From: Amoebophrya sp. A120
Taxonomy: Eukaryota; Protista; Dinoflagellata
Reading direction: 5' to 3'
Length of the DNA: 64,000 nucleotides
Assembly: GCA_905178155.1 (NCBI GenBank)
Contig: CAJINV010000003.1
Coordinates: 888,035 to 952,034 of the forward strand
A program made the translations under genes and the position numbers. The notes beneath the pieces were generated by a model. That model did not search any database and had not been told where the DNA came from. It worked only from the letters and a program-made list of their open reading frames with translations. Below, piece after piece: positions 1 to 64,000 of the stretch; the stretch's first letter is position 1; the number at the start of each line of letters is the position of its first letter.

Positions 1-1147
1 ATGAACTGGCTTTGTGTTTGATGCACCGTTCTGTTTTAACAGATGATTGAAGTCCAGTTTATTTCAACGGACAGAGGACGAAGGTAAAAAATCGGTGCAG
101 TTGAGTATGTTTTTTGTGCCTCGACCACTACATGAACATGCATCAAAAATGCTAGTACGCAAATGAAGACCACACTGATGGTCCATGTCGAACCAAAGAT
201 GTTTTTTCGTCACCGCTCAACAAGTTTCAAGTTCAAGCTTGCCAACCAATCATGATATAACCAGCCCATTCTTAAAACACTCGTTTTTTGATCGTGACCC
301 CTTATTTCTACCCCCTGTTCATCTTTGCTTTCATTTTTTCCCCAAGGTGGACAACAAGAACTTCTCGTCCTCATGATGTAGCTGTCTGTAGATCGTTCTT
401 TCACAATTTTATTGGTGTCCAATATGAAGGCAGAGAGTTCTGCATCATGTGTACTAGTCGAGCTCCGCCAGACCCAGACGGCTTTTCACCCACCACACTA
501 AGTATTAAAACCCCAATCGCTTCGCGGTCTTCTCTGCTCATCTGTCCTCTTACGAACGTACAACTTAAGTCAAGAATTTTAGGAATATTATCTCAGTCGC
601 GAAGACGGAAAGACTCGTGAAAAAAGTATGATGTTGCAGCTGCATCAGCGTCAAGCGATGTTGGGATAGTACTACTCAAGAGCGTGATAGAGCAGACGAA
701 CGGCGCAAGAACGGCAACGGCAACTGGCGGAAGTAGTGCACGACATCATGATACACAGAGGACACTCTGCCAAGAAGACGAAGCAGAGTACTACGTAGGA
801 TCAGGAGAGCTGCGGAATTTTGATGACTCTTGCAAAGCCTCAGCAGAGAGGCATGATAGCGTCGCGGCCATCGACGGTTTGTTGAAGCTGCTCCCCGGCG
901 AATTGATTGAGCGAAAGCAGAACCGCTTTTGCCCTTTTGGTTCTCCTCCCTTGTCAACCAACTAGGATTCTGATTCTATGCGACGACAAAGACGTCAGAC
1001 GAGCCGAACAACAACAACTTCTGGTGTGCTGTCCACCTTCAAAAGAGAAAACGAGCAAGCAACTACGACTAGGACGACTACGACCAGAAGTACAACTAAA
1101 ACTATAGCGACAGGTCTTTATACAACTTGCAACCCGCCGGCAACATC

Positions 1148-4100
1148 ATGACTGTGTTCGAGGAAATGGTAAAGTACCATGCGGCCTGCATCCAGGAGCT
1201 ACCGCCCTCGGATCAGCGTGCGAAGTTTCAGCTCCAGGAGGACAAGTTGCTAACGCCTGCGTGGACCAACTTAATCGATGTTGTATTGCAGGGGATACCA
1301 CTCGATCAAGCGGCCACGACCGGTACAACAGGTGGAAGCAACAGCAACACTACTTCCATGGCCGTCGCAGCAAACGCTGCTGTTGTAGATATCACAGGTG
1401 CGTTCCCCACGACAACTATGAACGCCGGGAGCAGTAAAACAGCTACGAGCAACACAGGGCCCGACATAAGCAACTTCAGCCTTAGCAACGCCTCTCAACT
1501 GAATCCCCCTCTGGACGGGCGACAGACCAAATTTGTGATCGAATCCCTGCTGCACATGACAAAAAACCCTAATTCAAAGTCCTACCAGTACTTGCTGAAT
1601 TCTCGTAAGGAGAAGGTAATCAAGATCTGCGAAAAGGTGATCACTTCGTTTCTGCCGATTCTGGGCCTGCCTGGCCTGGGGGAGGAAACCAACAGACTCG
1701 TGCTTTTGTCGATGGAACTGTTAGCCAGATTCGACACCGCGGCGTTGGAAAAAATTATGCTTGCGAGCTGTATTTATTCCACTTGCTTCTGTAGTTTTTT
1801 ACTCCTATTTTCACGGAACAACATGCGTAACTGTATCGATTCGACTTTGATAGAAAATTGTGTACTTAGTATAATCTTACTTTGACTTCATTTACGAATA
1901 GCAACGGCAGAAGAATATGTGAATGTTGACGACAAGAAAGGATTCTTGCATGAGCAACATTTCGTTGACTGTACTAAAAATTCTCGAAGTTCTTGTCGCG
2001 CATTATTAAGTAAACCTTGGGACGAACCACAGGCACTGCCGCGAGCGCACTCCGCAACCAACCGGAGACGAACCACGCCGCAACAACCAACATGAGTCCT
2101 CACAACATATCATTGAACCGTAGCCACATTTTGTGCGTGACCCTGTCTATGGAGGCGGTTCACGCCGTGCTGAAGCGGCTGCACCCCTCGCAAGCGCCTC
2201 CACCCTGGAAAACGCGGCTCAGTTTCGCCAAAACGGCCGCAGAACTGGTACAGCATAGCGCATCCCCCTTCGCCTACAGCAGCTCGACGGGCGGCGGCGC
2301 AGACCACGGTGGTATCCAGCAGCAGGACGAGTTCGTGCTCAAAGTCGCCTGCGTCACCCTCATAGGAACGCTGATGCAGTGCTCGAAGCTGTTCGTCGAC
2401 GCGGATTTGCCCACGGCCGCACAGTTCGTCCCCGTGCTCATTCACCAAATCAAGCACACCGACTCCAGGAAAGTTTTCATCGAGGCGGCCTGGGCGCTGT
2501 ATTGATTTTTTAGCTTATAAATTTTTATTTTATTCTTTCAAACGGTGCCTGCTTAACGATGAACCTGAGATTTTGAGTTTTTGTGTCTATGCCAACATCT
2601 CCTTTTCGATAATACTGCCAGTACTTTTTGCCTGCAAATCGAATTCTCGTGTGGTTGCAGGTGAAGATCTCCTGCTGAAGTGCAGTATCTATGTCCGGCC
2701 TTCTCGTATTGTAATCGAAAAATATCGCAATATCAGGTCAAAGCTGACCTGCGGGAATCGGTTCGCCTGTGAGCACATGAGCACAAGTTTTTTGCTGGAA
2801 GCTCTGCAGTCATGTGCGGAGCAACAGAAGCCGGCGATTCGCCCCTTCACCGTGCTGATTCGTCGTATCGCGGGTCTCGCTGGGATAGCGGAACTGCTGG
2901 AGCGCTTCCTGCAGATGATTGAGCAGAAGAGACTGCAGCAGACAGGGGACCCAGCAGGAGCATCCCAGAACATCAACAATGCAGCAGCTGCTCCCGGGAG
3001 CAGTGCACTGTATCGGGAATTGGTGATGCACCTGTGCTGGGTGATCTCGGAAGACACCGAGGACGAGGAACTGTCCGCCGTGAAGGGTGCGAACGACGAG
3101 CCGACGCTGCGAAGATTATTGCAGGCGCTGGCGTCGGTGATTCAGGAGCACACCAACCCGGCTCGGTTTTCCGAGATGGTTGTCGAGGCCGGCGTCAAAG
3201 CCATCGCGAGACTGTATGGGAGTGTCAGGATCGAAATCGACAAAGTCGAAATCGAAAAATTTGTAATGCATAAAATGTAGGGCACGCAAGGCCTGTGTTG
3301 GGGAGCAGGCAAATCAGACCGATTGCAAGCCTGTTTAGGGGAAGACGATGCGCTGCCAGAGTAGCATGACAGGAGCAGTCCTCTTTGCCCAAACAGCATG
3401 ACAAGCTGGATTTTGTTGCTCCCGAAATTTGTCATGCGCCAGCTCGAAACTGGTGCTCCAACTGCTAGCGATTTTATGCATCACAAATTATTAATTTAGA
3501 TTTCGTTGATTTCGATTCTGGCAGTTCCATAGTCTGGGGGAACTGCGTATGGAGCCGCGCATCCTCCAGTTTCTGCGGGACGGGTTGAACACGAATTCCG
3601 CCAACATTCGCACGGCCACCCTGGAGGCGCTGTGCAACCTACTGCTGAAACAGCACCACCTGCTCTTCGTCCGCCAGGCGCCCCACGCCGCGGGGGACGC
3701 CACCGCCGCGCTGGAGGACATCCTGGCTCTCGTGAACAGCAATCTGGACGACAACACGCGCGCGACCAGTAAGGATGAACTCGGGTACTCGCTGCGCCTG
3801 CGCATCATTCTCGCCCCGCTCCGGGTGCGGATGGACAGTATCAGGACCAACACCTCCTTTGACGAACAGCAGTCGCGCTACTACCGCGAGGCCTTCCGAC
3901 GCGCAACCGACGCGATACTGCTGATGAGCACGACGGGTTCAAATGGTGGCCCGCAATGCGCTCATCATCTCCGCAGTTCAACATCATCAAATCGAAACAG
4001 TGGAACAACATCAACTTCGCAACCGCAAAAGACGTACTCCTCTGATGTAAACATAGAGGACGCCGCGTTGCTGCAGCAACTGCTGAGTTTTGGGTCCGAC

Positions 4101-5836
4101 CCCAGTGCGTCGAGCCCGAACGTCGCGACGCTTTTTAAGGATAGATTTCCGGTGCTCTGCGTGTGCTTCGGCGAGCTGCTGAATGACGAGATGTTTCCCA
4201 AGGAGGACGTACCTCAGGACGCGTTCGACCGCCTCTGTCTGGTCTTCTGCCGGTGTTTGCAGCAGTGCCTGCCCCCCAGTGCCTTTTCTGGTGCGATGAA
4301 TGCGAACAACCAAAACAGCTTCCTGGATCCGATGCAGATGAATTCCGATCTGGACCAATTCCACTTGCGCAAGTCCGTGTCGAGTGTTTCCTCCTCCACG
4401 TACGAGCACATGATCCAACAGAACACGGCCGTGGCGCTCCAGCCGTATTGCGTGACCGCGATCGAGATTCTCGCGCAGGCACTGCAGCTCTGCTCGCCGA
4501 AATTTCCCGTGGCGGAGGTCGCCATGCCCATTTTCGTGGAGACGCTGCGGCACATCCGCATCGATAAGCACGAGTTCATCTCGCAGGTGTGCGGTGCCTT
4601 CAACAGCTTGATCGCAAACTCCAGGAAAACCAACCTCCACCGCCTCTCCAGCATCAGCACCGCGGGTAGTTCCAGTGATGACCTGACCAACGTGCTGCAG
4701 CAAAACAACGTCAGCCAGGCGGCGTCGATAGAGAAGCGGTTACAGGAGCTGGGTTTAGACCGTATCCTGCAGGATTGGATCAAGTGCTACCCAGAGAACC
4801 GCAACCTGCAACGCGAAGCCTTTCTCACGCTGGGCCTCACGATGCAGTCGGCGAAGCCGATTTTGCAGCTGATGCAGTCGCAGTCTTTCGCCTTTCACAC
4901 CATCGTGGGAGCGGTAATCGCGTTGACCGACTTGGTGCGCTTGGGCTACGCCTACCCCGAAGACGAGGCATCACTCGCGCTCACTTTGGTACAATTTGAT
5001 GTCTACTTTGTTCACATTTTCGTGTATTGATGTCGTGGTGATTTTTTAGATCGTGTTCGTGATTGTCTGTCCACGCTCCTCTGAAAATAGACCTGCATGC
5101 GGGCAGCATTTCAGATTTAAGCTCATGTCTCTTCGTGCTGTTGTACTTCATCATGTGTCCGTGTGCTATACGTGGTAAAAAAAATCCATTTACATGTTTT
5201 TGACAGATCCAAGTGTCGATGCAGACTTTTAGCAACTCGCGTTCGAAGGAGGACGGCACGCTGGAGGCGCAGGCCGAGGTATGCGTGGGGTTGCTGGCGT
5301 CGCGCACCCAGAGACAGAACTTTTCCTTTCCAAAAGATAGCCCGCACTACGTGGATCCAAAGGCGAGCGCCACGTCCTCTCTGAGTTCGACGACGATGAC
5401 GAGCAATAACTCCTCGAATAGTAACCCGCAGAGCGCCTTTTCGTACAGTCAGGGACCCAATAGCGCGCCGACCTCGCCACACCAGCACGGCTTTGGTGCG
5501 CCACAGATTTCCATTTCCTCCCCCACCGGTGGGTTTAACACGAATCCTATGTACGGCGGCGACCAGCCGCAGCTTTCGCCGTTCAACAAGCCCATGACCA
5601 GTGCTGGGTCGTTCTTCGGCGCAGGGATTCCTAATCCCGCGAGCGGAGGGCAACAACACTCGCCGCACTTTCAACCCACTTCCATGACCAGTGCCACTTT
5701 CTCGCCAACGGCGGCGCCGCAGCCGGGCTCCTCACCGTTCTTCGGTGCTAGCAGTGGGGGGATGCCCTTCGGCTCACCGACCGGGGGACCGCCACTGCCG
5801 CAAATGGGAACCGCAACACTTTTCTCTCTTTCGTGA
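1148..5836 (+). CDS. Large ARM/HEAT-repeat-like helical protein, 5 exons: 1148-1769, 2033-2498, 2737-3214, 3537-4988, 5207-5836
   Basis: Consecutive + ORFs join in frame across GT-AG introns 1770-2032, 2499-2736 and 4989-5206 and the TAT..ATA element at 3215-3531. Spliced junctions read AAWALSKLTCG, KAIARLGELRMEP and ALTLIQVSM. ARM-like motifs include EAAWAL and IRTATLEALCNL. The tail is S/P/G-rich. Confidence 0.65.
3215..3531. mobile_element. Intronic TIR element (introner-like), singleton family
   Basis: Ends tatgggagtgtcaggatcgaaatc / gatttcgattctggcagttccata are imperfect inverted repeats. Flanking repeats are gactg (3210-14) and gtctg (3532-36). Removing 322 nt restores frame. A nested GT-AG pair (3224-3524) would also restore frame. 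Confidence 0.85.
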
Positions 5837-6863
5837 ATGCAGATGCACGGAAGGAGTGCACGACGTGTATGATAGGAGATTGATACAGATAGGGATTATA
5901 TCTTCGTAGAACAGAACAGGGTGGTCACATGAAGGTAGAAATGTGAACTTCTGCGCGAAATGAACCAGGCGAATAAGTGCAGCTGCCAGCTGCAAGGAGG
6001 AGATTTTTTAAACTTACAATTAGGGTCTACAACAGTTTCTGTTTCGCAATCATCACGACCTTTGGTGCGAGGTCTCGCCGAGCTTTCCGCACCGGAAATA
6101 ACGAGCCCGCGTGCTGCCTGCTTCGCTATCAAGTGAAGCACAGGGGTAGGTGTTCGACTTGGAGTTGATATTGAACTTGATCGAGATCGCCGCCGCGAAA
6201 CTTTGCTGCACAGTTGTATTTTTGCTATTCATCACAAAAACATTGAAATTGATCTGAGAAGTGAATAATCCAAAAATCCGTCTGAAGATCTACCCACGAG
6301 GACATCGTGAAGTAGAGAAAGAGATCATAGCTGTGGAATTTTGCCTCGGTCAAAGTCCATCACTTCTTCACGACGATCACCTTTTGCACCTTCGTGATTT
6401 TTCAGAAACTGATCTTGATCTGATGCTGATTGTTCCAAGAAATCCAAGCCACATCAAACAGAGCTTCAGTAAGTGCAGGGACGATCCTTTCCGATAAAAG
6501 ATAAGTTGTCGAAGCAAGCCTGTTTGTCGAAGCGAGCCTGTTTATGGCGATGACGAAGACGATCCGATAAATTTTTGATGGCTGCAATAAAGACAGTAAC
6601 CACGACATAATCCTGCTATATTTGTTGTCTTGTGGTGTATCAGGCTTGATCGGAGCATCAAGCTCGTGTCTTCTAAGTACTCTGCCATGATGATCAAACT
6701 GCAGGAACAACAGGACGCCCCCTTGTGTAGCCACCAAAACAATTTTTTTTGAAAGGTAAATTCCAATGAATTTGAAGTTTGGTTTTGAAGAAGTTGCGGC
6801 CCCTTACTTCTCCTAAGTCTTCAAAGCAGCCATTGCAAATAAAAAGCATACTGATACTTGACT

Positions 6864-9800
6864 ATGTCGACCGCGGAAGAGACTGTTCTGACGTTGGTCC
6901 GTGCTTTGGCGGACGGCAAGTGCACGGGTGAGCAGCAGAAGCAGGCCGAGCGAAGTTTCAACGAGCTTCGGGATGGCAAGCCAGAAGACTGCTTATCTGG
7001 TCTCCTGACCATTATGGACCGGGTGTGCGAAGGGTCCGCAACAGCAGCTTTGTCCAAAGAAGACACGGCCATCGCGTCGTCCGCTCTGGTGTTGTTGAAG
7101 AACACCATCCCCAAGGTCTGGTCTGCCCCGACCGTGGCTCCGCAGCAGGCACAGTTGTGTGAACGTTTGACGACGTGCTTCTTGAAGGATACCTGCCCCG
7201 CGACGATTCGCAAGAGCGTGGGACACGTGATTGAAAACATTCTGGTGTCGAAGGACTGCGGGGGGGACGTCAGGGACCTGTTAAGAAAAGGTATACTTAG
7301 TTCTAGTACTTCGGGCTTTGTCAACACTACTGGGTTTGGAGAAAACCTTCGTTTTGTTGACGTTGACCCGCTTAGACTTACATCTTGATGAATTTCAATT
7401 TTTGTTCTGTTTTCAACGGAAGTACTCGTATTTCTATTTTCACAGAATAAATTTCCATTGCAAATTTATTTGCAAAAATCACGATCAGAACTGGTTCCGA
7501 CCCTGGGCCGTGCTTTGGACCAGAATATCGCCGCCCACCTTGGTCCGGTATTGCAGTTCCTCGTGGACGGTATGCAGGGCTTGGTCTTTTTCGAGCAGGT
7601 CTGCATGCCACATCAGGCGAAAATGGAGCAGCTTCTTCTGACGGACCCCAGCCAGCACAACGTTCCCCTGGGCGGCGAGCTCCGCGCACTCCTGTTCCTG
7701 CGCATTGTCGAGTGGACCGCGGCGGAAAAAATTCCGCACGAGCTGGTGAAGAAATTCGTGCCCGCCGGAGTGTTACAAGTTCTAATCAACTCCGATAATA
7801 CGACAAAGCAGAAGGAAATCCTGCAGGCAATGGTGGAGGCCGCCGGGAAGAACATCTTCTCCGCCCAAGTCGACGCGAATTTGCTCCACGCCGGGATCCA
7901 GGCGTGCAACCAGGTCGCGCAGAAAAACGAGGAGGAGCTTTTAGCCACAGCCATCGAGACCATTCTCGCACTTTTGGAAGCGGAGGAGATCGAACACCTG
8001 GGCAAAACCGATTTGCTGCAGCAGGTCCTCTCGCTGGTGTTCAACATGTGCCTCAGGATCGACGTGGACAACTACGATTCCTGGATTGAGGAGAGCAACG
8101 ACGAGGACGACACGGAAGAGGAGGTTGGCGTGGGCCTGGACGCGCTGGACCGCCTGATGCGGAAAACCCAGCTGGACGACGAGTCGGACCCGGCGCTGTT
8201 GCAGCCCTTTTTCGCCAAAATGCAAAGTGAATTGCAGGCCAACAACTGGGCCCACAACGTGTCGCGTTTGTTGATGCTCCAGTACGTTTTGGCGTACGTG
8301 CAAACGCCCGAGCATTTGGAGCAGGTGACCAAAGCGGCGCTGGACACCGTGGTCAACATGGGCAGCAACGCCCGCGAGCGGTTCGCCGCCTGGCTGCTGC
8401 TCGGCGAGTTTTGCCAGAGCAAGCGCGAGTTCTCTCTCCGCGATGAGCAGACAAGGCAAGCCTGGATTGAGGCTTTGACCAACGCAATTGAGAACGAAAA
8501 GTGCACCCGGGTATTGGCAAAAGCCCTCGACTGCTTCCTCTACTACGTGGCCGACGACAGCTCGCTGGAGCTCGAGGACATCGAGGCCTTTGCGCCAAGG
8601 CTGCTGAAAAACTTCCTGAAGATTGTGGAGGAAGCCGACCAGGTGTTCGACACACGGGATAAGGGAGGCTGCTCCAGCACGACCGCTTGGAACAGCAACA
8701 ACGCTCCCGGCACCCCTTCGACGGCGGATGGCCAGAGTCCGGCGCACAGTGTACTAGGCAACACGAGTAAGTCGCACGACGTGACGAACCTGTCCGCGAG
8801 GATGAAGCTGGTCCTGAATCTCCAAGTGACCGCACTTGGCTGCATAACCGGCGTCGCGGAAACGATGCAAGAGGAGGGCGTGCGCAGTTTCTACAGCGAT
8901 CTGATGCCACTACTGTTCAAGGTGATGGAGAAGAACGGCAGCAGCGCGGACTCCCGGGAGTTATTGGGCGCCGCGATCGAGTGCGCGAGCACGCTGGGCA
9001 GCTACAGCACGCCCGAGCAGTTCGCGGGCGACGCGAAACAGATCTGCAGCGCGATGTGCAACGTGTTGCGCACGGCCACCATGGCCGACGACCCCGTCAA
9101 GGACTACGCGTTCGCGGCCGCGGACAAACTCGTGTCCGTGATGAAGCAGGACTTTGTGCCCTTCCTCCCTAGCTTCCTCCCGGAGGTGTACGCCCGACTG
9201 AAGAAGGAGGGGTTTGACGCGACCGATAAATCCGCTTTGGAGAACCTCTCCCACGACGACATCTCCGCCCAGCAGATGGAGATTTCCATGACAGTTCGGC
9301 TCGACCCGAAGACCGGGGAGCAGAAGCTGCTCTGCATCAAGACGGCCTACATTGACGACCTGCACAACGCGCTCAGCGTGCTGCAGAAGTTCTTGGAGCA
9401 TTTACAGGGAGATTTCATCCCTTACGTGGAGCAGTGCGTGCAGGAAATCACCCCGTTGTTAGATTTCGAGTACGACGACGCCGTCCGCGCCAGCGCGTAC
9501 GACGTCTACGCCGAAGTGGTCAAGCTGTGCACCAAGGCCGACAAGAAGCCCGCCGCGCAGTCGCTGGTGACCCAGTTTGCGACCCACGTGCTCGCGGCCT
9601 GGAAAAAAACCGACGAAACGGAAGCCATGGACCCGTCCGCAACGCGGACCCAGGCGGACGGCCTGGAGAACGTACTGAAAGCGGCCGGCCCGGGCGTACT
9701 GAGTGTCACGCAAGTCAACGAAATCGCGAAGGCCTGCATCTCGCAGCTCAAGTCCACGCTGTCGCGCGAACACAAAGACCAGGACGAGGAAGACCTGGAT

Positions 9801-11087
9801 ATGGAGGGAGACTTGCAGGTAAAGTTGTGTTTTCATGCGGACTTCGAGTTTCGCTAGATATTTCTATTTGATGTCCTATGAGCAAAAGCAAGCCAAGTTG
9901 TCCAAGGTCAATGCAACGGGCGCAGCAGCGCTGCTCGACATATTTCTTTATGTGTCATACCCATATGGTGAACGTCACGGCCGCACTTGGGACTCCTGGT
10001 CCTGGTCGTGCTCCCGTGCATATTCATGAACTTGAACATGTAGGAATACTAAAAGAACCACGAAATCATAAAATCCGAACAGGTCTCTCTAGTAAGCGCG
10101 ATTGGCGGGTTGATGCAGCACCACCGCGAGGAATTTGCACAAGAAGGATTCGCCCTCCACTCCCAACTGATGACGGAGTGCATCAACAGTCCCGACCCGG
10201 AATTGGTTCGCGTGGGTCGGCTGATCGCGGCGGACTTTTTGGAACACATGCCGAACCACACAAAGACCTTGTGGCCCACGGTTCTGCCCAAGCTCATCGT
10301 TGCGGTGGACACGAAGAGCATCCCGGAGGTCGTGCAAGCGGGGGCGTTTGCCCTCTCGATGCTGGTCAAGGAGCCGGAATTCGCACTGACGGGGGAAACG
10401 AAAAACGTCGCGGACCGATGTGCCAAGTACGTCGAAAAAGTCGCTGGCTGGAAGAAGGGAAGCCTGCCAAAGGGCATGCAGTTCGCAAGCGACAACTGCC
10501 TTGCTTGTCTCGGAAACTTGCTTCTAGCACACGGCACGCAGCTCGGTACTCATTTTCATTGATGTGGTTTTGCTTTTGCGCTTTTAAGTTATGAAACTAG
10601 CACAGAGACAGACGACCGAGTTGTTACTCATTTTTCGCGATTTCTTTGTACGTTCGTTACGAATGTAGAACGAAATCGCGAAAAACGTAGATGTTGGACT
10701 TGGAGACGGAGAAGGATCTCGCAATTCGAAAATACAATCGTAGAACAACCTAAAACTTGTACAGGTGAAAACGAAGCCCGTGGTATGTGGCAAGGCTGGA
10801 TGAAGTGCTTGCCTCTGAAGGAGGACGAGGAGGAGGCCGTTCGGGTGCACGAGTCACTGGTTGATCTGGTCCTCGCCCAGGACCAGAGGGTTCTCGCCAA
10901 CCTCGACGAAGCCGTTCGCGTCATGACCCTCGTCTACAAGACACCGATGGCGAACCAGCGCATCAACGAAAAGATCGTCAAGATCGTCCGCGGCGTCAGT
11001 AGCACCTTGTTGGAAAAGGCCATATCGGGCTTTTCAAAAAAACTGCAAGCCAAAGTGCGTCGTATCTATCAAGACGTCAATGCATAA
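6864..11087 (+). CDS. Importin-beta family karyopherin (importin-5/Kap121-like), exons 6864-7290, 7489-9818, 10083-10545, 10765-11087
   Basis: HEAT-repeat protein with acidic loop EESNDEDDTEEE followed by ALDRL, plus GAAIECASTLG, PLLDFEYDDAVRASA and C-terminal WMKCLPLKEDEEEA...HESL, all typical of importin-4/5. GT-AG introns 7291-7488, 9819-10082 and 10546-10764 are phase-compatible. Confidence 0.85.
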
Positions 11088-12070
11088 AGGAAAGCGAAGC
11101 TTTCACTTTTGCCCTCAATCAAGATCATAATAATGCAGCCGAAATCTAGAGAAAGGCAAAAGGAAATACTATTTCAAAGAATAAACTTCTAAAACTTGTG
11201 TACCAGTCGCGCTTCTGGTGAAGGTTGTTACGGTCTGACTACAACCGACGAACAAGTTGCTTTCCAACGTGTTGCACATCAAATTTGATCTGAATGTAGC
11301 GAAGCGCCTCGCCACCTCATCGTCTTCAGGCAAGCGAGCAGCTCCAGCCTGTCTCCTGGTACTTGATCTCGACGTCAGTACCAAGCTGGTTTAAAAGAAC
11401 TGTGTTCCAGTACTACGACTGAAAAGGATGCTTGTCATTCTTCACACCAATGATGTGACATCGGTCCGTTGTTTGTTCTAATTGTGATCCGTTATTCTTA
11501 GCCCACCCCTTTGCAGCAAGGTAAGACATACGAAAAGGAGCGCGCATCATGCGCTGCACAAAAAAAGAACTACAACATGATGATGATGCTCTCCTGATGT
11601 GTCGGTCCCGATGTAGTCGCGCACGTCGACCACACCAACATGCACATCCTTGACAATTGCCTTGTCAAGTGAAGTTGATTTTGACTGTGTCGCTCATTCC
11701 AATTTTCCCGCCAGATCCATGGTCCCATAGACGTATTTATAGTTTCCCTAGATCATCTGCAATCAACACAAGAAAGTCATTCCCTTGCATTAGACCACCT
11801 CCTTGTAGTTTCCTGTACGATCATCAGCATCATGTTTTGTTTTTGGATTTAGCGATTGATCATGTTGAGTTCGTATTTGCTTTGTTTCGACCTTCAGTAA
11901 AGAAATCCCAAGAAGATGAAGATGAAAAGGAAGATCGTCCTGTAGTCCCCCTGTACCTGTTCATGCCCTTGTTGACCGGTTTAAGATTTTAACTCCATTG
12001 TTTTGGCCGTGTTACCGCTAGAAACTACTAGCATTTTTCATAGCACCAATCGAACAGCACCCACGCCACC

Positions 12071-15000
12071 ATGTACCCCATCATTTACGACGGTCTTTCG
12101 GCCGACCGCATCCCCCTGCAGATTCCCCATCTGCGTAGCTCCTCCACCACGAACTCCGCTTCTCGGCGCAGTTCCAGCACCACCTCCGCACGAACTTCCA
12201 GCACGGCCTCGAGAGCAAGAAGCACCAGAAGCACTCGGGCGACGAGCATTGCGGACGAGGAGGACGAGGATGTTGACGCGCGTACTACTGCAACTAGCAC
12301 AAAGACTGGCGGTGACCAGCGTAATTGTACGAGCCACGGGGACGAGGAGGACGACCCGGTAGATCATAATGGCCGCCTAGGCGGCGAAAACGATAATGAA
12401 CCCAACACCGAAATAGCGCGAGATGCTTCCGCCTCCTCCAACAAGCCCCTTCCCAAATGGCGGCTTGTTGACCTTTTCCCGCAGCTCCCCCCGCCCCAGC
12501 GGTTTTTACGGTTTGTGGACTTGGAGGAAGGGGAGGTGCTGACGCGAATCGATGTGGAAAAGGAGCGCGACTTGGACTTTTCGAATCCCTGGGAGCTTGC
12601 CCTGATGCGGCCCGGCGTAGACGCAATGGGCCAGCACGAAAAAGACGAAGAGATCTTGGGGGGCGCGGCGATAACTACAGGTGGTGCTCCTGGCGGAACA
12701 ACTACAACTTCTGGTGAAAGCGCAGGGGCGCAACAACGTCCGGTGTACAACTCGCCCAGGACTCACTCTATCGACTCCAGCACACAGGCCAGCTCTGCTG
12801 GTGCCCGGGAAACTAATAATTATACAGGCGGCTCTTCAGTGTCAACCGGTCGCATCAAGATTGACGATCTCATAAACGCCGACATGAATCATGAAAATGA
12901 TCGAATACCTCCGAACAATACCGTAGACGACCCATGGGGGCGGGCGCCTGCCGCCCACATCAGCAGCAAAACGTATTCCACGCGAAATCGGCATGCAGCG
13001 TTTCTGAAGAACAACTTCGGCACCGCACGGCAGGTAGCTACGTATATGACGGATCTCTACGCCCATTTTGCAGACATTTTGGTGCACGAGGGCCGTGTAA
13101 GTGGGGACTATCGAAACCGGATCTTGATTGACACCTTCATGGACTCGGTGCAGAGTGGCAAGCCCTTCTACAACCCCGATGACGACTACTTCCAGCAAGA
13201 AGTCGCTTCTGGAACAGCAGACTTGTTCCACGACAACAGTTGTGCCGCGGTGGATAATAAAGTAGAGCGGGCTCCGACTAATTATAGAGACGATCGCCAA
13301 CATGATGTTCAGCGGCCCGGTACTTCTGCGTTGCCCGCTCCAGGAGCCACGACGGACCACAATTCGGAACTCGCATCCCTCTACACAAATCGAAGCGAAA
13401 GCGGGGCGCACTTGTCCGAAATAGGTATCGACTTCTCTTCCAGCTCGTTGGCGGACCTGCAAGACGAAAAGACGCGACGTGCTAGTAGTACAGTAGACGA
13501 ATCGTCTACGTCTGCAGTCATTCGACTTGCTGGACAACAGGAGGTCGTGAAAATGGTGTCTACTTCATATGACAAAAATTCGAGAGAGTCTCTGAATTCC
13601 ACTAACTCGTCAAACAGCTTCTCTCCGCGCGTTCGAAGGTCCTCGGGTACGAACCTGGAGCGGTGGCGGCCAACCTTGGCCGAATACATGTATGTTGCGA
13701 ACGCGGCGATTGCGCAGCTGAGCCAGAATCCCCGCCAGCTCGCCGGATTTCTCGGCTATGCCGCATCCATGGCCCCTTTAGGTATATTCGCGGAGACCCT
13801 GCAGGCCGTGCGGCACTGCTGCGGCATCTACGAGGATAACTTGCTTGTTCCGAACGGTGTCTACTCGCTGGACTCGATGACCTCCACACATCAAGGTGTG
13901 TCATTAAGCCGCGAAGAGGAGCTGGAAGAGCTGTCCTCGTTGCACCGGCAGACCAGCGGCAGCAGTTTCGCCGAGTACCGCCATACGCCTACGAGATCAG
14001 CGCAAGTCGGAGCTGCACCCATGGCCATGGGAGGTGTCGGCGCTAGTAGTCCGCACGCTGCACGCACTTCAACCTGGGAAAATGGGAAACTCGTGGAACT
14101 GTCGACAACCTCAACCACTGGTCATGCCAGCACGTCGGTGGAACACGATTTTTATCAATTACAATACCTCCAGTTCCAGAAGCTCGAGAACGAGGTGGCG
14201 CAGGCCATGAGCAACAACTCGACGAACTTCAAGCACGACAACCTGCCGCCGCAGATTCGCATCCCGCCCAAGGAGCACATGTTCATGGAACAAAATAGCG
14301 TGCTACTCGAGTACCGAGGCAGCCCGGCGGGTTTAGATGACAAGCAAAAGATGAAGCTTCTGTCCTCGATTCTGAACCAGCGCGCTTTTTGCGCCAAGAC
14401 GCCGCTGAGCCTGGCTTGCGAGAAAGGGCGCCCGCAGGTGGTCCGCGCGCTGCTTGCCGAGCCGCTGTTGGACGTTAATTGCATTTCGGGCTTTGGGCGC
14501 ACCCCGCTGATGCAGGCCGCCGCCAACGGGCACGAACAGGTCGTGCGGTTGTTGCTGCAGCATCCGGAGCTGCACGTAGCACGACGATCGGACACCAACA
14601 CGACAGCACTGTACTCCGCGGCGGCGGCAGGACACGGCGTTATTGTTGAAATTTTTCTGGAATACTTCAAAAACCTTCACGCCGTCGCGGCCAAAACGCT
14701 TAATCATAGTACAACAGGACGAGGAGAAGTGCGAGGAACAGGAGCTGCTGGAAATCACGACCCACAAGAACAACTACACGAAGTCGAAGACCCTTCTTTC
14801 TCAAACGACTTCTCTCTGTCCTGCCATTCCCTTTTGTCGCAGATGTCGCAGAAGTTCGGTCGATCAGCCTGGCTGGCCTCTTACACCGGCTCGGTCAACG
14901 TGATCTCCGTTTTCTTGACGCATTTGCAAGGTATTAGAGGGCACAGAACGAGTTGTACCCGCCACGGGGCGCCCACGGCGCACCATCCAGGAGGACCAAA

Positions 15001-16036
15001 TGCGTCGGCCGATTTTGACGTGAACCAACGAGACCCCAGTACGGGGCAAACCTTGCTGTTGAAGGCCGTGGACGCCGGGCATTACAGCGCAGCGGAGCTG
15101 CTGCTGGTACGCGGAAAAGCGGACGCGGACTTGGCGGACAAGAGAAACCGCACACCATTGATTGCCGCGGTCACCATGTTCGACAAGACCCAGAGACGCA
15201 AGTTTCTTGAATTGCTCTTACTCAAGGGCGGCGCGGTCGTTGTGCCGGGCGACCTGAAGTTGAACCGAGGAATAAGTCCAAAACTGTCAACGTCCCGCAA
15301 GAACTTCGGTAGCAGCAGCGGAGCAGGAAGTCCGAAGAACAAGTCATTTCTCGAGAGGACTACGCCTATGCTACTGACCAGTCGAAACTACGAACCTCAA
15401 ACTTCAACTTCGTCTCTCCTCGCAGGCGGCGCGAAAAACGCCTTCCTGCGTGGTCGCAGCAAGTCGAACAGGCAGGAGCAGTACTTTTGGTACGAAGACG
15501 AAAGCGCAGGGCGCAGAAAGAAAACCGCTCTACTTCCAGAGGAAGATGTTGAAACGAGCAGCGCGTTTCTCCAGCGGGCAGTCACAAATCCTTTGCCGAC
15601 AGTCACGCCGGCGGAAGGCGACGGGCAATTCGATACGACGACTACGAGAGATCACGAGGTTGTGGCTCCTGGTGGTCCTTCTGCTTCTCCTCCCACTTTG
15701 GGTCCTGGTGTTCTTTCCGCTGGCACCGCGGGAGTAACAGCTACAAGCAATAACGACGCCAGGCCCCCACAGGTCTTTCGTCTTGTCAAGACCGATGACT
15801 TGGAGGAAGGGACCGTTGGCCCTGCGCCCGACCTGCTTGTGGCTAATGCCGAACACAGGAAAGATCCAGTACGGGCGGGAATGCTCAGTCCAAAGCAACG
15901 AACTGCCGGCTCGCCACGCAGTCCCGCGATAAAGACGGCGCTTTTTATTGCGATTGAACGGGAAGACGTCAGTTCTGCCCGATTGCTAGAGCAATTTATG
16001 GAATCCGGCTGGGTCAGCAGTGACGAAGATTTTTGA
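12071..16036 (+). CDS. Ankyrin-repeat protein (1321 aa, single exon)
   Basis: Long ORF with ankyrin motifs KTPLSLACEKGRPQVVRALL, GRTPLMQAAANGHEQVVRLLL, TALYSAAAAGH, GQTLLLKAVDAGH and RTPLIAAV. Confidence 0.85.
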   Translation: MYPIIYDGLSADRIPLQIPHLRSSSTTNSASRRSSSTTSARTSSTASRARSTRSTRATSIADEEDEDVDARTTATSTKTGGDQRNCTSHGDEEDDPVDHNGRLGGENDNEPNTEIARDASASSNKPLPKWRLVDLFPQLPPPQRFLRFVDLEEGEVLTRIDVEKERDLDFSNPWELALMRPGVDAMGQHEKDEEILGGAAITTGGAPGGTTTTSGESAGAQQRPVYNSPRTHSIDSSTQASSAGARETNNYTGGSSVSTGRIKIDDLINADMNHENDRIPPNNTVDDPWGRAPAAHISSKTYSTRNRHAAFLKNNFGTARQVATYMTDLYAHFADILVHEGRVSGDYRNRILIDTFMDSVQSGKPFYNPDDDYFQQEVASGTADLFHDNSCAAVDNKVERAPTNYRDDRQHDVQRPGTSALPAPGATTDHNSELASLYTNRSESGAHLSEIGIDFSSSSLADLQDEKTRRASSTVDESSTSAVIRLAGQQEVVKMVSTSYDKNSRESLNSTNSSNSFSPRVRRSSGTNLERWRPTLAEYMYVANAAIAQLSQNPRQLAGFLGYAASMAPLGIFAETLQAVRHCCGIYEDNLLVPNGVYSLDSMTSTHQGVSLSREEELEELSSLHRQTSGSSFAEYRHTPTRSAQVGAAPMAMGGVGASSPHAARTSTWENGKLVELSTTSTTGHASTSVEHDFYQLQYLQFQKLENEVAQAMSNNSTNFKHDNLPPQIRIPPKEHMFMEQNSVLLEYRGSPAGLDDKQKMKLLSSILNQRAFCAKTPLSLACEKGRPQVVRALLAEPLLDVNCISGFGRTPLMQAAANGHEQVVRLLLQHPELHVARRSDTNTTALYSAAAAGHGVIVEIFLEYFKNLHAVAAKTLNHSTTGRGEVRGTGAAGNHDPQEQLHEVEDPSFSNDFSLSCHSLLSQMSQKFGRSAWLASYTGSVNVISVFLTHLQGIRGHRTSCTRHGAPTAHHPGGPNASADFDVNQRDPSTGQTLLLKAVDAGHYSAAELLLVRGKADADLADKRNRTPLIAAVTMFDKTQRRKFLELLLLKGGAVVVPGDLKLNRGISPKLSTSRKNFGSSSGAGSPKNKSFLERTTPMLLTSRNYEPQTSTSSLLAGGAKNAFLRGRSKSNRQEQYFWYEDESAGRRKKTALLPEEDVETSSAFLQRAVTNPLPTVTPAEGDGQFDTTTTRDHEVVAPGGPSASPPTLGPGVLSAGTAGVTATSNNDARPPQVFRLVKTDDLEEGTVGPAPDLLVANAEHRKDPVRAGMLSPKQRTAGSPRSPAIKTALFIAIEREDVSSARLLEQFMESGWVSSDEDF

Positions 16037-16934
16037 TCTTTTGGAGAACATGAGTACTCAAAAAAATATTTATTAAGAGTACAGCCATAAGATAAGTACT
16101 TACATACTTACAACTTCCGATGGTTAAGCGTACCGAACGTGGAAGCAAAAAAAAGTTGCAAAAACTTTTTCTCCTGGTGGTGATATCCAATGTCAATGTT
16201 TTCGGACGAATAAAGATATCTTTCTTCAACAACAAGTGATGCCGTTTCTGCATCAATCTGTTAAACTGACATACATACCCCAAACGTGTACATGTACTTG
16301 ACTGGTCATATAAAACCCTACTCGAATCTTTTCTGATGCAGGTCTGAACCTGCTTGTGTATGAAGCGACATTCCCAACAAGGTATATATCAACGCGGCCG
16401 GTGTAGTCGTGATGCATGGTAGGCTCCACTCATATGGTGTTTTGTTCCGCACTCGCTACGAGCACCCGCTCTGTGTCGGAATTGAGTTGCAGTTGCGGTA
16501 TAGTTTGGTTTTTGGACACCAACATCTTCTACTTCATCTACTGTAGCGCCACCTTGCTAGCCATGGACATGGTCGGTTCTTGTTACCTCCAGTGCCTCAC
16601 TTATTGCTAAACTCCTGTAGCGGGTGCTACAGGTGTTGGTTCATTATCGTGCTGCTCCGTGATGAGATTTCTATATGTGTTTTTTCTTTGTGCAAGAAAT
16701 GTACAATTTGTACGTTTCTTCTTGTCATTGTAGTTGATGTAAGTCGTAAGGTCCGTTCGTTCGTACGGTCACGTTGTAATAAAGTTTTTACCGTAAAAAC
16801 AAAGAGTCCGTGCATAGTGATAGACTGAATTTTCCGTTCATGGCCTGCTGTGATTCTTCCAGCCTCTTCTTTGTGACATCCTACTTCACAAAATACCGTT
16901 GATAAATTCTCGCTGTTCTGGCGGCTTCGTTATC

Positions 16935-19111
16935 ATGCAGCGTAACCCCAACGTCGAGGACGATCAGTTGACGAGTAGCGGAGGCTACGGGTCGCCCGGT
17001 CAACATCTGGGATTTCACTCGCCCCACGAGGGAGCGTTGACACCCCAACTACAGTTCGATTACAATGGCGTTCCCGTCGTGGTCTCCGAGCAGCCGCCGC
17101 CCAGCATCCGCGACGACCTGGAACGGCACCGCATGGAGCTGCGGCGGAAGATGGATCACGAGCGCGCACAGGAAGAGCGCCTCAGCCAGGAGATCTACGC
17201 GGCAAGTAAGACTTTCAGTGGAGCATCAAGCTCCTCGTCCTCCTCAACCTACAACGGTGCGGGCCTTGGCCTTGGCGGCAGCGGAGTTCTTGTAGGTGGA
17301 GCCTCTGCAACAACGTCGACCAGTGGCCGGCGGAGCAAGCACAGTTCCAAACAGCACCGGTCCGCCAGCAGCAAAACCACCACAGCCTCGCCCACCGGAC
17401 CCCCGCCACGCAGCGTGAGCACGACGACGTGGCAGGAGGACCAGCAGCACCAAATGTTGGAGCTGACGACCCAGGTGATGCGCAAAACCCGGTCCGAGGG
17501 CTTCTCGAAGCATGAAGGAAGGAGTATTGTTCAGGCCGACGAGAACCACTTGATGTTTGGCAACGAAATCGAGAATCACTTGCAGCACTCGGTGCGGGAG
17601 CTTGTAGATGAGGAGGCGGAATTATCCAGTGCAAAAGTATCGTACTCAGCATTACAAATTCCAGTTCTCATGCTAAGGAAATTTGTAATGCAATTCATAC
17701 TAGGTAGTATGTACGATCACGATGCTTTTGCAATTCATACAGATTTTACCGCTACAACCAGAGGGAGCTCGAGCAAGCGGAACGGCGGCAATTCGAGTAC
17801 AACCACAGCCAGCACAGCTACCAGAAAGGCGGCAGCACTTCCTCATCTTCCGGACAACTTACCACCAGCAGTAGTAGGGGTGCAGCGGTGAATTCGCAGA
17901 CCCCGGCGCCACAGCTGTGGGACCCGAGCTCCCCGGCTTTTTACGAGCAAAATGGGAACAAGAAGACCGTGTTTTCCTATCACGGCATCCAGATCCAGGA
18001 CCAGACCGAAGAGCACCGGGCGGGGAAGGAGAGCGAGCGTTCGGTGCTGCTAGTCGTGGTCGGTTTTCTCCTCGTGTCCCTCGCGATCGCCATCGTCGTG
18101 ATGTGGTGTGACCTGGCCAGCGAGGAGACGAAAACGCTGCATCGGTACACGCACTGGTGCTCCGCGGGGCTCATCGACTATCTACCAGCCTACTACGCGA
18201 GCTACGCCGTCATGACGTTCACCGTTATCTTGGCGCTAAGCTCCCGGCATCCCACGCTCCGCAGGGCCGTGCAAGAATTCATGGACGCGTGCAAGGCGAG
18301 GTAAGTACTTACTTGGATTCACTATAGGTTACTAGTCAACTTTTCTCACGCAAAAGCAAGTGCTCATCTGTGCAGTAGATGTAGCGATCTTCCTGCGTGG
18401 TTGCACATCACACACACACAGTTCCATGCCACATAAACATTTTTTTCATTTCCACGTAAGAACTAATTTTTGCATAAAGCGCAAGCATAAAGTGGTACAC
18501 AAAAATGACACTGCGAGCGCTGCTTAAGATGCTTCTGCTCCTTGTCTTATCTCGAGGTGCCTGCCGCACCGCTACCGAGCTCTGGACGACGATGGTGCGA
18601 ATGGCTACCCACCAATTACGCCATTCCCCACGGTCGCGTCACACAGGGAAACTCCGTTTTCTGCCCACGAGACCCCGCTGGGCGTATTCGAAGAGAAGAG
18701 GAAGAAAAAGAAAAAACACCACCGCGAAAAAAACAACTCCCATTCCGAAACACGCGAGAAGGAGCAGCTACACCAGGTACTGTGTCCTATTCTTACTGTT
18801 TTTCATGATGTTGAGATCAGTTGGCTTCTGCTTATCATCGTTCTTGCCTCCGTATGGAAGCAACTGTCCGAATGTTTGATCTTCATGTGCTGGAGGTGTA
18901 AGTGTACATCTACATCAATCAAAAAAGTGTATCTAAAAGAAAAACAATCGCCGGCACCACTGTTGAGAATATCTCCATCGTGCCTTAGACTTAGTCTTAC
19001 ACCTACTACTTACACAACACTTACTAGCCCTGAGTTTGTTTCTTCCAGCGAGATCATGCTCTGAAGCGTCTAATCGTCGACGTCATTTTTTTCGTAGAGC
19101 GGTTGCGGTAG
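16935..19111 (+). CDS. Hypothetical membrane protein with two hydrophobic segments; probable exons 16935-17620, 17743-18300, 18557-18776, 19049-19111
   Basis: Removing 122 nt around the element at 17623 shifts into the frame of ORF 17888 (EEAEFYRYNQRELEQAERRQ...). TM-like stretches are VLLVVVGFLLVSLAIAIVVMW and YAVMTFTVILAL. The last two exons rest on GT-AG phase compatibility only. Confidence 0.55.
17623..17739. mobile_element. Intronic TIR element, family A
   Basis: tatccagtgcaaaagtatcgt ... acgatgcttttgcaattcata. The flanking repeat is degraded (ggaat/cagat). Internal gcattacaaatt and aatttgtaatgc. Removing 122 nt restores frame. Confidence 0.8.
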
Positions 19112-19471
19112 TTCCAGAAAAGCTAGTATAACACCAGGAGCAGATTTGACGCACCGACTGCTTGATGCTCTCTTCCGGTTTTTTTTGTTGGTGTTGATGT
19201 CCCTCTTCCGCTTGAGAATATAACCACTGCGTCTCAATTTTTTGCCATCGCCCTCCGCAGCATGCTGATACTTCTGATTCACGCTGCTTATAGTGCACTT
19301 CTAAAATCGCTTCTGGCAATGGGACCCACACCATCTACGACCCAGGTTTTTTTGGCCTTCAAGCTCCCGCACCGTCGGTCGTTGTACTTAGAAAAACAAT
19401 GATAAAACTAAAACCGCCATGCGAGCGTTTAGCGTGACACAGGCAAATATAAAACATTTGCCCCCAAAACA

Positions 19472-22400
19472 ATGTCCTTGGAAACTAGCAGAACTATGGC
19501 GACGCACACAAATGCAGCAGACGGCCCGGGCCCCCCTGTCGTCCCTCTCAGCGCGTCCCGAAAGCTATTGGGGTTTCTGAATCGTATCGTTCCCTGTTCA
19601 ACCAAATGCTGTCCCCCTCCTGAACAGTCTTCGCGTAGCGAGCTAAACACTCGTCGCACACTCCACCTAGTCAGTGCGGAAGACTACAACCGACGGCATT
19701 CCCTGTTTGGGCCCGGATGCAGTCGCGCCGTGTCCTTTTTCGACGCCAATGACGGTGGATTGAACGTCGAGGAACAGACCGAGCTGCTGCTCGATTCCGC
19801 GATGTCAGTGGTTGTCGGAAATTTGGATTTGGGTCTATTGCCAGAAGATGACAACTCTCCCGGAAGGCAGAGCAGCAAAAGTCGCACCCTGGCTCGGTCC
19901 CGTCTGCGGCAATCCCTTTTCGGAGGCGACCTCTTCTTCGAGGATCTGGATCGCGCGCGACGAACAGGAACAGCCCGGAGATCGACGGAATTTTCTGACT
20001 TTCCAGAAATTAATACCACTGCCGCGGACCAAACGATAGAAAACGACGACGACGGTGATGATCCAGAGCAGCAGCTTTTGAACGCAGCCGCAGTCCGGGC
20101 GCTGCAACAGCAACAAGGTGGAAGCCGGGGTGACTCACAGAGCAGTGCGCTTTCGGGAGAAGATGGTCATCGGTTTCTGACCCCATACGGATCATACCAC
20201 CCTTCGTACGCGAGTAGTCTGGCACACCTTGCGGCCGAGGAGAAGCACGGACAGCTAGAAGGACGTCAGCAAGGGGATCAAGTTTTGTTGAGCCACGTCA
20301 ACTCCAGCACCTCGCTTGTACTGACCGACGAACATCAAAATGGTGACCCGTTGCCGCCTAGCGTCATGAGTTTCTATCCCCCGACTACAACGTGGCATTA
20401 CCACGAGAATGCGGGCTGCACCGATGGCGAAGACCTCGAGCGCTTCTTGTCGCCGTTGCCGGAACCCACCAAGCCGACGCGAAAGCAAAAGCCAAAGAGC
20501 AAGGAAGCGTCAGAGCGGACCAGTAAAGGTCGCGCAGCACACCGTGCAAACGCAAAGAGAAGCAAACAGGAAACCAGAGGGGAGCAGAGCAGCAGTGGGA
20601 TCATAACATCAACCACGACTGTGGCATCGGCGCATACAAGTAGCAGTCATGGGACCACAGCCAGTAGTAACAGCATCGAGTACGTCGAGCACGACACAAC
20701 TGATACTAGCGGCCTTGTCCATGGTGGAAGCACTACAGACCAACAACAACACCCTCCTGTAAAAATAACCTACCCTGTGACAGTTGTGCCTAGTCGTGAA
20801 CGCACCAGCTCCTGCCGCAAACCGCAAATCATTGCTCACATCCATTCCCATTCCTATGTCTCTCACACACTAGCATTCTGTCCTCTTGTTGATCTCAGTA
20901 GCGCGCTATCTATTAGACTCAGTCGCACCAAAACGACAACGTCATCAACGAGTCGTGGCTAAATATATTGGCACGTAGCGACGCTAGCGCCGAAGGTCAG
21001 GGTGAATGAAAAAGGACACGGGTCGAGGACGAACGCGTCTTTGGTCCTTACACCTCCAGATAAACCGTGCGTGAAGTGAAAGAGAAAGATGTTCTCTTTC
21101 TTTGAAATGCACACAATCCGATGCCAAACGAAATATCGAAAAAACAGATACGGCAAAAGACAGCGGACATCCACGGGCTGATGGCGTCGAAGATTGGGCG
21201 AAGTCCACTCGAGGAGCCTGATGCGGCCGCGCTGGAAGAAGCAGCGGCAAAAATGACAAGAGCCTTGTCCGGGAGCTCGCCGCCTGGCGTTGACGTGGCC
21301 AAGAACAACAGCGCTACAAAGGGAACCACCACTTCCACGGACGGCCAAGCGTCGCAAAAGCGCAGCGGTAGGAGGACCAGCAGGACGAACGACCCAACTC
21401 AGCGGGCTTTGAAGAAGGAACATCGCAAAATGAAGATGCAAGCACAGCAGCAGCAGCAGCTCCACCAACAGCAGCAGAGCGGGACGGCCAGCGGATTTGC
21501 GACGCCAGGGGCGGGACCAGCCACTGCGGGGCTGGATCTCTCGCTGCAACACGCGAGTCCAGTGTACAGCGAAAACGCCTGGGCCAGTTGCATGGGATCA
21601 TCAAGTAGCAGCTCCTCCTCCTCGAGCGAGTCCGAGTCCTCGGAGTCGGAAGAGGACGGTGGTATGAGCTGCAAAAGTATCGTACTAGTATGAATTGCAT
21701 TACAAATTGGCTTAGCATTTACAAATTAAATTTGTAATGCGGATTCGCCGTAAGAAAAAGATTTGTCATGCGTAAAAGCAATTAGTACGAGCACGATACT
21801 TTTGCACAGGATTGTTGGAGGAGACATCCAATTTCGCAACTTTCGGGGACTGCGCCCAGAAGTTCGCGAACAAGTCTTCCGCGAATTGAATGAAGGTACC
21901 AGCTTCACGTTTACGTTTTTCTCACGACTCGATACTAGATTTTGATTTCATCAATCTTCGATGGCCGCTGTTAAGGACTCGCATCTTCGGGCTTGTTCTG
22001 TTTGTAGTATTCGGCTTCTACTCAAGCGCAAGAACTCGAAGGCGAACCAGTTGACCGAAATTTTTCAAAGCCAAGGTGCCGACTACTTCTTTGATGCGAT
22101 TTTCAAAAATCTAAAACAGAGCAAATCCTGATAATTCGGGCACTCATCGAGGATTTGAGCCGCGGCGTGATCCAGCGGATACACCCTCAAATGACGCCAG
22201 ACAAGGTGGCGTCCTTCTGCCGCTTTTTCGGTGGTGCCGAGTGCGGTTGCATGCGGTTCCTCAAGGTTACCGGCTGGGACCGGCGCAAGGCCATGGAACG
22301 GATTACTAAGGCAACGTTGTGGCGCCACCACGAATATGGATTGCAAACATGTCTGGGTCTGGAAACATGGGACTTGTAATGCTAGTCCCACACTTCTGTA

Positions 22401-24287
22401 AAATCTGTATTGCATGATTAACAAAAAAGACGCCCTCTTTGGTCATACAAAAGCGCAGTTTCTCATGCGGAGTGAGCATGAGAGAGCGTTCTGCAAACTT
22501 GTCATGCACATGCTTGGCTGCATTGGGTAATACTTCAGCTATCCACAGTTCAGCATCACAAGTTTCCTGACCCAGACATATTTGCACAGGATAACGAAAT
22601 GCCGAGACTCCGCCAAACGTGCCGGGATGTGCTGGATGAGTTCAACGCCGTTCCGAAAGAAGCCGTGTTTCCTTGTACAGTTTTTTGTTTTCATCTTTTG
22701 GTGTAGTCTGTGTCAGCGTGGTCAACACAGCTGTTACTCCACCTTCATAAGGAAATTTATTTTTATGTGCGGAAAAGATCTAGCTTTCATGCTGCTCAAG
22801 AACACTGGTGGCCCTTCTTCTGATGTATTCTGAGACCTAGTATTTGCAGTTGCACTGACTTGCTGCCCAAGAACGGCCGCATAATTGTTCTACTAGGTGT
22901 CGGCAGCTACTACACAGACCGCGCGTATCAGGCGTACGACGGGTCTCCCGTGGAGTTCTGGCGGCTGTCCAAGATCAACTTTACGAAGCTGTTTGCGAAG
23001 TACACGGAGGACGAGTGCGAGCTCGCGTACGTAAACTACGTCCTGCGGAAGGAGGAGACCTGCCGTCGGTGCCTATGCATTGCAAAAGTATCGTACTACG
23101 TGGTAATTGCATTACAAATTCGCTTAGCATTACAAATGAAATTTGTAATGTGGTTTTACCTTAGAAAGGAGATTAGTCATGCATAACAGTAATTACTACG
23201 AGAACGATACTTTTCCAGAGCATAGTGCCGCGCGCAGGGCATTTTCGCGGTGATTGACTGCAAAAACGCGAGCGTGAGCAGCATGGTGTGGCAGGTCCCG
23301 AAGCTGAAGATCATGATCCGGTTATCCTGAGTAAAACCGTACCCACACCAGAGTTGTAATGCAGATTTGCAAAGACAGGAAGACCTGTAACGCACATCCC
23401 CATGAGAGCCATTTCCTATCGTGTCTCGGAATTTGTGATGCTGTGTACAGGATGAGCAGATGAATCTGTGATGCGGCTGCACTTGCTAACCTGCACTACA
23501 CTGCAGAGTGCAGCTTGTCATGCGTGACTCACAAAACTCCTCGGTTTGTGTTGCAAAATCCCCATCCTGACTCTGGTGTGGGTACGTTTTTACTCAGGAT
23601 ACCGGTTCATGGGTAAATACGGTGAGCAGTTTTTTCCGGATTCCATCTCCCGCGCGCTCGTGTACAATGCGCTATCGCAACAAAAAATTGTTACAGTTAC
23701 ACATTGTGTTGCAGGCCAAGCAAGACAGACAAGCTCTGCCATGCCGGATGTGCATAGGGGCCTCGTTTCATAGGTGTTTTCCCGTAGGATCTCTGCATTA
23801 CAAGTTTCCTCACTCATGCAGAGAAATTTGTGTTGCTGAATTCGCTACAAATGTGTAACTGTAACACTTTTTTCGTGGGATATGCGCCGAAGGGCGCCGA
23901 CTACTTCTGGAAGCTGTTCTCCTCCGTGTTAAGCGCCGCGACGATATGACCGTGCACAACTTGCCCTGCTGCTCTCCCTCATTTGAAGGGCAGGAAAAGC
24001 AACACAAGCAACAGTAGAAATAGAAAAGGGGCTCTCGCATGACAAATCTGCGCGCGGCTTGTAGTACTGTTGGATGAGGAGGTTCCGAAATTTGTCATGC
24101 AAGTAGTACTTACGAGCAAGGTGCGAGTTTGGTATTTTGCATTACAAATGAGCAGGGGGAGGGGGGTTGTGCACTCTCATAGACGAGGGAAAAAGTGCAG
24201 ATTGTCTCGACCGATGGCCGGGAGGAAATCTCGAAACTCATGGACCTCCGGATCGTCTCCCAACTGGAGCAGCTGCTGCCGGAGTGA
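19472..24287 (+). CDS. CRAL-TRIO/Sec14-like lipid-binding protein, paralog 1, with 3 GT-AG introns and 6 TIR-element introns
   Basis: After removing GT-AG introns 20759-21147, 21896-22119 and 22675-22896 and the elements at 21663, 22335, 23074, 23323, 23673 and 23945, the protein reads FFGGAECGCMRFL..WRHHEMPR..FPCVGS..YDGSPVEFW..EETCRRCRAQGIFAVID..MIRFMGKYGEQFFPDSI..YNAPKG..TREKVQIVS..LLPE*. This is collinear with the intron-free paralog at 25398. The join of the first exon is the least certain part. Confidence 0.8.
21663..21813. mobile_element. Intronic TIR element, family A
   Basis: tatgagctgcaaaagtatcgt ... acgatacttttgcacaggatt. Flanks are ggtgg/gttgg. The removed length is 156 nt and contains an in-frame stop. 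Confidence 0.8.
22335..22593. mobile_element. Intronic TIR element, family B
   Basis: tatggattgcaaacatgtctgggtctggaaac ... gtttcctgacccagacatatttgcacaggata. Exact acgaa repeats at 22330-34 and 22594-98. Removal gives WRHHEMPR, matching paralog 3 WRCVDLPR. Confidence 0.9.
23074..23224. mobile_element. Intronic TIR element, family A
   Basis: tatgcattgcaaaagtatcgt ... acgatacttttccagagcata. Exact gtgcc repeats. Removing 156 nt gives TCRRCRAQG. Confidence 0.9.
23323..23601. mobile_element. Intronic TIR element, singleton with 32-nt near-perfect TIR
   Basis: tatcctgagtaaaaccgtacccacaccagagt matches the reverse complement of the right end with 1 mismatch. Exact ccggt repeats. Removing 284 nt gives MIRFMGKYG. 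Confidence 0.92.
23673..23882. mobile_element. Intronic TIR element, family C
   Basis: tatcgcaacaaaaaattgttacagttacacatt ... aatgtgtaactgtaacacttttttcgtgggata. Exact tgcgc repeats. Removing 215 nt gives YNAPKG. Confidence 0.9.
23945..24181. mobile_element. Intronic TIR element, singleton
   Basis: tatgaccgtgcacaac ... gttgtgcactctcata. Exact gacga repeats. Removing 242 nt gives ATREKVQIVS. Confidence 0.9.
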
Positions 24288-25397
24288 AGAAAGCAAAGCG
24301 AGTCGCTTCGACCCTGTGCTCTGTCTTTACGACCCAGCGACGTGGACTATGCCCAGCTTCTTCCGCTAGGCAAATGATGATGTTGAAAGAACAGCTCCTG
24401 CGCAAGAGTAGGTGAACGAACACCTCCCAGGGCCGACTCGTCTTCGTCACCGCTGTGCTTTGACATTCCCGCTGGTTGTGCAGTGAGTGCTGACCGTAGA
24501 GGACATGTAGTTGTCCTTCACTTGCCTTCACCAGCAAGAATGTCAAAGTCACAGCCTCTGGTGGTATTGTTCCTACATAATCATCTTCATGCGACCTTTT
24601 CCTAGAACGACCTAACACGAGCAAAACCAGCGCTACTAACTTTCTTGTAAGTACATAAAAGATAAACGAGCAAGAACGCTAACGCATGGGAACAAATGGA
24701 GACTCAAGTAGGAGTTTGCAAGATCGGTTTTGATGTTCAGCCACTACCGGAAGGAAACATCGGTTCGTGGTCGTCCTCTTATTTCGCCAATAAAAAACAG
24801 AACTCGGTAAATTCATCACTCTCGTTCGGAAACAGAGGCTTTTGCTGAGTGTACACAAAGTTGACACGGACTCGTGACGACATGATCACGTGTCCAATAT
24901 CAATCTCATCGGTATCTAAACGAAACAGGTCGGTCGCCTTCGTGAATGCTGCTCCTGACCAACCGTATCAGTTGTGGGTCCTGATCTATTTGTCCACAAC
25001 GCGTCGTGGTACATAGTCCCTGTTTCTCTGCGTAGAAACGAGCCAATTCGACGTGCTCCCAGCTGTAAGTATCTTATCAACAAACCAGAACCTCCTCCCA
25101 AACCAGATCGACAAAACCCAATCCCCGACTACTTAGATAAAGATGTTGTCTTCTAAAAGTGGTAGATTTATTCGCTGTGACCTCTCGTAAGCAAGGAAGC
25201 ACGACATGTTAGAGTTAGATGAAGACAAAATCAGAACTGCTAACTAACGCCAAATCATTTTGTGTTTACCCTCTCTAGTTCGTTTTCTGTGCTTCTCCGC
25301 TATTAACACGAGCAGTGACCTAAACGTAAGCGGCGCCTATTACATAATATTTTCCCCCCTATTTCAACACGCGTAAAAATTATTCTGGCATCGAAAG

Positions 25398-27269
25398 ATG
25401 GCAACGACGAAGAAGAAATTCACAACCGCCGCTCTGCCTCAGGACGCCTTGTTGGTAGAGCAAGAGGTAGAGCGGTCAGTTGAGACACCGCCTCCGGCGC
25501 CGGAAATACCGCCAATCAAAATCGATTTTCATCGTGCTGGCCTCGGGAAGCTGTTCGGAGCTACTGGAGGTCCTGCTGCAGCTGCAGCTGCAAACAGCAC
25601 ATCAGCTAAGGACACAACCGCAACATCTAGCACTGCCGTGGACGAAGATGTGCACCAGACAACTAAGGACAAACACAGCGAGGATGACGGGGATAGTACC
25701 GCACGACCTCCCCATTCGGCAACAAGTTCAGCTAGCACCTCAAGCGGCAAGGCGTCGAGCATCTCCGCTAATATCGAAACAGAGCGTGAGAATAGCGCAG
25801 CGGCGCCTGCTCCTGGTGTCAACACGGAAACAAAAAACCTGGATGTGGATTATATTAACCAGAATGTTGACAGCAAAGACTCCTGGAGTAGCAAAAGCAG
25901 TCCGCACGAAGAGGTCGCGACGATCACGATCTCTGACGAAAGCATTAAAAATCTTTCCGCGTCGGTGGAGGAGAGGCAGCAGCAGGAGCACGAAAAAAAA
26001 GTTGCTGCACTTGAGTTCAACAACTTCTCTACCATGAACCCTTCGGTACGAGCGAACATTCTGAACGACCTTGACGCGAAGAAAATTTCTAGTGTCAAGC
26101 GGCTGATGCGCCAGCTGCTGGAAGCTGCGGAAAGAACCGCGGCCAAAAATGAGGAGCAGAAAAACGCAAAGAACAGCAAGCCGCGGCAAAAGGACCAAGC
26201 CGACAAGCACGACACCACTAGCCTGTCTACAGCGGAGGTCACATCCTTTGCCAAATTCTTTGGCGGCCTCGATGCGGGTTGCCTGCGGTTTCTGCGGGTG
26301 GCCCACTTTGATATAGAAAAGTCGCGCGAGAGGATCGTGGCAGCGACGAGGTGGCGAACGCACACGATCGAAAAAGACTTCGCGGGCGTAAGGAACATCC
26401 TGCGCAACAACCCGCGCTTCCAGAAACTGTTCTTCCCTTGTGTCGGGTCCGCGATCGTCTCCGCGAAAAACCCCCTGCCACCCGTGGATCTCGAGAACAA
26501 CGAAATCCTTTGCGGGTACGACGGCAGTCCGGTGGAGCTGTGGCGGTTGTGCAACGTGGATTTCGACACGATATTCTCGGAATACACCGACAAGGAGGTG
26601 GAGTTGGCCTACATCACCTACTGCTTGACCAAGGAGGAAACCTGCCGCAGGACGCGGTCCAAGAGCATCATTTCCCTCGTCGATGCGAAAGACGGACCCA
26701 GTCTGGCGTCCATGCTGTTCAAGCACATGGCGACCATCCACCGGTACACGCACTGGATGGCGGCGTACGGAAAAGAGTACTTTCCCGACAGCGTGACCAA
26801 GGTGATTCTCTACAACGCGCCGCCGGGGGCGGAATGGCTCTTCAACATGTTCAAGGGTCTCACGGTCTCCGACGTCGCAAGGGAGCAGGTAGTCATCCTG
26901 TCGGCTGGCATTCCCGAATCTTCGAACCACTACTGGCCAGCCCCACGTCGGGACCGAACGACGAGGACCAGCACCGGCTCCACAACAAGTACGACTTCGG
27001 CGAGCGATGGCACAAAAAATTCTTCAGTAAAATCTGGTGCGGATTTTACTGACTCGAGAAAAACCTCGACCACGGCGCAGCCTCCAGCATCTCGCGAGTC
27101 CTCGTCAAGAACCACGCGTATTTCGATTTCCGTGGCCACTTCAAATAAAAATATCGACACCCGCGCACTCGAAGAAATTCAAAAAGTTTTGGACTACGAC
27201 CAAGTCGTGCCAGAACTCTATCGAAGACTACCTGTCGTGAAAGACAAAGACAAGAAAGTCAAAGCATGA
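25398..27269 (+). CDS. CRAL-TRIO/Sec14-like protein, paralog 2 (intronless, 623 aa)
   Basis: Contains CLRFLRVAHFDIEKSRERIVAATRWR (CRAL N-terminal), YDGSPV, SIISLVDAK and EYFPDSVTKVILYNAP, the Sec14-type YP-E...iiNaP motif. Confidence 0.85.
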   Translation: MATTKKKFTTAALPQDALLVEQEVERSVETPPPAPEIPPIKIDFHRAGLGKLFGATGGPAAAAAANSTSAKDTTATSSTAVDEDVHQTTKDKHSEDDGDSTARPPHSATSSASTSSGKASSISANIETERENSAAAPAPGVNTETKNLDVDYINQNVDSKDSWSSKSSPHEEVATITISDESIKNLSASVEERQQQEHEKKVAALEFNNFSTMNPSVRANILNDLDAKKISSVKRLMRQLLEAAERTAAKNEEQKNAKNSKPRQKDQADKHDTTSLSTAEVTSFAKFFGGLDAGCLRFLRVAHFDIEKSRERIVAATRWRTHTIEKDFAGVRNILRNNPRFQKLFFPCVGSAIVSAKNPLPPVDLENNEILCGYDGSPVELWRLCNVDFDTIFSEYTDKEVELAYITYCLTKEETCRRTRSKSIISLVDAKDGPSLASMLFKHMATIHRYTHWMAAYGKEYFPDSVTKVILYNAPPGAEWLFNMFKGLTVSDVAREQVVILSAGIPESSNHYWPAPRRDRTTRTSTGSTTSTTSASDGTKNSSVKSGADFTDSRKTSTTAQPPASRESSSRTTRISISVATSNKNIDTRALEEIQKVLDYDQVVPELYRRLPVVKDKDKKVKA

Positions 27270-29017
27270 AGACGCTTTTTGTAGCGAGGTGTCGTAACGT
27301 CGTGTACTACTAGTACTTAATAGTTCATCTCCCGTGTTGATGAAGCTCAGTAGAAGACTGACGCGCAGCTTACGCTTGCACATACATTTTCTGGCACAAT
27401 CGTCCCTTTCCTGAGTTACTAAACGTAAATCGAGATGACCATAGAAGAAGAGGAACGGAAATCACATATGGCCTGCTCTGTGGATCTCGTAAAGAGCCTC
27501 GCCAGCACGTTATTTGATTTCAGTTTTTTCAGCAAGAGCAGCGCTGTCTGCCGTGTCCCTTGTCCCTTACCCGTAGTACCACGTCACTATCACATTTAAC
27601 GTATCGCAACGCAACCAACAAATCTACGGGGCATCGGGGTCTATCGCTGTGTGGAAGAATTTACATGATCTTGTACGTTCTTCATGAGTATAAATGGTCC
27701 ACATAATGCGATTTGTGCGTCGATGTTCTTTTTCTCGCACAGGAGAACGCACCTCGTAGCTGTCCAACTTTTACTTACGGTTTTATTGTTCCCACTTATG
27801 TGTATGTTTGAATGCCAGTCCGACTCCGAGTGCGACTACAGCACTCCTGCTACAGCGCAACATCAGATTGACCAAAAGTAGTTGTTTCGTGGGATGCTGT
27901 TCGTGCCAAGATTGTCTCAATGGGTCTCGCTAGGAAACAATTTTTTTACATCGGTTCGTCCAAAGTGATGATAAAGTCAACATGTTGACAGTTCGTGTCG
28001 GTCAATGACTTACGTTCGAGTCGTAACCACAAGCAAAGCGTACACAAAACGAAGAACAACGACCCGTGGCTCGGTGTCAGTTTCTGTCTTCTACAACAAG
28101 ATTTATTTTTTCTAATGCTGATGCAGCAGATTCGGTACCTCACACTTGCTCAACTTCGTGCATCGGGCTCGGGAAATTACAATTATCGACACACAAATTC
28201 TAAAGCTAATGTCATCCTCGTGACCACAACACGTCAGAGCAGCACGACAAGTTTTTATACGTGTACGTCTTGTGCAGCCCGCACCACGCGGACCCACAGC
28301 TATCCTCCATTTTTTTGAGAAAATATTGATATTCCCGTTTCGACAGGCGCTGTGGTATTCCCCCGCTCGATATCATTACCCCCCTTTTTGCAAAGTGAAT
28401 CTCTATCTCACGTGAGCTTGCTACGCTAATGCTTCTAGTACCTTTCGAAACGCTACTTCTTCGTAAAGATAGAGGATCCGAACGAGACACAGTTGCGAGC
28501 GCGCTAGTTCGATAGCCGTACGGTTTTTTTTGTTTCTGGGCCACTGTACGAGACCGTTGTTGGTATTTGCTTTCGACGCAGGAGTCACATCACTTGGTGG
28601 ACACATATTTTTTCAAAAAGAGCTGCACGACGCCACCGTACTATTAAAAGTACCTGTACTAGCTTCTCTTTAGTTTTCCTTTTAGTAAAAGGATAAAATT
28701 TGTTTTTGTTTGGTTCTACAAGCGGAACGATTACAAGTGGACTCAAGACCTCCCGCCCCCGGCGTACCATTGTTGCCGCGGTGAGAAAGGAGAGCTCTTA
28801 GCCCTTGTTGCAGCAGAGCCAGCAAAGCCGGTGGGATCATACCACCTCGACGAGAACTGAACGATCCCCTGCTCATCTCTTTCAGTGTCAATGCTAGCGC
28901 GAGGGCGAGGGGGGACCACAGGGCCATGATCAAGTTCGAGTCAAAGGATTGATACACAGGCGGAGGCGAAGATGATGAAGCGGCAGTCGTGCTGATTTTC
29001 GTTATCGTACGGTTACT

Positions 29018-32000
29018 ATGCGAGAAGGCGAGCATCACCAATCTTCGCCGAGCACCGACGGGGGTGTGAAGATGATTCAACACGACGACAGCATGTTCGT
29101 GCGAGAGCTGACGGAGAAGAATCTGAACGGGTGTGTTAGTGCGAACGTCGGCACTGATGAAGCTGCACTGGACCAGGACCACAGCAAATTTGAGGACTGC
29201 AGCATTTCGCCGGACGATGTGACCCTGTTCAACAAAACCGCCGGACAGCATGGTTACACAAAGATATCATCAGCTGAAGTTCTCCCGCCGAGTTTGCGAG
29301 ACACAACCGCCAGTGAAGAGAACCCGGATACTAGTGATGCCAGGGAGAATACGACCAATACGACTACCGCTTCCACCTCGACCTTCAACCGCACGAGCGA
29401 ATGGTACAAAAATAATCTGTACCGTGGGCGCGAACCGGACCAGTTGCCAGTCGCCTGGGAGCCCGGGCTATCACAGGAAAAAAGTGTTACAGTTACACAT
29501 TTGCTGGAGTTTCTGCATCACAAAGTTGCTCGACATGGCTAAGAAAACCTGTGATGCGCAGACTATAAGGGAAAACACCAATGAAATGAGGATGGCAAGC
29601 ATTTCCTGCATGACAGAAGTTGCCTGTCTTGCTTGTTTCGCAACACAATGTGTAACTGTAACACTTTTTTCTTCGCATACGGACTCACGGCCGCGGACTT
29701 TCACCCGGCCGAGACGGAAGAGGAATTTTGTCTATGCATTGCAAATATGTCTGGGTCTGGAAACTTGTAATGCTAAAAGCGCATGAGAGCTCTACTGCAA
29801 TACGGAGCCACGCATGACAAATTTTTGGGCTCCCTTGTGTTGCGTGTTCCGCATGGCAAACTGCGTTTTTGCATGACAGTTAAGAAGACCGCTTCATGCC
29901 CATGCATGACAGATTCTTGAGTCATGTCAGACATGCATGACAATGTAGCAATCTTCCAGACCCAGACACTTTTGCATTCCATATTGTCGTCGCTACACCT
30001 ACTGGCGCTTCCCCTTCATCACCGCGGACGGGCGCCGGAAGACGCTGCAGACCTTCGGCGCGGACGTGACTGAGGAAAGCTTGTTGACTGTCGGAACATT
30101 AGGTGGAGCAAGAAATAACAATAGTAGTTCTACAAACGCAGCAGGAGCAGGACCTCCAACAAAGGCAGGATACAGTAGCAAAGCAAACAACATCTCGGTT
30201 TCCAAGCACGAGCTGCTGATGAAGCAGATGCTGTGTTTTCTGCTGAAGTTTGTGTGCAACCGCGAGGCGATCAACGCGCTTCCGATCGTAAAAAAGAAAG
30301 CTCCCTGGTGCGAAGCGGTCACCCCGCTGGCGACAGCGGCGAGCATCCAGTTTCTTGGCGGCTATGAGAACGTCGCACTGCGGTACTTGAAGCTGAATTC
30401 CTGGCGGCTCACGAAGGCAAAGCTTTCTTTGATAGAAGCCATCCGCTGGCGGTGCGTGGACCTGCCAAGGATCTTGCTGCACACCAAACCCTCCAGCGAG
30501 AAAAACACCACCATATTCGCGCCAGCGCTGGCCCCCTCGGCGCTCCGAGGACGCAGTGCGTCTCGGGGCTCGAAAAGCGGTCCGAATAGTCGCGGGAGCA
30601 CAAAATCCAAGAGCCGGGCGCGGAGCGGTAGTAGCCCCCGATCGGGGAAGGAACGGGAGATGAACAGGGTGGAACATCAAAGCCGGGAGAATAGTGCCGC
30701 AGCAGGAGGCGCTGCAAAAACCAATTTGCTAGAGCAGATGACAGGAGGTTTGTCCACAACTGTGACTACCCCTGTGGCCACCACCCCGCAACCTCCAGAG
30801 AAGGCGTTCGTCGGCGAGCATTTGTTTTCCCGTCGCCTGTTTCCGATCATGGGGATACCGTTCGTGGAAGTAACGCCCCTTGCAGACATTCACGACCTGG
30901 TGCAAAACCCCGACAGGCTAAATCCGAAGTCCTCCTATAGAACTGCAGGTATCAGTAAGCGCAAGTAGGACCGCTATAATAAAGAAGTACCGTTTATTCT
31001 CATGATGTTATGGTTACACTTGTATCTGTATCATCTACATCTATTAGTACAGCGCAAAAATAACGAAGTTAGAAGTAGAAGTTGCGAGTAGAATACTAAT
31101 GTCAAAAAGTTGCATCCACTACAGGAGCCGCTACGATAGCAGTTTCCGCTATCACTCCGGGCGAGACTCCGGGCGGCGCGGCGACATCACAGCTAGAGTT
31201 GGATTTGCTAATGCGCTTCGAAAGCAAGACAAAACCCGGCAGTGGCACCCCGGGAAGATATAATAATGGCACAACAGCAGGAGGACCACATGGTCGTACA
31301 GCAGGTGCACCAGAGGGGGAAACGAGTCCGGATTCGTCGCCCACCGTGCAGCCGCGACCGAGAAGGAGTATGTTGGCACGGTGCTGGGGCTCCCTCTCTC
31401 CGAGAAAAAGGAAACTTCGAAGCAGCATGAGTTTAGGTAGTACACCGACTCCCGCAATGTCACGAGGCGGGAACAGCAGTAGTACAACTTCTTTTTACAG
31501 CAGTGCCGTGCCGCACCCGAGTTCTTTCGCAGCAAAAGCAAACGGCACAAACGAGGAAACCACTACGAGTACCGCGTCGTCTTCGGCGAAGGGTAATGGG
31601 AATGGGACATCATCAGCTCAGCACCTCCCAAATGGAGCTGCTGCAATATTGGAGGAAGTGGACGCAAGGTCGGAAACTTTTTCCTTTGTATCGCTGACCG
31701 ACCCGCAACCCTCCCCGCTCGGCCCGCTGCGGGGCGAAGGTAGCTCGGGCGTCTCGAGGTTCAACGCCAGCGCCACAATTATAACAGAGACCGAAGAAGA
31801 GCAGGACGTCGGAGCTGTTGTTGTGCAGCCTGCAGGTGGTGCTTCCACGAACAACGACACAAGTTCTTCCACGACCGCGAACAATACAAACGCTCGCCCC
31901 GTCGGTAGTTCCCGTGCGCAGTCGAAAAGTCTCTTGAACATGCTGTCGAGTCCGATCTCCTCGCGCGCGACGCCAAAAGCCCCTTCTAGTATGACGACGC

Positions 32001-33469
32001 CCTCGTCCGCAGGAGGTAATCCTTACCAGATATTCGACCAAGGCAGCAGCGGCGCAGGCGGCGCGCCGCAGCTGCACCTGGATCCAGCACTAGTGGCGGA
32101 GATCGCCGGCGGCAGGATCGAGGCGGTGCTGCACAACCCGAAGGTCGTGCCCTCATCGCCCTCGTCGTCCGCCTCTCGGGTAGTCGTCCGAGACGACCAA
32201 AATGCCGTTTCCCCAGCCGCCACGACAAACTCGAGCTCCAGTGTTTCTAACCCGAAAATAGTTTTAACAACAGCAACGAAAGGTTTAGGTTCCTCAACCA
32301 CGACGTCTTCGAAAATGGAAACAAAACCGCGAACGGACCCGCTCCGGAACGTGAAGATTTACCTGGCGTACGACGGCAGTCCAGTAGAGTACTGGCAGCT
32401 GAAGCACCTGGACTTCGTATCGAAAGGAAAAATCCCCCCTCCCCATATCAAAACGGAATTTCTTATGCTGGATTTGTGTACACAAATCAGGTCTGTATTG
32501 CAGAGAGGCACTGTGGCCAGATCCCCAGGCTAGGCAGGGGCGTATGGGTCTAGTTGTTCAGCATGGCAAACGGCGCCCCTTTAGGCCCAATTAGCATGAC
32601 AAAGCGCTTCCATAATGGGGCGGAAGCTTCTGCCCTCGTCTTCTTGCAAGACAGATGTGATTTGTGACCTCAAATCAGCAACAAATATATCAAATATCAC
32701 CTCCAGGGCTACGTGCGACCCCTCCGACGCTGCGTGTGGAAGGAGGAAGTTCGGCGTGTTGGGGGTGAGGGACCCCCGACGTTGGCCTACGGATATCATG
32801 GGGAACTAAGGCTCAAATCAGCAACACAAATTCCCGGAAACATACCTTTTCGATATGGGGAGGGGGGATTTTTCCTTTTGATACTTCGAGACCATGTTTA
32901 CGGAGTACAGCACGGAGGAGGCGACGCTGGTCTACGTGCACTACTTGTATCCGAAGTAAATTTCCTGTACACGTACAAATGCGGTCTCTGCATGGCAAAA
33001 CTTGGCTTCGATCCTAGTTTTGCATGACAAGCTTCACACTCCAAATTGGGAAAATTTGTGATGCATCTTGTGCATGTACGGAAAATTTGTATTGCATAAC
33101 TTGGAAGCCAAGGAGCGCGTGTGCCGCGCGACCGGCTCTCGGCAAACGACGCTGCTCCTCGACTGCGCCGGCGTCAGCATGGGGCACGTGGCCACCTGTA
33201 CCAAGTTCATGCACCGGTTCAACAAATCGTGCCTGAGTCTCGGGGACAGCTTCTACCCCGACGGCGTGAAACAGACGTGGCTGGTGAACATGCCCTACGC
33301 GGCGGCGTTTCCGCTGAAGGTAACCCTGAGTCTCCTTGCCCAGTCAACAAGGGAGTCCGTGCGGGCCTTCACGCGCAACTCCTCGGGTCTGCCACCCGAA
33401 ATCCTCACATTGTTGCCGCTGGAGGAATATGAAGCCCTCACCGTCCCGATGGAGAACTCCGTCATATGA
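29018..33469 (+). CDS. CRAL-TRIO/Sec14-like protein, paralog 3, with 1 GT-AG intron (30949-31124) and 4 TIR-element introns
   Basis: The spliced product contains ALRYLKLNSWRLTKA..AIRWR, YDGSPVEYW, DFETMFTEYS..VHYLEAKERVCR and SFYPDGVKQTWLVNMP, collinear with paralog 2. A long S/T-rich insert lies within the domain. Confidence 0.8.
29469..29679. mobile_element. Intronic TIR element, family C, inverted relative to the copy at 23673
   Basis: tatcacaggaaaaaagtgttacagttacacatt ... aatgtgtaactgtaacacttttttcttcgcata. Flanks are cgggc/cggac. Internal gttgcctgtcttgcttg is the reverse complement of caagcaagacag(a/g)caa in the 23673 copy. Confidence 0.9.
29733..29983. mobile_element. Intronic TIR element, family B, inverted relative to the copies at 22335 and 58451
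   Basis: tatgcattgcaaatatgtctgggtctggaa ... ttccagacccagacacttttgcattccata. Exact ttgtc repeats. Removing 256 nt gives EEFCRRYTYW. Confidence 0.9.
32418..32883. mobile_element. Intronic TIR element, 466 nt, singleton
   Basis: Approximately 38-nt TIR beginning tatcgaaaggaaaaatcccccctccccatatc. Exact cttcg repeats. Removing 471 nt gives LDFETMFTEY. Confidence 0.9.
32948..33098. mobile_element. Intronic TIR element, family D
   Basis: tatccgaagtaaatttcctgtaca ... tgtacggaaaatttgtattgcata. Exact acttg repeats. Removal gives HYLEAKE. It is a close sister of the element starting at 47662. Confidence 0.9.
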
Positions 33470-34172
33470 TGCCGGGAGTATAAGTCGCTTGAAAAGAAAA
33501 CAATTCGAGAACCATACTAGGCAGAAGTTGTCCTGGTAGATGAGCAGGACTGCTCGTCTACTGGTGTTGAACAGTTGTCAACTGTCGATTTTCTACTGGT
33601 GTACTTTCAGGCTAAACTGTATGATATGTGATTCGCGTCCACCATCAAAAACAGATGTAGACCGAACATGAAAATCAAAAACGCCTGCACAACCTGTACA
33701 ATTCATCGAAAAAAACGTCAACATGAACTTTCTTCACCTCTCCGCGCGTGGTGCGTCCTGCTTTTCCGCAGGATCGGTAAGAAAATCGATGTTCGGACGA
33801 AGGGGAAGGATGGTAGCGCGCCAAGATGAAAAATCAGATCTTCAAACACGGCAAGATCTTTATCTTCATCTTCTTTCTGAGGATCACATGAGGCTACTAG
33901 CTGAACCCAGCTAGTTCGGGGAGTCCGATTAGCTTTATCTTTACGTCGGAGAAGATGAAAGTCGCTCCATCATCTGGAGTTCTTGACTACTTATGTTTCG
34001 ATTTCGTGGTCGCATTAAGTTGTCAATATTGTTTCCGCCAACATGTTTGAGATCTTCAGGACAAGTTCTAGTTCCGTGATGGTTATTGTTTTCTGTTTCT
34101 CTTCGATTTCATTTTCTTTTTCATCCATGATGGTTAGACTGTCAGTGTCACGATCACCTTTGAAGTAGCAAA

Positions 34173-34820
34173 ATGGGTCTCACCGCCGTGATGTCGGAAC
34201 ACAAGCCACCCAGCGGAACGAGCAACCCAGCTACAGAAACAACGGCCTCTCCGAATTATGGCCCCTTTGAATGGAGGGTCATAGGCGCAGACGAAATGGT
34301 TCCTCGTGGATTCGAGTTGAGGTGCGACTTTTCAACGGGCACAAACTACGTCCATGTGCCGCAGCGGTTTTGCCTGCCCCAAAAGAACCCAAAATGGCAT
34401 CAGCACGTCTGTAACCTTGCCGCCTGGGGTGAGCTGGACAAACTGCGCGTGGAATTGTCAGATCTGAAGAAAACACCCCCAGGCGTCCTGCATAATGCCG
34501 TGGAGCAAGGGCACCAGAATGTGCTAGAATTTTTACTACAGCGCAAGGCGAATGTGGTAGATTTTGACGAGCACGGGCAAACGGCACTGCATGCAGCGTG
34601 TAAAGCAGGCAACGAGCCGGTGCTGACTTTATTGATGAGGCATGAACTGCGGGAGAAGGGCGCAGATGAAAGTAAAAATCAGTTTCACTACCTCGAAAAC
34701 CAACAAGGCCGCACGCCTGAAGGCCTGTTAATTCAACAAGATTTGCGACCCGTGGCACGGAGGATAACGGAATTGACAACAGAATGGAATCAGATACAGA
34801 ATCAAAATTGCAAAAATTGA
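34173..34820 (+). CDS. Small ankyrin-repeat protein (215 aa)
   Basis: Ankyrin motifs LHNAVEQGHQNVLEFLL, GQTALHAACKAGNEPVLTLLM and NQQGRTP. Confidence 0.8.
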   Translation: MGLTAVMSEHKPPSGTSNPATETTASPNYGPFEWRVIGADEMVPRGFELRCDFSTGTNYVHVPQRFCLPQKNPKWHQHVCNLAAWGELDKLRVELSDLKKTPPGVLHNAVEQGHQNVLEFLLQRKANVVDFDEHGQTALHAACKAGNEPVLTLLMRHELREKGADESKNQFHYLENQQGRTPEGLLIQQDLRPVARRITELTTEWNQIQNQNCKN

Positions 34821-35440
34821 TAGAACACCCGAATTCAACACCGAAGAAGAACAACCTGGCAAGTTGTTGCTTCACAAACCGTTCAAAGCGAGAAAAAGGA
34901 AAGAAGGAGATCAGATGGAGGTTTGATCTGCATAATCATGATCTGTACGACCTTGAACCACCTTCGACGCCGCGTGCAAAGGTACTACCAGATGAAAGAA
35001 TGATAGAGATCAACTGGTCGTGATCTATCATGTTTCATCTACATCTTGCAAAAGCCACGCGTTCTTTTTGAACGAAGAAGAACAAGAATTCAAATACGTT
35101 GGATCAAACGGATGAAAACAGAGGCGGGAACGACTGCTCATATTGATCGTTGACTTTGTTGCGCTCCCGGTCCCATGCCGTTCTAACTATTCGAATTCGA
35201 TAGTCGTCCTCCAGCGCATGCAAAAAATAGGTACAGTTTTCCATATTTCGCACGGTCAGCACGTTTTTTCCGTAGGTGGCACAGCGAAGTAGAAAAGCGA
35301 TGTCCTTGATTTGGATTTTTACGCGACGAGCCCTTTAGTACTACAAGTTGAAGTTAGACTAGGAGTTTGATGATATTTTTGCTTTGTCTTTACTTTCCGG
35401 CCTGTCCTCTTCGTGTTTGAAGAAAAAAGCAAAAAAAAGG

Positions 35441-38038
35441 ATGATCGACGGGCTTGATCCTGCCCTGGAGCAGGCGATCGCACGCGACGTGTGTGCGGAA
35501 AGCTCCGCGGCGCCGCTCCTCACCGCGCTTCAGTACCCGCCCGCCCAGATGTGCTTGCGCTTGATTGGCCGTGACGCGCAGGAACGGAGTGCGTCGAAGC
35601 AAAAGTTGCAACTGGACCTGCGGGAAAAGAACCACGCAGAACGAGACTATGCAGCGTGGGAAGCAACCACGACCATGGTTACGATCACAAGGAACATAAG
35701 AATGAACCGTCATCAAAGGCCTCCAGCGAAAAAAGAAGAAAGCAAAAAGAATAACAGTGGCGGTGCTGTAAATGAAGCCGAAGATGATGTTGACACAGCG
35801 AAGAAGCAACAGTGTCGCAAGGTTCCAGCCTTTGTTGATTCACATGTTTGCCTGGTACAAACAGACCACTCGCCGTTTGCGACCACGACAGATCTATCAA
35901 CGGACGAGGAAGAGGACGATGATATAGACAACTTCTCAGAAGCCCGTGCCGAAGCTGCACGTCTGAAACACGTCATTTACGTCTCGTCTGCGACCGGCAC
36001 TGCCTTGATGCGAGGGGCGAATTTGTATTGTCCAGGAGTGTTGGCCATTCGTCCTGTAGTGGCTCCGGCGGTCCGTAGAAAAAACGGCGACGCCAAAAGT
36101 CGCGACGAAATAGTAGCCGACGCTACTGCTAGAAAATGTACTAGGTCTGACACGACCTACGAAACGCCAAAAAAGCTTCATCACAGTAACGAGAACGACA
36201 AGGAGAGCAGCATGAGGCACGGGCACGAAACTACTGTCAAGAAGGAGAAGGACCATATCCAAGAGAGGCGAGAGCAACGAGCATTGAAGCTGGGCCAGCG
36301 CGTGGAAATACGCATAGCGCCGCCGGAGGCTGAGACTCACATAACCCGTGGCCAGGACGCCGAGGAAAAGTGGGATCACGGCGGGAAGCCGAACAAAATT
36401 GCGGAGGGCACACTGCAGGTCCGGTCCCGCGCCGACCTGTTTGCAATGGCTGGAGTCGCTGTGCATATCGATAAGCTGTTCCCTTTGGTAGAGCAAAAAC
36501 AAAAACTCGCAACAGATTCTAGTACTTCCTGTGTTAAAGAGCAAAAGCAGGCCACTGTGCGACTACCTGGCCGAGAACCTATTATACGTAGTGCGCAGCA
36601 TGTCATCTACCCCCTGCCGTCAGTCAACGCGTTGCTCCCTGGGCGGATTTATTCGCAGCAGCTCCCTTCCGTGATTGCTGCCTTGGCTCTCGGACAAGAC
36701 GACGCAACAGGCCTCCGCATCCTCGACATGTGTGCCGCACCCGGAGGGAAGACGTTGGCGGTGGCGGATGCTTTTCCCAACAGTGAAATCGTCGCGCTAG
36801 ACCGGAGCTACTCTAAAGTCAGGAAGATTGAAGCCGCTGTTGCCGAGCGTGAGAAAGTGCTGGAAAAATACGCTGCGTGGAACGAGAAGAAATACTCCGG
36901 CTCGATTACCTGCTACCGCGCAAACTCGACCAACCTCGTGGTCGATCTTCTGGAAGATTTGGACGCGAAAACTACGTCGAAGGTGCTGCAAAGTGAAAAT
37001 GCAAATGTTGACCACGCTGAAGAAGAAGAAACTAAAACCTCCAAACCCGCCACCAGTAAGCCGTTTTACCACAAGGCCGTCAAGTTGACGAGCGCCCACT
37101 GGGAAGCGTTTTACAGGGTTCTATTCAGTGACGAGGCGCGACTGTTTTCTTCCAAGAACAAAGGGGAGAAAAAGCTTTTCAAGGCTGTAAAGCAGCAGTT
37201 CTTGAAGACGAGTTGTAAAACGACCGGCGAAATCGTAGGAGCTGCTGAAATTGTAGAAGTTGAGGAGACTTCGAACTGCAAGAAATGCACACGCGAGCAC
37301 GTGGACGCGTTGCAGAGATTGCACAACAACCCCGACCTGTTGAATGGTGTTGAGGAAGCGCAAGAATTGCGCGAGACCATGGCGAAGGCCCGGAAGAAAG
37401 TTCTTGCACCACGCGAACAAGGGGGCGAACCACGAGATCAACAATCTCAACCTGGATTGAATGATAGAGAAAGTACTCAAACGAAGCGCCCCTCGACGAC
37501 CTCCACCACCGCGACTAGTACACCAGCAAAACCCCTGCTGGGCCGGCCTCCCTGGGTTCCGGGATCTTTTGACAAGGTGTTGTGCGACGCGCCGTGCTCC
37601 GCCATGGGACAAAAGCCGTTGCTGCACTACAGTGTCACTTACGAGGAGGTCAAGCAGACCGCGGTGTACCAGCGACAGTTTCTGCGGCAAGCCTTTCAGC
37701 TCTGCAAACCAGGCGGCGAAATCGTCTACTCCACCTGCACCATCCCGGTCGAGGAAAACGAGGGCAATGTGGACTGGTTCCTGCGGGCCTTTCCAGACCA
37801 ATTAGAGCTGCTGGATCTCCGAAAACAATTCGATCACGACGAAGACATACTTTATGGCAGGATAAAGCGTGATGATGATGATGTTGAGCTGCTTGGGACT
37901 AGTACACCAGCTTCAGCTTCTGAAAGGCAGGACGAGGAGCCCATTGTGGCTTCGTTTGATGAAAAATTCGTGTTTCGATTCGACCCGCAGCATTGGGATC
38001 TCGGCTTTTTTGTCGCGAAATTTCGCAAGAAAGCATAA
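35441..38038 (+). CDS. RsmB/NOP2-family RNA m5C methyltransferase with PUA domain (NSUN6-like)
   Basis: PUA-like ALMRGANLYCPGV, QQLPS, motif I ILDMCAAPGGKT, ALDRS, FDKVLCDAPCSAMG, catalytic VYSTCT...ENE and C-terminal GFFVAKFRK. First ATG is at 35441. Confidence 0.88.
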   Translation: MIDGLDPALEQAIARDVCAESSAAPLLTALQYPPAQMCLRLIGRDAQERSASKQKLQLDLREKNHAERDYAAWEATTTMVTITRNIRMNRHQRPPAKKEESKKNNSGGAVNEAEDDVDTAKKQQCRKVPAFVDSHVCLVQTDHSPFATTTDLSTDEEEDDDIDNFSEARAEAARLKHVIYVSSATGTALMRGANLYCPGVLAIRPVVAPAVRRKNGDAKSRDEIVADATARKCTRSDTTYETPKKLHHSNENDKESSMRHGHETTVKKEKDHIQERREQRALKLGQRVEIRIAPPEAETHITRGQDAEEKWDHGGKPNKIAEGTLQVRSRADLFAMAGVAVHIDKLFPLVEQKQKLATDSSTSCVKEQKQATVRLPGREPIIRSAQHVIYPLPSVNALLPGRIYSQQLPSVIAALALGQDDATGLRILDMCAAPGGKTLAVADAFPNSEIVALDRSYSKVRKIEAAVAEREKVLEKYAAWNEKKYSGSITCYRANSTNLVVDLLEDLDAKTTSKVLQSENANVDHAEEEETKTSKPATSKPFYHKAVKLTSAHWEAFYRVLFSDEARLFSSKNKGEKKLFKAVKQQFLKTSCKTTGEIVGAAEIVEVEETSNCKKCTREHVDALQRLHNNPDLLNGVEEAQELRETMAKARKKVLAPREQGGEPRDQQSQPGLNDRESTQTKRPSTTSTTATSTPAKPLLGRPPWVPGSFDKVLCDAPCSAMGQKPLLHYSVTYEEVKQTAVYQRQFLRQAFQLCKPGGEIVYSTCTIPVEENEGNVDWFLRAFPDQLELLDLRKQFDHDEDILYGRIKRDDDDVELLGTSTPASASERQDEEPIVASFDEKFVFRFDPQHWDLGFFVAKFRKKA

Positions 38039-38329
38039 ACAAACGCGTCGCAACGTGGCCACGACCTCGTTTCCATTATTGAATGAAATCGAATAAAACG
38101 ACAATATTTATAGATGCAGCGCAAGCTGCGTTGGCTCTGAGACAGGTGAACATCCTTCCGCCGACTATAGTTTCTTTTTCACTGCTGGGCCTTTCAACGT
38201 GTTCGACATTGGGCCTTTCAACGTGAAAGATCTTCTCCGAAGATCTTTCTATGCTAGTACGCGTAGCGATTGGATCAGTTTGTCCAATAGATCACTCAAG
38301 AGATCTGCGCGCTCATGATTGGCGCAGTC

Positions 38330-39850
38330 AGCCACGACCGGCGCGCGTCTGCGCGGAGGGCCTTGGGGCTTTGTTTCGGGGGCGAGAGCCCGCGGCGCAG
38401 CGTGCGCCGCCCCTTCTCCCCGAGGTAGCGCCCGGGCTAGCGAAAATCCCTTGGGGCGCCCCGATGAGAAAGCGGGCGCCTAGCTGCCCGCAGCTCCTGT
38501 GGCCCTCGCCTAGCCGGGGCGGCGCGGTGGGGGCAAGCGCTAGCCCAATCACCTACAGCGGTCGCGCAGTCTGGGCGATGTCGAGCCCGCCGACTCGGAG
38601 GGGGCCGTCGCCGACCGAGGGCGGTGGCAGTGCGTGTCTCCGCCTGAGTATAGCTCCGCGTTGATACCGAAGCGGGGCATCCTCTCCGCGAAATTCCCCG
38701 CCCGGGCCCAATTGGCCGGCAGGAGGCTGCCGCGTACGCGTGGCAGCAGCATTTGGCGGGAAATGTGTGGCGCCCCCCTGCTTACCCCCCGCCCCGACTC
38801 TCGACGTGTTAACCAAGCAGGGGCATGCGTTGCGCGGCTTATGGGGCGGCGCCGCGCGCGCGAGTCTTTTCTTTGTGGCCGGGCCGAAAACGCCACGCAC
38901 CGTGGCGGCAGGGCCGGCGGCCGCAAGGACGGAGCGCCCGCCCGCCCCCCTGCCCCCGTCCGGGGCCCGGCCCCGCGGCGCCAAAGGGCGGGCCTTCCTA
39001 GCGATGGGTCTGCATGTTCCGGGCCGGCGAGATGGCCTGCCTTTATATATTGCGTAGGTAAGCTGTTGCGCCGCCATTTGGTTCAGGAGGTCGGCGACCG
39101 ATCGCGGTCGCGACGCCCGCGGCGGCTACTTTTTTTGCATGCCGAGCCCCTTGTGGCCCCCCCTTGGCGGGCGGGGCTCTTCCGTGATGAAAGGCGGCCC
39201 AATGTCGCCCGCCTTTGTTGCGTCCGAGCTCCGGGAGGTCGTTCGGCGTTGTCCCAACTTTGGCACGGTTTACGTCGACGGGGGCTGTACCTGCCCGCGG
39301 CGCCTCGTGTGTGATCCGGCTGGAGAGGAAGGGATAAAGCAAAAACGGAAGGACGCGCGCAAAGATGGGGCGCCGTCGCAAATGGCGGCGGGCGCAGGGG
39401 GGAAGGTTCGGCGGCTGCCTCGGTGGCCGGCGGCCGCGTGCTTGGGCGGGGGCGGGGCCGTGCGATGGAAGCCGGCTGGCAGCGTGGCCGCGCCCGCGCG
39501 GCCTTGGGCGGTGCCGTCGGCCCGGGCAGCCAACAGGATGGGGGCTTGCAGTAGCAGTGGCCCCCGGCGCATCAGCCCGGGGAGGGAAACAACAGCACAG
39601 GCTGCGCGTAGCGACCGGCCCATGGATGTCACGCGCGCCGGCCCCCGATCAATATATGCGGGAATGGATGCGCCGGGCCCCAGCGGCTCGTCGCCCGCGA
39701 GCCACCCCGCCGCGCGGAGGCGGTAGTGGCTCCTCGTCTTCGAGCAGCTTCTCCTCTCAGCAGAGCCGTGGGGTTACCGCGCGTGGGAGGCGCCGGCCGC
39801 GTCGTGGGCGCAACAGCCACCCACGATTCTCGGGGTCGCCAGGGTAGACA
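38330..39850 (+). pseudogene. GC-rich island, possibly a decayed retroelement (RT-like remnants)
   Basis: Composition shifts sharply to very high GC relative to the flanks. One frame at 39112-39283 reads DARGGY..VMKGGPMSPAF..TVYVDG, resembling the order of RT motifs. No intact gene is present and the boundaries are approximate. Confidence 0.35.
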
Positions 39851-40641
39851 GCACTAGCAGGATCAGACAGCAGCAGAGCAACCAACTCGTCCTCAAGCGA
39901 TCTTCGAGGTCAGAAGTGAGTATCTTTCTCATTGGTGGGCCTTTGTTTCCACGTGCTTGAACGAAGACGCGAGTATGTTGCGCATGGCATTCGTCGAAAG
40001 ACAAACTGTTCGAATATTTCCATCCTGATCCACCCACTGACTAGAAATAAAAGGAGTACTTAATCATGTTCCCGCGCGTTGACGAGTTCAGGTTCACGAA
40101 ATTTATTTTTGACGCACACTCGGACCTGTTCTCGTTCATAACATAGCATGAGCAACGCCACCGGGGGATGAACTACCAAGTACAAGCTCACACTCTAGCA
40201 ATATGCTCATGAATTTGCTGAATTTTATCGTGTGCGTTTCAATTGAATCGATAATTTTCTGAATGTATACGTCAATTACTTCAAACATCCGATCTGTTCT
40301 CACTCTCACGAATTTTTACCAACACCGCTTTGCTTTTGTTCCACAGCGACATGCTTTTGTGCTTTTGTTCCGCAGCGACATATATATTAAACGTTCTTTT
40401 TTTTTCACATATATATAACTAGCGTCATTGCTCCTTGTTTGTTGTGTGAATTAGATTATGTGTGTGCCAAGGAGCTATATTGTGTGTAAGAACTAAGCAC
40501 AAAGCAACAGCAAAACAATGAGACTGGAGGACAAAAAACGTATACATAGGTATTATAGTCTCGATAGTGAAGGTTTTTTAAATCTAGCACTAGGCAGAAG
40601 AAACTAAAGCCCGCCAGCACTAAGTACGAAGCGGCCATAGC

Positions 40642-43600
40642 ATGGGTATACCGCAGTACCTCTCCTGGCTGCAGCGGGCGTTTCCGAATGCCTTTCAGCA
40701 GCACCCGCCCAGGAAGCAAAACCTCCCGGTGGAGCACGTCTACATTGATCTGAATTGTTACTTCCACAATGTGGTGAAGCGGGCCAACAGTCCGGAGCAG
40801 CTAGTCGGGCTGATCCAACGCGAGATCGACGGGTTACTAAACAACTTCGCGCCCCAGTATCTGAAGAGCGTTTTCCTTGCCGTAGATGGACCGGCGTCCC
40901 AGGCAAAAATGCTTACCCAGCGAATTCGCAGGAGGTTTCATTTTCTGCAACGAGACGATTTTTAAAGTAGACCGAAGACCTGACCTCCTGTACAACTTCG
41001 CGTAGTAGATTCCTGGCTGCACTTTGCGTTTTAGTTTTTTATTGTCCGTGATAACAAATGGATGCGTTGGCCTTTTTTTGTTGTTTCGACGTTCGCGTGA
41101 TGAGCACAGAGTCTTTCTAACCCATGTCTGCTGACCACAGTAATGGAGAAAAAAACTTGTCTGCGTGTGTCCTGACCTGTTCCAGTTGTGTACCCTCACC
41201 CGTAACGATTACTCAAAATACCGGCGAACGAAGCAAGTTCTAGTCCTCGGAAGTTGCAGCTCAACAATCTGTTGATGATCTCGACCTCGTGCTGCAACCC
41301 TTCTTGCATATCACATCATCCTCGCGCACGTGCTGTTTCTGCTGCTGCTGCAACAAATAAAGATACCCAACGACCAAATACACAGGAAAAAGCAGAGCAG
41401 CTCATTGTCCATCGGCTTGAGTCCCGGAACGACTTTGATGAGATTGTTATGTGATCGCCTACCAGCATACTGCGAAAACGTTGCGAAAAAGCGGAAAATC
41501 GATGTCGTATTCAGCGACGGGTAATGGATTTATGTTTGATATTGATAGATTATTTTTGCATTTCTGTTTTTCATTCTGTGCAATGAAGAGGCTCTTATTC
41601 TTATTATATCTTTCCGCGTTTTAAGCCCGAACTGAACATACGCAATTCTTTTCTTCATCGAAAATAAAAAAGGTTTGTGCCGGGTGAGGGGGAGCACAAA
41701 ATTATCGAGGCGATTATGCGAAACGACATTCCCACCCGGTCGGGTCACGCCAAGCACTGCGTCGTTGGCTCCGACTCTGACCTGTTTCTCATCATGCTAG
41801 GTACAACATCTCTTGATATTTTTACAGCTACAATGTTTGCATACGAATCGCCCCCACGACAAGATCTACATGACTGAAACGGCACTCCCCGTCCTCCCCC
41901 CGACAAGACTACATTATTTTTACAAAAAACACTATCATCACCGAAGAGCATTCGCGTTTTTCTTCTATTTTGAATCCATCACACTACAGGGGCTGACGCA
42001 AATTGTGTGTACGTGTGGGACGGCGATTGTAGACCGGGGCTCGTGTGGACCAGAAACACGATGCTGAAGGGTATTTTAAGCGCCTTCCCGCCCAAGGCCC
42101 TCCAGTCCAATTCCGATGCCGAAATGGCCATCCGCACGGATTTCTCCCTCCTTTCCCTGCTCAAGGGGGACGACTACCTGCCGCCTTTGATCAGCTTTGA
42201 AACCGCCTTCCGGACGTACGACAAGATCGTGAAACAGGCCTGCCAGACGCAGCCGGTTGCCCAGTGGGCCATCGTGGCCAAGCGCAACGTCGCCATTCGC
42301 GATCTGCAAAGCGACGACCAGGACGACTTTAACTTCATGCGGGACTACGGCGACGCTGCCGACTTGGTGGTCGCCCAGCACTCGTTCCGCCCCACTTTGA
42401 CGCTCGCGCGGTGCGTCGCCGACGAGAAAATGATGCCCGAGTCGCAATTTCGTTCGGTCTACGGGAAGCCCGCTAAATTTCCCGAGAACGAAGTGACGGC
42501 ACTGAAAAACTACTACCGGGGTATTCTGTGGGTGTTGGACATCTACCGAAACGGCCGCGCCCTCGACTACCATTTTGTCTACAAACTGGGCAACGCCAAA
42601 CTGGACGGCCGGTGGGCGGCCATGTGGATGGTGCACCACCAAAACACGGAATTCACCCAGTTGCGCGGACCCGTCAACAAAAACGACCCCGCAACCGGCG
42701 GCGCCATTTGCCCGACCACAGCGACCCTGTGCCTCATCCCGGTCTCGAGCCTCAAGGGCGTTTTTACAAAGGAAAACTTCAACGTGATCGAGGATTTAGT
42801 GCAACCCGACAGCGAATTTCTCGGGCCGGTGGTCAGCTTCGAGGACGACTCGCAGTTGGACAGACTGAAGAAAACACTGGTCGCAGCGCAGAAGGCCTTC
42901 GACGCGAGGACGCAACAATTGAAGGTTTGATGTAGTTGTCTTTGGTACTATTTGTTGGATCGGAACGCAGACTAGTATCGTGACTGTGTTTCTTTCCCTA
43001 CTTACTTAGTTATTTCCTGCTTTATCTACAAAAATAGTACAACAAGCCTCAAGCCTGTGTAGCGAAAGCGTCGACTAGCGTGCTCTACTGCTAACGAGCC
43101 AATTGTGCTGTCGTCTCTTGCATCTTCTGTAACAGGATTGTTGAGTAAATATTTCCCCCACTAGCACTACTAGCTTTGTACACGTCTACATCAGGAGCAA
43201 AACGTGGAGAAGAAGCACGACAGCGAGTGGAATAAGCTGAAGCAGGCCCTGGTAACCGCCCAAGGGGCGTACGCGGCCCGGCGTACGGACTTTGTCACCG
43301 CGGACATTGACGACGTGGACGTCTCCCTGTTGGACCAAGAGGTGCGGAGTCGCTTTGTGCGGGGGGAGAACAGCGAGGACCGCGCGTGGCTGTCCGTGTA
43401 CCAGCAGGGTACGGGTGCGCGTTCCGAAATTCGCAGTCGGGACGGCGTCCCCGAACTGGTTGTCGATTACGATGCGGAGGAGGAGCAAGACGAGCCGATG
43501 GTCAACGTGGACTTGCTCGACAGCGTCATTAACCTCACCGCGACATCAGGACCGCCGCCGGGTGCGGCGAAGCTCAAACCGTTCCCGGGTAGAATGAACC

Positions 43601-44661
43601 CGCTGCGACCCCTTCCGGGCAAAGCCTCCGACATTCTCTCCTCGTCGCCGTCGGAAGTTGTAGACGGTCCCGTGGAGCCCAGTCAGAAGCGGGCTAAGAC
43701 CACAGCTTCTGGGGGAGGTTCATCTTCCGCGGCCCCGGCGGTTTCATCTGCAAACAACCCGTTTGCCGCTGGGTGGAGCAGCTCGAAAGGGAATGATAAC
43801 CCGTTCGACCACCATGTTAACGACCACGACAACGAGGAGGAAAGCTATCACGACGACCACGACGACGACATGCAGGAACACGTTCTCGAGACGGTCGGCA
43901 AAGACGTTCCGGAGGACGAGGCCGCGCGCATTCGGGAGCGAAATCGCTTGCGCAACTTGAAAAACAAAGAAAAGAAGAAACGCAAAAATGCCGAAAAGCG
44001 CGCTCTAGTAGAAGGTGGCGCAGGAGACGTCAGTGTAACTTCCAACCTTGTAGCTCCCTCTGCTGCGCCTAGTACGAGGCGGCTACAGGTTCCGGGGACC
44101 ACGACGGGACGAGCGCAGGAGTACCAAGTGTCGGAACCGCCACAGCACCAGAGGAACAACCCGTTTGCATCTTCGGACAACCCCTTCAGGAGGTCGGTGC
44201 CGCGAAATGACGACGCAGATGACGAGCGCGGACCCCCGATCAGGCCGCCAGGAGGGGGAAGTAGTACGCTCAAGAGGGGAGCGGCCGCAATACAACCGGG
44301 AGGAAGTGACTATCAAGACGCCAAAAAAACACGGCTGCAACCACTTCCGGGGCGGGGCGGCCCGCAAGGTGGCGGACCGCAGCATCAAACCGGTGGGCCA
44401 AGTGCGCTAAAGGTTCCACAGGTGAACTACCACCGAGGGGGCGGCTTCGCCCCGAGCCAGCGGACCGAGTCAAGAACAGGTCCTCCGTCCAGATTGCAGG
44501 TTCCCGACCACGCGTCGGGTGGCAACAAAGGCAGCTTGTTCAGTCAACGTGGCCCCCCGCGGCCAAACGGCAAAGACAATCAGCCTCCATCGAAGAGAGG
44601 CCTGACGCCGTTACCCACATCTGGTGGCAGACCGCAGGCACCGAGCAACCCGTTCGGTTAA
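40642..44661 (+). CDS. XRN-family 5'-3' exoribonuclease, exons 40642-40934, 41386-41520, 41673-41800, 41990-42924, 43195-44661
   Basis: XRN N-terminal motifs MGIP, YIDLN, AVDGPASQAKMLTQR, SPGT, PGEGEHKI, GSDSDL, GDDYLP and YYRGILWVLDIY. Four phase-compatible GT-AG introns. The C-terminal tail is low-complexity. Confidence 0.9.
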
Positions 44662-45346
44662 GCACACAGCCGTTCTCGGAAGAACAACAGATACTTTCTT
44701 GATGTTGTATCGTGCCCATGCCGAGCATTACAGTTTCACTTGTGTGTGGCTTCCGCACAAAATTTTTGAAGTTATCCACAGTTTACCGTTAGTTTGTATC
44801 AGCCGTGTATCTCGTGACAGTGTCAACAGTCGAGCGAAGCAGGGACTACTTAGTTCCACAACTAGCGAAGTGAAGAACATGGGTCTTCACGAAGCTTTGA
44901 TGTTCGCTGATCTTCTTCATTTTTTGCGAGAGTGAGAAGTTGAGCTGCAGGAGAGGGCCGTGAGTACTTACCGCGAGCGGAGTGAAAGACGATTGGTCGA
45001 ATGCTCAAACGACGTGATAGACTGAAGACCACGCAAATGTGACGGAGTCGAGTGTAACAAGTGAGCGTGTTGTTTGCAAAATGATGTTTCCTTTATTTAC
45101 CCACCTGGTCAGTTCGCAGATCGTATTAAAAGTTTAAGTTTTTATTTTTCAAAAGTTATCGGAGAGTTGAGTTGGAGACGTCCTACCTCTCAGTTGCACA
45201 CAGAAATATGAATATCGGATACAGGATGTTGATGTTGTGCTTTCTGGTCTGAAGCAAGCCAAGGGCACGTGACGTCCCTCTTTGCATTCGCTCTTTGATT
45301 CTAATTGACTTCTGACAGATTCCTCATTCTCTCAAGTCACAGCAAG

Positions 45347-46418
45347 ATGTTGGGCACGGTGCGCAGCGGAAACAAAGAAATCAGTGCGAAGGAAAAGAAG
45401 GAGATCGAGCGCCTACGCACCATTGCCAAAGGGACAAGTGAAGACAGCAAACGGAAATATGGGCTGTCGGACGAGGATATCATGGTGCTCTGTAAGTACA
45501 AACAGGGAGCGCTGTTGGATCTGGGAGATCTCGAGATGCTTCTCCCGCTCGTCTTCTCAATAAAGCAGCAGATTCAAAGGTATTTGTTCGTATTTTATGA
45601 CTATGCTCCGTTCGTATACTTATACTTCCGCCTCTCGATATTTTTGTCTGCCTTTCCGTTTTGGCGTTGAAATTTGAATTTCAGCATGAGCATAAAGAAA
45701 TTTCAGTACAATTCAAGCGAACAGTAGCATTCTTTTCTTCTTCAGAAGATTCTTCCAAGTCCAACCAAGCAACTTTCAGGTACCCACAGTATCACTACAA
45801 GAAGATCGGGCTGGAGATTTCGAGTGATTGGGAAGCCACGCGGTCACGAATAGCCATCGACGAGGGGGTTTACAAAATGTACATCGCGATTCCGGTCCAC
45901 GCACGAGCAGAATACTCAAGATGGACAATACGAAACTCCCCCTTCATGTACACCGGATTCATAGAGGTAAAATGCACGTGGACGTGGTCACGAAAAAAGC
46001 ATTCTACAGTCTAAGTCGTTCTGGATTCAAACATTTCTTTGGAAATAATTGCGAGGTCACCACGTTAATATGTAATGACATTGCCTTGTGTAGTTTTTGT
46101 GCGTCGTCGGGACGCGAGATGACGGTGACGCTAGACATGGACGCCTGGAAGACGAAGATGATCATGATGTCCATTGAAACGAAAATTCATTTTGTTTTTC
46201 CGATCACAACTACTTACTAAACTCTAAAAATACAGGTATACGAGGGGTACGGAATAGACATAGAGCTTCCGACTAAGGTCGACTTCATCATTTACGAGCC
46301 GACAGACGAAGCGAAGAAGCGGAGACAGCTGAGCGCAGAAGATAATTTTTGCCTCAAGCTGATCAAGGAAAAGCACTTAGTTGACCCTGACGCCTGGAAC
46401 CGGGTGCTATTCATCTAG
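45347..46418 (+). CDS. Hypothetical protein, exons 45347-45579, 45780-45966, 46236-46418
   Basis: Three coding-like segments join in frame across GT-AG introns 45580-45779 and 45967-46235. No family recognised. Confidence 0.6.
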
Positions 46419-47171
46419 AGAAACAAGTATAGATAGTTGTAGCTTCGTCGAATAATATAAACACTTCGACTATAATTGGTGCGGCCAACTGTAAGATTCG
46501 AACGAATTCGATTTCGTCTCGCCACCAGGAACGAGACGCAAGGCAGGTATGCGAAGATGATCCTCTCCACCCTGTACGATGGAACGCGAACTGCAGGACG
46601 ACACCTCGCAATTTTGTTGTCGTGCGCTTCATCAAACAGAGAAACGAGGAGGCGTGGCTGGGCCGTGCTGTGCTATGAAAAAATTGAAGTGAGTGTTGAA
46701 CTTGAACGTCTATGAATGAAGAAAAATGATGAACCCAGGACGAGCGAGTAGTTGTTCAGCGCGAATCATGATTCGACCTACTTTACCTTGGAGGTGCTAT
46801 TGCTGGTCTCTGGAAAAGGTCAGTAATTTCCCGGAGAGATGAAAACAAGGAGCAGATGCTTGAAGCTTACAAGATAGAAGTTCACCTGAGGAAAATTTCT
46901 GTCGATGGGTTTGAGATTCCTCTACTCACGACGAACTTTCGAAATCGAAGCTATTTCCACCCAGCGATCCTTCTTGTCGAGCCAGAACGTGAGTGTTTCC
47001 CGTGTGACGTAGTGAACATAGACATAGGTGGCCTACATCTCTACTTTCTGGCCCCGATAGCCATAAAACCAAGTCAGTAGGTCTTAAGTACTTTCATCTT
47101 TTCTTTTGCTGTCCTTCTTCTTCCCGTAGTGCAAGAAGTGCTACTCCCTGTAAAATCGAAAAGCGTCCAGC

Positions 47172-50100
47172 ATGTCGAAGGGCGCGGCAGAGGAGCCAGC
47201 GTCGGCCTCAACAGCTGGCGCTAAGACAAACTCGTCCACAACGATTGCAAATCCACCTGATCTCCCGACTATCGACGAGAACAGTACTGCACCGGTGGTC
47301 AGGAAACGGCTGGCGCCGAAACGCGGCGAAACACAGAACGACGAGGAGGAGCTCACGCCGGAGCAGCTGGCGGAGTACCAGCGACGCCAGAAAGCCGCCC
47401 GTCAGCGAAAAGTGTACCGCTCGGCGCTTTTTAAGGTCGGCGCATTCACGTTGATGGTGGTCGTGGCTTTGGGGGTGAAGTACGTGCAGGAATTCTTCAC
47501 AACCAAGTGGTGTGCGACGGTGTACGTGGACGAAAGCGCCGGGAGCTCAAGAACGTCTACTACTTCTGTGAACACGGACTTGTTTGTCCGCGTCGAAAGA
47601 GTGGACAACGAAGAGGACGGCGAGGCGCTGTGTCTGGACGAGACGGAATTCTTGGTGAAAATATCCACAGTAAATTTCCTGTACACGTACAAATGCGGTC
47701 TCTGCATGACAAAACTTCGCTCCGATCCTAGTTTAGCATGACAAGTTTTACATTCCATATTGCTGAAATTTGTGATGCATCTTGTTCTTGGCATGGTACG
47801 GAATAACAGCAGCTCCATCGTGATTGGCGTTTTTTCTCTACTTGAGCAAGAACTGCAACAACAACAAACAACACTCAACCGCTCAACTTCCGCAAAAGGA
47901 AGAACCTTCCTCGCAACTCATGAGAGGGGCCTTCTTGGTCTCCGGTCCTCGGTCCTCAGTCGCTCGCAAGGGAATACCTGAAGAGCTAAGAAGGTCGAAA
48001 GCTGAGACACATGAAAGGGAGTTTCTTGGTCTCCGGTCCTCGGTCCTCAGTCCCTCGCATGGTAATACATGACGAGATAAGAATGCAGAAAGCTGAGACA
48101 CATGAAAGGGGGTTTCTTGGTTTCCGGTCCTCGGTCCTCAGTCCCTCGCAAGGTAATACCTGACGAGATAAGAAGGTAGAAAGCTGAGACACATGAAAGG
48201 GGGTTTCTTGGTCTCCGGTCCTCGGTCCTCAGTCCCTCGCAAGGTAATATCTGACGAGATAAGAAGGTAGAAAGCTGAGACACATGAGAGGGGGTTTCTT
48301 GGTCTCCGGTCCTCGGTCCTCAGTCCCTCGCAAGGTAATGGCTGACGAGATAAGAAGGCAGAAAGCCCAGACACATAGGAGGGGGCTTGTTGGTCTCCCA
48401 TCCTCGGCCCCCAGTCCCTCGCGAGGCAATATATAAAGAGAGAAGAAAGGAGAAGGGGGACACACATGAGCGGGAGTCTGTTGGCCTCCGGTCCTCGGTC
48501 TGGACGCCCGCGAAAGTGCGGAGCTTTGTCGTGTGTTTTTTGTTATTTTTTCGCTCGCCAGTTACAGTTCTGGAGGAGCAAGTCGCTGGGGCCATGTCGG
48601 CCGCCATTGGAAGAATTCAGGCGCGAGCGCCCTTTTTCTTCTTCAGAGCTGTAGCACCGTTGAAGGCGATGGAGGTGCTATGAGCTGTCGCTGCGAAAAG
48701 CCGCCCGATTCTCTATGGCGAACGCACTCGATAAAGCTAGGGCCCCTGCGATCCTCCGGCGGCACACTCGGCCCAGCGTTGCTCCTCCTACGAAATCGCA
48801 GGCAGATCATCAACACCACCCCAATATGGCACCTCGTTCCTCTTCAAAAAAGCAGGAGTGCCGCAACAGTGGCAGCAGTCAATCAAGAGCGCTCTCGAAG
48901 GTCATTTTTGAGGATCTGCAGCGCTACGGTAGTAGCAGCCAGAAGAGCACCGCGGAGGAAATCAACCGCAATCGCGTTGGTTCTGAGGTCCTTCCCAAGC
49001 GAGCAGATCGGGAAGTTTAAAAGTGGCACCGTCGTCACAGCTTTGACGATCCCGATAATTAAATCAAGTTAAGAATCAGAAACAGGCAACACGGCATAAC
49101 GGGCGAGGTCCGGTCTCTAGAGTTATCCAAATGGATGGAGATGAAAGCAATGGGCCTTGAACATTTGACGCCATGCCCAGGCACGAGAGAAAAAAAGCGA
49201 GAAAGCTCTCCAAGCCAGGCGATCGGCCATTTGTTTTCCGTGGAAGTATTCTTCTGGGCTTGTCAAGTATCAGGCTCCTGCTTCAGCAGCAGCACCCTGC
49301 GGGCTTTACTACGGCTCTTACGAAGCGAAAGGGCCGAGCTGTCGCGGTTTGAGCAATGCCGTCGAGCAAGATAATAAGAGGGATTATGTTGGCGGATTGC
49401 AGTTCACTTCTCGGCTTTCTGCAATGTGCAGAGCGGAGCGCTCCCATCCTTTACAGCAAGTCCGCTACTTGCTCCAATATGACACAGATTGAGATAGTGA
49501 GAAGATCAACGCACCCTCCCACTTCAGACCAATTCGGCGCAGAAGATCAGCACCGCCTTCAAATGCATCCAGATCCGTTTTCTTATTCTACGACTTTCAT
49601 CCACCACGCAAGCCGGTTTTTTTTCATTTCCCAAAACCAAAGCAGGACAGGGAAGCTGATAGACTCACTTACAGCCCAGACCTCACAGCTCGGCGCATCA
49701 TCATCAGAACGCGCACGATCGGAGGCGGCGGAATTGTGGACGCAGATGTCAGGGCGAAAGTATATCTCCTCCCAAGTTGTTGACTAGTAGATTGCTTCCG
49801 AGGTGGCCCCTTTTCATTTCTACTCCGCCGACACTGGCAAAGAAAAGCGTAGAAGTGGAGCGAAGTGACTACGTGCGATCGAGTGAGAGAGCGAAACGGA
49901 CTGACTATGTGCGAAGAACAGCCCAGGAACAAAGGCCGCGACTATGTGCGAAGGAGTGGGAGACAGCGAGTCTAAGTGGGTAGCAAGCGAGTCGGGCACT
50001 GCCCTACTCGCCTGCCTGATGTCTTTCCGCAGCGCTCGCAGTCGAACTCTCGGCCAAGTTGGTCCGTCGCTGTTTTGACGCGACGGAACGAAGCAGAGGA

Positions 50101-53100
50101 CGCGCGCGAGACAGCGTCACTAGTCGGCTTCACTTGCCGGGCAAGCTTTCCCAAACCGACACTGGCTAAAGCGTAGAAGTGAAGCGAGGCGACTCTGAGC
50201 GAAAGAGTGGGCGAAGTGAAGCGACTACGTGCGAAGCACAGCCCCGGATCAAAGAGCGTGGCGGTGTGCGGCGATTTCTCGCCGTTTTGAGTTTGACGCG
50301 ACGGAGCCGAACGAGGTGGGCAGTTCCATTTGGGCGCCTTCTTGTGCCACCATCGTCGCCGGTGTGTGATGATGGTGCTGGTGTACATATGTCGAGCAAG
50401 AGAAGATCTCTCTTGCCACTCATGTCACAAAGAAACTCGGGCGCGCCGCGCAGATGTCGGCCAACGGCGCTCGCGTATATCGGTCACCGACCGGCTGAGA
50501 AGGCCGGCGATGTCTTTTGAGTTCGGTCCTTGGTGTACTTTTACACGAAGAAACTGCGCGCGCATTTGAATGTGGCAGGAGTTTCCGAAAGTCGGCGCGC
50601 CTATAAATACCTAGTGCCGCGCGGGGAAAACCTGTCCAAAAGCGTGCGCTCGTGTGCCGTAGCCCGAGCGCAGCGCCATCATCATCAAAATGCGGCAGGT
50701 TTTTTTCCAGCAAGCGGCGGCCTACAACGCTCCGGAGATTTCCTGCAAGCTACGGAGGCAGGCGGCAGGCAGGTAAGTTCCCTCGCGTGCAGCGACACGA
50801 GTATCAGCATCGCCTTGCTTCGCCACCTTTTGCTTTTTGCGGGGCCGCAGAAATGCTCGCCAACGGCCAACCCACGCACTCGCTGCGGGTCGCGCGGTGC
50901 TGTGATTTCACAGGAGGAGGCCCTGGCGCTGCTGCGCGTCTGTGTCGCTACTGGATCGATGTCATCAAGGATGTGCGGCTACTTGCTCCACATGAGTGAT
51001 GGCGTATCTATATGCGCGCGGGCTACTGACTGGCAAAATGCAGCCTTTTTTCGTAAGAGAACGCCACCCCCTTCGCTTCGTTCCAGCGCGCAAACTTTGG
51101 GCCATTTTGTAAGATTTCAGCTCTTTCCTACACTAAGAACGCAACACAGTCCGGCCAAATGGGCTCGCGCGCTGACAAGCCTGCCGGGCCGGGAGGGTAT
51201 TTGCCTGCCGCTCGCCGGACGTCGTGTCGTACCAACGGGCCGCCCGCCGCTGGCCAGACGGTGAACAACCAGGGACCACATTAGCAACGCTAGCAGCGCA
51301 GCCGAAAGGGGGGCGAAGCAAGCAGTTTTCAGCTACACGGGCCGGCTTTCGTCAGCGGCGGCATGGATGTCGTTGCGCACGAGGTCCCCCGGGGGGGGGT
51401 GCCGAAAGAGGCCGGCGCGTTTTTTTTTCGTTTTCCCATCCGGCCCGGCGGTGGGCAGTTGGCTACCCCTCGCAAGGGCCCTGAAGGTGGCAGCGGAGGG
51501 GGAACCAACGCCATCAGAGGAGAAGCGACGCGAGCTCGGCATGATCGCGCCGTCGGTCGAGAAAGATCTCTGGGCGCGCAAAACGGGCTGTATCCGGGCG
51601 CTGTAGCTGTACTGTAATAACAGAGCGGATGGAGGTCGACTTCTCAGACACAGCGGCATCGGCTTCGGAGCCACATGCGCCGGCGCAAAAGTGGGAACGC
51701 CAGTCGGCCCGCGTCTGGGACGGCAGCACAGCGGCTCGCGGAGTCTGTCGATGTGCTGCGAATCGCTGCAGCGGGCCAGCACTTTGCGAGGGAGGTACTA
51801 GCAACACCGGCGGGCCGGCTACCGGGACCGGAGGCCACAAACCTCCCTCATATGTGTCTGTTGTTTCTCCCTTCTTGTCCCGTCGCGTATTAATTGCCCC
51901 CAGATGAACTGAGGCCCGAGGACCGGAGACCATCGGCCTCCTTCTTATGTGTCTGGCGCTTTTGCCTTCTTATCTCGTCATATATTACCTCGTGACGAAG
52001 TGGGGACCGAGGACCGGAGACCAACAACCTCCTTCTTATGTGTCTGGCGCTTCTACCTTCTTATCGCGTCAAATATTACCTCGCGATGGAGTGAGGACCG
52101 AGGACCGGAGACCACCAGCCTCCTTCTTATGTGTCTGGTGTTTCTCCCTTCTTGTCTCCTCATATATTACCTCGTGATGGAATGAGGACCGAGGACCGGA
52201 GACCAACAACCTCCTTCTTATGTGTCTGGTGCTTCTCCCTTCTTATCTCCTCAAATATTACCTCGTGATGGAGTGAGGACCGAGGACCGGAGACCAACAA
52301 CCTCCTCTTTATGTGTGTCAAGTGTCTGCCATTTTATGTAGTGCGTTGCTCTACATGAGATTCCTTTAGGATCTTCTGTCGTTACTTTTTCAATTCCTTT
52401 TAGAGCACAAACACGAAACACGATGGAGCTGCTGTTATTCCGTGCCATGCCTTGTTCTTGTACATGTTGTACGGAAAATTTGTATTCCATAGAAAAACGC
52501 CAAAGCGTATCACGGACCAGCGTTCCTCGCGGATAAGGTGGTGCTCGACAAAATCGTGCAGGAGACCGCAAACGACGTCGACGCGGTGGTGGTCTCCGGT
52601 ATTCACCTGAAAGAGTGCGCAGCGGCGGCAATGCGCGCAGACCTGAACGCGGCGGAGAAAGCCGCGGCCTGCCGCACCGGAAATTTGGCGCAGGCAGTCG
52701 TGCTCTGCCACGGAAAGAGGCCAAGTATAATCTCAGTCTCACTGCAGCTTTTTTATCATTTGAAAGAAGCACGTGTATGCTACGACACTCGATACCGCTG
52801 TCGTTTTGCGCATTCTCTCGCGGCCGACACGGAACCCGAAAAAGTCTTCCTAAGTTGTCTCGTGACTATCACTATTTATCCAAGAAAAAAAAACTCCAGG
52901 ACTCCTGTCCTAAGTTGTCGTCGTCCTTACTTCGGAAAAAATGAAAACTACCTTTACAAACAGCGGCCGAGTGGGCACATCAGCGCATCAGTGACATTTA
53001 CCGGGACCACCGGATCAACCACTGGCTGCACATTGACATCGATTGGCGTAGCGACCCCGACCTGGTCGCCGATGTTGGGCGGTCAAAAGTTGAACTCGCG

Positions 53101-53856
53101 ACGCAGTACAAGCTCGTCTTCGCGCGCCGGTGTTATCCAAGAAAAAACACCCATCCCCATACAATTTGTCATGCAAAACATGCATCAAATCCACTATTTG
53201 TCATGCAAAAAATGGATGGGGATGGGTGTTTTTTCCTCGATAAGTGTCCGCTCGAGGCTATGGTCACTCCGGATTACCTCGGGCGACCCAGCGGAGGCAA
53301 GAAACCCACAGCCGCAAACACAGCGGTGTCAAAGGCCGACAGTGTCAGCGCAGCGCCGATCAAGTTTGTCCCGAACGCGAGGAAGTGGATTTCCTATGTG
53401 ACAGTGAAGAAAGCAGCAGATGTTGATGGTGCCGAAGTTGTTGACCATGCAGAACTCCAACCTGCGTCCATCGCTGCGATGATGCAACCCCGCAAGCTGA
53501 GCGACGCCGGAGAGCTACAGCCGGAAATCTACACGAAGCCCAAGCTGGTGATCGACAACTTGCTGTGGCTGGCCTGGAGGTTCGATTTCGACCCAGTCGC
53601 CTGGGTCAACAAGGAATTCCACCGCAATAAGACGGCAGAAGTGGCGAACGGGAACGGCACGCCTCGCTTCCACCTGCTCCGCTTCAACCTAGAGACCATG
53701 GAATTCGGAGACTGGAGTGAGGAATGGTTTTCCCAGAAAAAGACAGAATTAAACGCTGCCACGCAGGACGCGACAGACGTCGCAAAAGTCGAGTCAATAA
53801 AGGAAGAATGGGGCTGGACCCTTGACAGTTGGGCGGCAGCTATTGTCTACATTTGA
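47172..53856 (+). CDS. Hypothetical single-pass membrane protein, exons 47172-47661, 52497-52724, 52964-53133, 53248-53856
   Basis: TM segment VGAFTLMVVVALGV. Removing 4835 nt between the gaaaa repeats joins EFLVK-NAKAYHGPAFLADKVVLDK in frame. Further joins use GT-AG intron 52725-52963 and the element at 53134. Confidence 0.7.
47915..48500 (+). repeat. Left subterminal tandem array, 91-bp unit, about 7 copies
   Basis: gctgagacacatga recurs at 48001, 48092, 48183 and 48274. Core sequence is tctccggtcctcggtcctcag. Confidence 0.95.
51820..52320 (-). repeat. Right subterminal tandem array, 91-bp unit, about 6 copies, inverted relative to the left array
   Basis: gaccggagacca recurs at 51921, 52012, 52103, 52194 and 52285, and is the reverse complement of the left-array core. 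Confidence 0.95.
53134..53242. mobile_element. Intronic TIR element, singleton, shortest (109 nt)
   Basis: tatccaagaaaaaacacccatcccca ... tggggatgggtgttttttcctcgata. Flanks are ggtgt/agtgt. Two tttgtcatgc motifs. The removed length is 114 nt, in frame and stop-free. Confidence 0.85.
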
Positions 53857-54170
53857 TTTTTATGTAGTTCCGGTTGCCTGGCGTTGTCGTCCTCGCAAAA
53901 AGAAAAAAGCGACAAAAAAATCTCTGATGTACCGCTCGCGCGGACGGCGCACAAAATGTGCATTTTCATCGAGAGTTCTGGAGTGTGTTCTTGTTGGGCC
54001 CTCAGGGTTCTTTCATACACCCGCATGCCATGTCAGATTCTTCCTCGTCCTCCTTTATGATATCTCGATGAGGTTTTCCTTTTCGTTTTTCTTCGTATAA
54101 GTGATATCACCTTCGCCATCGGACTCGGAAAGAGTGGATACTAGCCCTAGCCGTAACTATTTCTGCCGAA

Positions 54171-56477
54171 ATGAGAATGTTTTTCACATCACAGCGAACA
54201 ATTTGCCATTTTTCGAGGGTCTTCGCGGTCGCGCACTGTAGTTTCGTCGTGTTCCTTCTTGGTGGAAGAACAGGCTTCCCTCCCGGAGCCCCCGTCGAAG
54301 CAACGCCCTTGACGGAGCGACCGCGATGCTTCACACGGGTTGTGGTGACACCGTCCAAAAACGCGAGCGCCCGCTCTGTGTGGATCCCAATCATCAGCCA
54401 AGAAGGTGCAGTCCCACAACAAGATGATGCGCAACAAGGTTCCTGTCCAAAAGCAGCGGCAGCGTTTGCCTCCCAACTTTTGCAGGACTATGGAGCCGGA
54501 CACGTACGCCTCCACTCCGGTCTGAATTTGACGCAGGAACTGGACATCCTATTCGATGGCATTAGTACACACAGTACGGACCAGCAAACTGGACAAGACC
54601 GTGCCACATCCGCCACCTACTTTGACGTTCCACATACGCACTTACGTGGCGACCCGGGCGGGCCACCATTCGGATCCGGTGAGGACGCGGGCGGAGCTGA
54701 AGCAAAAAGTGGGCCGGTCGCAGCTGGTGTCCCGTACGAGGCCCCAAGCGAACAGATTCCCATTTCTGTACCCTTGAAAACAATCATGACAGCACAACAT
54801 GAAGCGACGCAAAATGGCGACCACGACGTCCCGCTTTATTTGCCACGACTGAGAATCGAAAGCTACTCGTCCCGCGAGAAGACCAAACTGCACGTCTTCA
54901 CCTACGGAGACATGTTGAACTCTTACCTGTGCGTCCTGTCCAGGCTGGTGCAACAACTCAACGGCGGGCGTCTCAATGTCCTCGGCGGTAGCAAGCTCCG
55001 GCGTCATAGCGACGAAGTCCTCGCCGCGCACGAACAGGGCGGCAACGCTGCGGGACTGGATTTTAACATTCGCGGTAGCAAGCTGGAGCAGGCCAGTCGC
55101 TTGTTTAGACATCTCACGGGAAGCGAGTTTGAAAGAAAAAGCAAGAGTGCCCCTACTTCAAATAAAGAAAGCAGAGAGAAAGAGTTTCTCGCCCCGGACG
55201 ATGTCATTCTGCTGTCGGACGGGTTCGACGTTTTCGCGCAGAGGGATCTGCAGGGTCTGAAAGATACCTATTTTGACCTGGATTCTTCCGGCGGCGTCGT
55301 GTACTACGGCGGAGAAAAGAACTGCTGGCCAACACCACACCACAACATCACCGAGGCAGACTTTGAGCGTCGCAACTGCCTGGTAGAACGCCGATGCCCC
55401 TACGATAACCAGCGCGGCCCGTGGCGACTGTATTACCACTTTCCTGAGGAGGACACGCCGCCAGGTGATGCAGCTGCAACGCGACCAAGTGCTGAAGACC
55501 GGCTCACAAAGTCCTCAAAAGAAGAGGAACATCAACATGTCCAAGATCAGCATAACCCTTACACGCACAAAAGCGGCGGCAGACTGAGTGTGCTAGGAAA
55601 GGACTTGTGCGTCCAAAACTTGAACAAGTACAGCCCGCCGGGCACGGAAACGACGAACCGTTTTCCCTTTCTCAACGCGGGGCTGTCAATCGGCACGGTG
55701 CACGCCATTCAGAAACTATCGCGCCGCCTGTTTCAGCTCTACAAGGAGACCAAGCAGCTCGACGACCAAGCGCTGCTTCTCGTCCTCGCGCTTGAGGAAC
55801 ATTTTGTCCGCGTTGAGCCGACCGGAAAACTCTTCTACAACGCGCACGGGTATGGTTCCGGCGACTTTGCCGATCCGGACCAGGAACTGTGCACGGGCGG
55901 CTACCTCCTGAAAGACGAAGGCGGTCCGGCGGCGAGCGTTGAAGACAGCAAGACGAAGATGAACAGTGGCGCGCAGCACTCACCGGCGCTGTTGTTCGGT
56001 GGGGCGAAGCGAGCGGGACGCGAATCAGTGCCAGAAAAAGGAGCGTCAGAGTTGCAGGTGACCAACTTGGCCAGCAAGCCCCAGGCTTCCTTCCTCGTGC
56101 ATTTCAACGGACGTGGTCGTTGGTACATGCAGCGGTGTCGAGAGTTTTTCTTTTCCTTTGGGCTCGGAACCTGGAAGGGCGAAGCAGTTTCGCGAATACC
56201 GCACGAGGATCATATGGGTGCGTCATCTAGTACTGCGGGCGAGGACCACGACCAGGCGGGTAGCGCCGCTCCTGTGGCGCAACCCGCGACACAAACTACA
56301 AGTAGAGATCAATCCCCACCACATCCACAACTAGAGACTGACCACTCGTATTGCAGACTTTTCGACTACGAAAATTACGAGTATTTCGACGATCGAGTGC
56401 TCTGGGGCGAGGAGACCGTGTTTGCGATCAACTTTCAAGCAGAAAAGGCCGAAAGTGAGCATCAGTACTCGCTGTAA
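54171..56477 (+). CDS. PLOD/procollagen-glycosyltransferase-like GT-A protein (768 aa)
   Basis: DDVILLSDGFDVF (DxD), YGGEKNCWP, FLNAGLSIG, DDQ and HFNG match the PLOD N-terminal GT domain pattern. There is a hydrophobic N-terminal segment. Confidence 0.75.
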   Translation: MRMFFTSQRTICHFSRVFAVAHCSFVVFLLGGRTGFPPGAPVEATPLTERPRCFTRVVVTPSKNASARSVWIPIISQEGAVPQQDDAQQGSCPKAAAAFASQLLQDYGAGHVRLHSGLNLTQELDILFDGISTHSTDQQTGQDRATSATYFDVPHTHLRGDPGGPPFGSGEDAGGAEAKSGPVAAGVPYEAPSEQIPISVPLKTIMTAQHEATQNGDHDVPLYLPRLRIESYSSREKTKLHVFTYGDMLNSYLCVLSRLVQQLNGGRLNVLGGSKLRRHSDEVLAAHEQGGNAAGLDFNIRGSKLEQASRLFRHLTGSEFERKSKSAPTSNKESREKEFLAPDDVILLSDGFDVFAQRDLQGLKDTYFDLDSSGGVVYYGGEKNCWPTPHHNITEADFERRNCLVERRCPYDNQRGPWRLYYHFPEEDTPPGDAAATRPSAEDRLTKSSKEEEHQHVQDQHNPYTHKSGGRLSVLGKDLCVQNLNKYSPPGTETTNRFPFLNAGLSIGTVHAIQKLSRRLFQLYKETKQLDDQALLLVLALEEHFVRVEPTGKLFYNAHGYGSGDFADPDQELCTGGYLLKDEGGPAASVEDSKTKMNSGAQHSPALLFGGAKRAGRESVPEKGASELQVTNLASKPQASFLVHFNGRGRWYMQRCREFFFSFGLGTWKGEAVSRIPHEDHMGASSSTAGEDHDQAGSAAPVAQPATQTTSRDQSPPHPQLETDHSYCRLFDYENYEYFDDRVLWGEETVFAINFQAEKAESEHQYSL

Positions 56478-56911
56478 ATAACAGCAAACTTATCGTATTC
56501 AGGACGACGAGGGCTGCACATTGCTACGCATACGCAGCTAGAGAAAAGATTTTGATTTTCATCCGAATAAAATTCGAAAGTTGTGTTGTCCGGCTGGCTC
56601 GGGCATCTTCATCTCCTCGTGAATTTCATACACACCGTCTCGTCGCAACTCGTGTATTAGATGTCGCATTTCGAAGTGCGTTAACTGAGTGTGGCGAGAG
56701 TCCATTTTTGAAAAATCGAAACCGCTGGTTGACTCGGAGACATCGAAGCTGCGGAAAAGTCGCATGGTTCGTAATGCGGGTCGTGGAATCGATGTACATT
56801 GTTGCGTTTTTCGTTTCTTTGGCGCACACCTCCAGTGATTGAACGTTTCTTGATGCTGAAGTAAAGCAAAAGCACTTGAACCACCTCTTGGAAAAAAAAC
56901 CTCTCACAATC

Positions 56912-59357
56912 ATGGGTGTGGTGTCACAATTTCTGCTTCCACCAGACCACGCCGGAGTCCCATCCTTGCCCCGACATGTCGCGGGAAAGAATTTCGAAGC
57001 AACTTCTCCCGGTCTTTCCGAAGACCCCTGGTCCCCATCGTCTTTGTGGACCGGAACCTCAGCGCCCTCGTCCTCGAGCGGGAAGAAAATTACCCTCTCT
57101 GTTTCCGCTCATCCGTTCAACGAAATAAAAAAGTCTGCTAGAAGTAGTTCTTCATCATTTCTAGACACGGTCGGCTCGCCCGCCAGGTCCGGCTCTTTCA
57201 AACGGATCCGCCAGCGGCTACGCAGTGGGCGGACGACACGGCTTTCGTCGCAAGATTTCTTCCCAACAAACGGCAGCGACGGGGGTTGTATGGTCACGAC
57301 GGCGCAAACAAGTGTTGGCAAAAATCTTCACGAGTCAGCAAATGGTACAGCGAAACCGAGCCAGCATGTAGCAACGAGCTTTTTCCCGACCGTTTCCCCG
57401 GACCTGGTATCTTCTCTGGTAGCCGGCACGGGCACTCAGGTCTTGCGACGCGGCACCGGCCAGCTGGCCAGGTACCTGTTTGGCGATCAAACCGCAGGCT
57501 CTAGTACAACTTCCGCGTTTGGTGTCAGCAGCGCCTTTCACCCGCTCAGCGGGGGAGGTACTATGGGCAAGAAGACGGCACAGCAGCAACTACACCAGAC
57601 TCGGTTGCTGGAGGGAAAACTCAGTGGAGGGCGTAGCAGCAGACACACCTCGTTTCTGTCCCTGGCGGAGAATTTCGGGGCCATCGGCATCTTCTACGGG
57701 GTCGGCATTTTGATGTACGGCTTCACGCCCCACGATCAGTGGTCCGACAGCTACTTCCCCGAGGACAAGGGAAAGCCGGGGTTGGTCGACTGTCTCATCG
57801 AGGGCGGCTACTACGCCACACAGGTTTTAACCACCATCGGCTACGGCGACGTGTACCCCAAGGGGAATTTTCTGCGCATCGTCAACATCTTCTACATCCT
57901 CGCGGGCGTCGGGGTCGCTGGCTCGCTGGTCTTGGGAACCATCACGGACCAGATCACCGACAGGTGAAAATAGTTTTAGATGCTGCAGGAGTTTCATGAA
58001 CTGCGCGGGCGGCTCAATTTTTCGTCGCCTAAGCACGCAAACTCCAGCTCCTGTCTCTCCCTGTTTTTGCTTGTTCGTTGTTTGTGAACAGATGTTATGT
58101 CCGAGCTGCATCACGTCGTTCTACTCCAGCAGATCGAGGTCGTGTAACTCTCATGCAATCATGATCGACAAAATAAAATTTCGTGCCACATCAACATTTA
58201 TTATATACCAGGGTGAAAGACGCCGAGAAACGGCAGTTGCTGGCCACGCTGACGGACGCGGGTGATCCGCATGGTGCGGGTGGTAGTATGGAGAAGCCGG
58301 AGCGCGACCGGCTGAAACGACGAATGGAAGTGACCGAGGGAATGCTACTCGTCACGGTGCCCACGCTGCTCGGGTCTTTGGTGTATGGAGCCGTGCACAA
58401 CTGGGGCGTCGCGGGGTCCCTGCACTGGGCCGTCGTAACGAACTCCACCGTATCAAATGCAAAAATGTCTGGGTCTGGAAGATTACGAGACTTGGCATGC
58501 TTGTCTGGGATGGCCAAAAAGCTTGTGATGCGTGTCCAAGAAGAGACTTTTTTGTCTTCCATGCAAAAACGCAGCTTGTCATGCAAAAGTCGCAACAAAA
58601 CGAAGCGCAGACATTTCTAATGCTTCGCTGGGCATTACAGAGCGTTCACTATTCCCAGCGCAGCATTACAAGTTTCCAGACCCGGACACATTTGCACTTG
58701 ATAAACCGTCGGGTTCGGGGCCTACAGCATCGACAACCGCGCCATGCGACTGTTCTCCATTGCCTACATGAATATCGCGGTCGCCAGTTTCGCGCTGGGT
58801 CTCACGAAACTCACCGGCGTTTTGTTGGACGTATTTAATATATCACGACATTGATTTTGATTCTGATTCATGAACATGATCAGTTGTCGCTCTTTTCTTG
58901 CAGCTATGCCTTCAGTTGAAAATTTTGTGAGAAAGCACAAAGTCAAGTGTGTCCATTGCCGCATGAACTGATGTGTAGTTCCCATGATCATGAGGCTTTC
59001 TTCTAGTTTCATCAGAGTTGTACTCGATGTGCATGAGTAACTTCTCCTCGCTTGAAACACGAACTACAGGAAGTACAAAGCAGCGAACTGGACCCGGACT
59101 CTGTCACGCTCGACCAAGCCTTGGGGATGGACAGCGACGGCGACAAGCGCGTGGACAAGTACGAATTTGCGACCGGTTGTCTCCTGTCCTGCGGCAAGGT
59201 AACGGAAACCGACATGACGCAAATCATGAACCGGTTTCGCCAACTCGACCGGGACGGAAACGGCTTCCTCACCATTGAGGACCTCCCGGGCCAGTCGCAG
59301 CAGGGACAGACGCAGCCGGAAACTACACGACAGCCGACCGGGGCTGCTGCACAGTAA
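56912..59357 (+). CDS. Two-pore-domain K+ channel with two C-terminal EF-hands (TPK-like), exons 56912-57963, 58212-58450, 58709-58830, 59070-59357
   Basis: Pore 1 is LTTIGYGD. Pore 2, NSTVGFGA, appears only after removing the element at 58451. EF-hands are DSDGDKRVDKYEF and DRDGNGFLTIEDL. GT-AG introns are 57964-58211 and 58831-59069. Confidence 0.88.
58451..58703. mobile_element. Intronic TIR element, family B
   Basis: tatcaaatgcaaaaatgtctgggtctggaa ... ttccagacccggacacatttgcacttgata. Flanks are caccg/aaccg. Removing 258 nt restores TVGFG. Confidence 0.9.
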
Positions 59358-61009
59358 AAAATGTAAACTCCAGCTACCTTTTTAACTTCAGCGAAAGTAG
59401 AAAAGCTGCCGACCCCGTGTCCAACACGCGTCATCTTTGCCTACTTCGGAGCTAAAACGGGTGGCGTCTAGTCACGTTTGGAAGCGCGAGCGTGATTGTT
59501 TTTTTGCACAAATGATAAAATGAAAAACTAAAACTCACGGCACTTGTTACGTCAGATAACGATAAACAGCTACAGCACACACGAGATGAGTTGACCTTGT
59601 GAAAATATGTTACCCCTTACGCTTCGTCCCTTGTTTCCGTTTCATCCGCAAGGTTTTTTGATGAACTCGCTTCCTTTTGAAAGTCCTCGCACGAAAGCTT
59701 CGCAACGTATTTGAAAAAAGACCACTCGATGATATTCCTAGAAGTAGAAAAAGGTAAAACGCAAGAAACAGCAGTAAGTAGACCAATCTCAGTTTCATCG
59801 CTTGCGACTAAACTTGTATGGAAATGTAAACAGGTCAGAAGCTGACCACAGCAACGCGAACGTAGAAGTAGTAGCAGAAAAATATCATGCAGAACTGGTG
59901 TAAATGGGCACACAGCAGCATTGCGTGCTGCCGACAACATAAATGTTTCCACTCGCTGCAATTACAAATGAATTTATGTCATTCAAAATTTGAACGCTGT
60001 CACCGCAGGCGCACCTCTTGTTCGTCGTTGTTGAGTTGTAAGCTGCCTCGATCCAAGTGCAAGTTGAAATTTTCGCTACTGTTAGAAGAGATCAACATAT
60101 GACTTTTCCGAGCAGTGACAACTATTAGGTGCGCTCAATGATCACAATGCATTCCGCTGACGGTTCGTTTCAACAAATTGCGCACCCTAACACGTCGAGT
60201 TTAACGTCATTGGCAAGCATCGTCGCCAGAGATCAGAATAGGCACTGAAATTTCGCTCAGTTCCCGCACAAACAATCGCTATCGGTAAACGTCAATCTAA
60301 GTTTGGGAGATCCTCGCACTACTTGGATGAAATTCAAAATGTGACTTCATACTCCTATTCAGGTGTTGTCTTCATGATCAATGTGAGACAATATCGCTAA
60401 ATACCCTGTTATTTCCAGCGCAAATGCACCAATTCCAATTCAATTGAAAATGAAATTGCGTTTCCCATCCATCTTTGACGTGCTTAGGACCAATTTCATT
60501 TTGCATTGAAAGGTGTGCAGTAGCAGTGAAAGTCTCGCCAGGAAACGGAAACGGTTAGTACGTTGGTACAAAGCAGGCGGAACGGCCTTCTAAACTGGCA
60601 AGTAGCTCAAGACAAACTCAACAACAAGTTCAACTCAAAAATTATTACTAGTTGCAAACATCAACACTCCGCCACCGCCGTGTAAGATTGAACTCTACAT
60701 ATACTTTTTTGTTGTTGTCTCAACAACGTTCGTAGGAAGTGGAAAATCACGTTTTGATCCCTCTGAGAGAGCATTTCTCGAAGCGCACGACCCACCAAAG
60801 AAGTCCTAGTTTTGTTCTCGCTTTTGATAAATGTTTTGCGTAGTATTGGGAACCGGACGAACGTAAAAGTACTTATACACATTAAGCTGAACAAGAAGAC
60901 GTGACATCATTATATTAGGCTAGTTGTTTTTTACATGAGGTGAAGAAGAACCAGTGAGTTACGTTCTGTGCCGGTCCCTGTCGCAAATTCTTTTTTGGAC
61001 AGAATTGAG

Positions 61010-62425
61010 ATGACGTTGTCGCGGGAGATGCGCAGCCAACACGACAGAGATCACGACCCCGAAAATCCGCATCAAGAAGCTTCCCTGCTTTGCCACGGAC
61101 GGTCGCTGCTTTTTGCGGCCGAGGAGGGTGATTCTGATTCCACATTCGTAGCGAAGGCATCCCTGCTGGCCGCTGGAACAACAAGTTGTGGAGAGGAAGA
61201 TCCTGATCGTGGTGATACCTCATCTTCTTGTTGTCGAAGGTTATTGTGGCTTTGGGTGGTGCTAGCAGTCGTTGTGGTTCTTTTGACCGCTGGCATCGTA
61301 CCAGTGGCGATCGTAGTGGCAAAAAATAACGAACAGGCGGAAAGGTCGCACACCATCGAGCACGGACAGCCGGGAACAGGTACACACGGCTCGAGTAGTA
61401 CTCATAATTCGCCAGGGACGAGGCCGCACAACCCTAGGACTGGCCCACCCCCACCAGGTGGTGCGGGTAGGCCACCACCCCCACCTAGTGGTCCCCATGC
61501 TGGGCCGAGTGTTCCACCAGCGTCTACTCCTGCGCAGTTTTCCAAGGCCCAGGATGGACTCGCGGGCGCCAAGGAGTACATGACGTGGCTGCGAGACGTG
61601 AAAAAGGTGAACAAACTCGTGCTTGCGCATACTCTAGGAAGTTTGAACCCGATGCACAAGGGCCACGCAGCGCTGTTTGACCGGATCTACAGCGAGACCG
61701 ATGCCGCCAGCGCCGCGCTGACGAGGAAGCGGGAAGAGGATTCTGCCACGCAGTTTTTCGGCGGTCCGGAGTACGACCCTGGTTCCTTTGGCTTCCTCGG
61801 GTGGTACACCTTCAATGCGGACACGCACGTCCTCAACAAGATCCAACCGCCGGCGGACCGACCGAACTGGCGGTGGTTGGTCCGGCTCCGCGTGCCGATG
61901 GCCCACCTGGCGCTGCGATCGCGGGTCCACGCCTACGCTTCCGACACCCCGGAATTCTTTGCGCAGAAACGTCTTTCCGCCGATTTGTACGCCCACGCCG
62001 TCAGGCTGTTTGGTGAGGCGAACGTGGTGAAGCTGGATGTGAACGGGTCGGATGACGTACGCAAGTACAGGAAGTGGCAAAAGTCCCCGGCTGTGTTTCA
62101 GGCCGCTATCGTTCGCGATGCCGCCGACAGAAGTATTATTTTGAATACGAAGTACAACGAAGCAACTACGGGGCCCGTGACCGTTGGCCAGAGGTTGCAG
62201 GATGCCGGGGACGACTTTGCGAAGAAGTTCATGCTCGTTGACCAGGATCCTAGTAACCAGGCCGCTGCGGCGAGCAGCACAAAGGTCCGCACAGTGTTCA
62301 CAGCCTTACGAGCCAACCACACGGCCGCTTTGACGCCAGCACAGCAACAGGACCTGCAGGTCCTGCTCACGGACGACCAGGTAGCCATGCTGCAACAGAA
62401 ATTCGCGGAAGAGATCGGGGTATGA
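61010..62425 (+). CDS. Membrane-anchored HxGH nucleotidyltransferase-superfamily protein (NMNAT/cytidylyltransferase-like)
   Basis: TM helix LWLWVVLAVVVVLLTAGIVPVAIVV and a Pro-rich linker, followed by GSLNPMHKGH, NGSD and SSTKVR motifs. Confidence 0.7.
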   Translation: MTLSREMRSQHDRDHDPENPHQEASLLCHGRSLLFAAEEGDSDSTFVAKASLLAAGTTSCGEEDPDRGDTSSSCCRRLLWLWVVLAVVVVLLTAGIVPVAIVVAKNNEQAERSHTIEHGQPGTGTHGSSSTHNSPGTRPHNPRTGPPPPGGAGRPPPPPSGPHAGPSVPPASTPAQFSKAQDGLAGAKEYMTWLRDVKKVNKLVLAHTLGSLNPMHKGHAALFDRIYSETDAASAALTRKREEDSATQFFGGPEYDPGSFGFLGWYTFNADTHVLNKIQPPADRPNWRWLVRLRVPMAHLALRSRVHAYASDTPEFFAQKRLSADLYAHAVRLFGEANVVKLDVNGSDDVRKYRKWQKSPAVFQAAIVRDAADRSIILNTKYNEATTGPVTVGQRLQDAGDDFAKKFMLVDQDPSNQAAAASSTKVRTVFTALRANHTAALTPAQQQDLQVLLTDDQVAMLQQKFAEEIGV

Positions 62426-62633
62426 AGTACAAGATACCCTAGCAAGAACCGCTGGGGGACGCGCTGCGGGGTAAATCATTCATTGAAGGATGGAAGATGA
62501 GCCTGCAGCTCCGAGAAGTCAGCCTCAGCGTACTGACGATTGCCATGAGCTCCACATCAATCATGCCGATGATTCCGATTCGAGCTACGTGGCTAGCAGT
62601 GCGCAAAGGCGCTTGCCAGTTGTGCCTAGCCTT

Positions 62634-62727
62634 GTACTACAAGTTTTGGCTATCACGAACATACTAGGCTGTTACTACAAGTTTTGGCTGTTACTACAAG
62701 TTTTGGCTGTTACTACAAGTTTTGGCT
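62634..62727. repeat. 19-bp minisatellite gttactacaagttttggct x3, plus one displaced copy
   Basis: Exact copies at 62671, 62690 and 62709, and a near copy at 62634-62651. Confidence 0.9.
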
Positions 62728-64000
62728 TAATCTTAAACGAGCATACTAGTGTAGTAATTTTGGGAGGTTTTGTTTTTGCTCCCAATAATCATTAAATGAT
62801 GTCCATAGTTGGGTGCATCAGTAGACACCCCTGCTTATTATAAATTTATATTTGTTGACTACAGAAGTTTTGTTAGCAATCCAAATTAGACTATGCTGGC
62901 GCGAATTCGGCTTCGGCACAGGAGGTTGTAGGAGAAACAGAAAGATATATATGTATTTTTCTACTTTTTCCAAGGACTACAGCTACATCGAACTTTCTTC
63001 TTACGATTTCGAAAGAGAAAGTTCGACTGTGTGCGCGCTTCTGGAGGCGAGCGATACCTCGTTGTCTGCCGTGCTGTAAGATTCAACATTCGATTACTTA
63101 TGACCAAGAACACGACTCGAATGACCATAGTGCATAGTGTATGATGCTCAGATGGAGATGTTGTTGACCCAGATAGATGAATCTCTCTCTTCCTTCGTCA
63201 ACCTCGTCCCACACGATATGCACCGCGGATTGGGATCCGATCCCGAAAGCACAGGACCGTGCTGTCCTTGTCAGGAGTCATCTAGATCTACTGAAGTAGT
63301 ACAACGACCTCGTACTGTGTATTTGTCGTCGGGCAGATGTGCTTCCGATTCTCGTCTTGTGTCCCGGGAGAGTGAGACGTCCATTCAGAGATGCGCGGGA
63401 TGAAGCAATTATATGCATATGGTCTTCAACAACGTAAAACTCCGTATTATCTCGTTTCCTTCAGTAGTACAGAGCGCTTTCGAAGGATCAGAATCAAGAG
63501 TGACTTCTCGTGGGGTTGTTCCACGAAAATCGTATGTGTATCATCTCTACAATCATGTGTGATGTATGTCCTTGTTCCTCCTTCACGAGTTCATGTTCAT
63601 CGCACCTGCTTCCGCCCGAAATAACAATGATGCAAGTAAGTTAGTAGTTGTGACAGCGATAAACTACTGCTAATGCTACTTTTTCCTTCAAAAGAGTTGA
63701 GCCAAGATTTGGATTTGTTTGATTCGTAAAAATAGCTTCACCTCGGTGTTGTAAAAGGAAGATGCCGTCTTCGTCAGGTTCTGGTTACAGCTTGGGCCCC
63801 TGTTAAATAAGCGGCCGCGTAAGCTCTTTGTAATTGGTGCGTATTTCGCGTCTCGGATAATTTCACGAACAGTGCAGTGCACACCCTGAAACTTTCCCCA
63901 GGGTCGCAATATTTGGCAGCTTTCGCGCCCGCCGGTCGCAAGAACAAAAGCGGGCCAGCGATCCATCGTGGGTTGGCGCAGCTTTTGTGGCAGCGCCTTT

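Follow-up and report, generated by a model that had tools for sequence, protein, structure and literature searches.

A fixed 5-bp repeat and a shared internal motif in the TAT-ended introners of Amoebophrya sp. A120

The introners of Amoebophrya A120 are already published. According to the text of Farhat 2021 (PMC7789003), they carry inverted repeats of the form TAT plus 7 nt plus AAA and direct repeats of 3 to 5 nt at a variable position (the legend of Fig. S19 contains a 5-bp example), and they fall into 1,954 families. The same text reports that no transposase was found in A120, rejects a general mobilization by transposases, and leaves the splicing mechanism unexplained. In the Gozashti 2025 data set (PMC12130899, supplement file 8), one family (fam38) is annotated as "Ginger; 5-bp TSD, TA/TA Termini"; the automated TSD values of the other families are mostly 2 to 6 or NA, their superfamily is mostly "Unknown," and no common rule is drawn across families. 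At stake are the spread and removal of two-thirds of the Amoebophrya A120 introns.

We analyzed a 64,000-nt stretch of A120 DNA (contig CAJINV010000003.1, positions 888,035 to 952,034; here, the window), in which an earlier sequence-only reading had described 15 insertions with a common end rule. The elements resemble the A120 introners of PMC7789003, as its text describes them, in their TAT, 7 loose bases and AAA, their direct repeats, and RNA-supported removal. Mean size (about 240 nt there and 256 nt in the held-out elements described below), G+C content (51.2% and 52.4%), and the co-orientation of genes also agree, whereas the repeats have a fixed length of 5 nt here. The sequence-only reading correctly called introners established in Amoebophrya and over-rated the novelty of its end rule, given the TAT start, AAA, and 5-bp example in Farhat 2021 and the 5-bp, TA/TA family in Gozashti 2025. 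Our literature search found no printed statement of a single 5-bp repeat length throughout the families, of a 10.4-bp-phased GCAWNACA(A) motif in 17 of 17 families, of insertion in either orientation, or of a 4.8-kb nested, noncoding, exactly spliced member. The internal motif, its phasing, and an orientation test are also absent from the text of PMC7789003 (i.e., its prose, as distinct from figures and logos).

The 5-bp rule inside and outside the window

All 15 exon insertions (Table 1) were borne out on ends, repeats, and frame. Each starts with TAT(C/G), and 14 end with (C/G)ATA, the exception being the GATT ending at 21813; TAT thus occupies 29 of the 30 ends. The 5-nt repeat is exact in nine elements, has one mismatch in five, and is degraded in one (17623; 3 mismatches between the flanks). 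Deletion of the element plus one repeat restores the reading frame, and retention would cause a frameshift or a stop in every case except 53134. As claimed, none of the nine exact-repeat cases offers a GT..AG register. The description "about 9 families with unrelated TIRs" needs a correction, as the TIRs are not entirely unrelated: they have in common G at position 9 and AAA at positions 11 to 13 (A in 26, 28, and 28 of the 30 ends), and all 15 elements hold one internal motif, GCAWNACA(A).

Table 1. Features of the window (positions 1 to 64,000)
Feature	Position	Strand	Remarks
Introner	3215..3531	.	317 bp; GACTG/GTCTG repeat with 1 mismatch; motif in 4 copies; frame restored
Introner	17623..17739	.	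117 bp; 150-bp family; degraded repeat GGAAT/CAGAT
Introner	21663..21813	.	151 bp; right end GATT; repeat GGTGG/GTTGG
Introner	22335..22593	.	259 bp; exact repeat ACGAA
Introner	23074..23224	.	151 bp; exact repeat GTGCC
Introner	23323..23601	.	279 bp; TIR about 30 bp; exact repeat CCGGT; high-copy family
Introner	23673..23882	.	210 bp; exact repeat TGCGC; family of 29469, reverse orientation
Introner	23945..24181	.	237 bp; exact repeat GACGA
Introner	29469..29679	.	211 bp; repeat CGGGC/CGGAC (position 4 mismatch, synonymous)
Introner	29733..29983	.	251 bp; exact repeat TTGTC
Introner	32418..32883	.	466 bp; exact repeat CTTCG; skipped in RNA; paralog alignment
Introner	32948..33098	.	151 bp; exact repeat ACTTG; skipped in RNA; shorter counterpart of 47662
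Noncanonical intron, 151-bp-family introner with nested element	47662..52491	.	4,830 bp; exact repeat GAAAA
Nested TIR element inside 47662	47790..52451	.	4,662 bp; GG…CC ends; 8-bp duplication TTGTTCTT
91-bp tandem array of nested element, left	47916..48500	.
91-bp tandem array of nested element, right	51825..52342	.	Inverted relative to left array
Introner	53134..53242	.	109 bp; repeat GGTGT/AGTGT; removed though retention keeps frame
Introner	58451..58703	.	253 bp; repeat CACCG/AACCG; potassium-channel-like gene
Intronless CRAL-TRIO paralog	25398..27269	+	Empty-site control, outside the introner system
Canonical GT-AG intron	52725..52963	+	Transcript of 47662 and 53134; motif-free control
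Canonical GT-AG intron	57964-58211		Motif-free control
Canonical GT-AG intron	58831-59069		Motif-free control
Canonical GT-AG intron	30949-31124		Motif-free control

Family copies and DNA depth show that the window elements belong to families repeated across the genome. They have the features of MITEs (i.e., short, noncoding, with TIRs, a fixed-length TSD, and high copy number) and lack those of canonical U2 introns (i.e., GT(GC)-AG ends and directional signals). Searches against Rfam and a scan of viral contigs gave no matches. In a chance test that counted TATS..SATA pairs 100 to 500 nt apart with a repeat of at least 4/5 and a TIR of at least 13/20, the window contained 11 pairs, while each of 30 Markov simulations contained none. 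Without the TIR condition, the window had 25 pairs against a simulated mean of 6.9; the significance therefore rests on the TIR.

The end rule also held in metagenome loci. This held-out set comprises 136 elements from 59 loci (query, the 279-bp family of 23323). TAT is present at both ends in 124 elements, and the repeat is an exact 5 nt in 107; a blind scan with TAT yielded 90 repeats of 5 bp and 0 to 2 of each other size. TAT is missing at one end in up to 12 of the 136 (some of them miscalled registers), and single TAT changes occur in elements whose repeats stay intact. C or G at position 4 (246 of 272 ends) is a preference only. Among 88 exact-repeat elements, GT-AG is possible in 3 and GC-AG in 1, and 23 contain no GT and no AG, whichever register is chosen. 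The frames fit removal of the element plus 5 nt in 95 of 117 cases (39 to 46 for other lengths), from which we infer that the held-out copies are spliced.

The end logo, drawn in transcript orientation, is the same at the 5' and 3' ends. Members of the 279-bp family, whose motifs all point one way, lie in one gene orientation in 22 cases and in the other in 14; introners thus insert in either orientation. The target site shows little sequence preference. Repeat mismatches sorted by transcript polarity numbered 22 versus 3 with junction-level strand calls and 16 versus 6 with locus-level calls (P = 0.05; held-out set alone, P = 0.30).

The internal motif and its spacing

The GCAWNACA(A) motif, recognized post hoc in the window sequence, has 44 matches in 7,992 bp of elements and 5 in the other 56,008 bp. 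It recurs in 133 of the 136 held-out elements and in 17 of 17 families. Motif sites deviate from the family consensus at 3.4%, compared with 23% for other interior sites; for recent changes, they show no deficit (1.64% versus 1.86%). Motif spacing peaks at 10.4 bp (R = 0.46 to 0.58, versus 0.24 to 0.35 at 11.0 bp), and the value at 10.5 bp was reached by 0 of 400 null layouts for the 17 families and by 0 to 2 of 400 for 11 merged groups. The phased motif likely represents putative binding sites for a single mobilizing protein; the 10.4-bp phase could also come from nucleosome positioning, DNA bending, or the inherited layout of one ancestor.

Three other accounts of the motif were rejected. 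A 16.3-bp lattice suits same-orientation pairs alone (R = 0.35 with 17 families and 0.46 with merged groups) and was dropped as a general period, 10.3 to 10.4 bp suiting all three orientation classes. Tandem duplication as the origin of the 31- to 33-bp spacing was rejected at flank identities of 0.11 to 0.50 (mostly 0.2 to 0.4). A role as branch point (GCAUNAC includes UNAC) was rejected on 22 of 90 strand-called elements that have no sense-strand copy and on 53134, which is spliced without a strict copy; no strand-specific branch motif was seen. Scored as a degenerate motif copy, the element end fits best at offsets 4 to 5, yet below zero, and element length modulo 10.4 gave no signal.

With the 5-bp rule and the DNA-phased motif, the roughly 2,000 published families could be viewed as a single candidate system, and the shared motif is a defined bait for seeking the enzyme. 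An RNA route (by reverse splicing, or with cDNA inserted by a retro-integrase) or several unrelated enzymes, the 5 bp being selected by the splicer, would accord with the copy-paste mode favored in the text of Farhat 2021 (PMC7789003), with the Copia-type integrase homology reported for A120 family 38, and with one 279-bp copy (L005) that has an exact 8-nt repeat and is in frame. We consider this improbable: the motif, the end logo, and the B-DNA phasing are common to 17 families, neither poly-A nor LTR structures were seen, and repeats of 2 or 8 nt would be tolerable, yet 8 nt occurs in 1 of 136 elements.

Removal from transcripts

The RNA evidence consists of contigs from two samples of one study, labeled as RNA by conjecture, and covers 5 of the 15 window elements. 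The predicted skip of the element plus 5 nt was exact at all three elements directly tested, each in four of four runs: 47662 (joint from 47656 to 52492; skip, 4835), 53134 (53129 to 53244; skip, 114), and 58451 (58446 to 58705; skip, 258). In 53134 and 58451, the left base is kept at repeat position 1. The exon upstream of 58451 encodes an Ion_trans_2 domain. For 32418 and 32948, removal follows from length arithmetic: in one contig (X3 record 14), the 60 letters between the piece ending at 32411 and the piece starting at 33099 equal positions 32883 to 32942. Other X3 contig pieces end at 21659 with 219 letters beyond, which fits removal of 21663 with the left G kept, or start at 24182, next to 23945, preceded by 255 letters. 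At 23074, the junction gives an ungapped alignment with the intronless CRAL-TRIO paralog. RNA-type contigs with exact introner removal also lack the GT-AG introns. Raw RNA runs X9 and X10 gave 2 and 4 matched reads. These data support the view that the elements are non-GT-AG introns, removed as the element plus one repeat.

Excision from DNA in the expressing life stage, as with IESs, would make splicing only apparent, and the TA-like ends, the TIRs, the precise loss of one duplication, and the DNA-phased motif would suit such a DNA reaction. It is nevertheless very unlikely: contigs of DNA run X1 extend 22 to 208 nt into the elements, unbroken at the junctions, at all eight listed flanks; the 15 listed X1 contigs of this one DNA run (277 more lie outside the list) contain no exact-skip joint; and element sequence is present in low-depth RNA-type contigs.

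The length of 47662 is due to a nested insertion. Its outer part aligns to 32948, which identifies this 4.8-kb member as a 151-bp introner into which a GG…CC element has been nested. It is spliced exactly all the same, although only 40 nt of native introner sequence remain to the right of the insertion. The nested element contains no copy of the internal motif and no coding-like ORF. Its 14 ORFs gave no Pfam match above the cutoff, with no MuDR-like transposase or homology; the GG/CC termini and 8- to 9-bp TSD agree with Mutator-like elements and are not diagnostic alone. Low-depth contigs with differences of about 1% suggest other copies. The sole long TATS-ended element, 47662, is noncoding and encodes no recognizable transposase; it is ruled out as an autonomous partner, and no transposase was found in the window. 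Orientation-blind removal of an intron of 4.8 kb with nested cargo limits the splicing signal to the ends, so that reporter assays would be simple to design.

One protein might read the TATS ends, or the motif array in DNA, for both insertion and cotranscriptional marking of splice sites. The identical 5' and 3' logos, the exact removal with 40 nt left on one side, and the singleton rate at TAT and AAA (0.57%, versus 1.86% in the interior) would agree with this. The TAT deficit differs between families (0/258 and 3/174), however, and the calling method favors TAT, whose conservation exceeds the recent background slightly at best. With the motif sites showing no recent deficit, up to 12 elements without TAT at one end, and the GATT end of 21663, we give such a dual role little credence.

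The proposed system and its known relatives

The fixed 5 bp, the shared phased motif, the two orientations, and the exact 4.8-kb removal together point to one transposase and a hairpin-guided, orientation-blind removal. We propose, with a probability of about 0.65, that the elements are nonautonomous, MITE-like TIR introners. One integrase-like DDE transposase likely moves all families in trans, and an RNA machinery that is hairpin-guided and U1-independent likely removes them. During insertion, the protein would read TAT, the C/G preference at position 4, and AAA at positions 11 to 13 of each DNA end, as well as the GCAWNACA(A) array on one helical face, and would make cuts 5 bp apart in target DNA of almost any sequence. 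During removal, TIR positions 9 to 28 may pair in the pre-mRNA, and the machinery would measure a fixed distance from this stem and cut within or beside the repeats. Symmetric ends would thus tolerate either orientation and several kilobases of nested cargo. In predicted folds, a stem lies within positions 9 to 28 in 14 of 14 cases (the 32948 stem is the weakest and the 23945 stem is short), and positions 1 to 4 are often open.

Our best guess for the catalyst, held at about even odds, would be the major spliceosome in a relaxed mode, taking N|UAU for a local GUAU donor. This step is an argument from resemblance only: 10 of 16 local canonical donors begin with GTAY, and TAT corresponds to +2 to +4 of common local donors. 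U1 was not found in A120, according to the text of PMC7789003. The sequence-only reading had envisaged one machinery with a fixed 5-nt offset for insertion and possibly for removal; the insertion part is likely, given the 5-bp rule and the shared phased motif, while a reading of TATS for removal is no more than a conjecture, given the mere preference at position 4 and the TAT changes beside intact repeats. That all TAT-ended introners of this genome depend on a single integrase-like transposon system not yet described, with a binding code of TAT, AAA, and a phased GCAWNACA array and with orientation-blind ruler splicing of the element plus 5 nt up to several kilobases, is a tentative extension. 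If true, the transposon code and ruler splicing would constitute a self-erasing insertion system for exons. For annotation in the Amoebophrya lineage, "element plus one repeat" could replace ambiguous GT/AG boundaries chosen by aligners.

Euglenid nonconventional introns share a MITE-like origin, terminal pairing, the lack of GT-AG, and a fixed spacer from the paired motif to the cut (PMC12501133 and PMC11282704), and a terminal stem of their type joins the ends in all 14 predicted folds here. On this precedent, a dedicated endonuclease and ligase acting on the stem, without the spliceosome, might release linear or circular RNA; the orientation-blind elements, the 23 of 88 without GT and AG in any register, and the absence of a strand-specific branch motif would agree. 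We regard this as unlikely, as A120 is reported to have U2, U4, U5, U6, and 83 of 89 spliceosomal proteins, TAT matches the local donors, and the euglenid signature N3CDG…CHGN5-6|R (PMC12501133) is missing, with no conserved CDG in any end-logo register. Unlike euglenid introns, the Amoebophrya ends are fully symmetric.

Similar systems are also known among DNA transposons. In the available text of PMC2836005, Ginger elements (Ginger1 and Ginger2/TDD) have 4- to 5-bp TSDs, with TIRs and 5-bp TSDs in TDD-4 and TDD-5, as found here; their termini are TGTNR instead of TAT, and that text does not describe them as introns. An integrase-like enzyme is the best candidate chemistry. In PMC12130899, fam9 (2,231 copies; 278 bp; TIR, 30) resembles the 23323 family, matched by size only, and fam65 (GG/CC termini; 8- to 9-bp TSD; Mutator) resembles the nested element in end type only. 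For the internal motif, the Emigrant MITE offers a precedent: the text of PMC1636448 describes cooperative binding of the Lemi1 transposase to repeated internal motifs and TIRs, but in a plant pogo/Tc1-mariner element that is not an intron. Fritillaria borealis, as described in the text of PMC11282704, has MITE-derived introns with TIRs, TSDs, species-specific sites, and reported spliceosomal excision; their dominant AG-AC/AG-AT ends and TAC target preference differ from the TAT-ended introners, which insert with little target preference.

Element ends, flanking repeats and reading frame

The feature is real, and the intron system to which it belongs is already known. All 15 introners of the window start with TAT(C/G) at the coordinates given by the sequence-only reading, 14 of them end with SATA (S = C or G), and their 5-nt flanking repeats are exact in nine, carry one mismatch in five, and carry three in the remaining one. 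None of the nine exact-repeat elements offers a GT..AG register. The ends, repeat classes and missing registers are all as that reading had claimed, and its statement about the frame is equally sound: deletion of the element length plus 5 nt restores the frame, while retention would cause a frameshift or stop in 14/15 cases. The junction peptides of five elements (window starts 23074, 23323, 23673, 32418, and 32948) can be aligned with a CRAL-TRIO paralog that has no introns (25398 to 27269), and no gap falls where the element was removed. The full pattern (i.e., a TATS..SATA pair, a repeat of at least 4/5, and a terminal inverted repeat [TIR] of at least 13/20) matched 11 times in a fixed 100- to 500-nt scan of the window compared with 0 times in 30 simulations. 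Coding exons host 15/15 elements, and approximately 62% of the non-element DNA is coding according to a rough hand map (chance, approximately 0.0007); this exon-only placement suggests exon-biased insertion or retention.

Features of the window and of the held-out metagenome loci (L numbers)
Feature	Position	Description
Nested GG…CC element	47790-52451	8-bp duplication, inverted 91-bp arrays
Three adjacent CRAL-TRIO-like paralogs	21121-33469	6, 0 and 4 introners
Intergenic block (possibly another mobile element)	38130-39960	~65% GC; no coding-like ORF; no similarity to rest of window or loci
Intergenic tandem repeat	62626-62739	19-bp unit
279-bp-family copy	L005:1496-1775	Exact 8-nt repeat in place of 5 nt
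Element with unrelated flanks	L044:125-403	
Element with unrelated flanks	L045:684-925	Odd flank probably a misassembly across repeats

A pattern built from the TIR of the 279-bp family (i.e., 23323-type elements) retrieved 59 held-out metagenome loci (146,813 bp), none of which shares a stretch longer than 350 nt with the window. In a scan that made no use of TAT or of flanking repeats (336 inverted-repeat diagonals; 8,595 offsets per repeat size), a perfect repeat with TATS at both ends was found 90 times for 5 nt versus 2, 1, 0, 1, and 0 times for 3, 4, 6, 7, and 8 nt, respectively. A second caller, using end positions 9 to 28 alone, yielded 136 unique paired elements and left 82 ends unpaired (31 near locus edges). 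TAT occurs at both ends of 124 of these elements and TATS at 246/272 ends; the 5-nt repeat is exact in 107/136, has one mismatch in 20, and is worse in 9, some of which are register errors or possibly misassemblies. The set is skewed to one family group (54/141); when families other than the query are taken alone, 140/160 ends carry C/G at position 4. Removal of length plus 5 leaves an open, well-scoring frame at 95/117 junctions versus 39 to 46 for +3, +4, +6, and +7. On the basis of these counts, the rule combines TAT, a preference for C/G as the next base, AAA at positions 11 to 13, and a fixed 5 bp. Beyond the window, therefore, TAT and the 5-nt repeat of the originally proposed rule hold, while its fourth base is a preference only. 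The L005 copy is permitted by a fixed-ruler model, since +5 and +8 removal give the same frame.

There is little target sequence preference. Across 111 elements from the window and held-out set, TAT starts are unevenly spread over codon phases 0, 1, and 2 (33, 53, and 25, respectively), and neighboring elements are often 40 to 90 nt apart. The L045 element interrupts what looks like an SMC C-terminus, and unrelated sequence follows. Two locus pairs (L013/L021 and L014/L024) share an insertion and are flanked by genes that are nearly identical; they are recent duplicates or two alleles.

Contig joints over the elements

The mapping covered seven of the 11 listed runs. The RNA-type contigs came from four of them (X3 to X6; two samples of one study), for which the RNA label is a guess. 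Within 46900 to 59500, contigs of 4/4 runs join 47656 to 52492, 53129 to 53244, and 58446 to 58705, each skipping exactly the element length plus 5. Three GT-AG introns are also missing from these contigs, which skip 47662, 53134, and 58451. Within 17000 to 34000, 60 letters between the pieces of one X3 contig (record 14) equal the exon remaining after 32418 and 32948 each leave with one repeat, and piece ends are compatible with the removal of 21663 and 23945. Of the 15 predicted junctions, three are thus supported by direct joints and two by length arithmetic, all from contigs of presumed RNA. At mismatched repeats, the left base is retained at position 1 in two elements and probably at position 2 in one, which would place the cut after repeat position 1 or 2.

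Run X1 behaves like DNA (flat depth of about 43). All eight of its listed flank contigs run on 22 to 208 nt into elements, and none of the 15 joints listed of 292 is an exact skip. Its depth reaches about 80,000 over elements, a figure that is no copy number.

Internal motif, helical phasing and orientation

The motif GCAWNACA(A), read forward or reverse, was noticed post hoc in the window and then checked in the held-out set. It matches 44 times in the 15 elements versus 5 times in 56 kb outside, and 0 times in four RNA-supported canonical introns. In the held-out set, the de novo motif GCATGACA occurs in 12/12 end groups (192 matches versus a simulated mean of 4.3), and the motif is present in 17/17 interior-defined families. 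Outside element-like sequence of the held-out loci it occurs at 0.51 per kb; these matches probably mark elements that were not called. When copies of three families (43, 29, and 15) were aligned, deviation from the consensus was 3.4% at motif sites and 0.6% at TAT and AAA versus 23% at other interior sites.

Motif pairs in the same orientation peak at a period of 10.4 with phase 0, and those in opposite orientation show the same period with a half-turn offset (R = 0.46 to 0.58 at 10.4 versus 0.24 to 0.35 at 11.0). With the period scanned, 5/500 null layouts reached the same-orientation value; with the period fixed at 10.5, 0/400 did for 17 families and 0 to 2/400 for 11 merged groups, statistics in which families are not fully independent because common ancestry is possible. 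A 31- to 33-bp motif pair occurs in 10/17 families versus 0 to 1 for five other 3-bp windows. Measured from the element ends, phasing is less pronounced (39/5,000 and 263/5,000). B-DNA has about 10.5 bp per turn and A-form RNA about 11 bp. Since the period is nearer to the former, the motif is likely read on double-helical DNA, not RNA.

Strand-called copies of the 279-bp family lie 22 one way and 14 the other relative to the gene, and their four motifs are all forward or all reverse, following copy orientation; 23673 and 29469 are an oppositely oriented pair within the window. The 4,830-bp intron is a 151-bp 32948-family element interrupted by the nested element. To the right of this insertion the native sequence amounts to just 40 nt; the intron as a whole is nevertheless removed exactly. 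The suggested search for a transposase in a long TATS-ended element failed with this member: 14 ORFs of the nested element yielded no Pfam match above cut-off, and no ORF scores like host coding sequence. Near-identical further copies of the nested element appear in low-depth contigs. We speculate that the published A120 "Mutator introners" may be such nested cases.

Proposed mechanism and comparison with published work

By analogy with the Emigrant MITE, whose internal motifs are described as bound cooperatively (PMC1636448), all families are likely mobilized by one trans-acting transposase. Integrase-like chemistry is the best candidate, given that the stagger is 5 bp and that A120 family 38 reportedly contains Copia/Gypsy-like ORFs (PMC12130899). 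Removal would be guided by a stem of positions 9 to 28, which is present in 14/14 predicted folds; TAT is often unpaired, and left-right identity at end positions 4 to 8 is only 0.41 to 0.71. Our best guess for the remover is a relaxed spliceosome, because N|UAU resembles local donors (GTAY at 10/16 canonical ones read by eye; GTAT at 3/4 RNA-supported ones) and A120 reportedly lacks U1 (PMC7789003). Of the proposal that TATS ends direct insertion and possibly also removal, the fixed 5-nt offset stands; a strict removal role is disfavored, since single changes are tolerated and the deficit of recent changes at TAT is weak and differs by family.

The comparison drew on PMC7789003, PMC12130899, PMC11282704, PMC11453091, PMC2836005, PMC12501133, and PMC1636448, including 56/58 rows of the A120 family table of Gozashti 2025 (file 8 of PMC12130899). 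In this mostly non-subscription literature, we found no statement of a universal 5-bp rule, shared motif or phasing, and the published logos may show part of these. Farhat 2021 (PMC7789003) describes A120 repeat motifs as TAT, seven loose bases and at least three As, with 3- to 5-nt direct repeats, including a 5-bp example. Co-oriented genes, end logo and family sizes are alike in published A120 and the window, with G+C contents of 51.2% and 52.4%, respectively. The added grammar (i.e., fixed 5 bp, motif, phasing, and orientation) appears to be unpublished; it is at odds with the published rejection of transposase mobilization and opens both the enzyme and the route of splicing to experimental tests.

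Follow-up and report, generated by a model that had tools for sequence, protein, structure and literature searches.

In Amoebophrya sp. A120, the introner elements (IEs) carry inverted repeats composed of TAT, seven variable bases and at least three A, and have non-canonical splice sites (Farhat et al. 2021; PMC7789003). According to that paper and Gozashti et al. (2025; PMC12130899), their direct repeats are 3–5 nt long, and many strain-specific families are described under the superfamily 'Unknown'. Farhat et al. detected neither a transposase nor U1 snRNA in A120 and presented arguments against mobilization by a transposase; their study leaves open both the movement of the introners and their splicing without U1 or GT-AG (PMC7789003). 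Here, we analyzed a window of A120 DNA, by which we mean the whole stretch of 64,000 nt.

Subterminal repeats that are bound by a transposase include the TnpA sites of CACTA elements and the sites of Ac. In Emigrant/Lemi1, the transposase binds subterminal repeats in which part of the terminal inverted repeat (TIR) recurs (PMC1636448), and hAT Hermes is reported to be a further case (PMC10368747). The Ginger2/TDD elements TDD-4 and TDD-5 generate 5-bp target-site duplications (TSDs) in a protist (PMC2836005). One introner family of A120 is noted to have TIRs and LTR-integrase-like homology (PMC12130899), and tyrosine-recombinase (Crypton-like) elements have no TSD (PMC12130899).

Results

Fifteen elements were delimited by a TAT(G/C) start and the reverse complement at the end, 13 of them through a paired-end search and two from a half-end list; one end of the element at 21663..21813 deviates from this rule by a single change. 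They are short and non-coding (109–466 bp), with TIRs and a TSD, and the flanking 5-bp repeats are perfect in nine, identical at four of five positions in five and at two of five in one. On sequence grounds, they match the published IEs of A120, which they resemble in TAT-start inverted repeats followed by an A run, in direct repeats at the borders, in non-canonical splice sites and in size classes (about 106, 149, 208, 252–260, 278 and 305 bp among 22 of 58 A120 dataset rows). They differ in that the duplication here is always 5 bp, against the published range of 3–5 nt, and in that all 13 families examined are united by a single internal motif whose copies have a preferred spacing. The same families recur within the window; as a correction to the initial annotation, the 15 elements represent only nine families and not 15 independent cases.

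The 310-bp family is represented by the introner element at 3215..3531, with five strict motif copies (three on the plus and two on the minus strand) and flanks identical at 4/5 positions. The 150-bp family includes a short member at 17623..17739 (two convergent copies 42 bp apart; flanks 2/5 identical), the element at 21663..21813 (three copies, with a convergent spacing of 43 bp and a same-orientation spacing of 31 bp; flanks 4/5) and that at 23074..23224 (two strict copies on the plus strand and two degenerate copies on the minus strand; perfect TSD). To the 265-bp family belong 22335..22593 (three strict copies and variants; perfect 5-bp TSD), 29733..29983 (five strict copies with tandem spacings of 33 and 31 bp; perfect TSD) and 58451..58703 (four strict copies with a 31-bp spacing; flanks 4/5), and to the 210-bp family 23673..23882 (one strict copy and variants; perfect TSD) and, in the opposite orientation, 29469..29679 (three strict copies; flanks 4/5). 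The 280-bp family occurs at 23323..23601 (five sites, all antisense to the host gene; perfect TSD), the 235-bp family at 23945..24181 (three strict copies; perfect TSD), a 466-bp element at 32418..32883 (one strict copy and variants; perfect TSD) and a 109-bp minimal element at 53134..53242 (two copies, both antisense, 32 bp apart; flanks 4/5). The 151-bp family is found at 32948..33098 (two strict copies; perfect TSD) and again as a member of about 160 bp at 47662..52491 (47662..47789 plus 52460..52491), which has a perfect TSD and three strict motif copies, all in its left 120 bp.

This last member is split by a nested 4.66-kb TIR element of another kind (47790..52451), with an 8-bp TSD, GG termini and inverted 91-bp tandem arrays. 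The initial annotation is corrected here, since the element starting at 47662 ends at 52491 with the other transposon lodged inside. The nested transposon contains no GCATBACA and serves as a negative control for the confinement of the motif. The 4.8-kb (approximate) element at 47662..52491 was considered as an autonomous copy and rejected, its length being due to the nested insertion; Pfam was searched with its 22 ORFs and also its six read-through frames, without a match at cut-off (best E 0.0019).

The window contains 36 matches to GCATBACAA against 1.72 expected and a maximum of seven among 100 shuffles, and all 36 fall within the 15 delimited elements: 33 in the 14 short elements (3,162 bp in total; mean 0.25 and maximum two in 500 shuffles of them) and three in the left-hand end of the interrupted element. 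No match was found in the 56,008 bp outside the elements, and the 8-mer GCATBACA has two matches there. As the count outside is at chance level, the motif is enriched within elements and not depleted elsewhere. At least one GCATBACA is present in 15/15 elements, as had been claimed, and its retention even in minimal elements was likewise borne out by the two copies in the 109-bp element; the motif examples and start coordinates originally quoted were correct on re-checking. The full site is approximately GCA(T/A)(G/T/C)ACA(A/G)(A/G)TT, longer than the core first noted, with the further variants GCAACACAA, GCAAGACA and GCATGAGAA. Sites are distributed along the whole element and are not confined to the ends; several distances from the ends were seen on checking, none of them fixed relative to either splice junction. 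The internal motif was not found in the searched portions of the Amoebophrya introner papers (PMC7789003; PMC12130899).

A further 175 element copies were found in one related assembly. Among 52 elements chosen without regard to the motif, 51 carried it in strict form, and a matrix trained on the window detected it in all 52; all 13 element families examined have it. In two families, and counting only motif cores not selected by the query, cores depart from the family majority at 23/676 (3.4%) and 26/498 (5.2%) positions, as against 654/3,656 (17.9%) and 508/3,190 (15.9%) in the spacers, which makes the core three to five times as conserved as neighboring bases; in the 265-bp cluster, core conservation was 0.90–1.00 vs. 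0.75. Core divergence is of the same order as TSD mismatch (29/570, 5.1%), which is what drift of the sites after insertion would produce, whereas the terminal TAT differs at only 7/690 positions (P = 0.003 vs. core) in copies mapped without TAT, which is otherwise the calling criterion. Core changes in copies with perfect and imperfect TSDs did not differ significantly (15/532 vs. 8/144, P = 0.12), and the contrast was absent in the second family. Of 154 metagenome loci, 150 come from one assembly and contain recurrences of the element families; the other four are short palindromes without element ends, estimated to be at about chance level. No orthologue of the window was found among the metagenome loci, and the motif pair had no match in viral contigs. 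The summed DNA contig depth, which is not a copy number, was 8,000–130,000 over element bins and 42–57 elsewhere.

Same-orientation pairs 31–33 bp apart occur in nine of the 13 families (66 unselected elements), with a weighted count of 6.5, which none of 2,000 permutations attained, against a best-window null of 2.3. The spacers in these pairs are unrelated (between-cluster score 0.32 vs. 0.29 shuffled). A convergent spacing of 41–43 bp was seen in just four of the 13 families, with P = 0.089 after look-elsewhere control, compared with P = 0.0025 in an earlier test with finer clusters and without that control, and a general 10.5-bp period was unsupported once the 30–33 peak was taken out (P = 0.24). 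The strand call was confident for 114 of 189 elements; in these, 173 copies are sense and 195 antisense relative to the host gene, and the unselected subset (38 elements) has 58 and 73, respectively. Copies lie on both strands in 104 of the 114 elements; six of the remainder are antisense-only and four sense-only, and both kinds sit in coding frames.

Element ends share TAT-S-N6-AAA, with A at positions 11–13 in 0.82–0.93 of the family-weighted terminal profile, and some families have identical terminal 10-mers. The description of the TIRs as unrelated was thus overstated, the ends having TAT-S-N6-AA(A) in common and becoming family-specific only further inward. The duplication is 5 bp, perfect in 91/115 and 15/21 copies mapped without a TSD filter. 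A coupling-sequence model of tyrosine recombination, suggested by window mismatches at TSD positions 1–2, failed on the larger set, and a Crypton-like tyrosine-recombinase element was ruled out by the full 5-bp duplication of variable sequence, with mismatches over all five positions.

GT-AG is absent from all six registers in 15/15 window elements. Removal from RNA was examined for two of the 15, the read data covering window positions before 44001: one contig (run X3, presumed RNA) lacks a GT-AG intron as well as the elements at 32418..32883 and 32948..33098, with 60 nt between the two removal points, the length expected if each loses the element and one TSD. For these two elements, this agrees with A120-type removal from mRNA without GT-AG. 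The raw RNA runs X9 and X10 contributed only three and four reads, respectively, too few to be informative.

Discussion

In this study, we suggest that the motif is, on balance, likely to be an internal double-stranded DNA binding site for a mobilizing protein, which fits better than an RNA splicing signal. The conservation of the core and the 31–33 bp spacing between copies with unrelated spacers support a putative constrained, cis-acting protein site. The initial annotation had proposed a cis-acting site for either the mobilizing enzyme or a splicing factor; the constrained protein site is supported, an RNA-reading splicing factor or snRNA fits poorly, and of the two candidates the mobilizing enzyme appears to fit better. 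One trans-acting enzyme would mobilize all families, and the 5-bp duplication makes a DDE transposase or integrase the probable type. Its sequence-specific domain may grip multiple sites along the same face of the helix, while its catalytic part would engage the weakly conserved termini, and only motif-bearing copies would continue to spread. Motif copies often lie three helical turns apart. The elements would be removed from RNA by virtue of the terminal fold-back and TAT ends, independently of the motif. No transposase, binding protein or autonomous copy was found within the window, nor any transposase domain in sixteen long host ORFs.

The same double-stranded site might instead be read by a host protein that flags the element either for chromatin packaging or for U1-independent splicing during transcription, motif-less insertions killing genes. 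This would account for strand indifference, spacing, universality and conservation just as well, and it accords with the non-detection of U1 in A120 (PMC7789003) and with the lack of a GT-AG register in all window elements, two of which are yet missing from the spliced contig. However, the cores vary about as TSD mismatches do and more than the terminal TAT, which suggests little selection after insertion, although redundant copies could mask host-level selection. A weak likeness between terminus and motif suits a transposase site and would be unexpected for the site of a host factor, and the terminal fold-back already supplies an orientation-free splicing cue, the first and last 20 nt pairing with a mean probability of 0.78 in predicted folds; we consider the host factor unlikely.

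The motif might also work at the RNA level, either recognized by a splicing protein or variant snRNA or pairing so as to stabilize the fold-back. Folding predictions lend this some credit, as motif bases are paired more than other internal bases (0.74 vs. 0.59) and 49 of 132 folds show motif copies paired with one another; with copies on both strands in most elements, a sense copy is usually available. The variable fifth base, however, agrees in only 75 of 138 convergent-copy pairs against 0.43 expected, G/T/C at one position would suit no single guide base, the distance to either splice junction is not fixed, and no Rfam family was matched within the window. A factor or snRNA that reads single-stranded RNA fits poorly because there is no strand bias and antisense-only and sense-only elements both lie in coding frames, and this role seems very improbable to us. 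The terminal consensus, the identical terminal 10-mers and short internal segments common to some families could also reflect descent of all families from one ancestor by internal duplication, deletion and module shuffling, with the motif as a neutral relic. That history is largely refuted, and we give it hardly any weight, as the motif persists in 109-bp elements, its cores are far better conserved than spacers within families, and the spacing is maintained although the spacers are unrelated.

A site for the mobilizing protein would liken the elements to subterminal-repeat MITEs, which are also non-coding TIR elements with TSDs and a short motif in both orientations. In those MITEs the motif resembles part of the TIR, whereas here the likeness is weak: 58 element ends scored a mean of −11.6 for the motif, above shuffled ends (−22.2, P = 7e-11) and far below the site threshold of 12. 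The motif here is also common to families with otherwise differing TIRs, is better conserved than TIR positions 4–10, and is spread through elements that are spliced out without GT-AG. Ginger2/TDD elements share the 4–5 bp TSD with the window elements and differ in their termini (TGTNR vs. TAT(G/C)); no integrase-like gene was found among the window ORFs searched.

That all families examined share a conserved 12-bp site and a rule for its spacing argues for one mobilization system and not many TE classes. A bolder extension, which we regard as rather unlikely, is that the published introner families of A120, roughly 2,000 in number, form one system with a single mobilizing protein (TAT ends, 5-bp duplications and helically spaced sites), and that the same DNA-bound protein marks them for precise U1-independent removal. 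The motif offers a concrete pulldown bait for the mobilizing enzyme and a target for mutagenesis, as well as a signature for annotating A120-type introns and locating the autonomous element. In the element at 32948..33098, the right terminus itself consists of TAT and a near-perfect motif (score 19.1), with the next copy 31 bp away.

Results

In the window, GCATBACAA occurred 36 times, against a mean of 1.72 and a maximum of 7 in 100 dinucleotide shuffles. Thirteen elements were called by pairing TAT(G/C) ends that had repeats beside them, and two more from a half-end list. The 9-mer was found 33 times in the 3,162 bp of short elements (mean 0.25, at most 2, in 500 shuffles) and three times at the left of the long element (47662-52491), with none in the 56,008 bp outside elements, in which every exon, GT-AG intron and intergenic stretch is included. 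The 8-mer GCATBACA was present in 15/15 elements. The initial annotation had claimed a motif carried by every element and much scarcer in exons and GT-AG introns, and these counts bear it out; the examples it quoted lie at the positions reported.

The elements are 109-466 bp long with terminal inverted repeats (TIRs), and the flanking 5-bp direct repeat (TSD) was perfect in nine, 4/5 in five and 2/5 in one. Because the terminal profile, TAT-S-(C/A)-A-N-T-G-C-AAA, agrees with the A120 inverted repeats of Farhat et al. (PMC7789003), in which TAT is followed by seven variable bases and then by at least three A, the elements are treated, on sequence grounds, as putative A120-type introner elements. 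They fall into nine families, and therefore the description of their TIRs as unrelated is valid only past about position 13. At positions 4-10, a few recurrent versions, unlike at the two ends of one element, recur across families in the window and the metagenome loci (L001-L154), and identical terminal 10-mers open both the 150-bp and 265-bp families, a pattern suggesting that elements have exchanged or converted their ends.

Eighteen of the 20 long ORFs in the window lie on the + strand. When each element and one repeat were deleted in silico, the best frame was stop-free over 45 bp on each side in 15/15 and over 90 bp in 11/15, and the best-scoring host strand was + in 13/15 and 14/15, respectively; none of the 15 has a GT-AG register. 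In run X3, which may be RNA, one contig was without a 176-nt GT-AG intron and without elements 32418 (466 bp) and 32948 (151-bp family); its aligned pieces are separated by 60 nt, a length that would be predicted if each element exits with one repeat copy.

A metagenome scan for two convergent motif copies, covering 26 of 64 parts, returned at least 154 loci, and none in the viral contigs scanned; 150 of the 154 loci listed came from a related assembly (prefix JACKZZ01), whose elements belong to the same families as those of the window, with a median identity of 77% to the window copies. Of 190 distinct candidates, 15 were dropped, which left 175 that had TAT...ATA ends and a repeat identity of 4/5 or better. 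The query pattern was absent from 52 of the 175, which were therefore not chosen on the motif; 51/52 carried a strict copy and 52/52 matched the window-trained matrix. Manual merging of 29 clusters gave 13 families, of which four are single copies absent from the window, and all 13 carried the motif. Two families were mapped with no filter on repeats; perfect 5-bp repeats flanked 91/115 and 15/21 of their copies. The full site was GCA(T/A)(G/T/C)ACA(A/G)(A/G)TT (603 matches to a matrix seeded on this core), and the variant GCATGAGAA occurred 62 times in 189 elements and nowhere outside elements in the window. Dense clusters of several elements per 1-2.5 kb, with short exons between, were also seen (e.g., L002, L051, L057 and window 21663-24181). 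No clear base preference was evident in the 5-bp targets of 147 perfect repeats. A 268-bp element with 150-bp-family ends (L139:267-534) is possibly a composite of two copies, and L006:639-792 is a palindromic element-derived stretch without TSD, whose two arms agree at each of the 26 bases compared.

Same-orientation motif pairs 31-33 bp apart occurred in 9/13 families (66 elements not selected on the motif), with a weighted count of 6.5 vs 2.3 for the best 3-bp window at randomised positions, reached in 0/2,000 permutations; three turns of B-DNA span about 31.5 bp. Their spacers were unrelated across 18 clusters (0.32 vs 0.29 shuffled). Two results speak against a wider spacing rule: convergent 41-43 bp pairs were found in 4/13 families (P=0.089), and once the main peak was set aside there was no 10.5-bp period (P=0.24). 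Motif-to-end distances grouped at 35, 40-41, 43-46 and 48-53 bp.

In two families, 23/676 (3.4%) and 26/498 (5.2%) positions of unselected cores differed from the family majority, vs 654/3,656 (17.9%) and 508/3,190 (15.9%) for spacers, figures barely altered when CpG was left out and somewhat biased toward conservation by setting sites on the majority sequence. TIR positions 4-10 varied as much as spacers and positions 11-24 by about 7%, the terminal TAT differed at 7/690 and 0/126 positions, and TSD copies mismatched at 29/570 and 8/105. Core variation is thus near the level given by post-insertion drift, and TAT varies less; for this reason we lean toward selection during transposition as keeping the motif and host selection as keeping the ends. 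Compared directly, however, old and young copies did not differ significantly (P=0.12).

Discussion

The initial annotation had offered a mobilising enzyme or a dedicated splicing factor as the binder. A single-strand RNA signal is unlikely: among 114 of 189 elements whose host strand was confidently assigned by a simple codon score, 173 copies were sense and 195 antisense; the 38 unselected elements had 58 and 73. Six of the 114 elements were antisense-only and four sense-only, and insertions of the larger families occur in both orientations. RNA fold predictions have element ends paired (0.78) and motif bases paired somewhat more often than others (0.74 vs 0.59); the motif pairs with another copy in only 49/132 folds, and the variable base agrees in 75/138 convergent-copy pairs (0.43 expected). 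What survives of the splicing proposal is a splicing-linked host protein that recognises the motif on DNA, which would account for most of the same data and which we consider improbable. We favour the enzyme side of the proposal, in that the motif probably provides internal double-stranded-DNA sites for a mobilising protein, acting like subterminal repeats; that such a protein exists, binds and plays this role is inferred. Subterminal repeats of the Emigrant/Lemi1 system match a portion of the TIR, lie in either orientation and are cooperatively bound (PMC1636448). The likeness of termini to motif is weak in the present elements; element 32948 ends in a near-perfect motif site, 31 bp from the next copy. 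The termini do not fit Ginger membership as defined in PMC2836005.

The elements themselves are already known. In 22 of the 58 rows of an A120 dataset (PMC12130899), the superfamily is 'Unknown' throughout and apparent TSD lengths are 2-5 or none; three motif strings had no match in 13 of its 14 supplement files. No description of the shared motif was found in the literature searched, subscription papers, theses, figures and bioRxiv supplements aside. The shared internal site, its spacing of 31-33 bp and the uniform 5-bp duplication do not appear to have been described before; with them, the question of what mobilises the elements can be put to the test.

The long element (47662-52491) is an introner copy of about 160 bp with a perfect 5-bp repeat and 151-bp-family ends, hosting a non-coding 4.66-kb TIR element (47790-52451) with an 8-bp TSD, its own TIR, GG termini and inverted 91-bp tandem arrays (47919-48500 and 51821-52316), features that we take to recall Merlin or Mutator-like elements. 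The nested element had no Pfam match at cut-off, and its interior had one loose 8-mer and no motif-matrix match; on this single control, the motif is therefore not general to TIR elements of this genome. The nested element and its introner sit within a coding frame. Among 16 long host ORFs (window 7392-57964), 11 had no Pfam match; ORFs on the + strand there encode importin-beta-like (below cut-off), ankyrin-repeat, CRAL/TRIO, RsmB/F methyltransferase and ion-channel domains. A 19-bp tandem repeat of 4.9 copies lies at 62635-62727.

What the first reader, a model, noticed from the sequence alone, without database searches (positions are those of the whole stretch)
22335..29983. Sister elements sit in both orientations in sense-strand exons
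Seen in sequence: family C copies 23673 and 29469 are internally reverse-complementary (caagcaagacagacaa vs ttgcctgtcttgcttg). Family B copy 29733 (aactgcgtttttgcatg) is inverted relative to 22335 and 58451 (catgcaaaaacgcag). All must be removed for the host ORFs to work. Established: spliceosomal signals are strand-specific. Inference: removal depends on symmetric features (terminal stem, TATS ends), pointing to structure-guided RNA splicing or to DNA-level excision analogous to ciliate IES elimination.
Basis: partly seen in the sequence, partly recalled or inferred. Interest (0 to 1): 0.8.

Follow-up and report, generated by a model that had tools for sequence, protein, structure and literature searches.

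The report
Transposon introns spliced in either orientation
Small transposon-like inserts in genes of a parasitic dinoflagellate (likely Amoebophrya) sit in both orientations and are missing to the base from spliced transcripts but present in the DNA, so the cell likely recognises their symmetric ends rather than normal splice signals; the element class is already published and its splicing machinery is still unknown.

Summary
Observation confirmed. Family C copies 23673 and 29469 are inverted; family B copy 29733 is inverted to 22335 and 58451. All are TAT…ATA terminal-inverted-repeat elements with a 5-bp target duplication, matching the published introner elements of Amoebophrya A120 (PMC7789003). 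Contigs of RNA-like runs skip 8 of 8 elements in 20900-30200 by exactly element+5 nt, including both orientations of C and B. A DNA-like run keeps the elements, so ciliate-type DNA excision is not supported. No element offers GT..AG at any equivalent cut (0 of 14). In a second assembly, family C copies in predicted coding DNA split 21:14 by orientation (35 of 71 loci). Either-orientation introners are already published for Polarella and Aureococcus, where ordinary splice sites are used, so orientation alone does not exclude the spliceosome. I found no statement on orientation for Amoebophrya. A test for selection on the RNA stem was negative (G·U 24, A·C 18). The scan noted similar hairpin-bounded introns in other genomes. 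Verdict: known class, open mechanism, small new handle.

The parts
21121..24287 (+). Host gene 1, CRAL-TRIO-type paralog with six introner elements
   Evidence: Product joined at the joints is open to its stop and 39% identical over 224 columns to intronless paralog P0001. The stretch 21897-22124 was not checked by reads.
21663..21813 (.). Element, family A, 151 nt; 5-bp duplication with a mismatch at position 2
   Evidence: Joint 21659>21816, run X4, 1 contig; the upstream copy of the duplication is kept.
22335..22593 (.). Element, family B, 259 nt, orientation 1; perfect 5-bp duplication
   Evidence: joint 22329>22594, run X4, 1 contig, depth 5.7.
22675..22896 (+). Canonical GT..AG intron (internal control that the runs are spliced RNA)
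   Evidence: Joint 22674>22897 in X2 and X4.
23074..23224 (.). Element, family A, 151 nt
   Evidence: joint 23068>23225, X4.
23323..23601 (.). Element, family D, 279 nt
   Evidence: joint 23317>23602, X4.
23673..23882 (.). Element, family C, 210 nt, orientation 1; perfect 5-bp duplication
   Evidence: joint 23666>23882, X4, 1 contig, depth 9.6.
23945..24181 (.). Element, family F, 237 nt, lacking the AAA run of the inverted repeat
   Evidence: joint 23939>24182, X4.
25398..27269 (+). Intronless CRAL-TRIO paralog (P0001), serving as empty-site homolog; likely spliced-leader acceptor at 25087
   Evidence: Pfam PF00650, E 7e-5. Contigs 25087-27813 without a gap; X2 has 8 loose letters before 25087 that, with the genomic AG, end in the five letters PMC7789003 gives for the dinoflagellate leader.
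28345..33469 (+). Host gene 3, CRAL-TRIO domain at its C-terminus; four elements and one canonical intron (30946-31121)
   Evidence: X3 record from 28345; X1 record 5; joined frame has a single stop at its end; PF00650, E 3e-6.
29469..29679 (.). Element, family C, 211 nt, inverted to 23673; duplication mismatched at position 4
   Evidence: Joint 29467>29684 in 4 of 4 runs, depth 225-257 in X1-X3 and 8 in X4; the upstream copy is kept.
29733..29983 (.). Element, family B, 251 nt, inverted to 22335 and 58451
   Evidence: Joint 29727>29984 in 4 of 4 runs.
32418..32883 (.). Element, family G, 466 nt
   Evidence: removal inferred from piece lengths of X1 record 5 and X4 record 12.
32948..33098 (.). 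Element, family H, 151 nt
   Evidence: removal inferred from the same records.
58451..58703 (.). Element, family B, 253 nt, orientation 1, inside the pore motif TVGFG of a potassium-channel-like gene on +
   Evidence: upstream exon hits Ion_trans_2, E 1.5e-10. No reads laid here.

Best explanation
These are non-autonomous TIR elements (introners) that insert into exons in either orientation with a 5-bp duplication and are cut out of the transcript exactly, element plus one duplication copy, likely by a relaxed major spliceosome that reads the symmetric ends instead of GT/AG. Shown: the anatomy; both orientations; exact removal in RNA-like contigs; retention in a DNA-like run. Inferred: because both ends read TAT[G/C]-4 nt-..AAA, the pre-mRNA always begins the insert with N-UAUS and ends it with a U-run, SAUA and the duplication, whichever way the element lies. 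The two junctions with a mismatched duplication keep the upstream copy. If one rule holds for all, the 5' cut falls 1 nt before or directly at TAT and the 3' cut 4 or 5 nt past the element. The 5' motif would act as donor (N-TATS, beside GTACA and GTATC in the two read-supported canonical introns), and the terminal stem would act as a ruler for the acceptor. RNA-level removal keyed on the ends is about 0.92 likely. That the enzyme is the U2/U5/U6 spliceosome is about 0.6 of that and is untested.
For: Eight of 8 elements in 20900-30200 are skipped by element+5 nt, in runs whose contigs also skip GT..AG introns. X5 contigs span introns and intergenic DNA at depth 41-50 and run 22 nt or more into the element at every junction covered by its eight listed pieces. 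The registers common to the 10 read-supported elements are -1 and 0 only. TIR positions 1-3 and 11-13 are nearly invariant across 14 window elements of nine groups. Family C in a second assembly: 21 same, 14 inverted in predicted coding DNA, binomial p 0.31. PMC7789003 (sections and passages) finds U2, U4, U5, U6 and all but six of 89 spliceosomal proteins in A120, but no U1 and no minor spliceosome. In the tunicate Fritillaria the U2 spliceosome is needed for TIR-derived non-canonical introns (bioRxiv 10.1101/2025.08.15.670264, passage).
Against: No AG acceptor in any common register. GT..AG at register -1 occurs in only 2 of 70 insertions and G before TAT in 22 of 70, so the usual terminal G chemistry is missing. 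No branch point was identified. The cut register rests on 2 junctions. The stem shows no significant RNA-side bias: G·U 24 vs A·C 18 pooled, p 0.44; 18 vs 8, p 0.076, for family C positions 9-33. TIR positions 5-8 pair in only 24-53% of 45 copies, and positions 1-4 are predicted mostly unpaired in 5 of 14 sense folds. PMC7789003 reports that many A120 non-canonical introns have no inverted repeat. X1-X4 are not on record as RNA and X5 not as DNA. X1-X3 are one sample and all four are one study.
Confidence: 0.56

Rival explanations
1. Removal is at RNA level but independent of the spliceosome: a nuclease-ligase or an unknown machine recognises the long terminal stem and joins the exons at a fixed offset, as proposed for Euglena nonconventional introns.
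For: No canonical dinucleotides and no visible target-site preference. A terminal stem is predicted on both strands of 14 of 14 elements, z -2.9 to -10.4. U1 was not detected in A120 (PMC7789003). In Euglena, terminal base pairing is required for splicing of synthetic nonconventional introns (PMC12501133, passages).
Against: A stem is expected of any TIR element and is no proof of RNA function. The G·U bias test was negative. The conserved N-TATS resembles a donor site. A U2 spliceosome handles comparable introns in Fritillaria. In Hypoxylon, terminal symmetry was reported as not needed for intron removal (PMC8469720, passage).
Confidence: 0.35
2. The elements are cut out of the DNA in the transcribing stage, as ciliate IESs are.
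For: TIR and duplication anatomy of a DNA transposon. The DNA-like run is one sample of unknown life stage, and contigs drop rare variants.
Against: X5 contigs continue into the elements without breaking at the junctions, though only some bridge by the tool's 31-letter rule and its joint table was cut. X1 holds a contig across the exon-element junction of 29469 (29 exon letters, depth 9.4 against 257 spliced) while intergenic bins are at 0, a hint of unspliced RNA. Filled copies also stand in a second assembly. A germline-soma nuclear split is not known for this group (recalled), so excision would be inherited.
Confidence: 0.03
3. The joins are reverse-transcriptase skips across a hairpin between direct repeats, and the real mRNA keeps the elements.
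For: A hairpin between short direct repeats is the known setting for template switching (recalled). All RNA evidence here is presumably cDNA-derived contigs.
Against: Retention would break every named host frame, including a channel pore motif. The joined form dominates, 257 vs 9 in X1, and is the same to the base in 4 of 4 runs. Joined gene 1 aligns to the intronless paralog across four of the insertion sites within the alignment and just after a fifth.
Confidence: 0.03

Closest known systems
Introner elements (IEs) among the non-canonical introns of Amoebophrya sp. A120 (Farhat et al. 2021, PMC7789003)
   Same: Inverted repeat starting TAT, seven variable letters, then AAA; 3-5 nt direct repeats (5 bp in the Fig. 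S19 legend); many families; about 240 nt mean length; no consensus splice dinucleotides; hairpin model; co-oriented gene blocks.
   Different: Nothing of kind. Orientation of sister copies is not mentioned in the sections, passages and supplement legends I read (figures not seen). The paper calls the splice positions variable; two junctions here point to a fixed register.
Either-orientation introner-like elements of Polarella glacialis (classes 1, 2, 3, 6, 7, 8, 10) and Aureococcus anophagefferens (bioRxiv 10.1101/2020.10.14.339549)
   Same: TIR/TSD elements that create introns when inserted on either strand.
   Different: They use GT/GC/GA donors and AG acceptors recruited from element or duplication, need particular target sequences, and (classes 6, 8, 10) show an orientation bias. 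Here there is no AG, no visible target requirement and no significant bias (21:14).
Non-canonical TIR-derived introns of the tunicate Fritillaria borealis
   Same: [quoted passage not shown]
   Different: Preferred ends AG-AC and AG-AT (PMC11282704, passage); U2 spliceosome dependence was shown there and is untested here.
Euglena nonconventional introns (PMC12501133)
   Same: Terminal base pairing, direct repeats that make junctions slide, suspected MITE origin, unknown machinery.
   Different: CAG/CTG code instead of TATS; pairing shown necessary by knock-in; excised as circles; no such data here.
Ciliate internally eliminated sequences
   Same: Transposon-like, symmetric ends, precise removal from coding sequence.
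   Different: Removed from somatic DNA and bounded by TA (recalled). Here the DNA-like run keeps the elements and the duplication is 5 bp of variable sequence.

Membership tests
Amoebophrya A120 introner elements | Inverted repeat at both intron ends starting TAT + 7 nt + AAA | tested here: met
   TAT at 27 of 28 ends of 14 elements; A at positions 11, 12, 13 in 12, 13, 13 of 14 on each side.
Amoebophrya A120 introner elements | 3-5 nt direct repeat at the exon-intron boundaries | tested here: met
   5-bp repeat perfect in 8 and with one mismatch in 5 of 14 window elements; 17623 has three mismatches.
Amoebophrya A120 introner elements | Removed from mRNA without GT-AG ends | tested here: met
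   8 of 8 joints; no equivalent cut gives GT..AG in 14 of 14.
Amoebophrya A120 introner elements | Repeated families across the genome | tested here: met
   71 loci with the family C repeat word in a second assembly; summed depth over elements in X5 about 100 to 4000 times the unique level, which is no copy number.
Amoebophrya A120 introner elements | Host organism is Amoebrophya of the A120 type | tested here: inconclusive
   Spliced-leader tail, 17 of 18 long ORFs on one strand and the repeat signature fit; no marker gene was tested.
Spliceosomal U2-type intron | GT/GC/GA donor with AG acceptor | tested here: not met
   0 of 14; 2 of 70 at register -1.
Spliceosomal U2-type intron | Lariat with branch adenosine; dependence on U2/U6 | not testable with these tools
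   Only contigs mapped; the raw RNA run X8 laid 3 reads.
Ciliate-type IES | Precise empty site in DNA of the expressing nucleus | tested here: not met
   X5 contigs pass the junctions into the elements; one sample, stage unknown, rare variants invisible.
MITE (non-autonomous TIR transposon) | Short, non-coding, TIR and TSD, many copies | tested here: met
MITE (non-autonomous TIR transposon) | Cognate autonomous element with a transposase and the same ends | not testable with these tools
   No whole genome held; PMC7789003 found no transposase in A120.

The most novel reading that the evidence does not exclude
Amoebophrya runs a second, spliceosome-independent splicing system that treats a transposon's terminal inverted repeat as a complete, orientation-blind and target-blind removal signal. 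It cuts at the foot of the stem on the 5' side and 4-5 nt past it on the 3' side, so any insertion, even one swollen to 4.8 kb by a nested element (47662-52491), is erased from the mRNA.
Probability: 0.3. Interest if true: 0.8.

Novelty: already known. Interest (0 to 1): 0.4.

Why it matters
How Amoebophrya removes tens of thousands of introns without GT/AG is an open question stated in PMC7789003. Inverted sister copies that are both spliced show that the interior sequence can be read either way, which confines the signal to the symmetric ends. Mismatched duplications give a way to fix the true cut register genome-wide from existing RNA data. This narrows the question but does not answer it, and either-orientation introners are known elsewhere.

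Tried and rejected
No whole genome was held, so no genome-wide count in the window's own assembly. No holder was on record as RNA. A homolog search with the intronless paralog returned only itself, 1 of 1446 candidates, so there was no annotated spliced protein to compare. Rfam found nothing in 21500-30200 at gathering scores. The G·U versus A·C test gave no support for stem selection. Mismatch positions in the duplications (4, 4, 3, 3, 1 for positions 1-5 among 70 insertions) are too few to locate the cut. A17623 looks inverted to the other family A copies in blastn but is ambiguous in the trimmed alignment (z 3.7 vs 3.7 and 2.6 vs 4.2), so it is not counted. The Aureococcus/Micromonas paper PMC5684705 was not held; Aureococcus is cited second-hand. 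Seven paper searches gave no statement on orientation of Amoebophrya elements in what I opened. Most subscription papers, and the figures and datasets of PMC7789003, were not visible.
Full report
Observation. With the terminal repeats trimmed off, C23673 aligns to the reverse complement of C29469 (z 16.7 against 3.6 forward). B29733 aligns to the reverse of B58451 (15.6 vs 0.7) and of B22335 (9.3 vs 2.0), and B22335 and B58451 run the same way (8.6 vs 0.8) (blastn). The quoted family B word is exact only in 58451 and 29733; 22335 has a 13-of-15 variant.

Anatomy. Each element starts TAT[G/C], ends [G/C]ATA (one ends ATT), has an ungapped inverted repeat of 16-55 nt and is flanked by a 5-bp duplication of variable sequence. 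A strict scan gave 11 elements and 0 in each of 5 shuffles. A relaxed scan added 3215, 17623 and 23945, with 1-6 chance rows per shuffle. TIR positions 1-3 and 11-13 are almost invariant over 14 elements, while positions 5-8 vary. All elements are predicted to fold a terminal stem on both strands (z -2.9 to -10.4). All families examined share an internal word of the form TTGTVATGC in both directions; its role is unexplained.

Hosts. Seventeen of 18 ORFs of 280 aa or more lie on +. Gene 1 (21121-24287) and gene 3 (to 33469) are CRAL-TRIO-type paralogs of an intronless gene at 25398. Joined at the observed joints, gene 1 is open and 39% identical to that paralog, and gene 3 is open for about 1070 codons. 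B58451 interrupts the TVGFG pore motif of a potassium-channel-like gene.

Removal. Four runs that are only guessed to be RNA were laid on 20900-30200 at 99% likeness. All 8 elements there are skipped by their length plus 5 nt. 29469 and 29733 are skipped in 4 of 4 runs (depth 225-257 in X1-X3, which are one sample; 8 in X4). 21663, 22335, 23074, 23323, 23673 and 23945 are skipped in one contig each of X4 (depth 5-10), and the tool marks these six joints 'between: not known'. That these runs are RNA follows from their skipping GT..AG introns at 22675-22896 and 30946-31121, from empty intergenic bins in X1-X3, and from a loose tail before 25087 that ends like the dinoflagellate spliced leader as given in PMC7789003. 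Removal of 32418 and 32948 is inferred from piece lengths. 58451 was not covered. So both orientations of family C and of family B are removed, with the orientation-1 evidence thin.

DNA. Run X5 behaves as DNA: depth 41-50 through introns and intergenic stretches. Its eight listed pieces run 22 nt or more into the elements at each junction they cover instead of breaking there. Only some of these meet the tool's 31-letter bridging rule, the joint table was truncated, and contigs hide rare variants, so this argues against common empty sites only. X1 also holds an exon-element junction contig of 29469 at depth 9.4 against 257 for the joined form (29 exon letters; a hint).

Cut register. No equivalent cut gives GT..AG in 14 of 14 elements. 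Two junctions have mismatched duplications, and both keep the upstream copy (29467>29684; 21659>21816). Over the 10 read-supported elements the only common registers are 1 nt before TAT (intron N-T..NN) and directly at TAT. This is inference from two informative cases and assumes one rule.

Wider count. A scan of metagenome contigs with a family C repeat word gave 71 loci, all from one other assembly. Two had no right end. Thirteen ill-defined copies, 2 duplicates and 2 with short flanks were dropped, and 52 were scored. Host strand was predicted with a coding model trained on window ORFs: 212 of 212 right at the chosen margin in leave-one-gene-out trials, but 12 of 83 presumed non-coding control positions also pass it. 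Thirty-five copies passed: 21 like 23673 and 14 like 29469 (p 0.31 against even). Of 21 further elements in those loci, 13 had family B ends; 12 could be oriented, 6 and 6, assuming the same host strand. Family D split 2 and 1. No RNA was available for these loci. Over 70 insertions, G precedes TAT in 22 and GT..AG at register -1 occurs in 2. The test for RNA-level stem selection was negative (G·U 24, A·C 18, p 0.44; 18 vs 8, p 0.076, for family C positions 9-33).

What is known. PMC7789003 (abstract, sections 11, 12, 16, passages, part 2 of 5 of the supplement, word searches of all of it) describes introner elements in Amoebophrya A120 with inverted repeats TAT + 7 nt + AAA, 3-5 nt direct repeats, 29,850 copies, a hairpin model, missing U1, and an open mechanism. 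Orientation of copies is not discussed in the text I saw; figures and datasets were not visible. PMC12130899 and PMC9860276 (passages) treat A120 or opposite-orientation insertion only in passing. The Polarella preprint (passages) reports seven classes that make introns in either orientation with ordinary splice sites, and says the same was reported for Aureococcus. Fritillaria (passages) shows a U2 spliceosome removing TIR-derived non-canonical introns. Euglena (passages) shows that terminal pairing can be required. Hypoxylon (passages) shows that symmetry can be dispensable. PMC12787238 (passages) notes a U1-70K homolog in strain A25. Earlier notes of this scan record similar hairpin-bounded introns in other genomes (unchecked) and none near this place.

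Verdict. The finding is real and belongs to a published class. Its useful residue is that orientation-blind, apparently target-blind removal confines the signal to the symmetric ends, and that mismatched duplications can fix the cut register. I favour a relaxed spliceosome (0.56) over a spliceosome-independent route (0.35); DNA excision and RT artefact are about 0.03 each. Interest 0.4.

Noticed in passing
window 47662-52491 (nested element 47790-52451): A family H element (137 of 160 columns identical to 32948 once the insert is left out) has perfect 5-bp duplications 4.8 kb apart. It holds a 4662-nt insert with GG..CC ends, about 630-nt inverted repeats built of 91-nt tandem units, and an 8-bp duplication. 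Removing the whole 4835 nt restores the host frame. Two of the insert's ORFs (200 and 247 aa) had no Pfam hit. No reads laid.
   Followed up: partly
window 53134-53242: A 109-nt element whose length plus duplication is 114 nt and which has no stop in any + frame, so it could be read through as 38 residues. Splicing not tested.
   Followed up: no
window 25398-27269: Intronless CRAL-TRIO paralog between two element-rich paralogs, with a likely spliced-leader acceptor at 25087.
   Followed up: partly
window, element interiors (e.g. 21697-21763, 22374-22553, 29765-29935): The word TTGTVATGC and its reverse complement occur 18 and 18 times in the window, nearly all inside elements of different families; a candidate transposase or splicing-factor site.
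   Followed up: no
window 29464-29468 / 29680-29684 and 58446-58450 / 58704-58708: The single mismatch between duplication copies falls on a synonymous codon position in both cases, so either copy would give the same protein (read from the sequence).
   Followed up: no
window 3215-3531 and 17623-17739: Two more elements in + strand frames that are restored by removing element+5 nt; no read joints seen.
   Followed up: partly
window 10631-10685; 62626-62739; 49828-50270: A 55-nt palindrome, a 19-nt tandem array and a 120-nt direct repeat inside the nested element.
   Followed up: no
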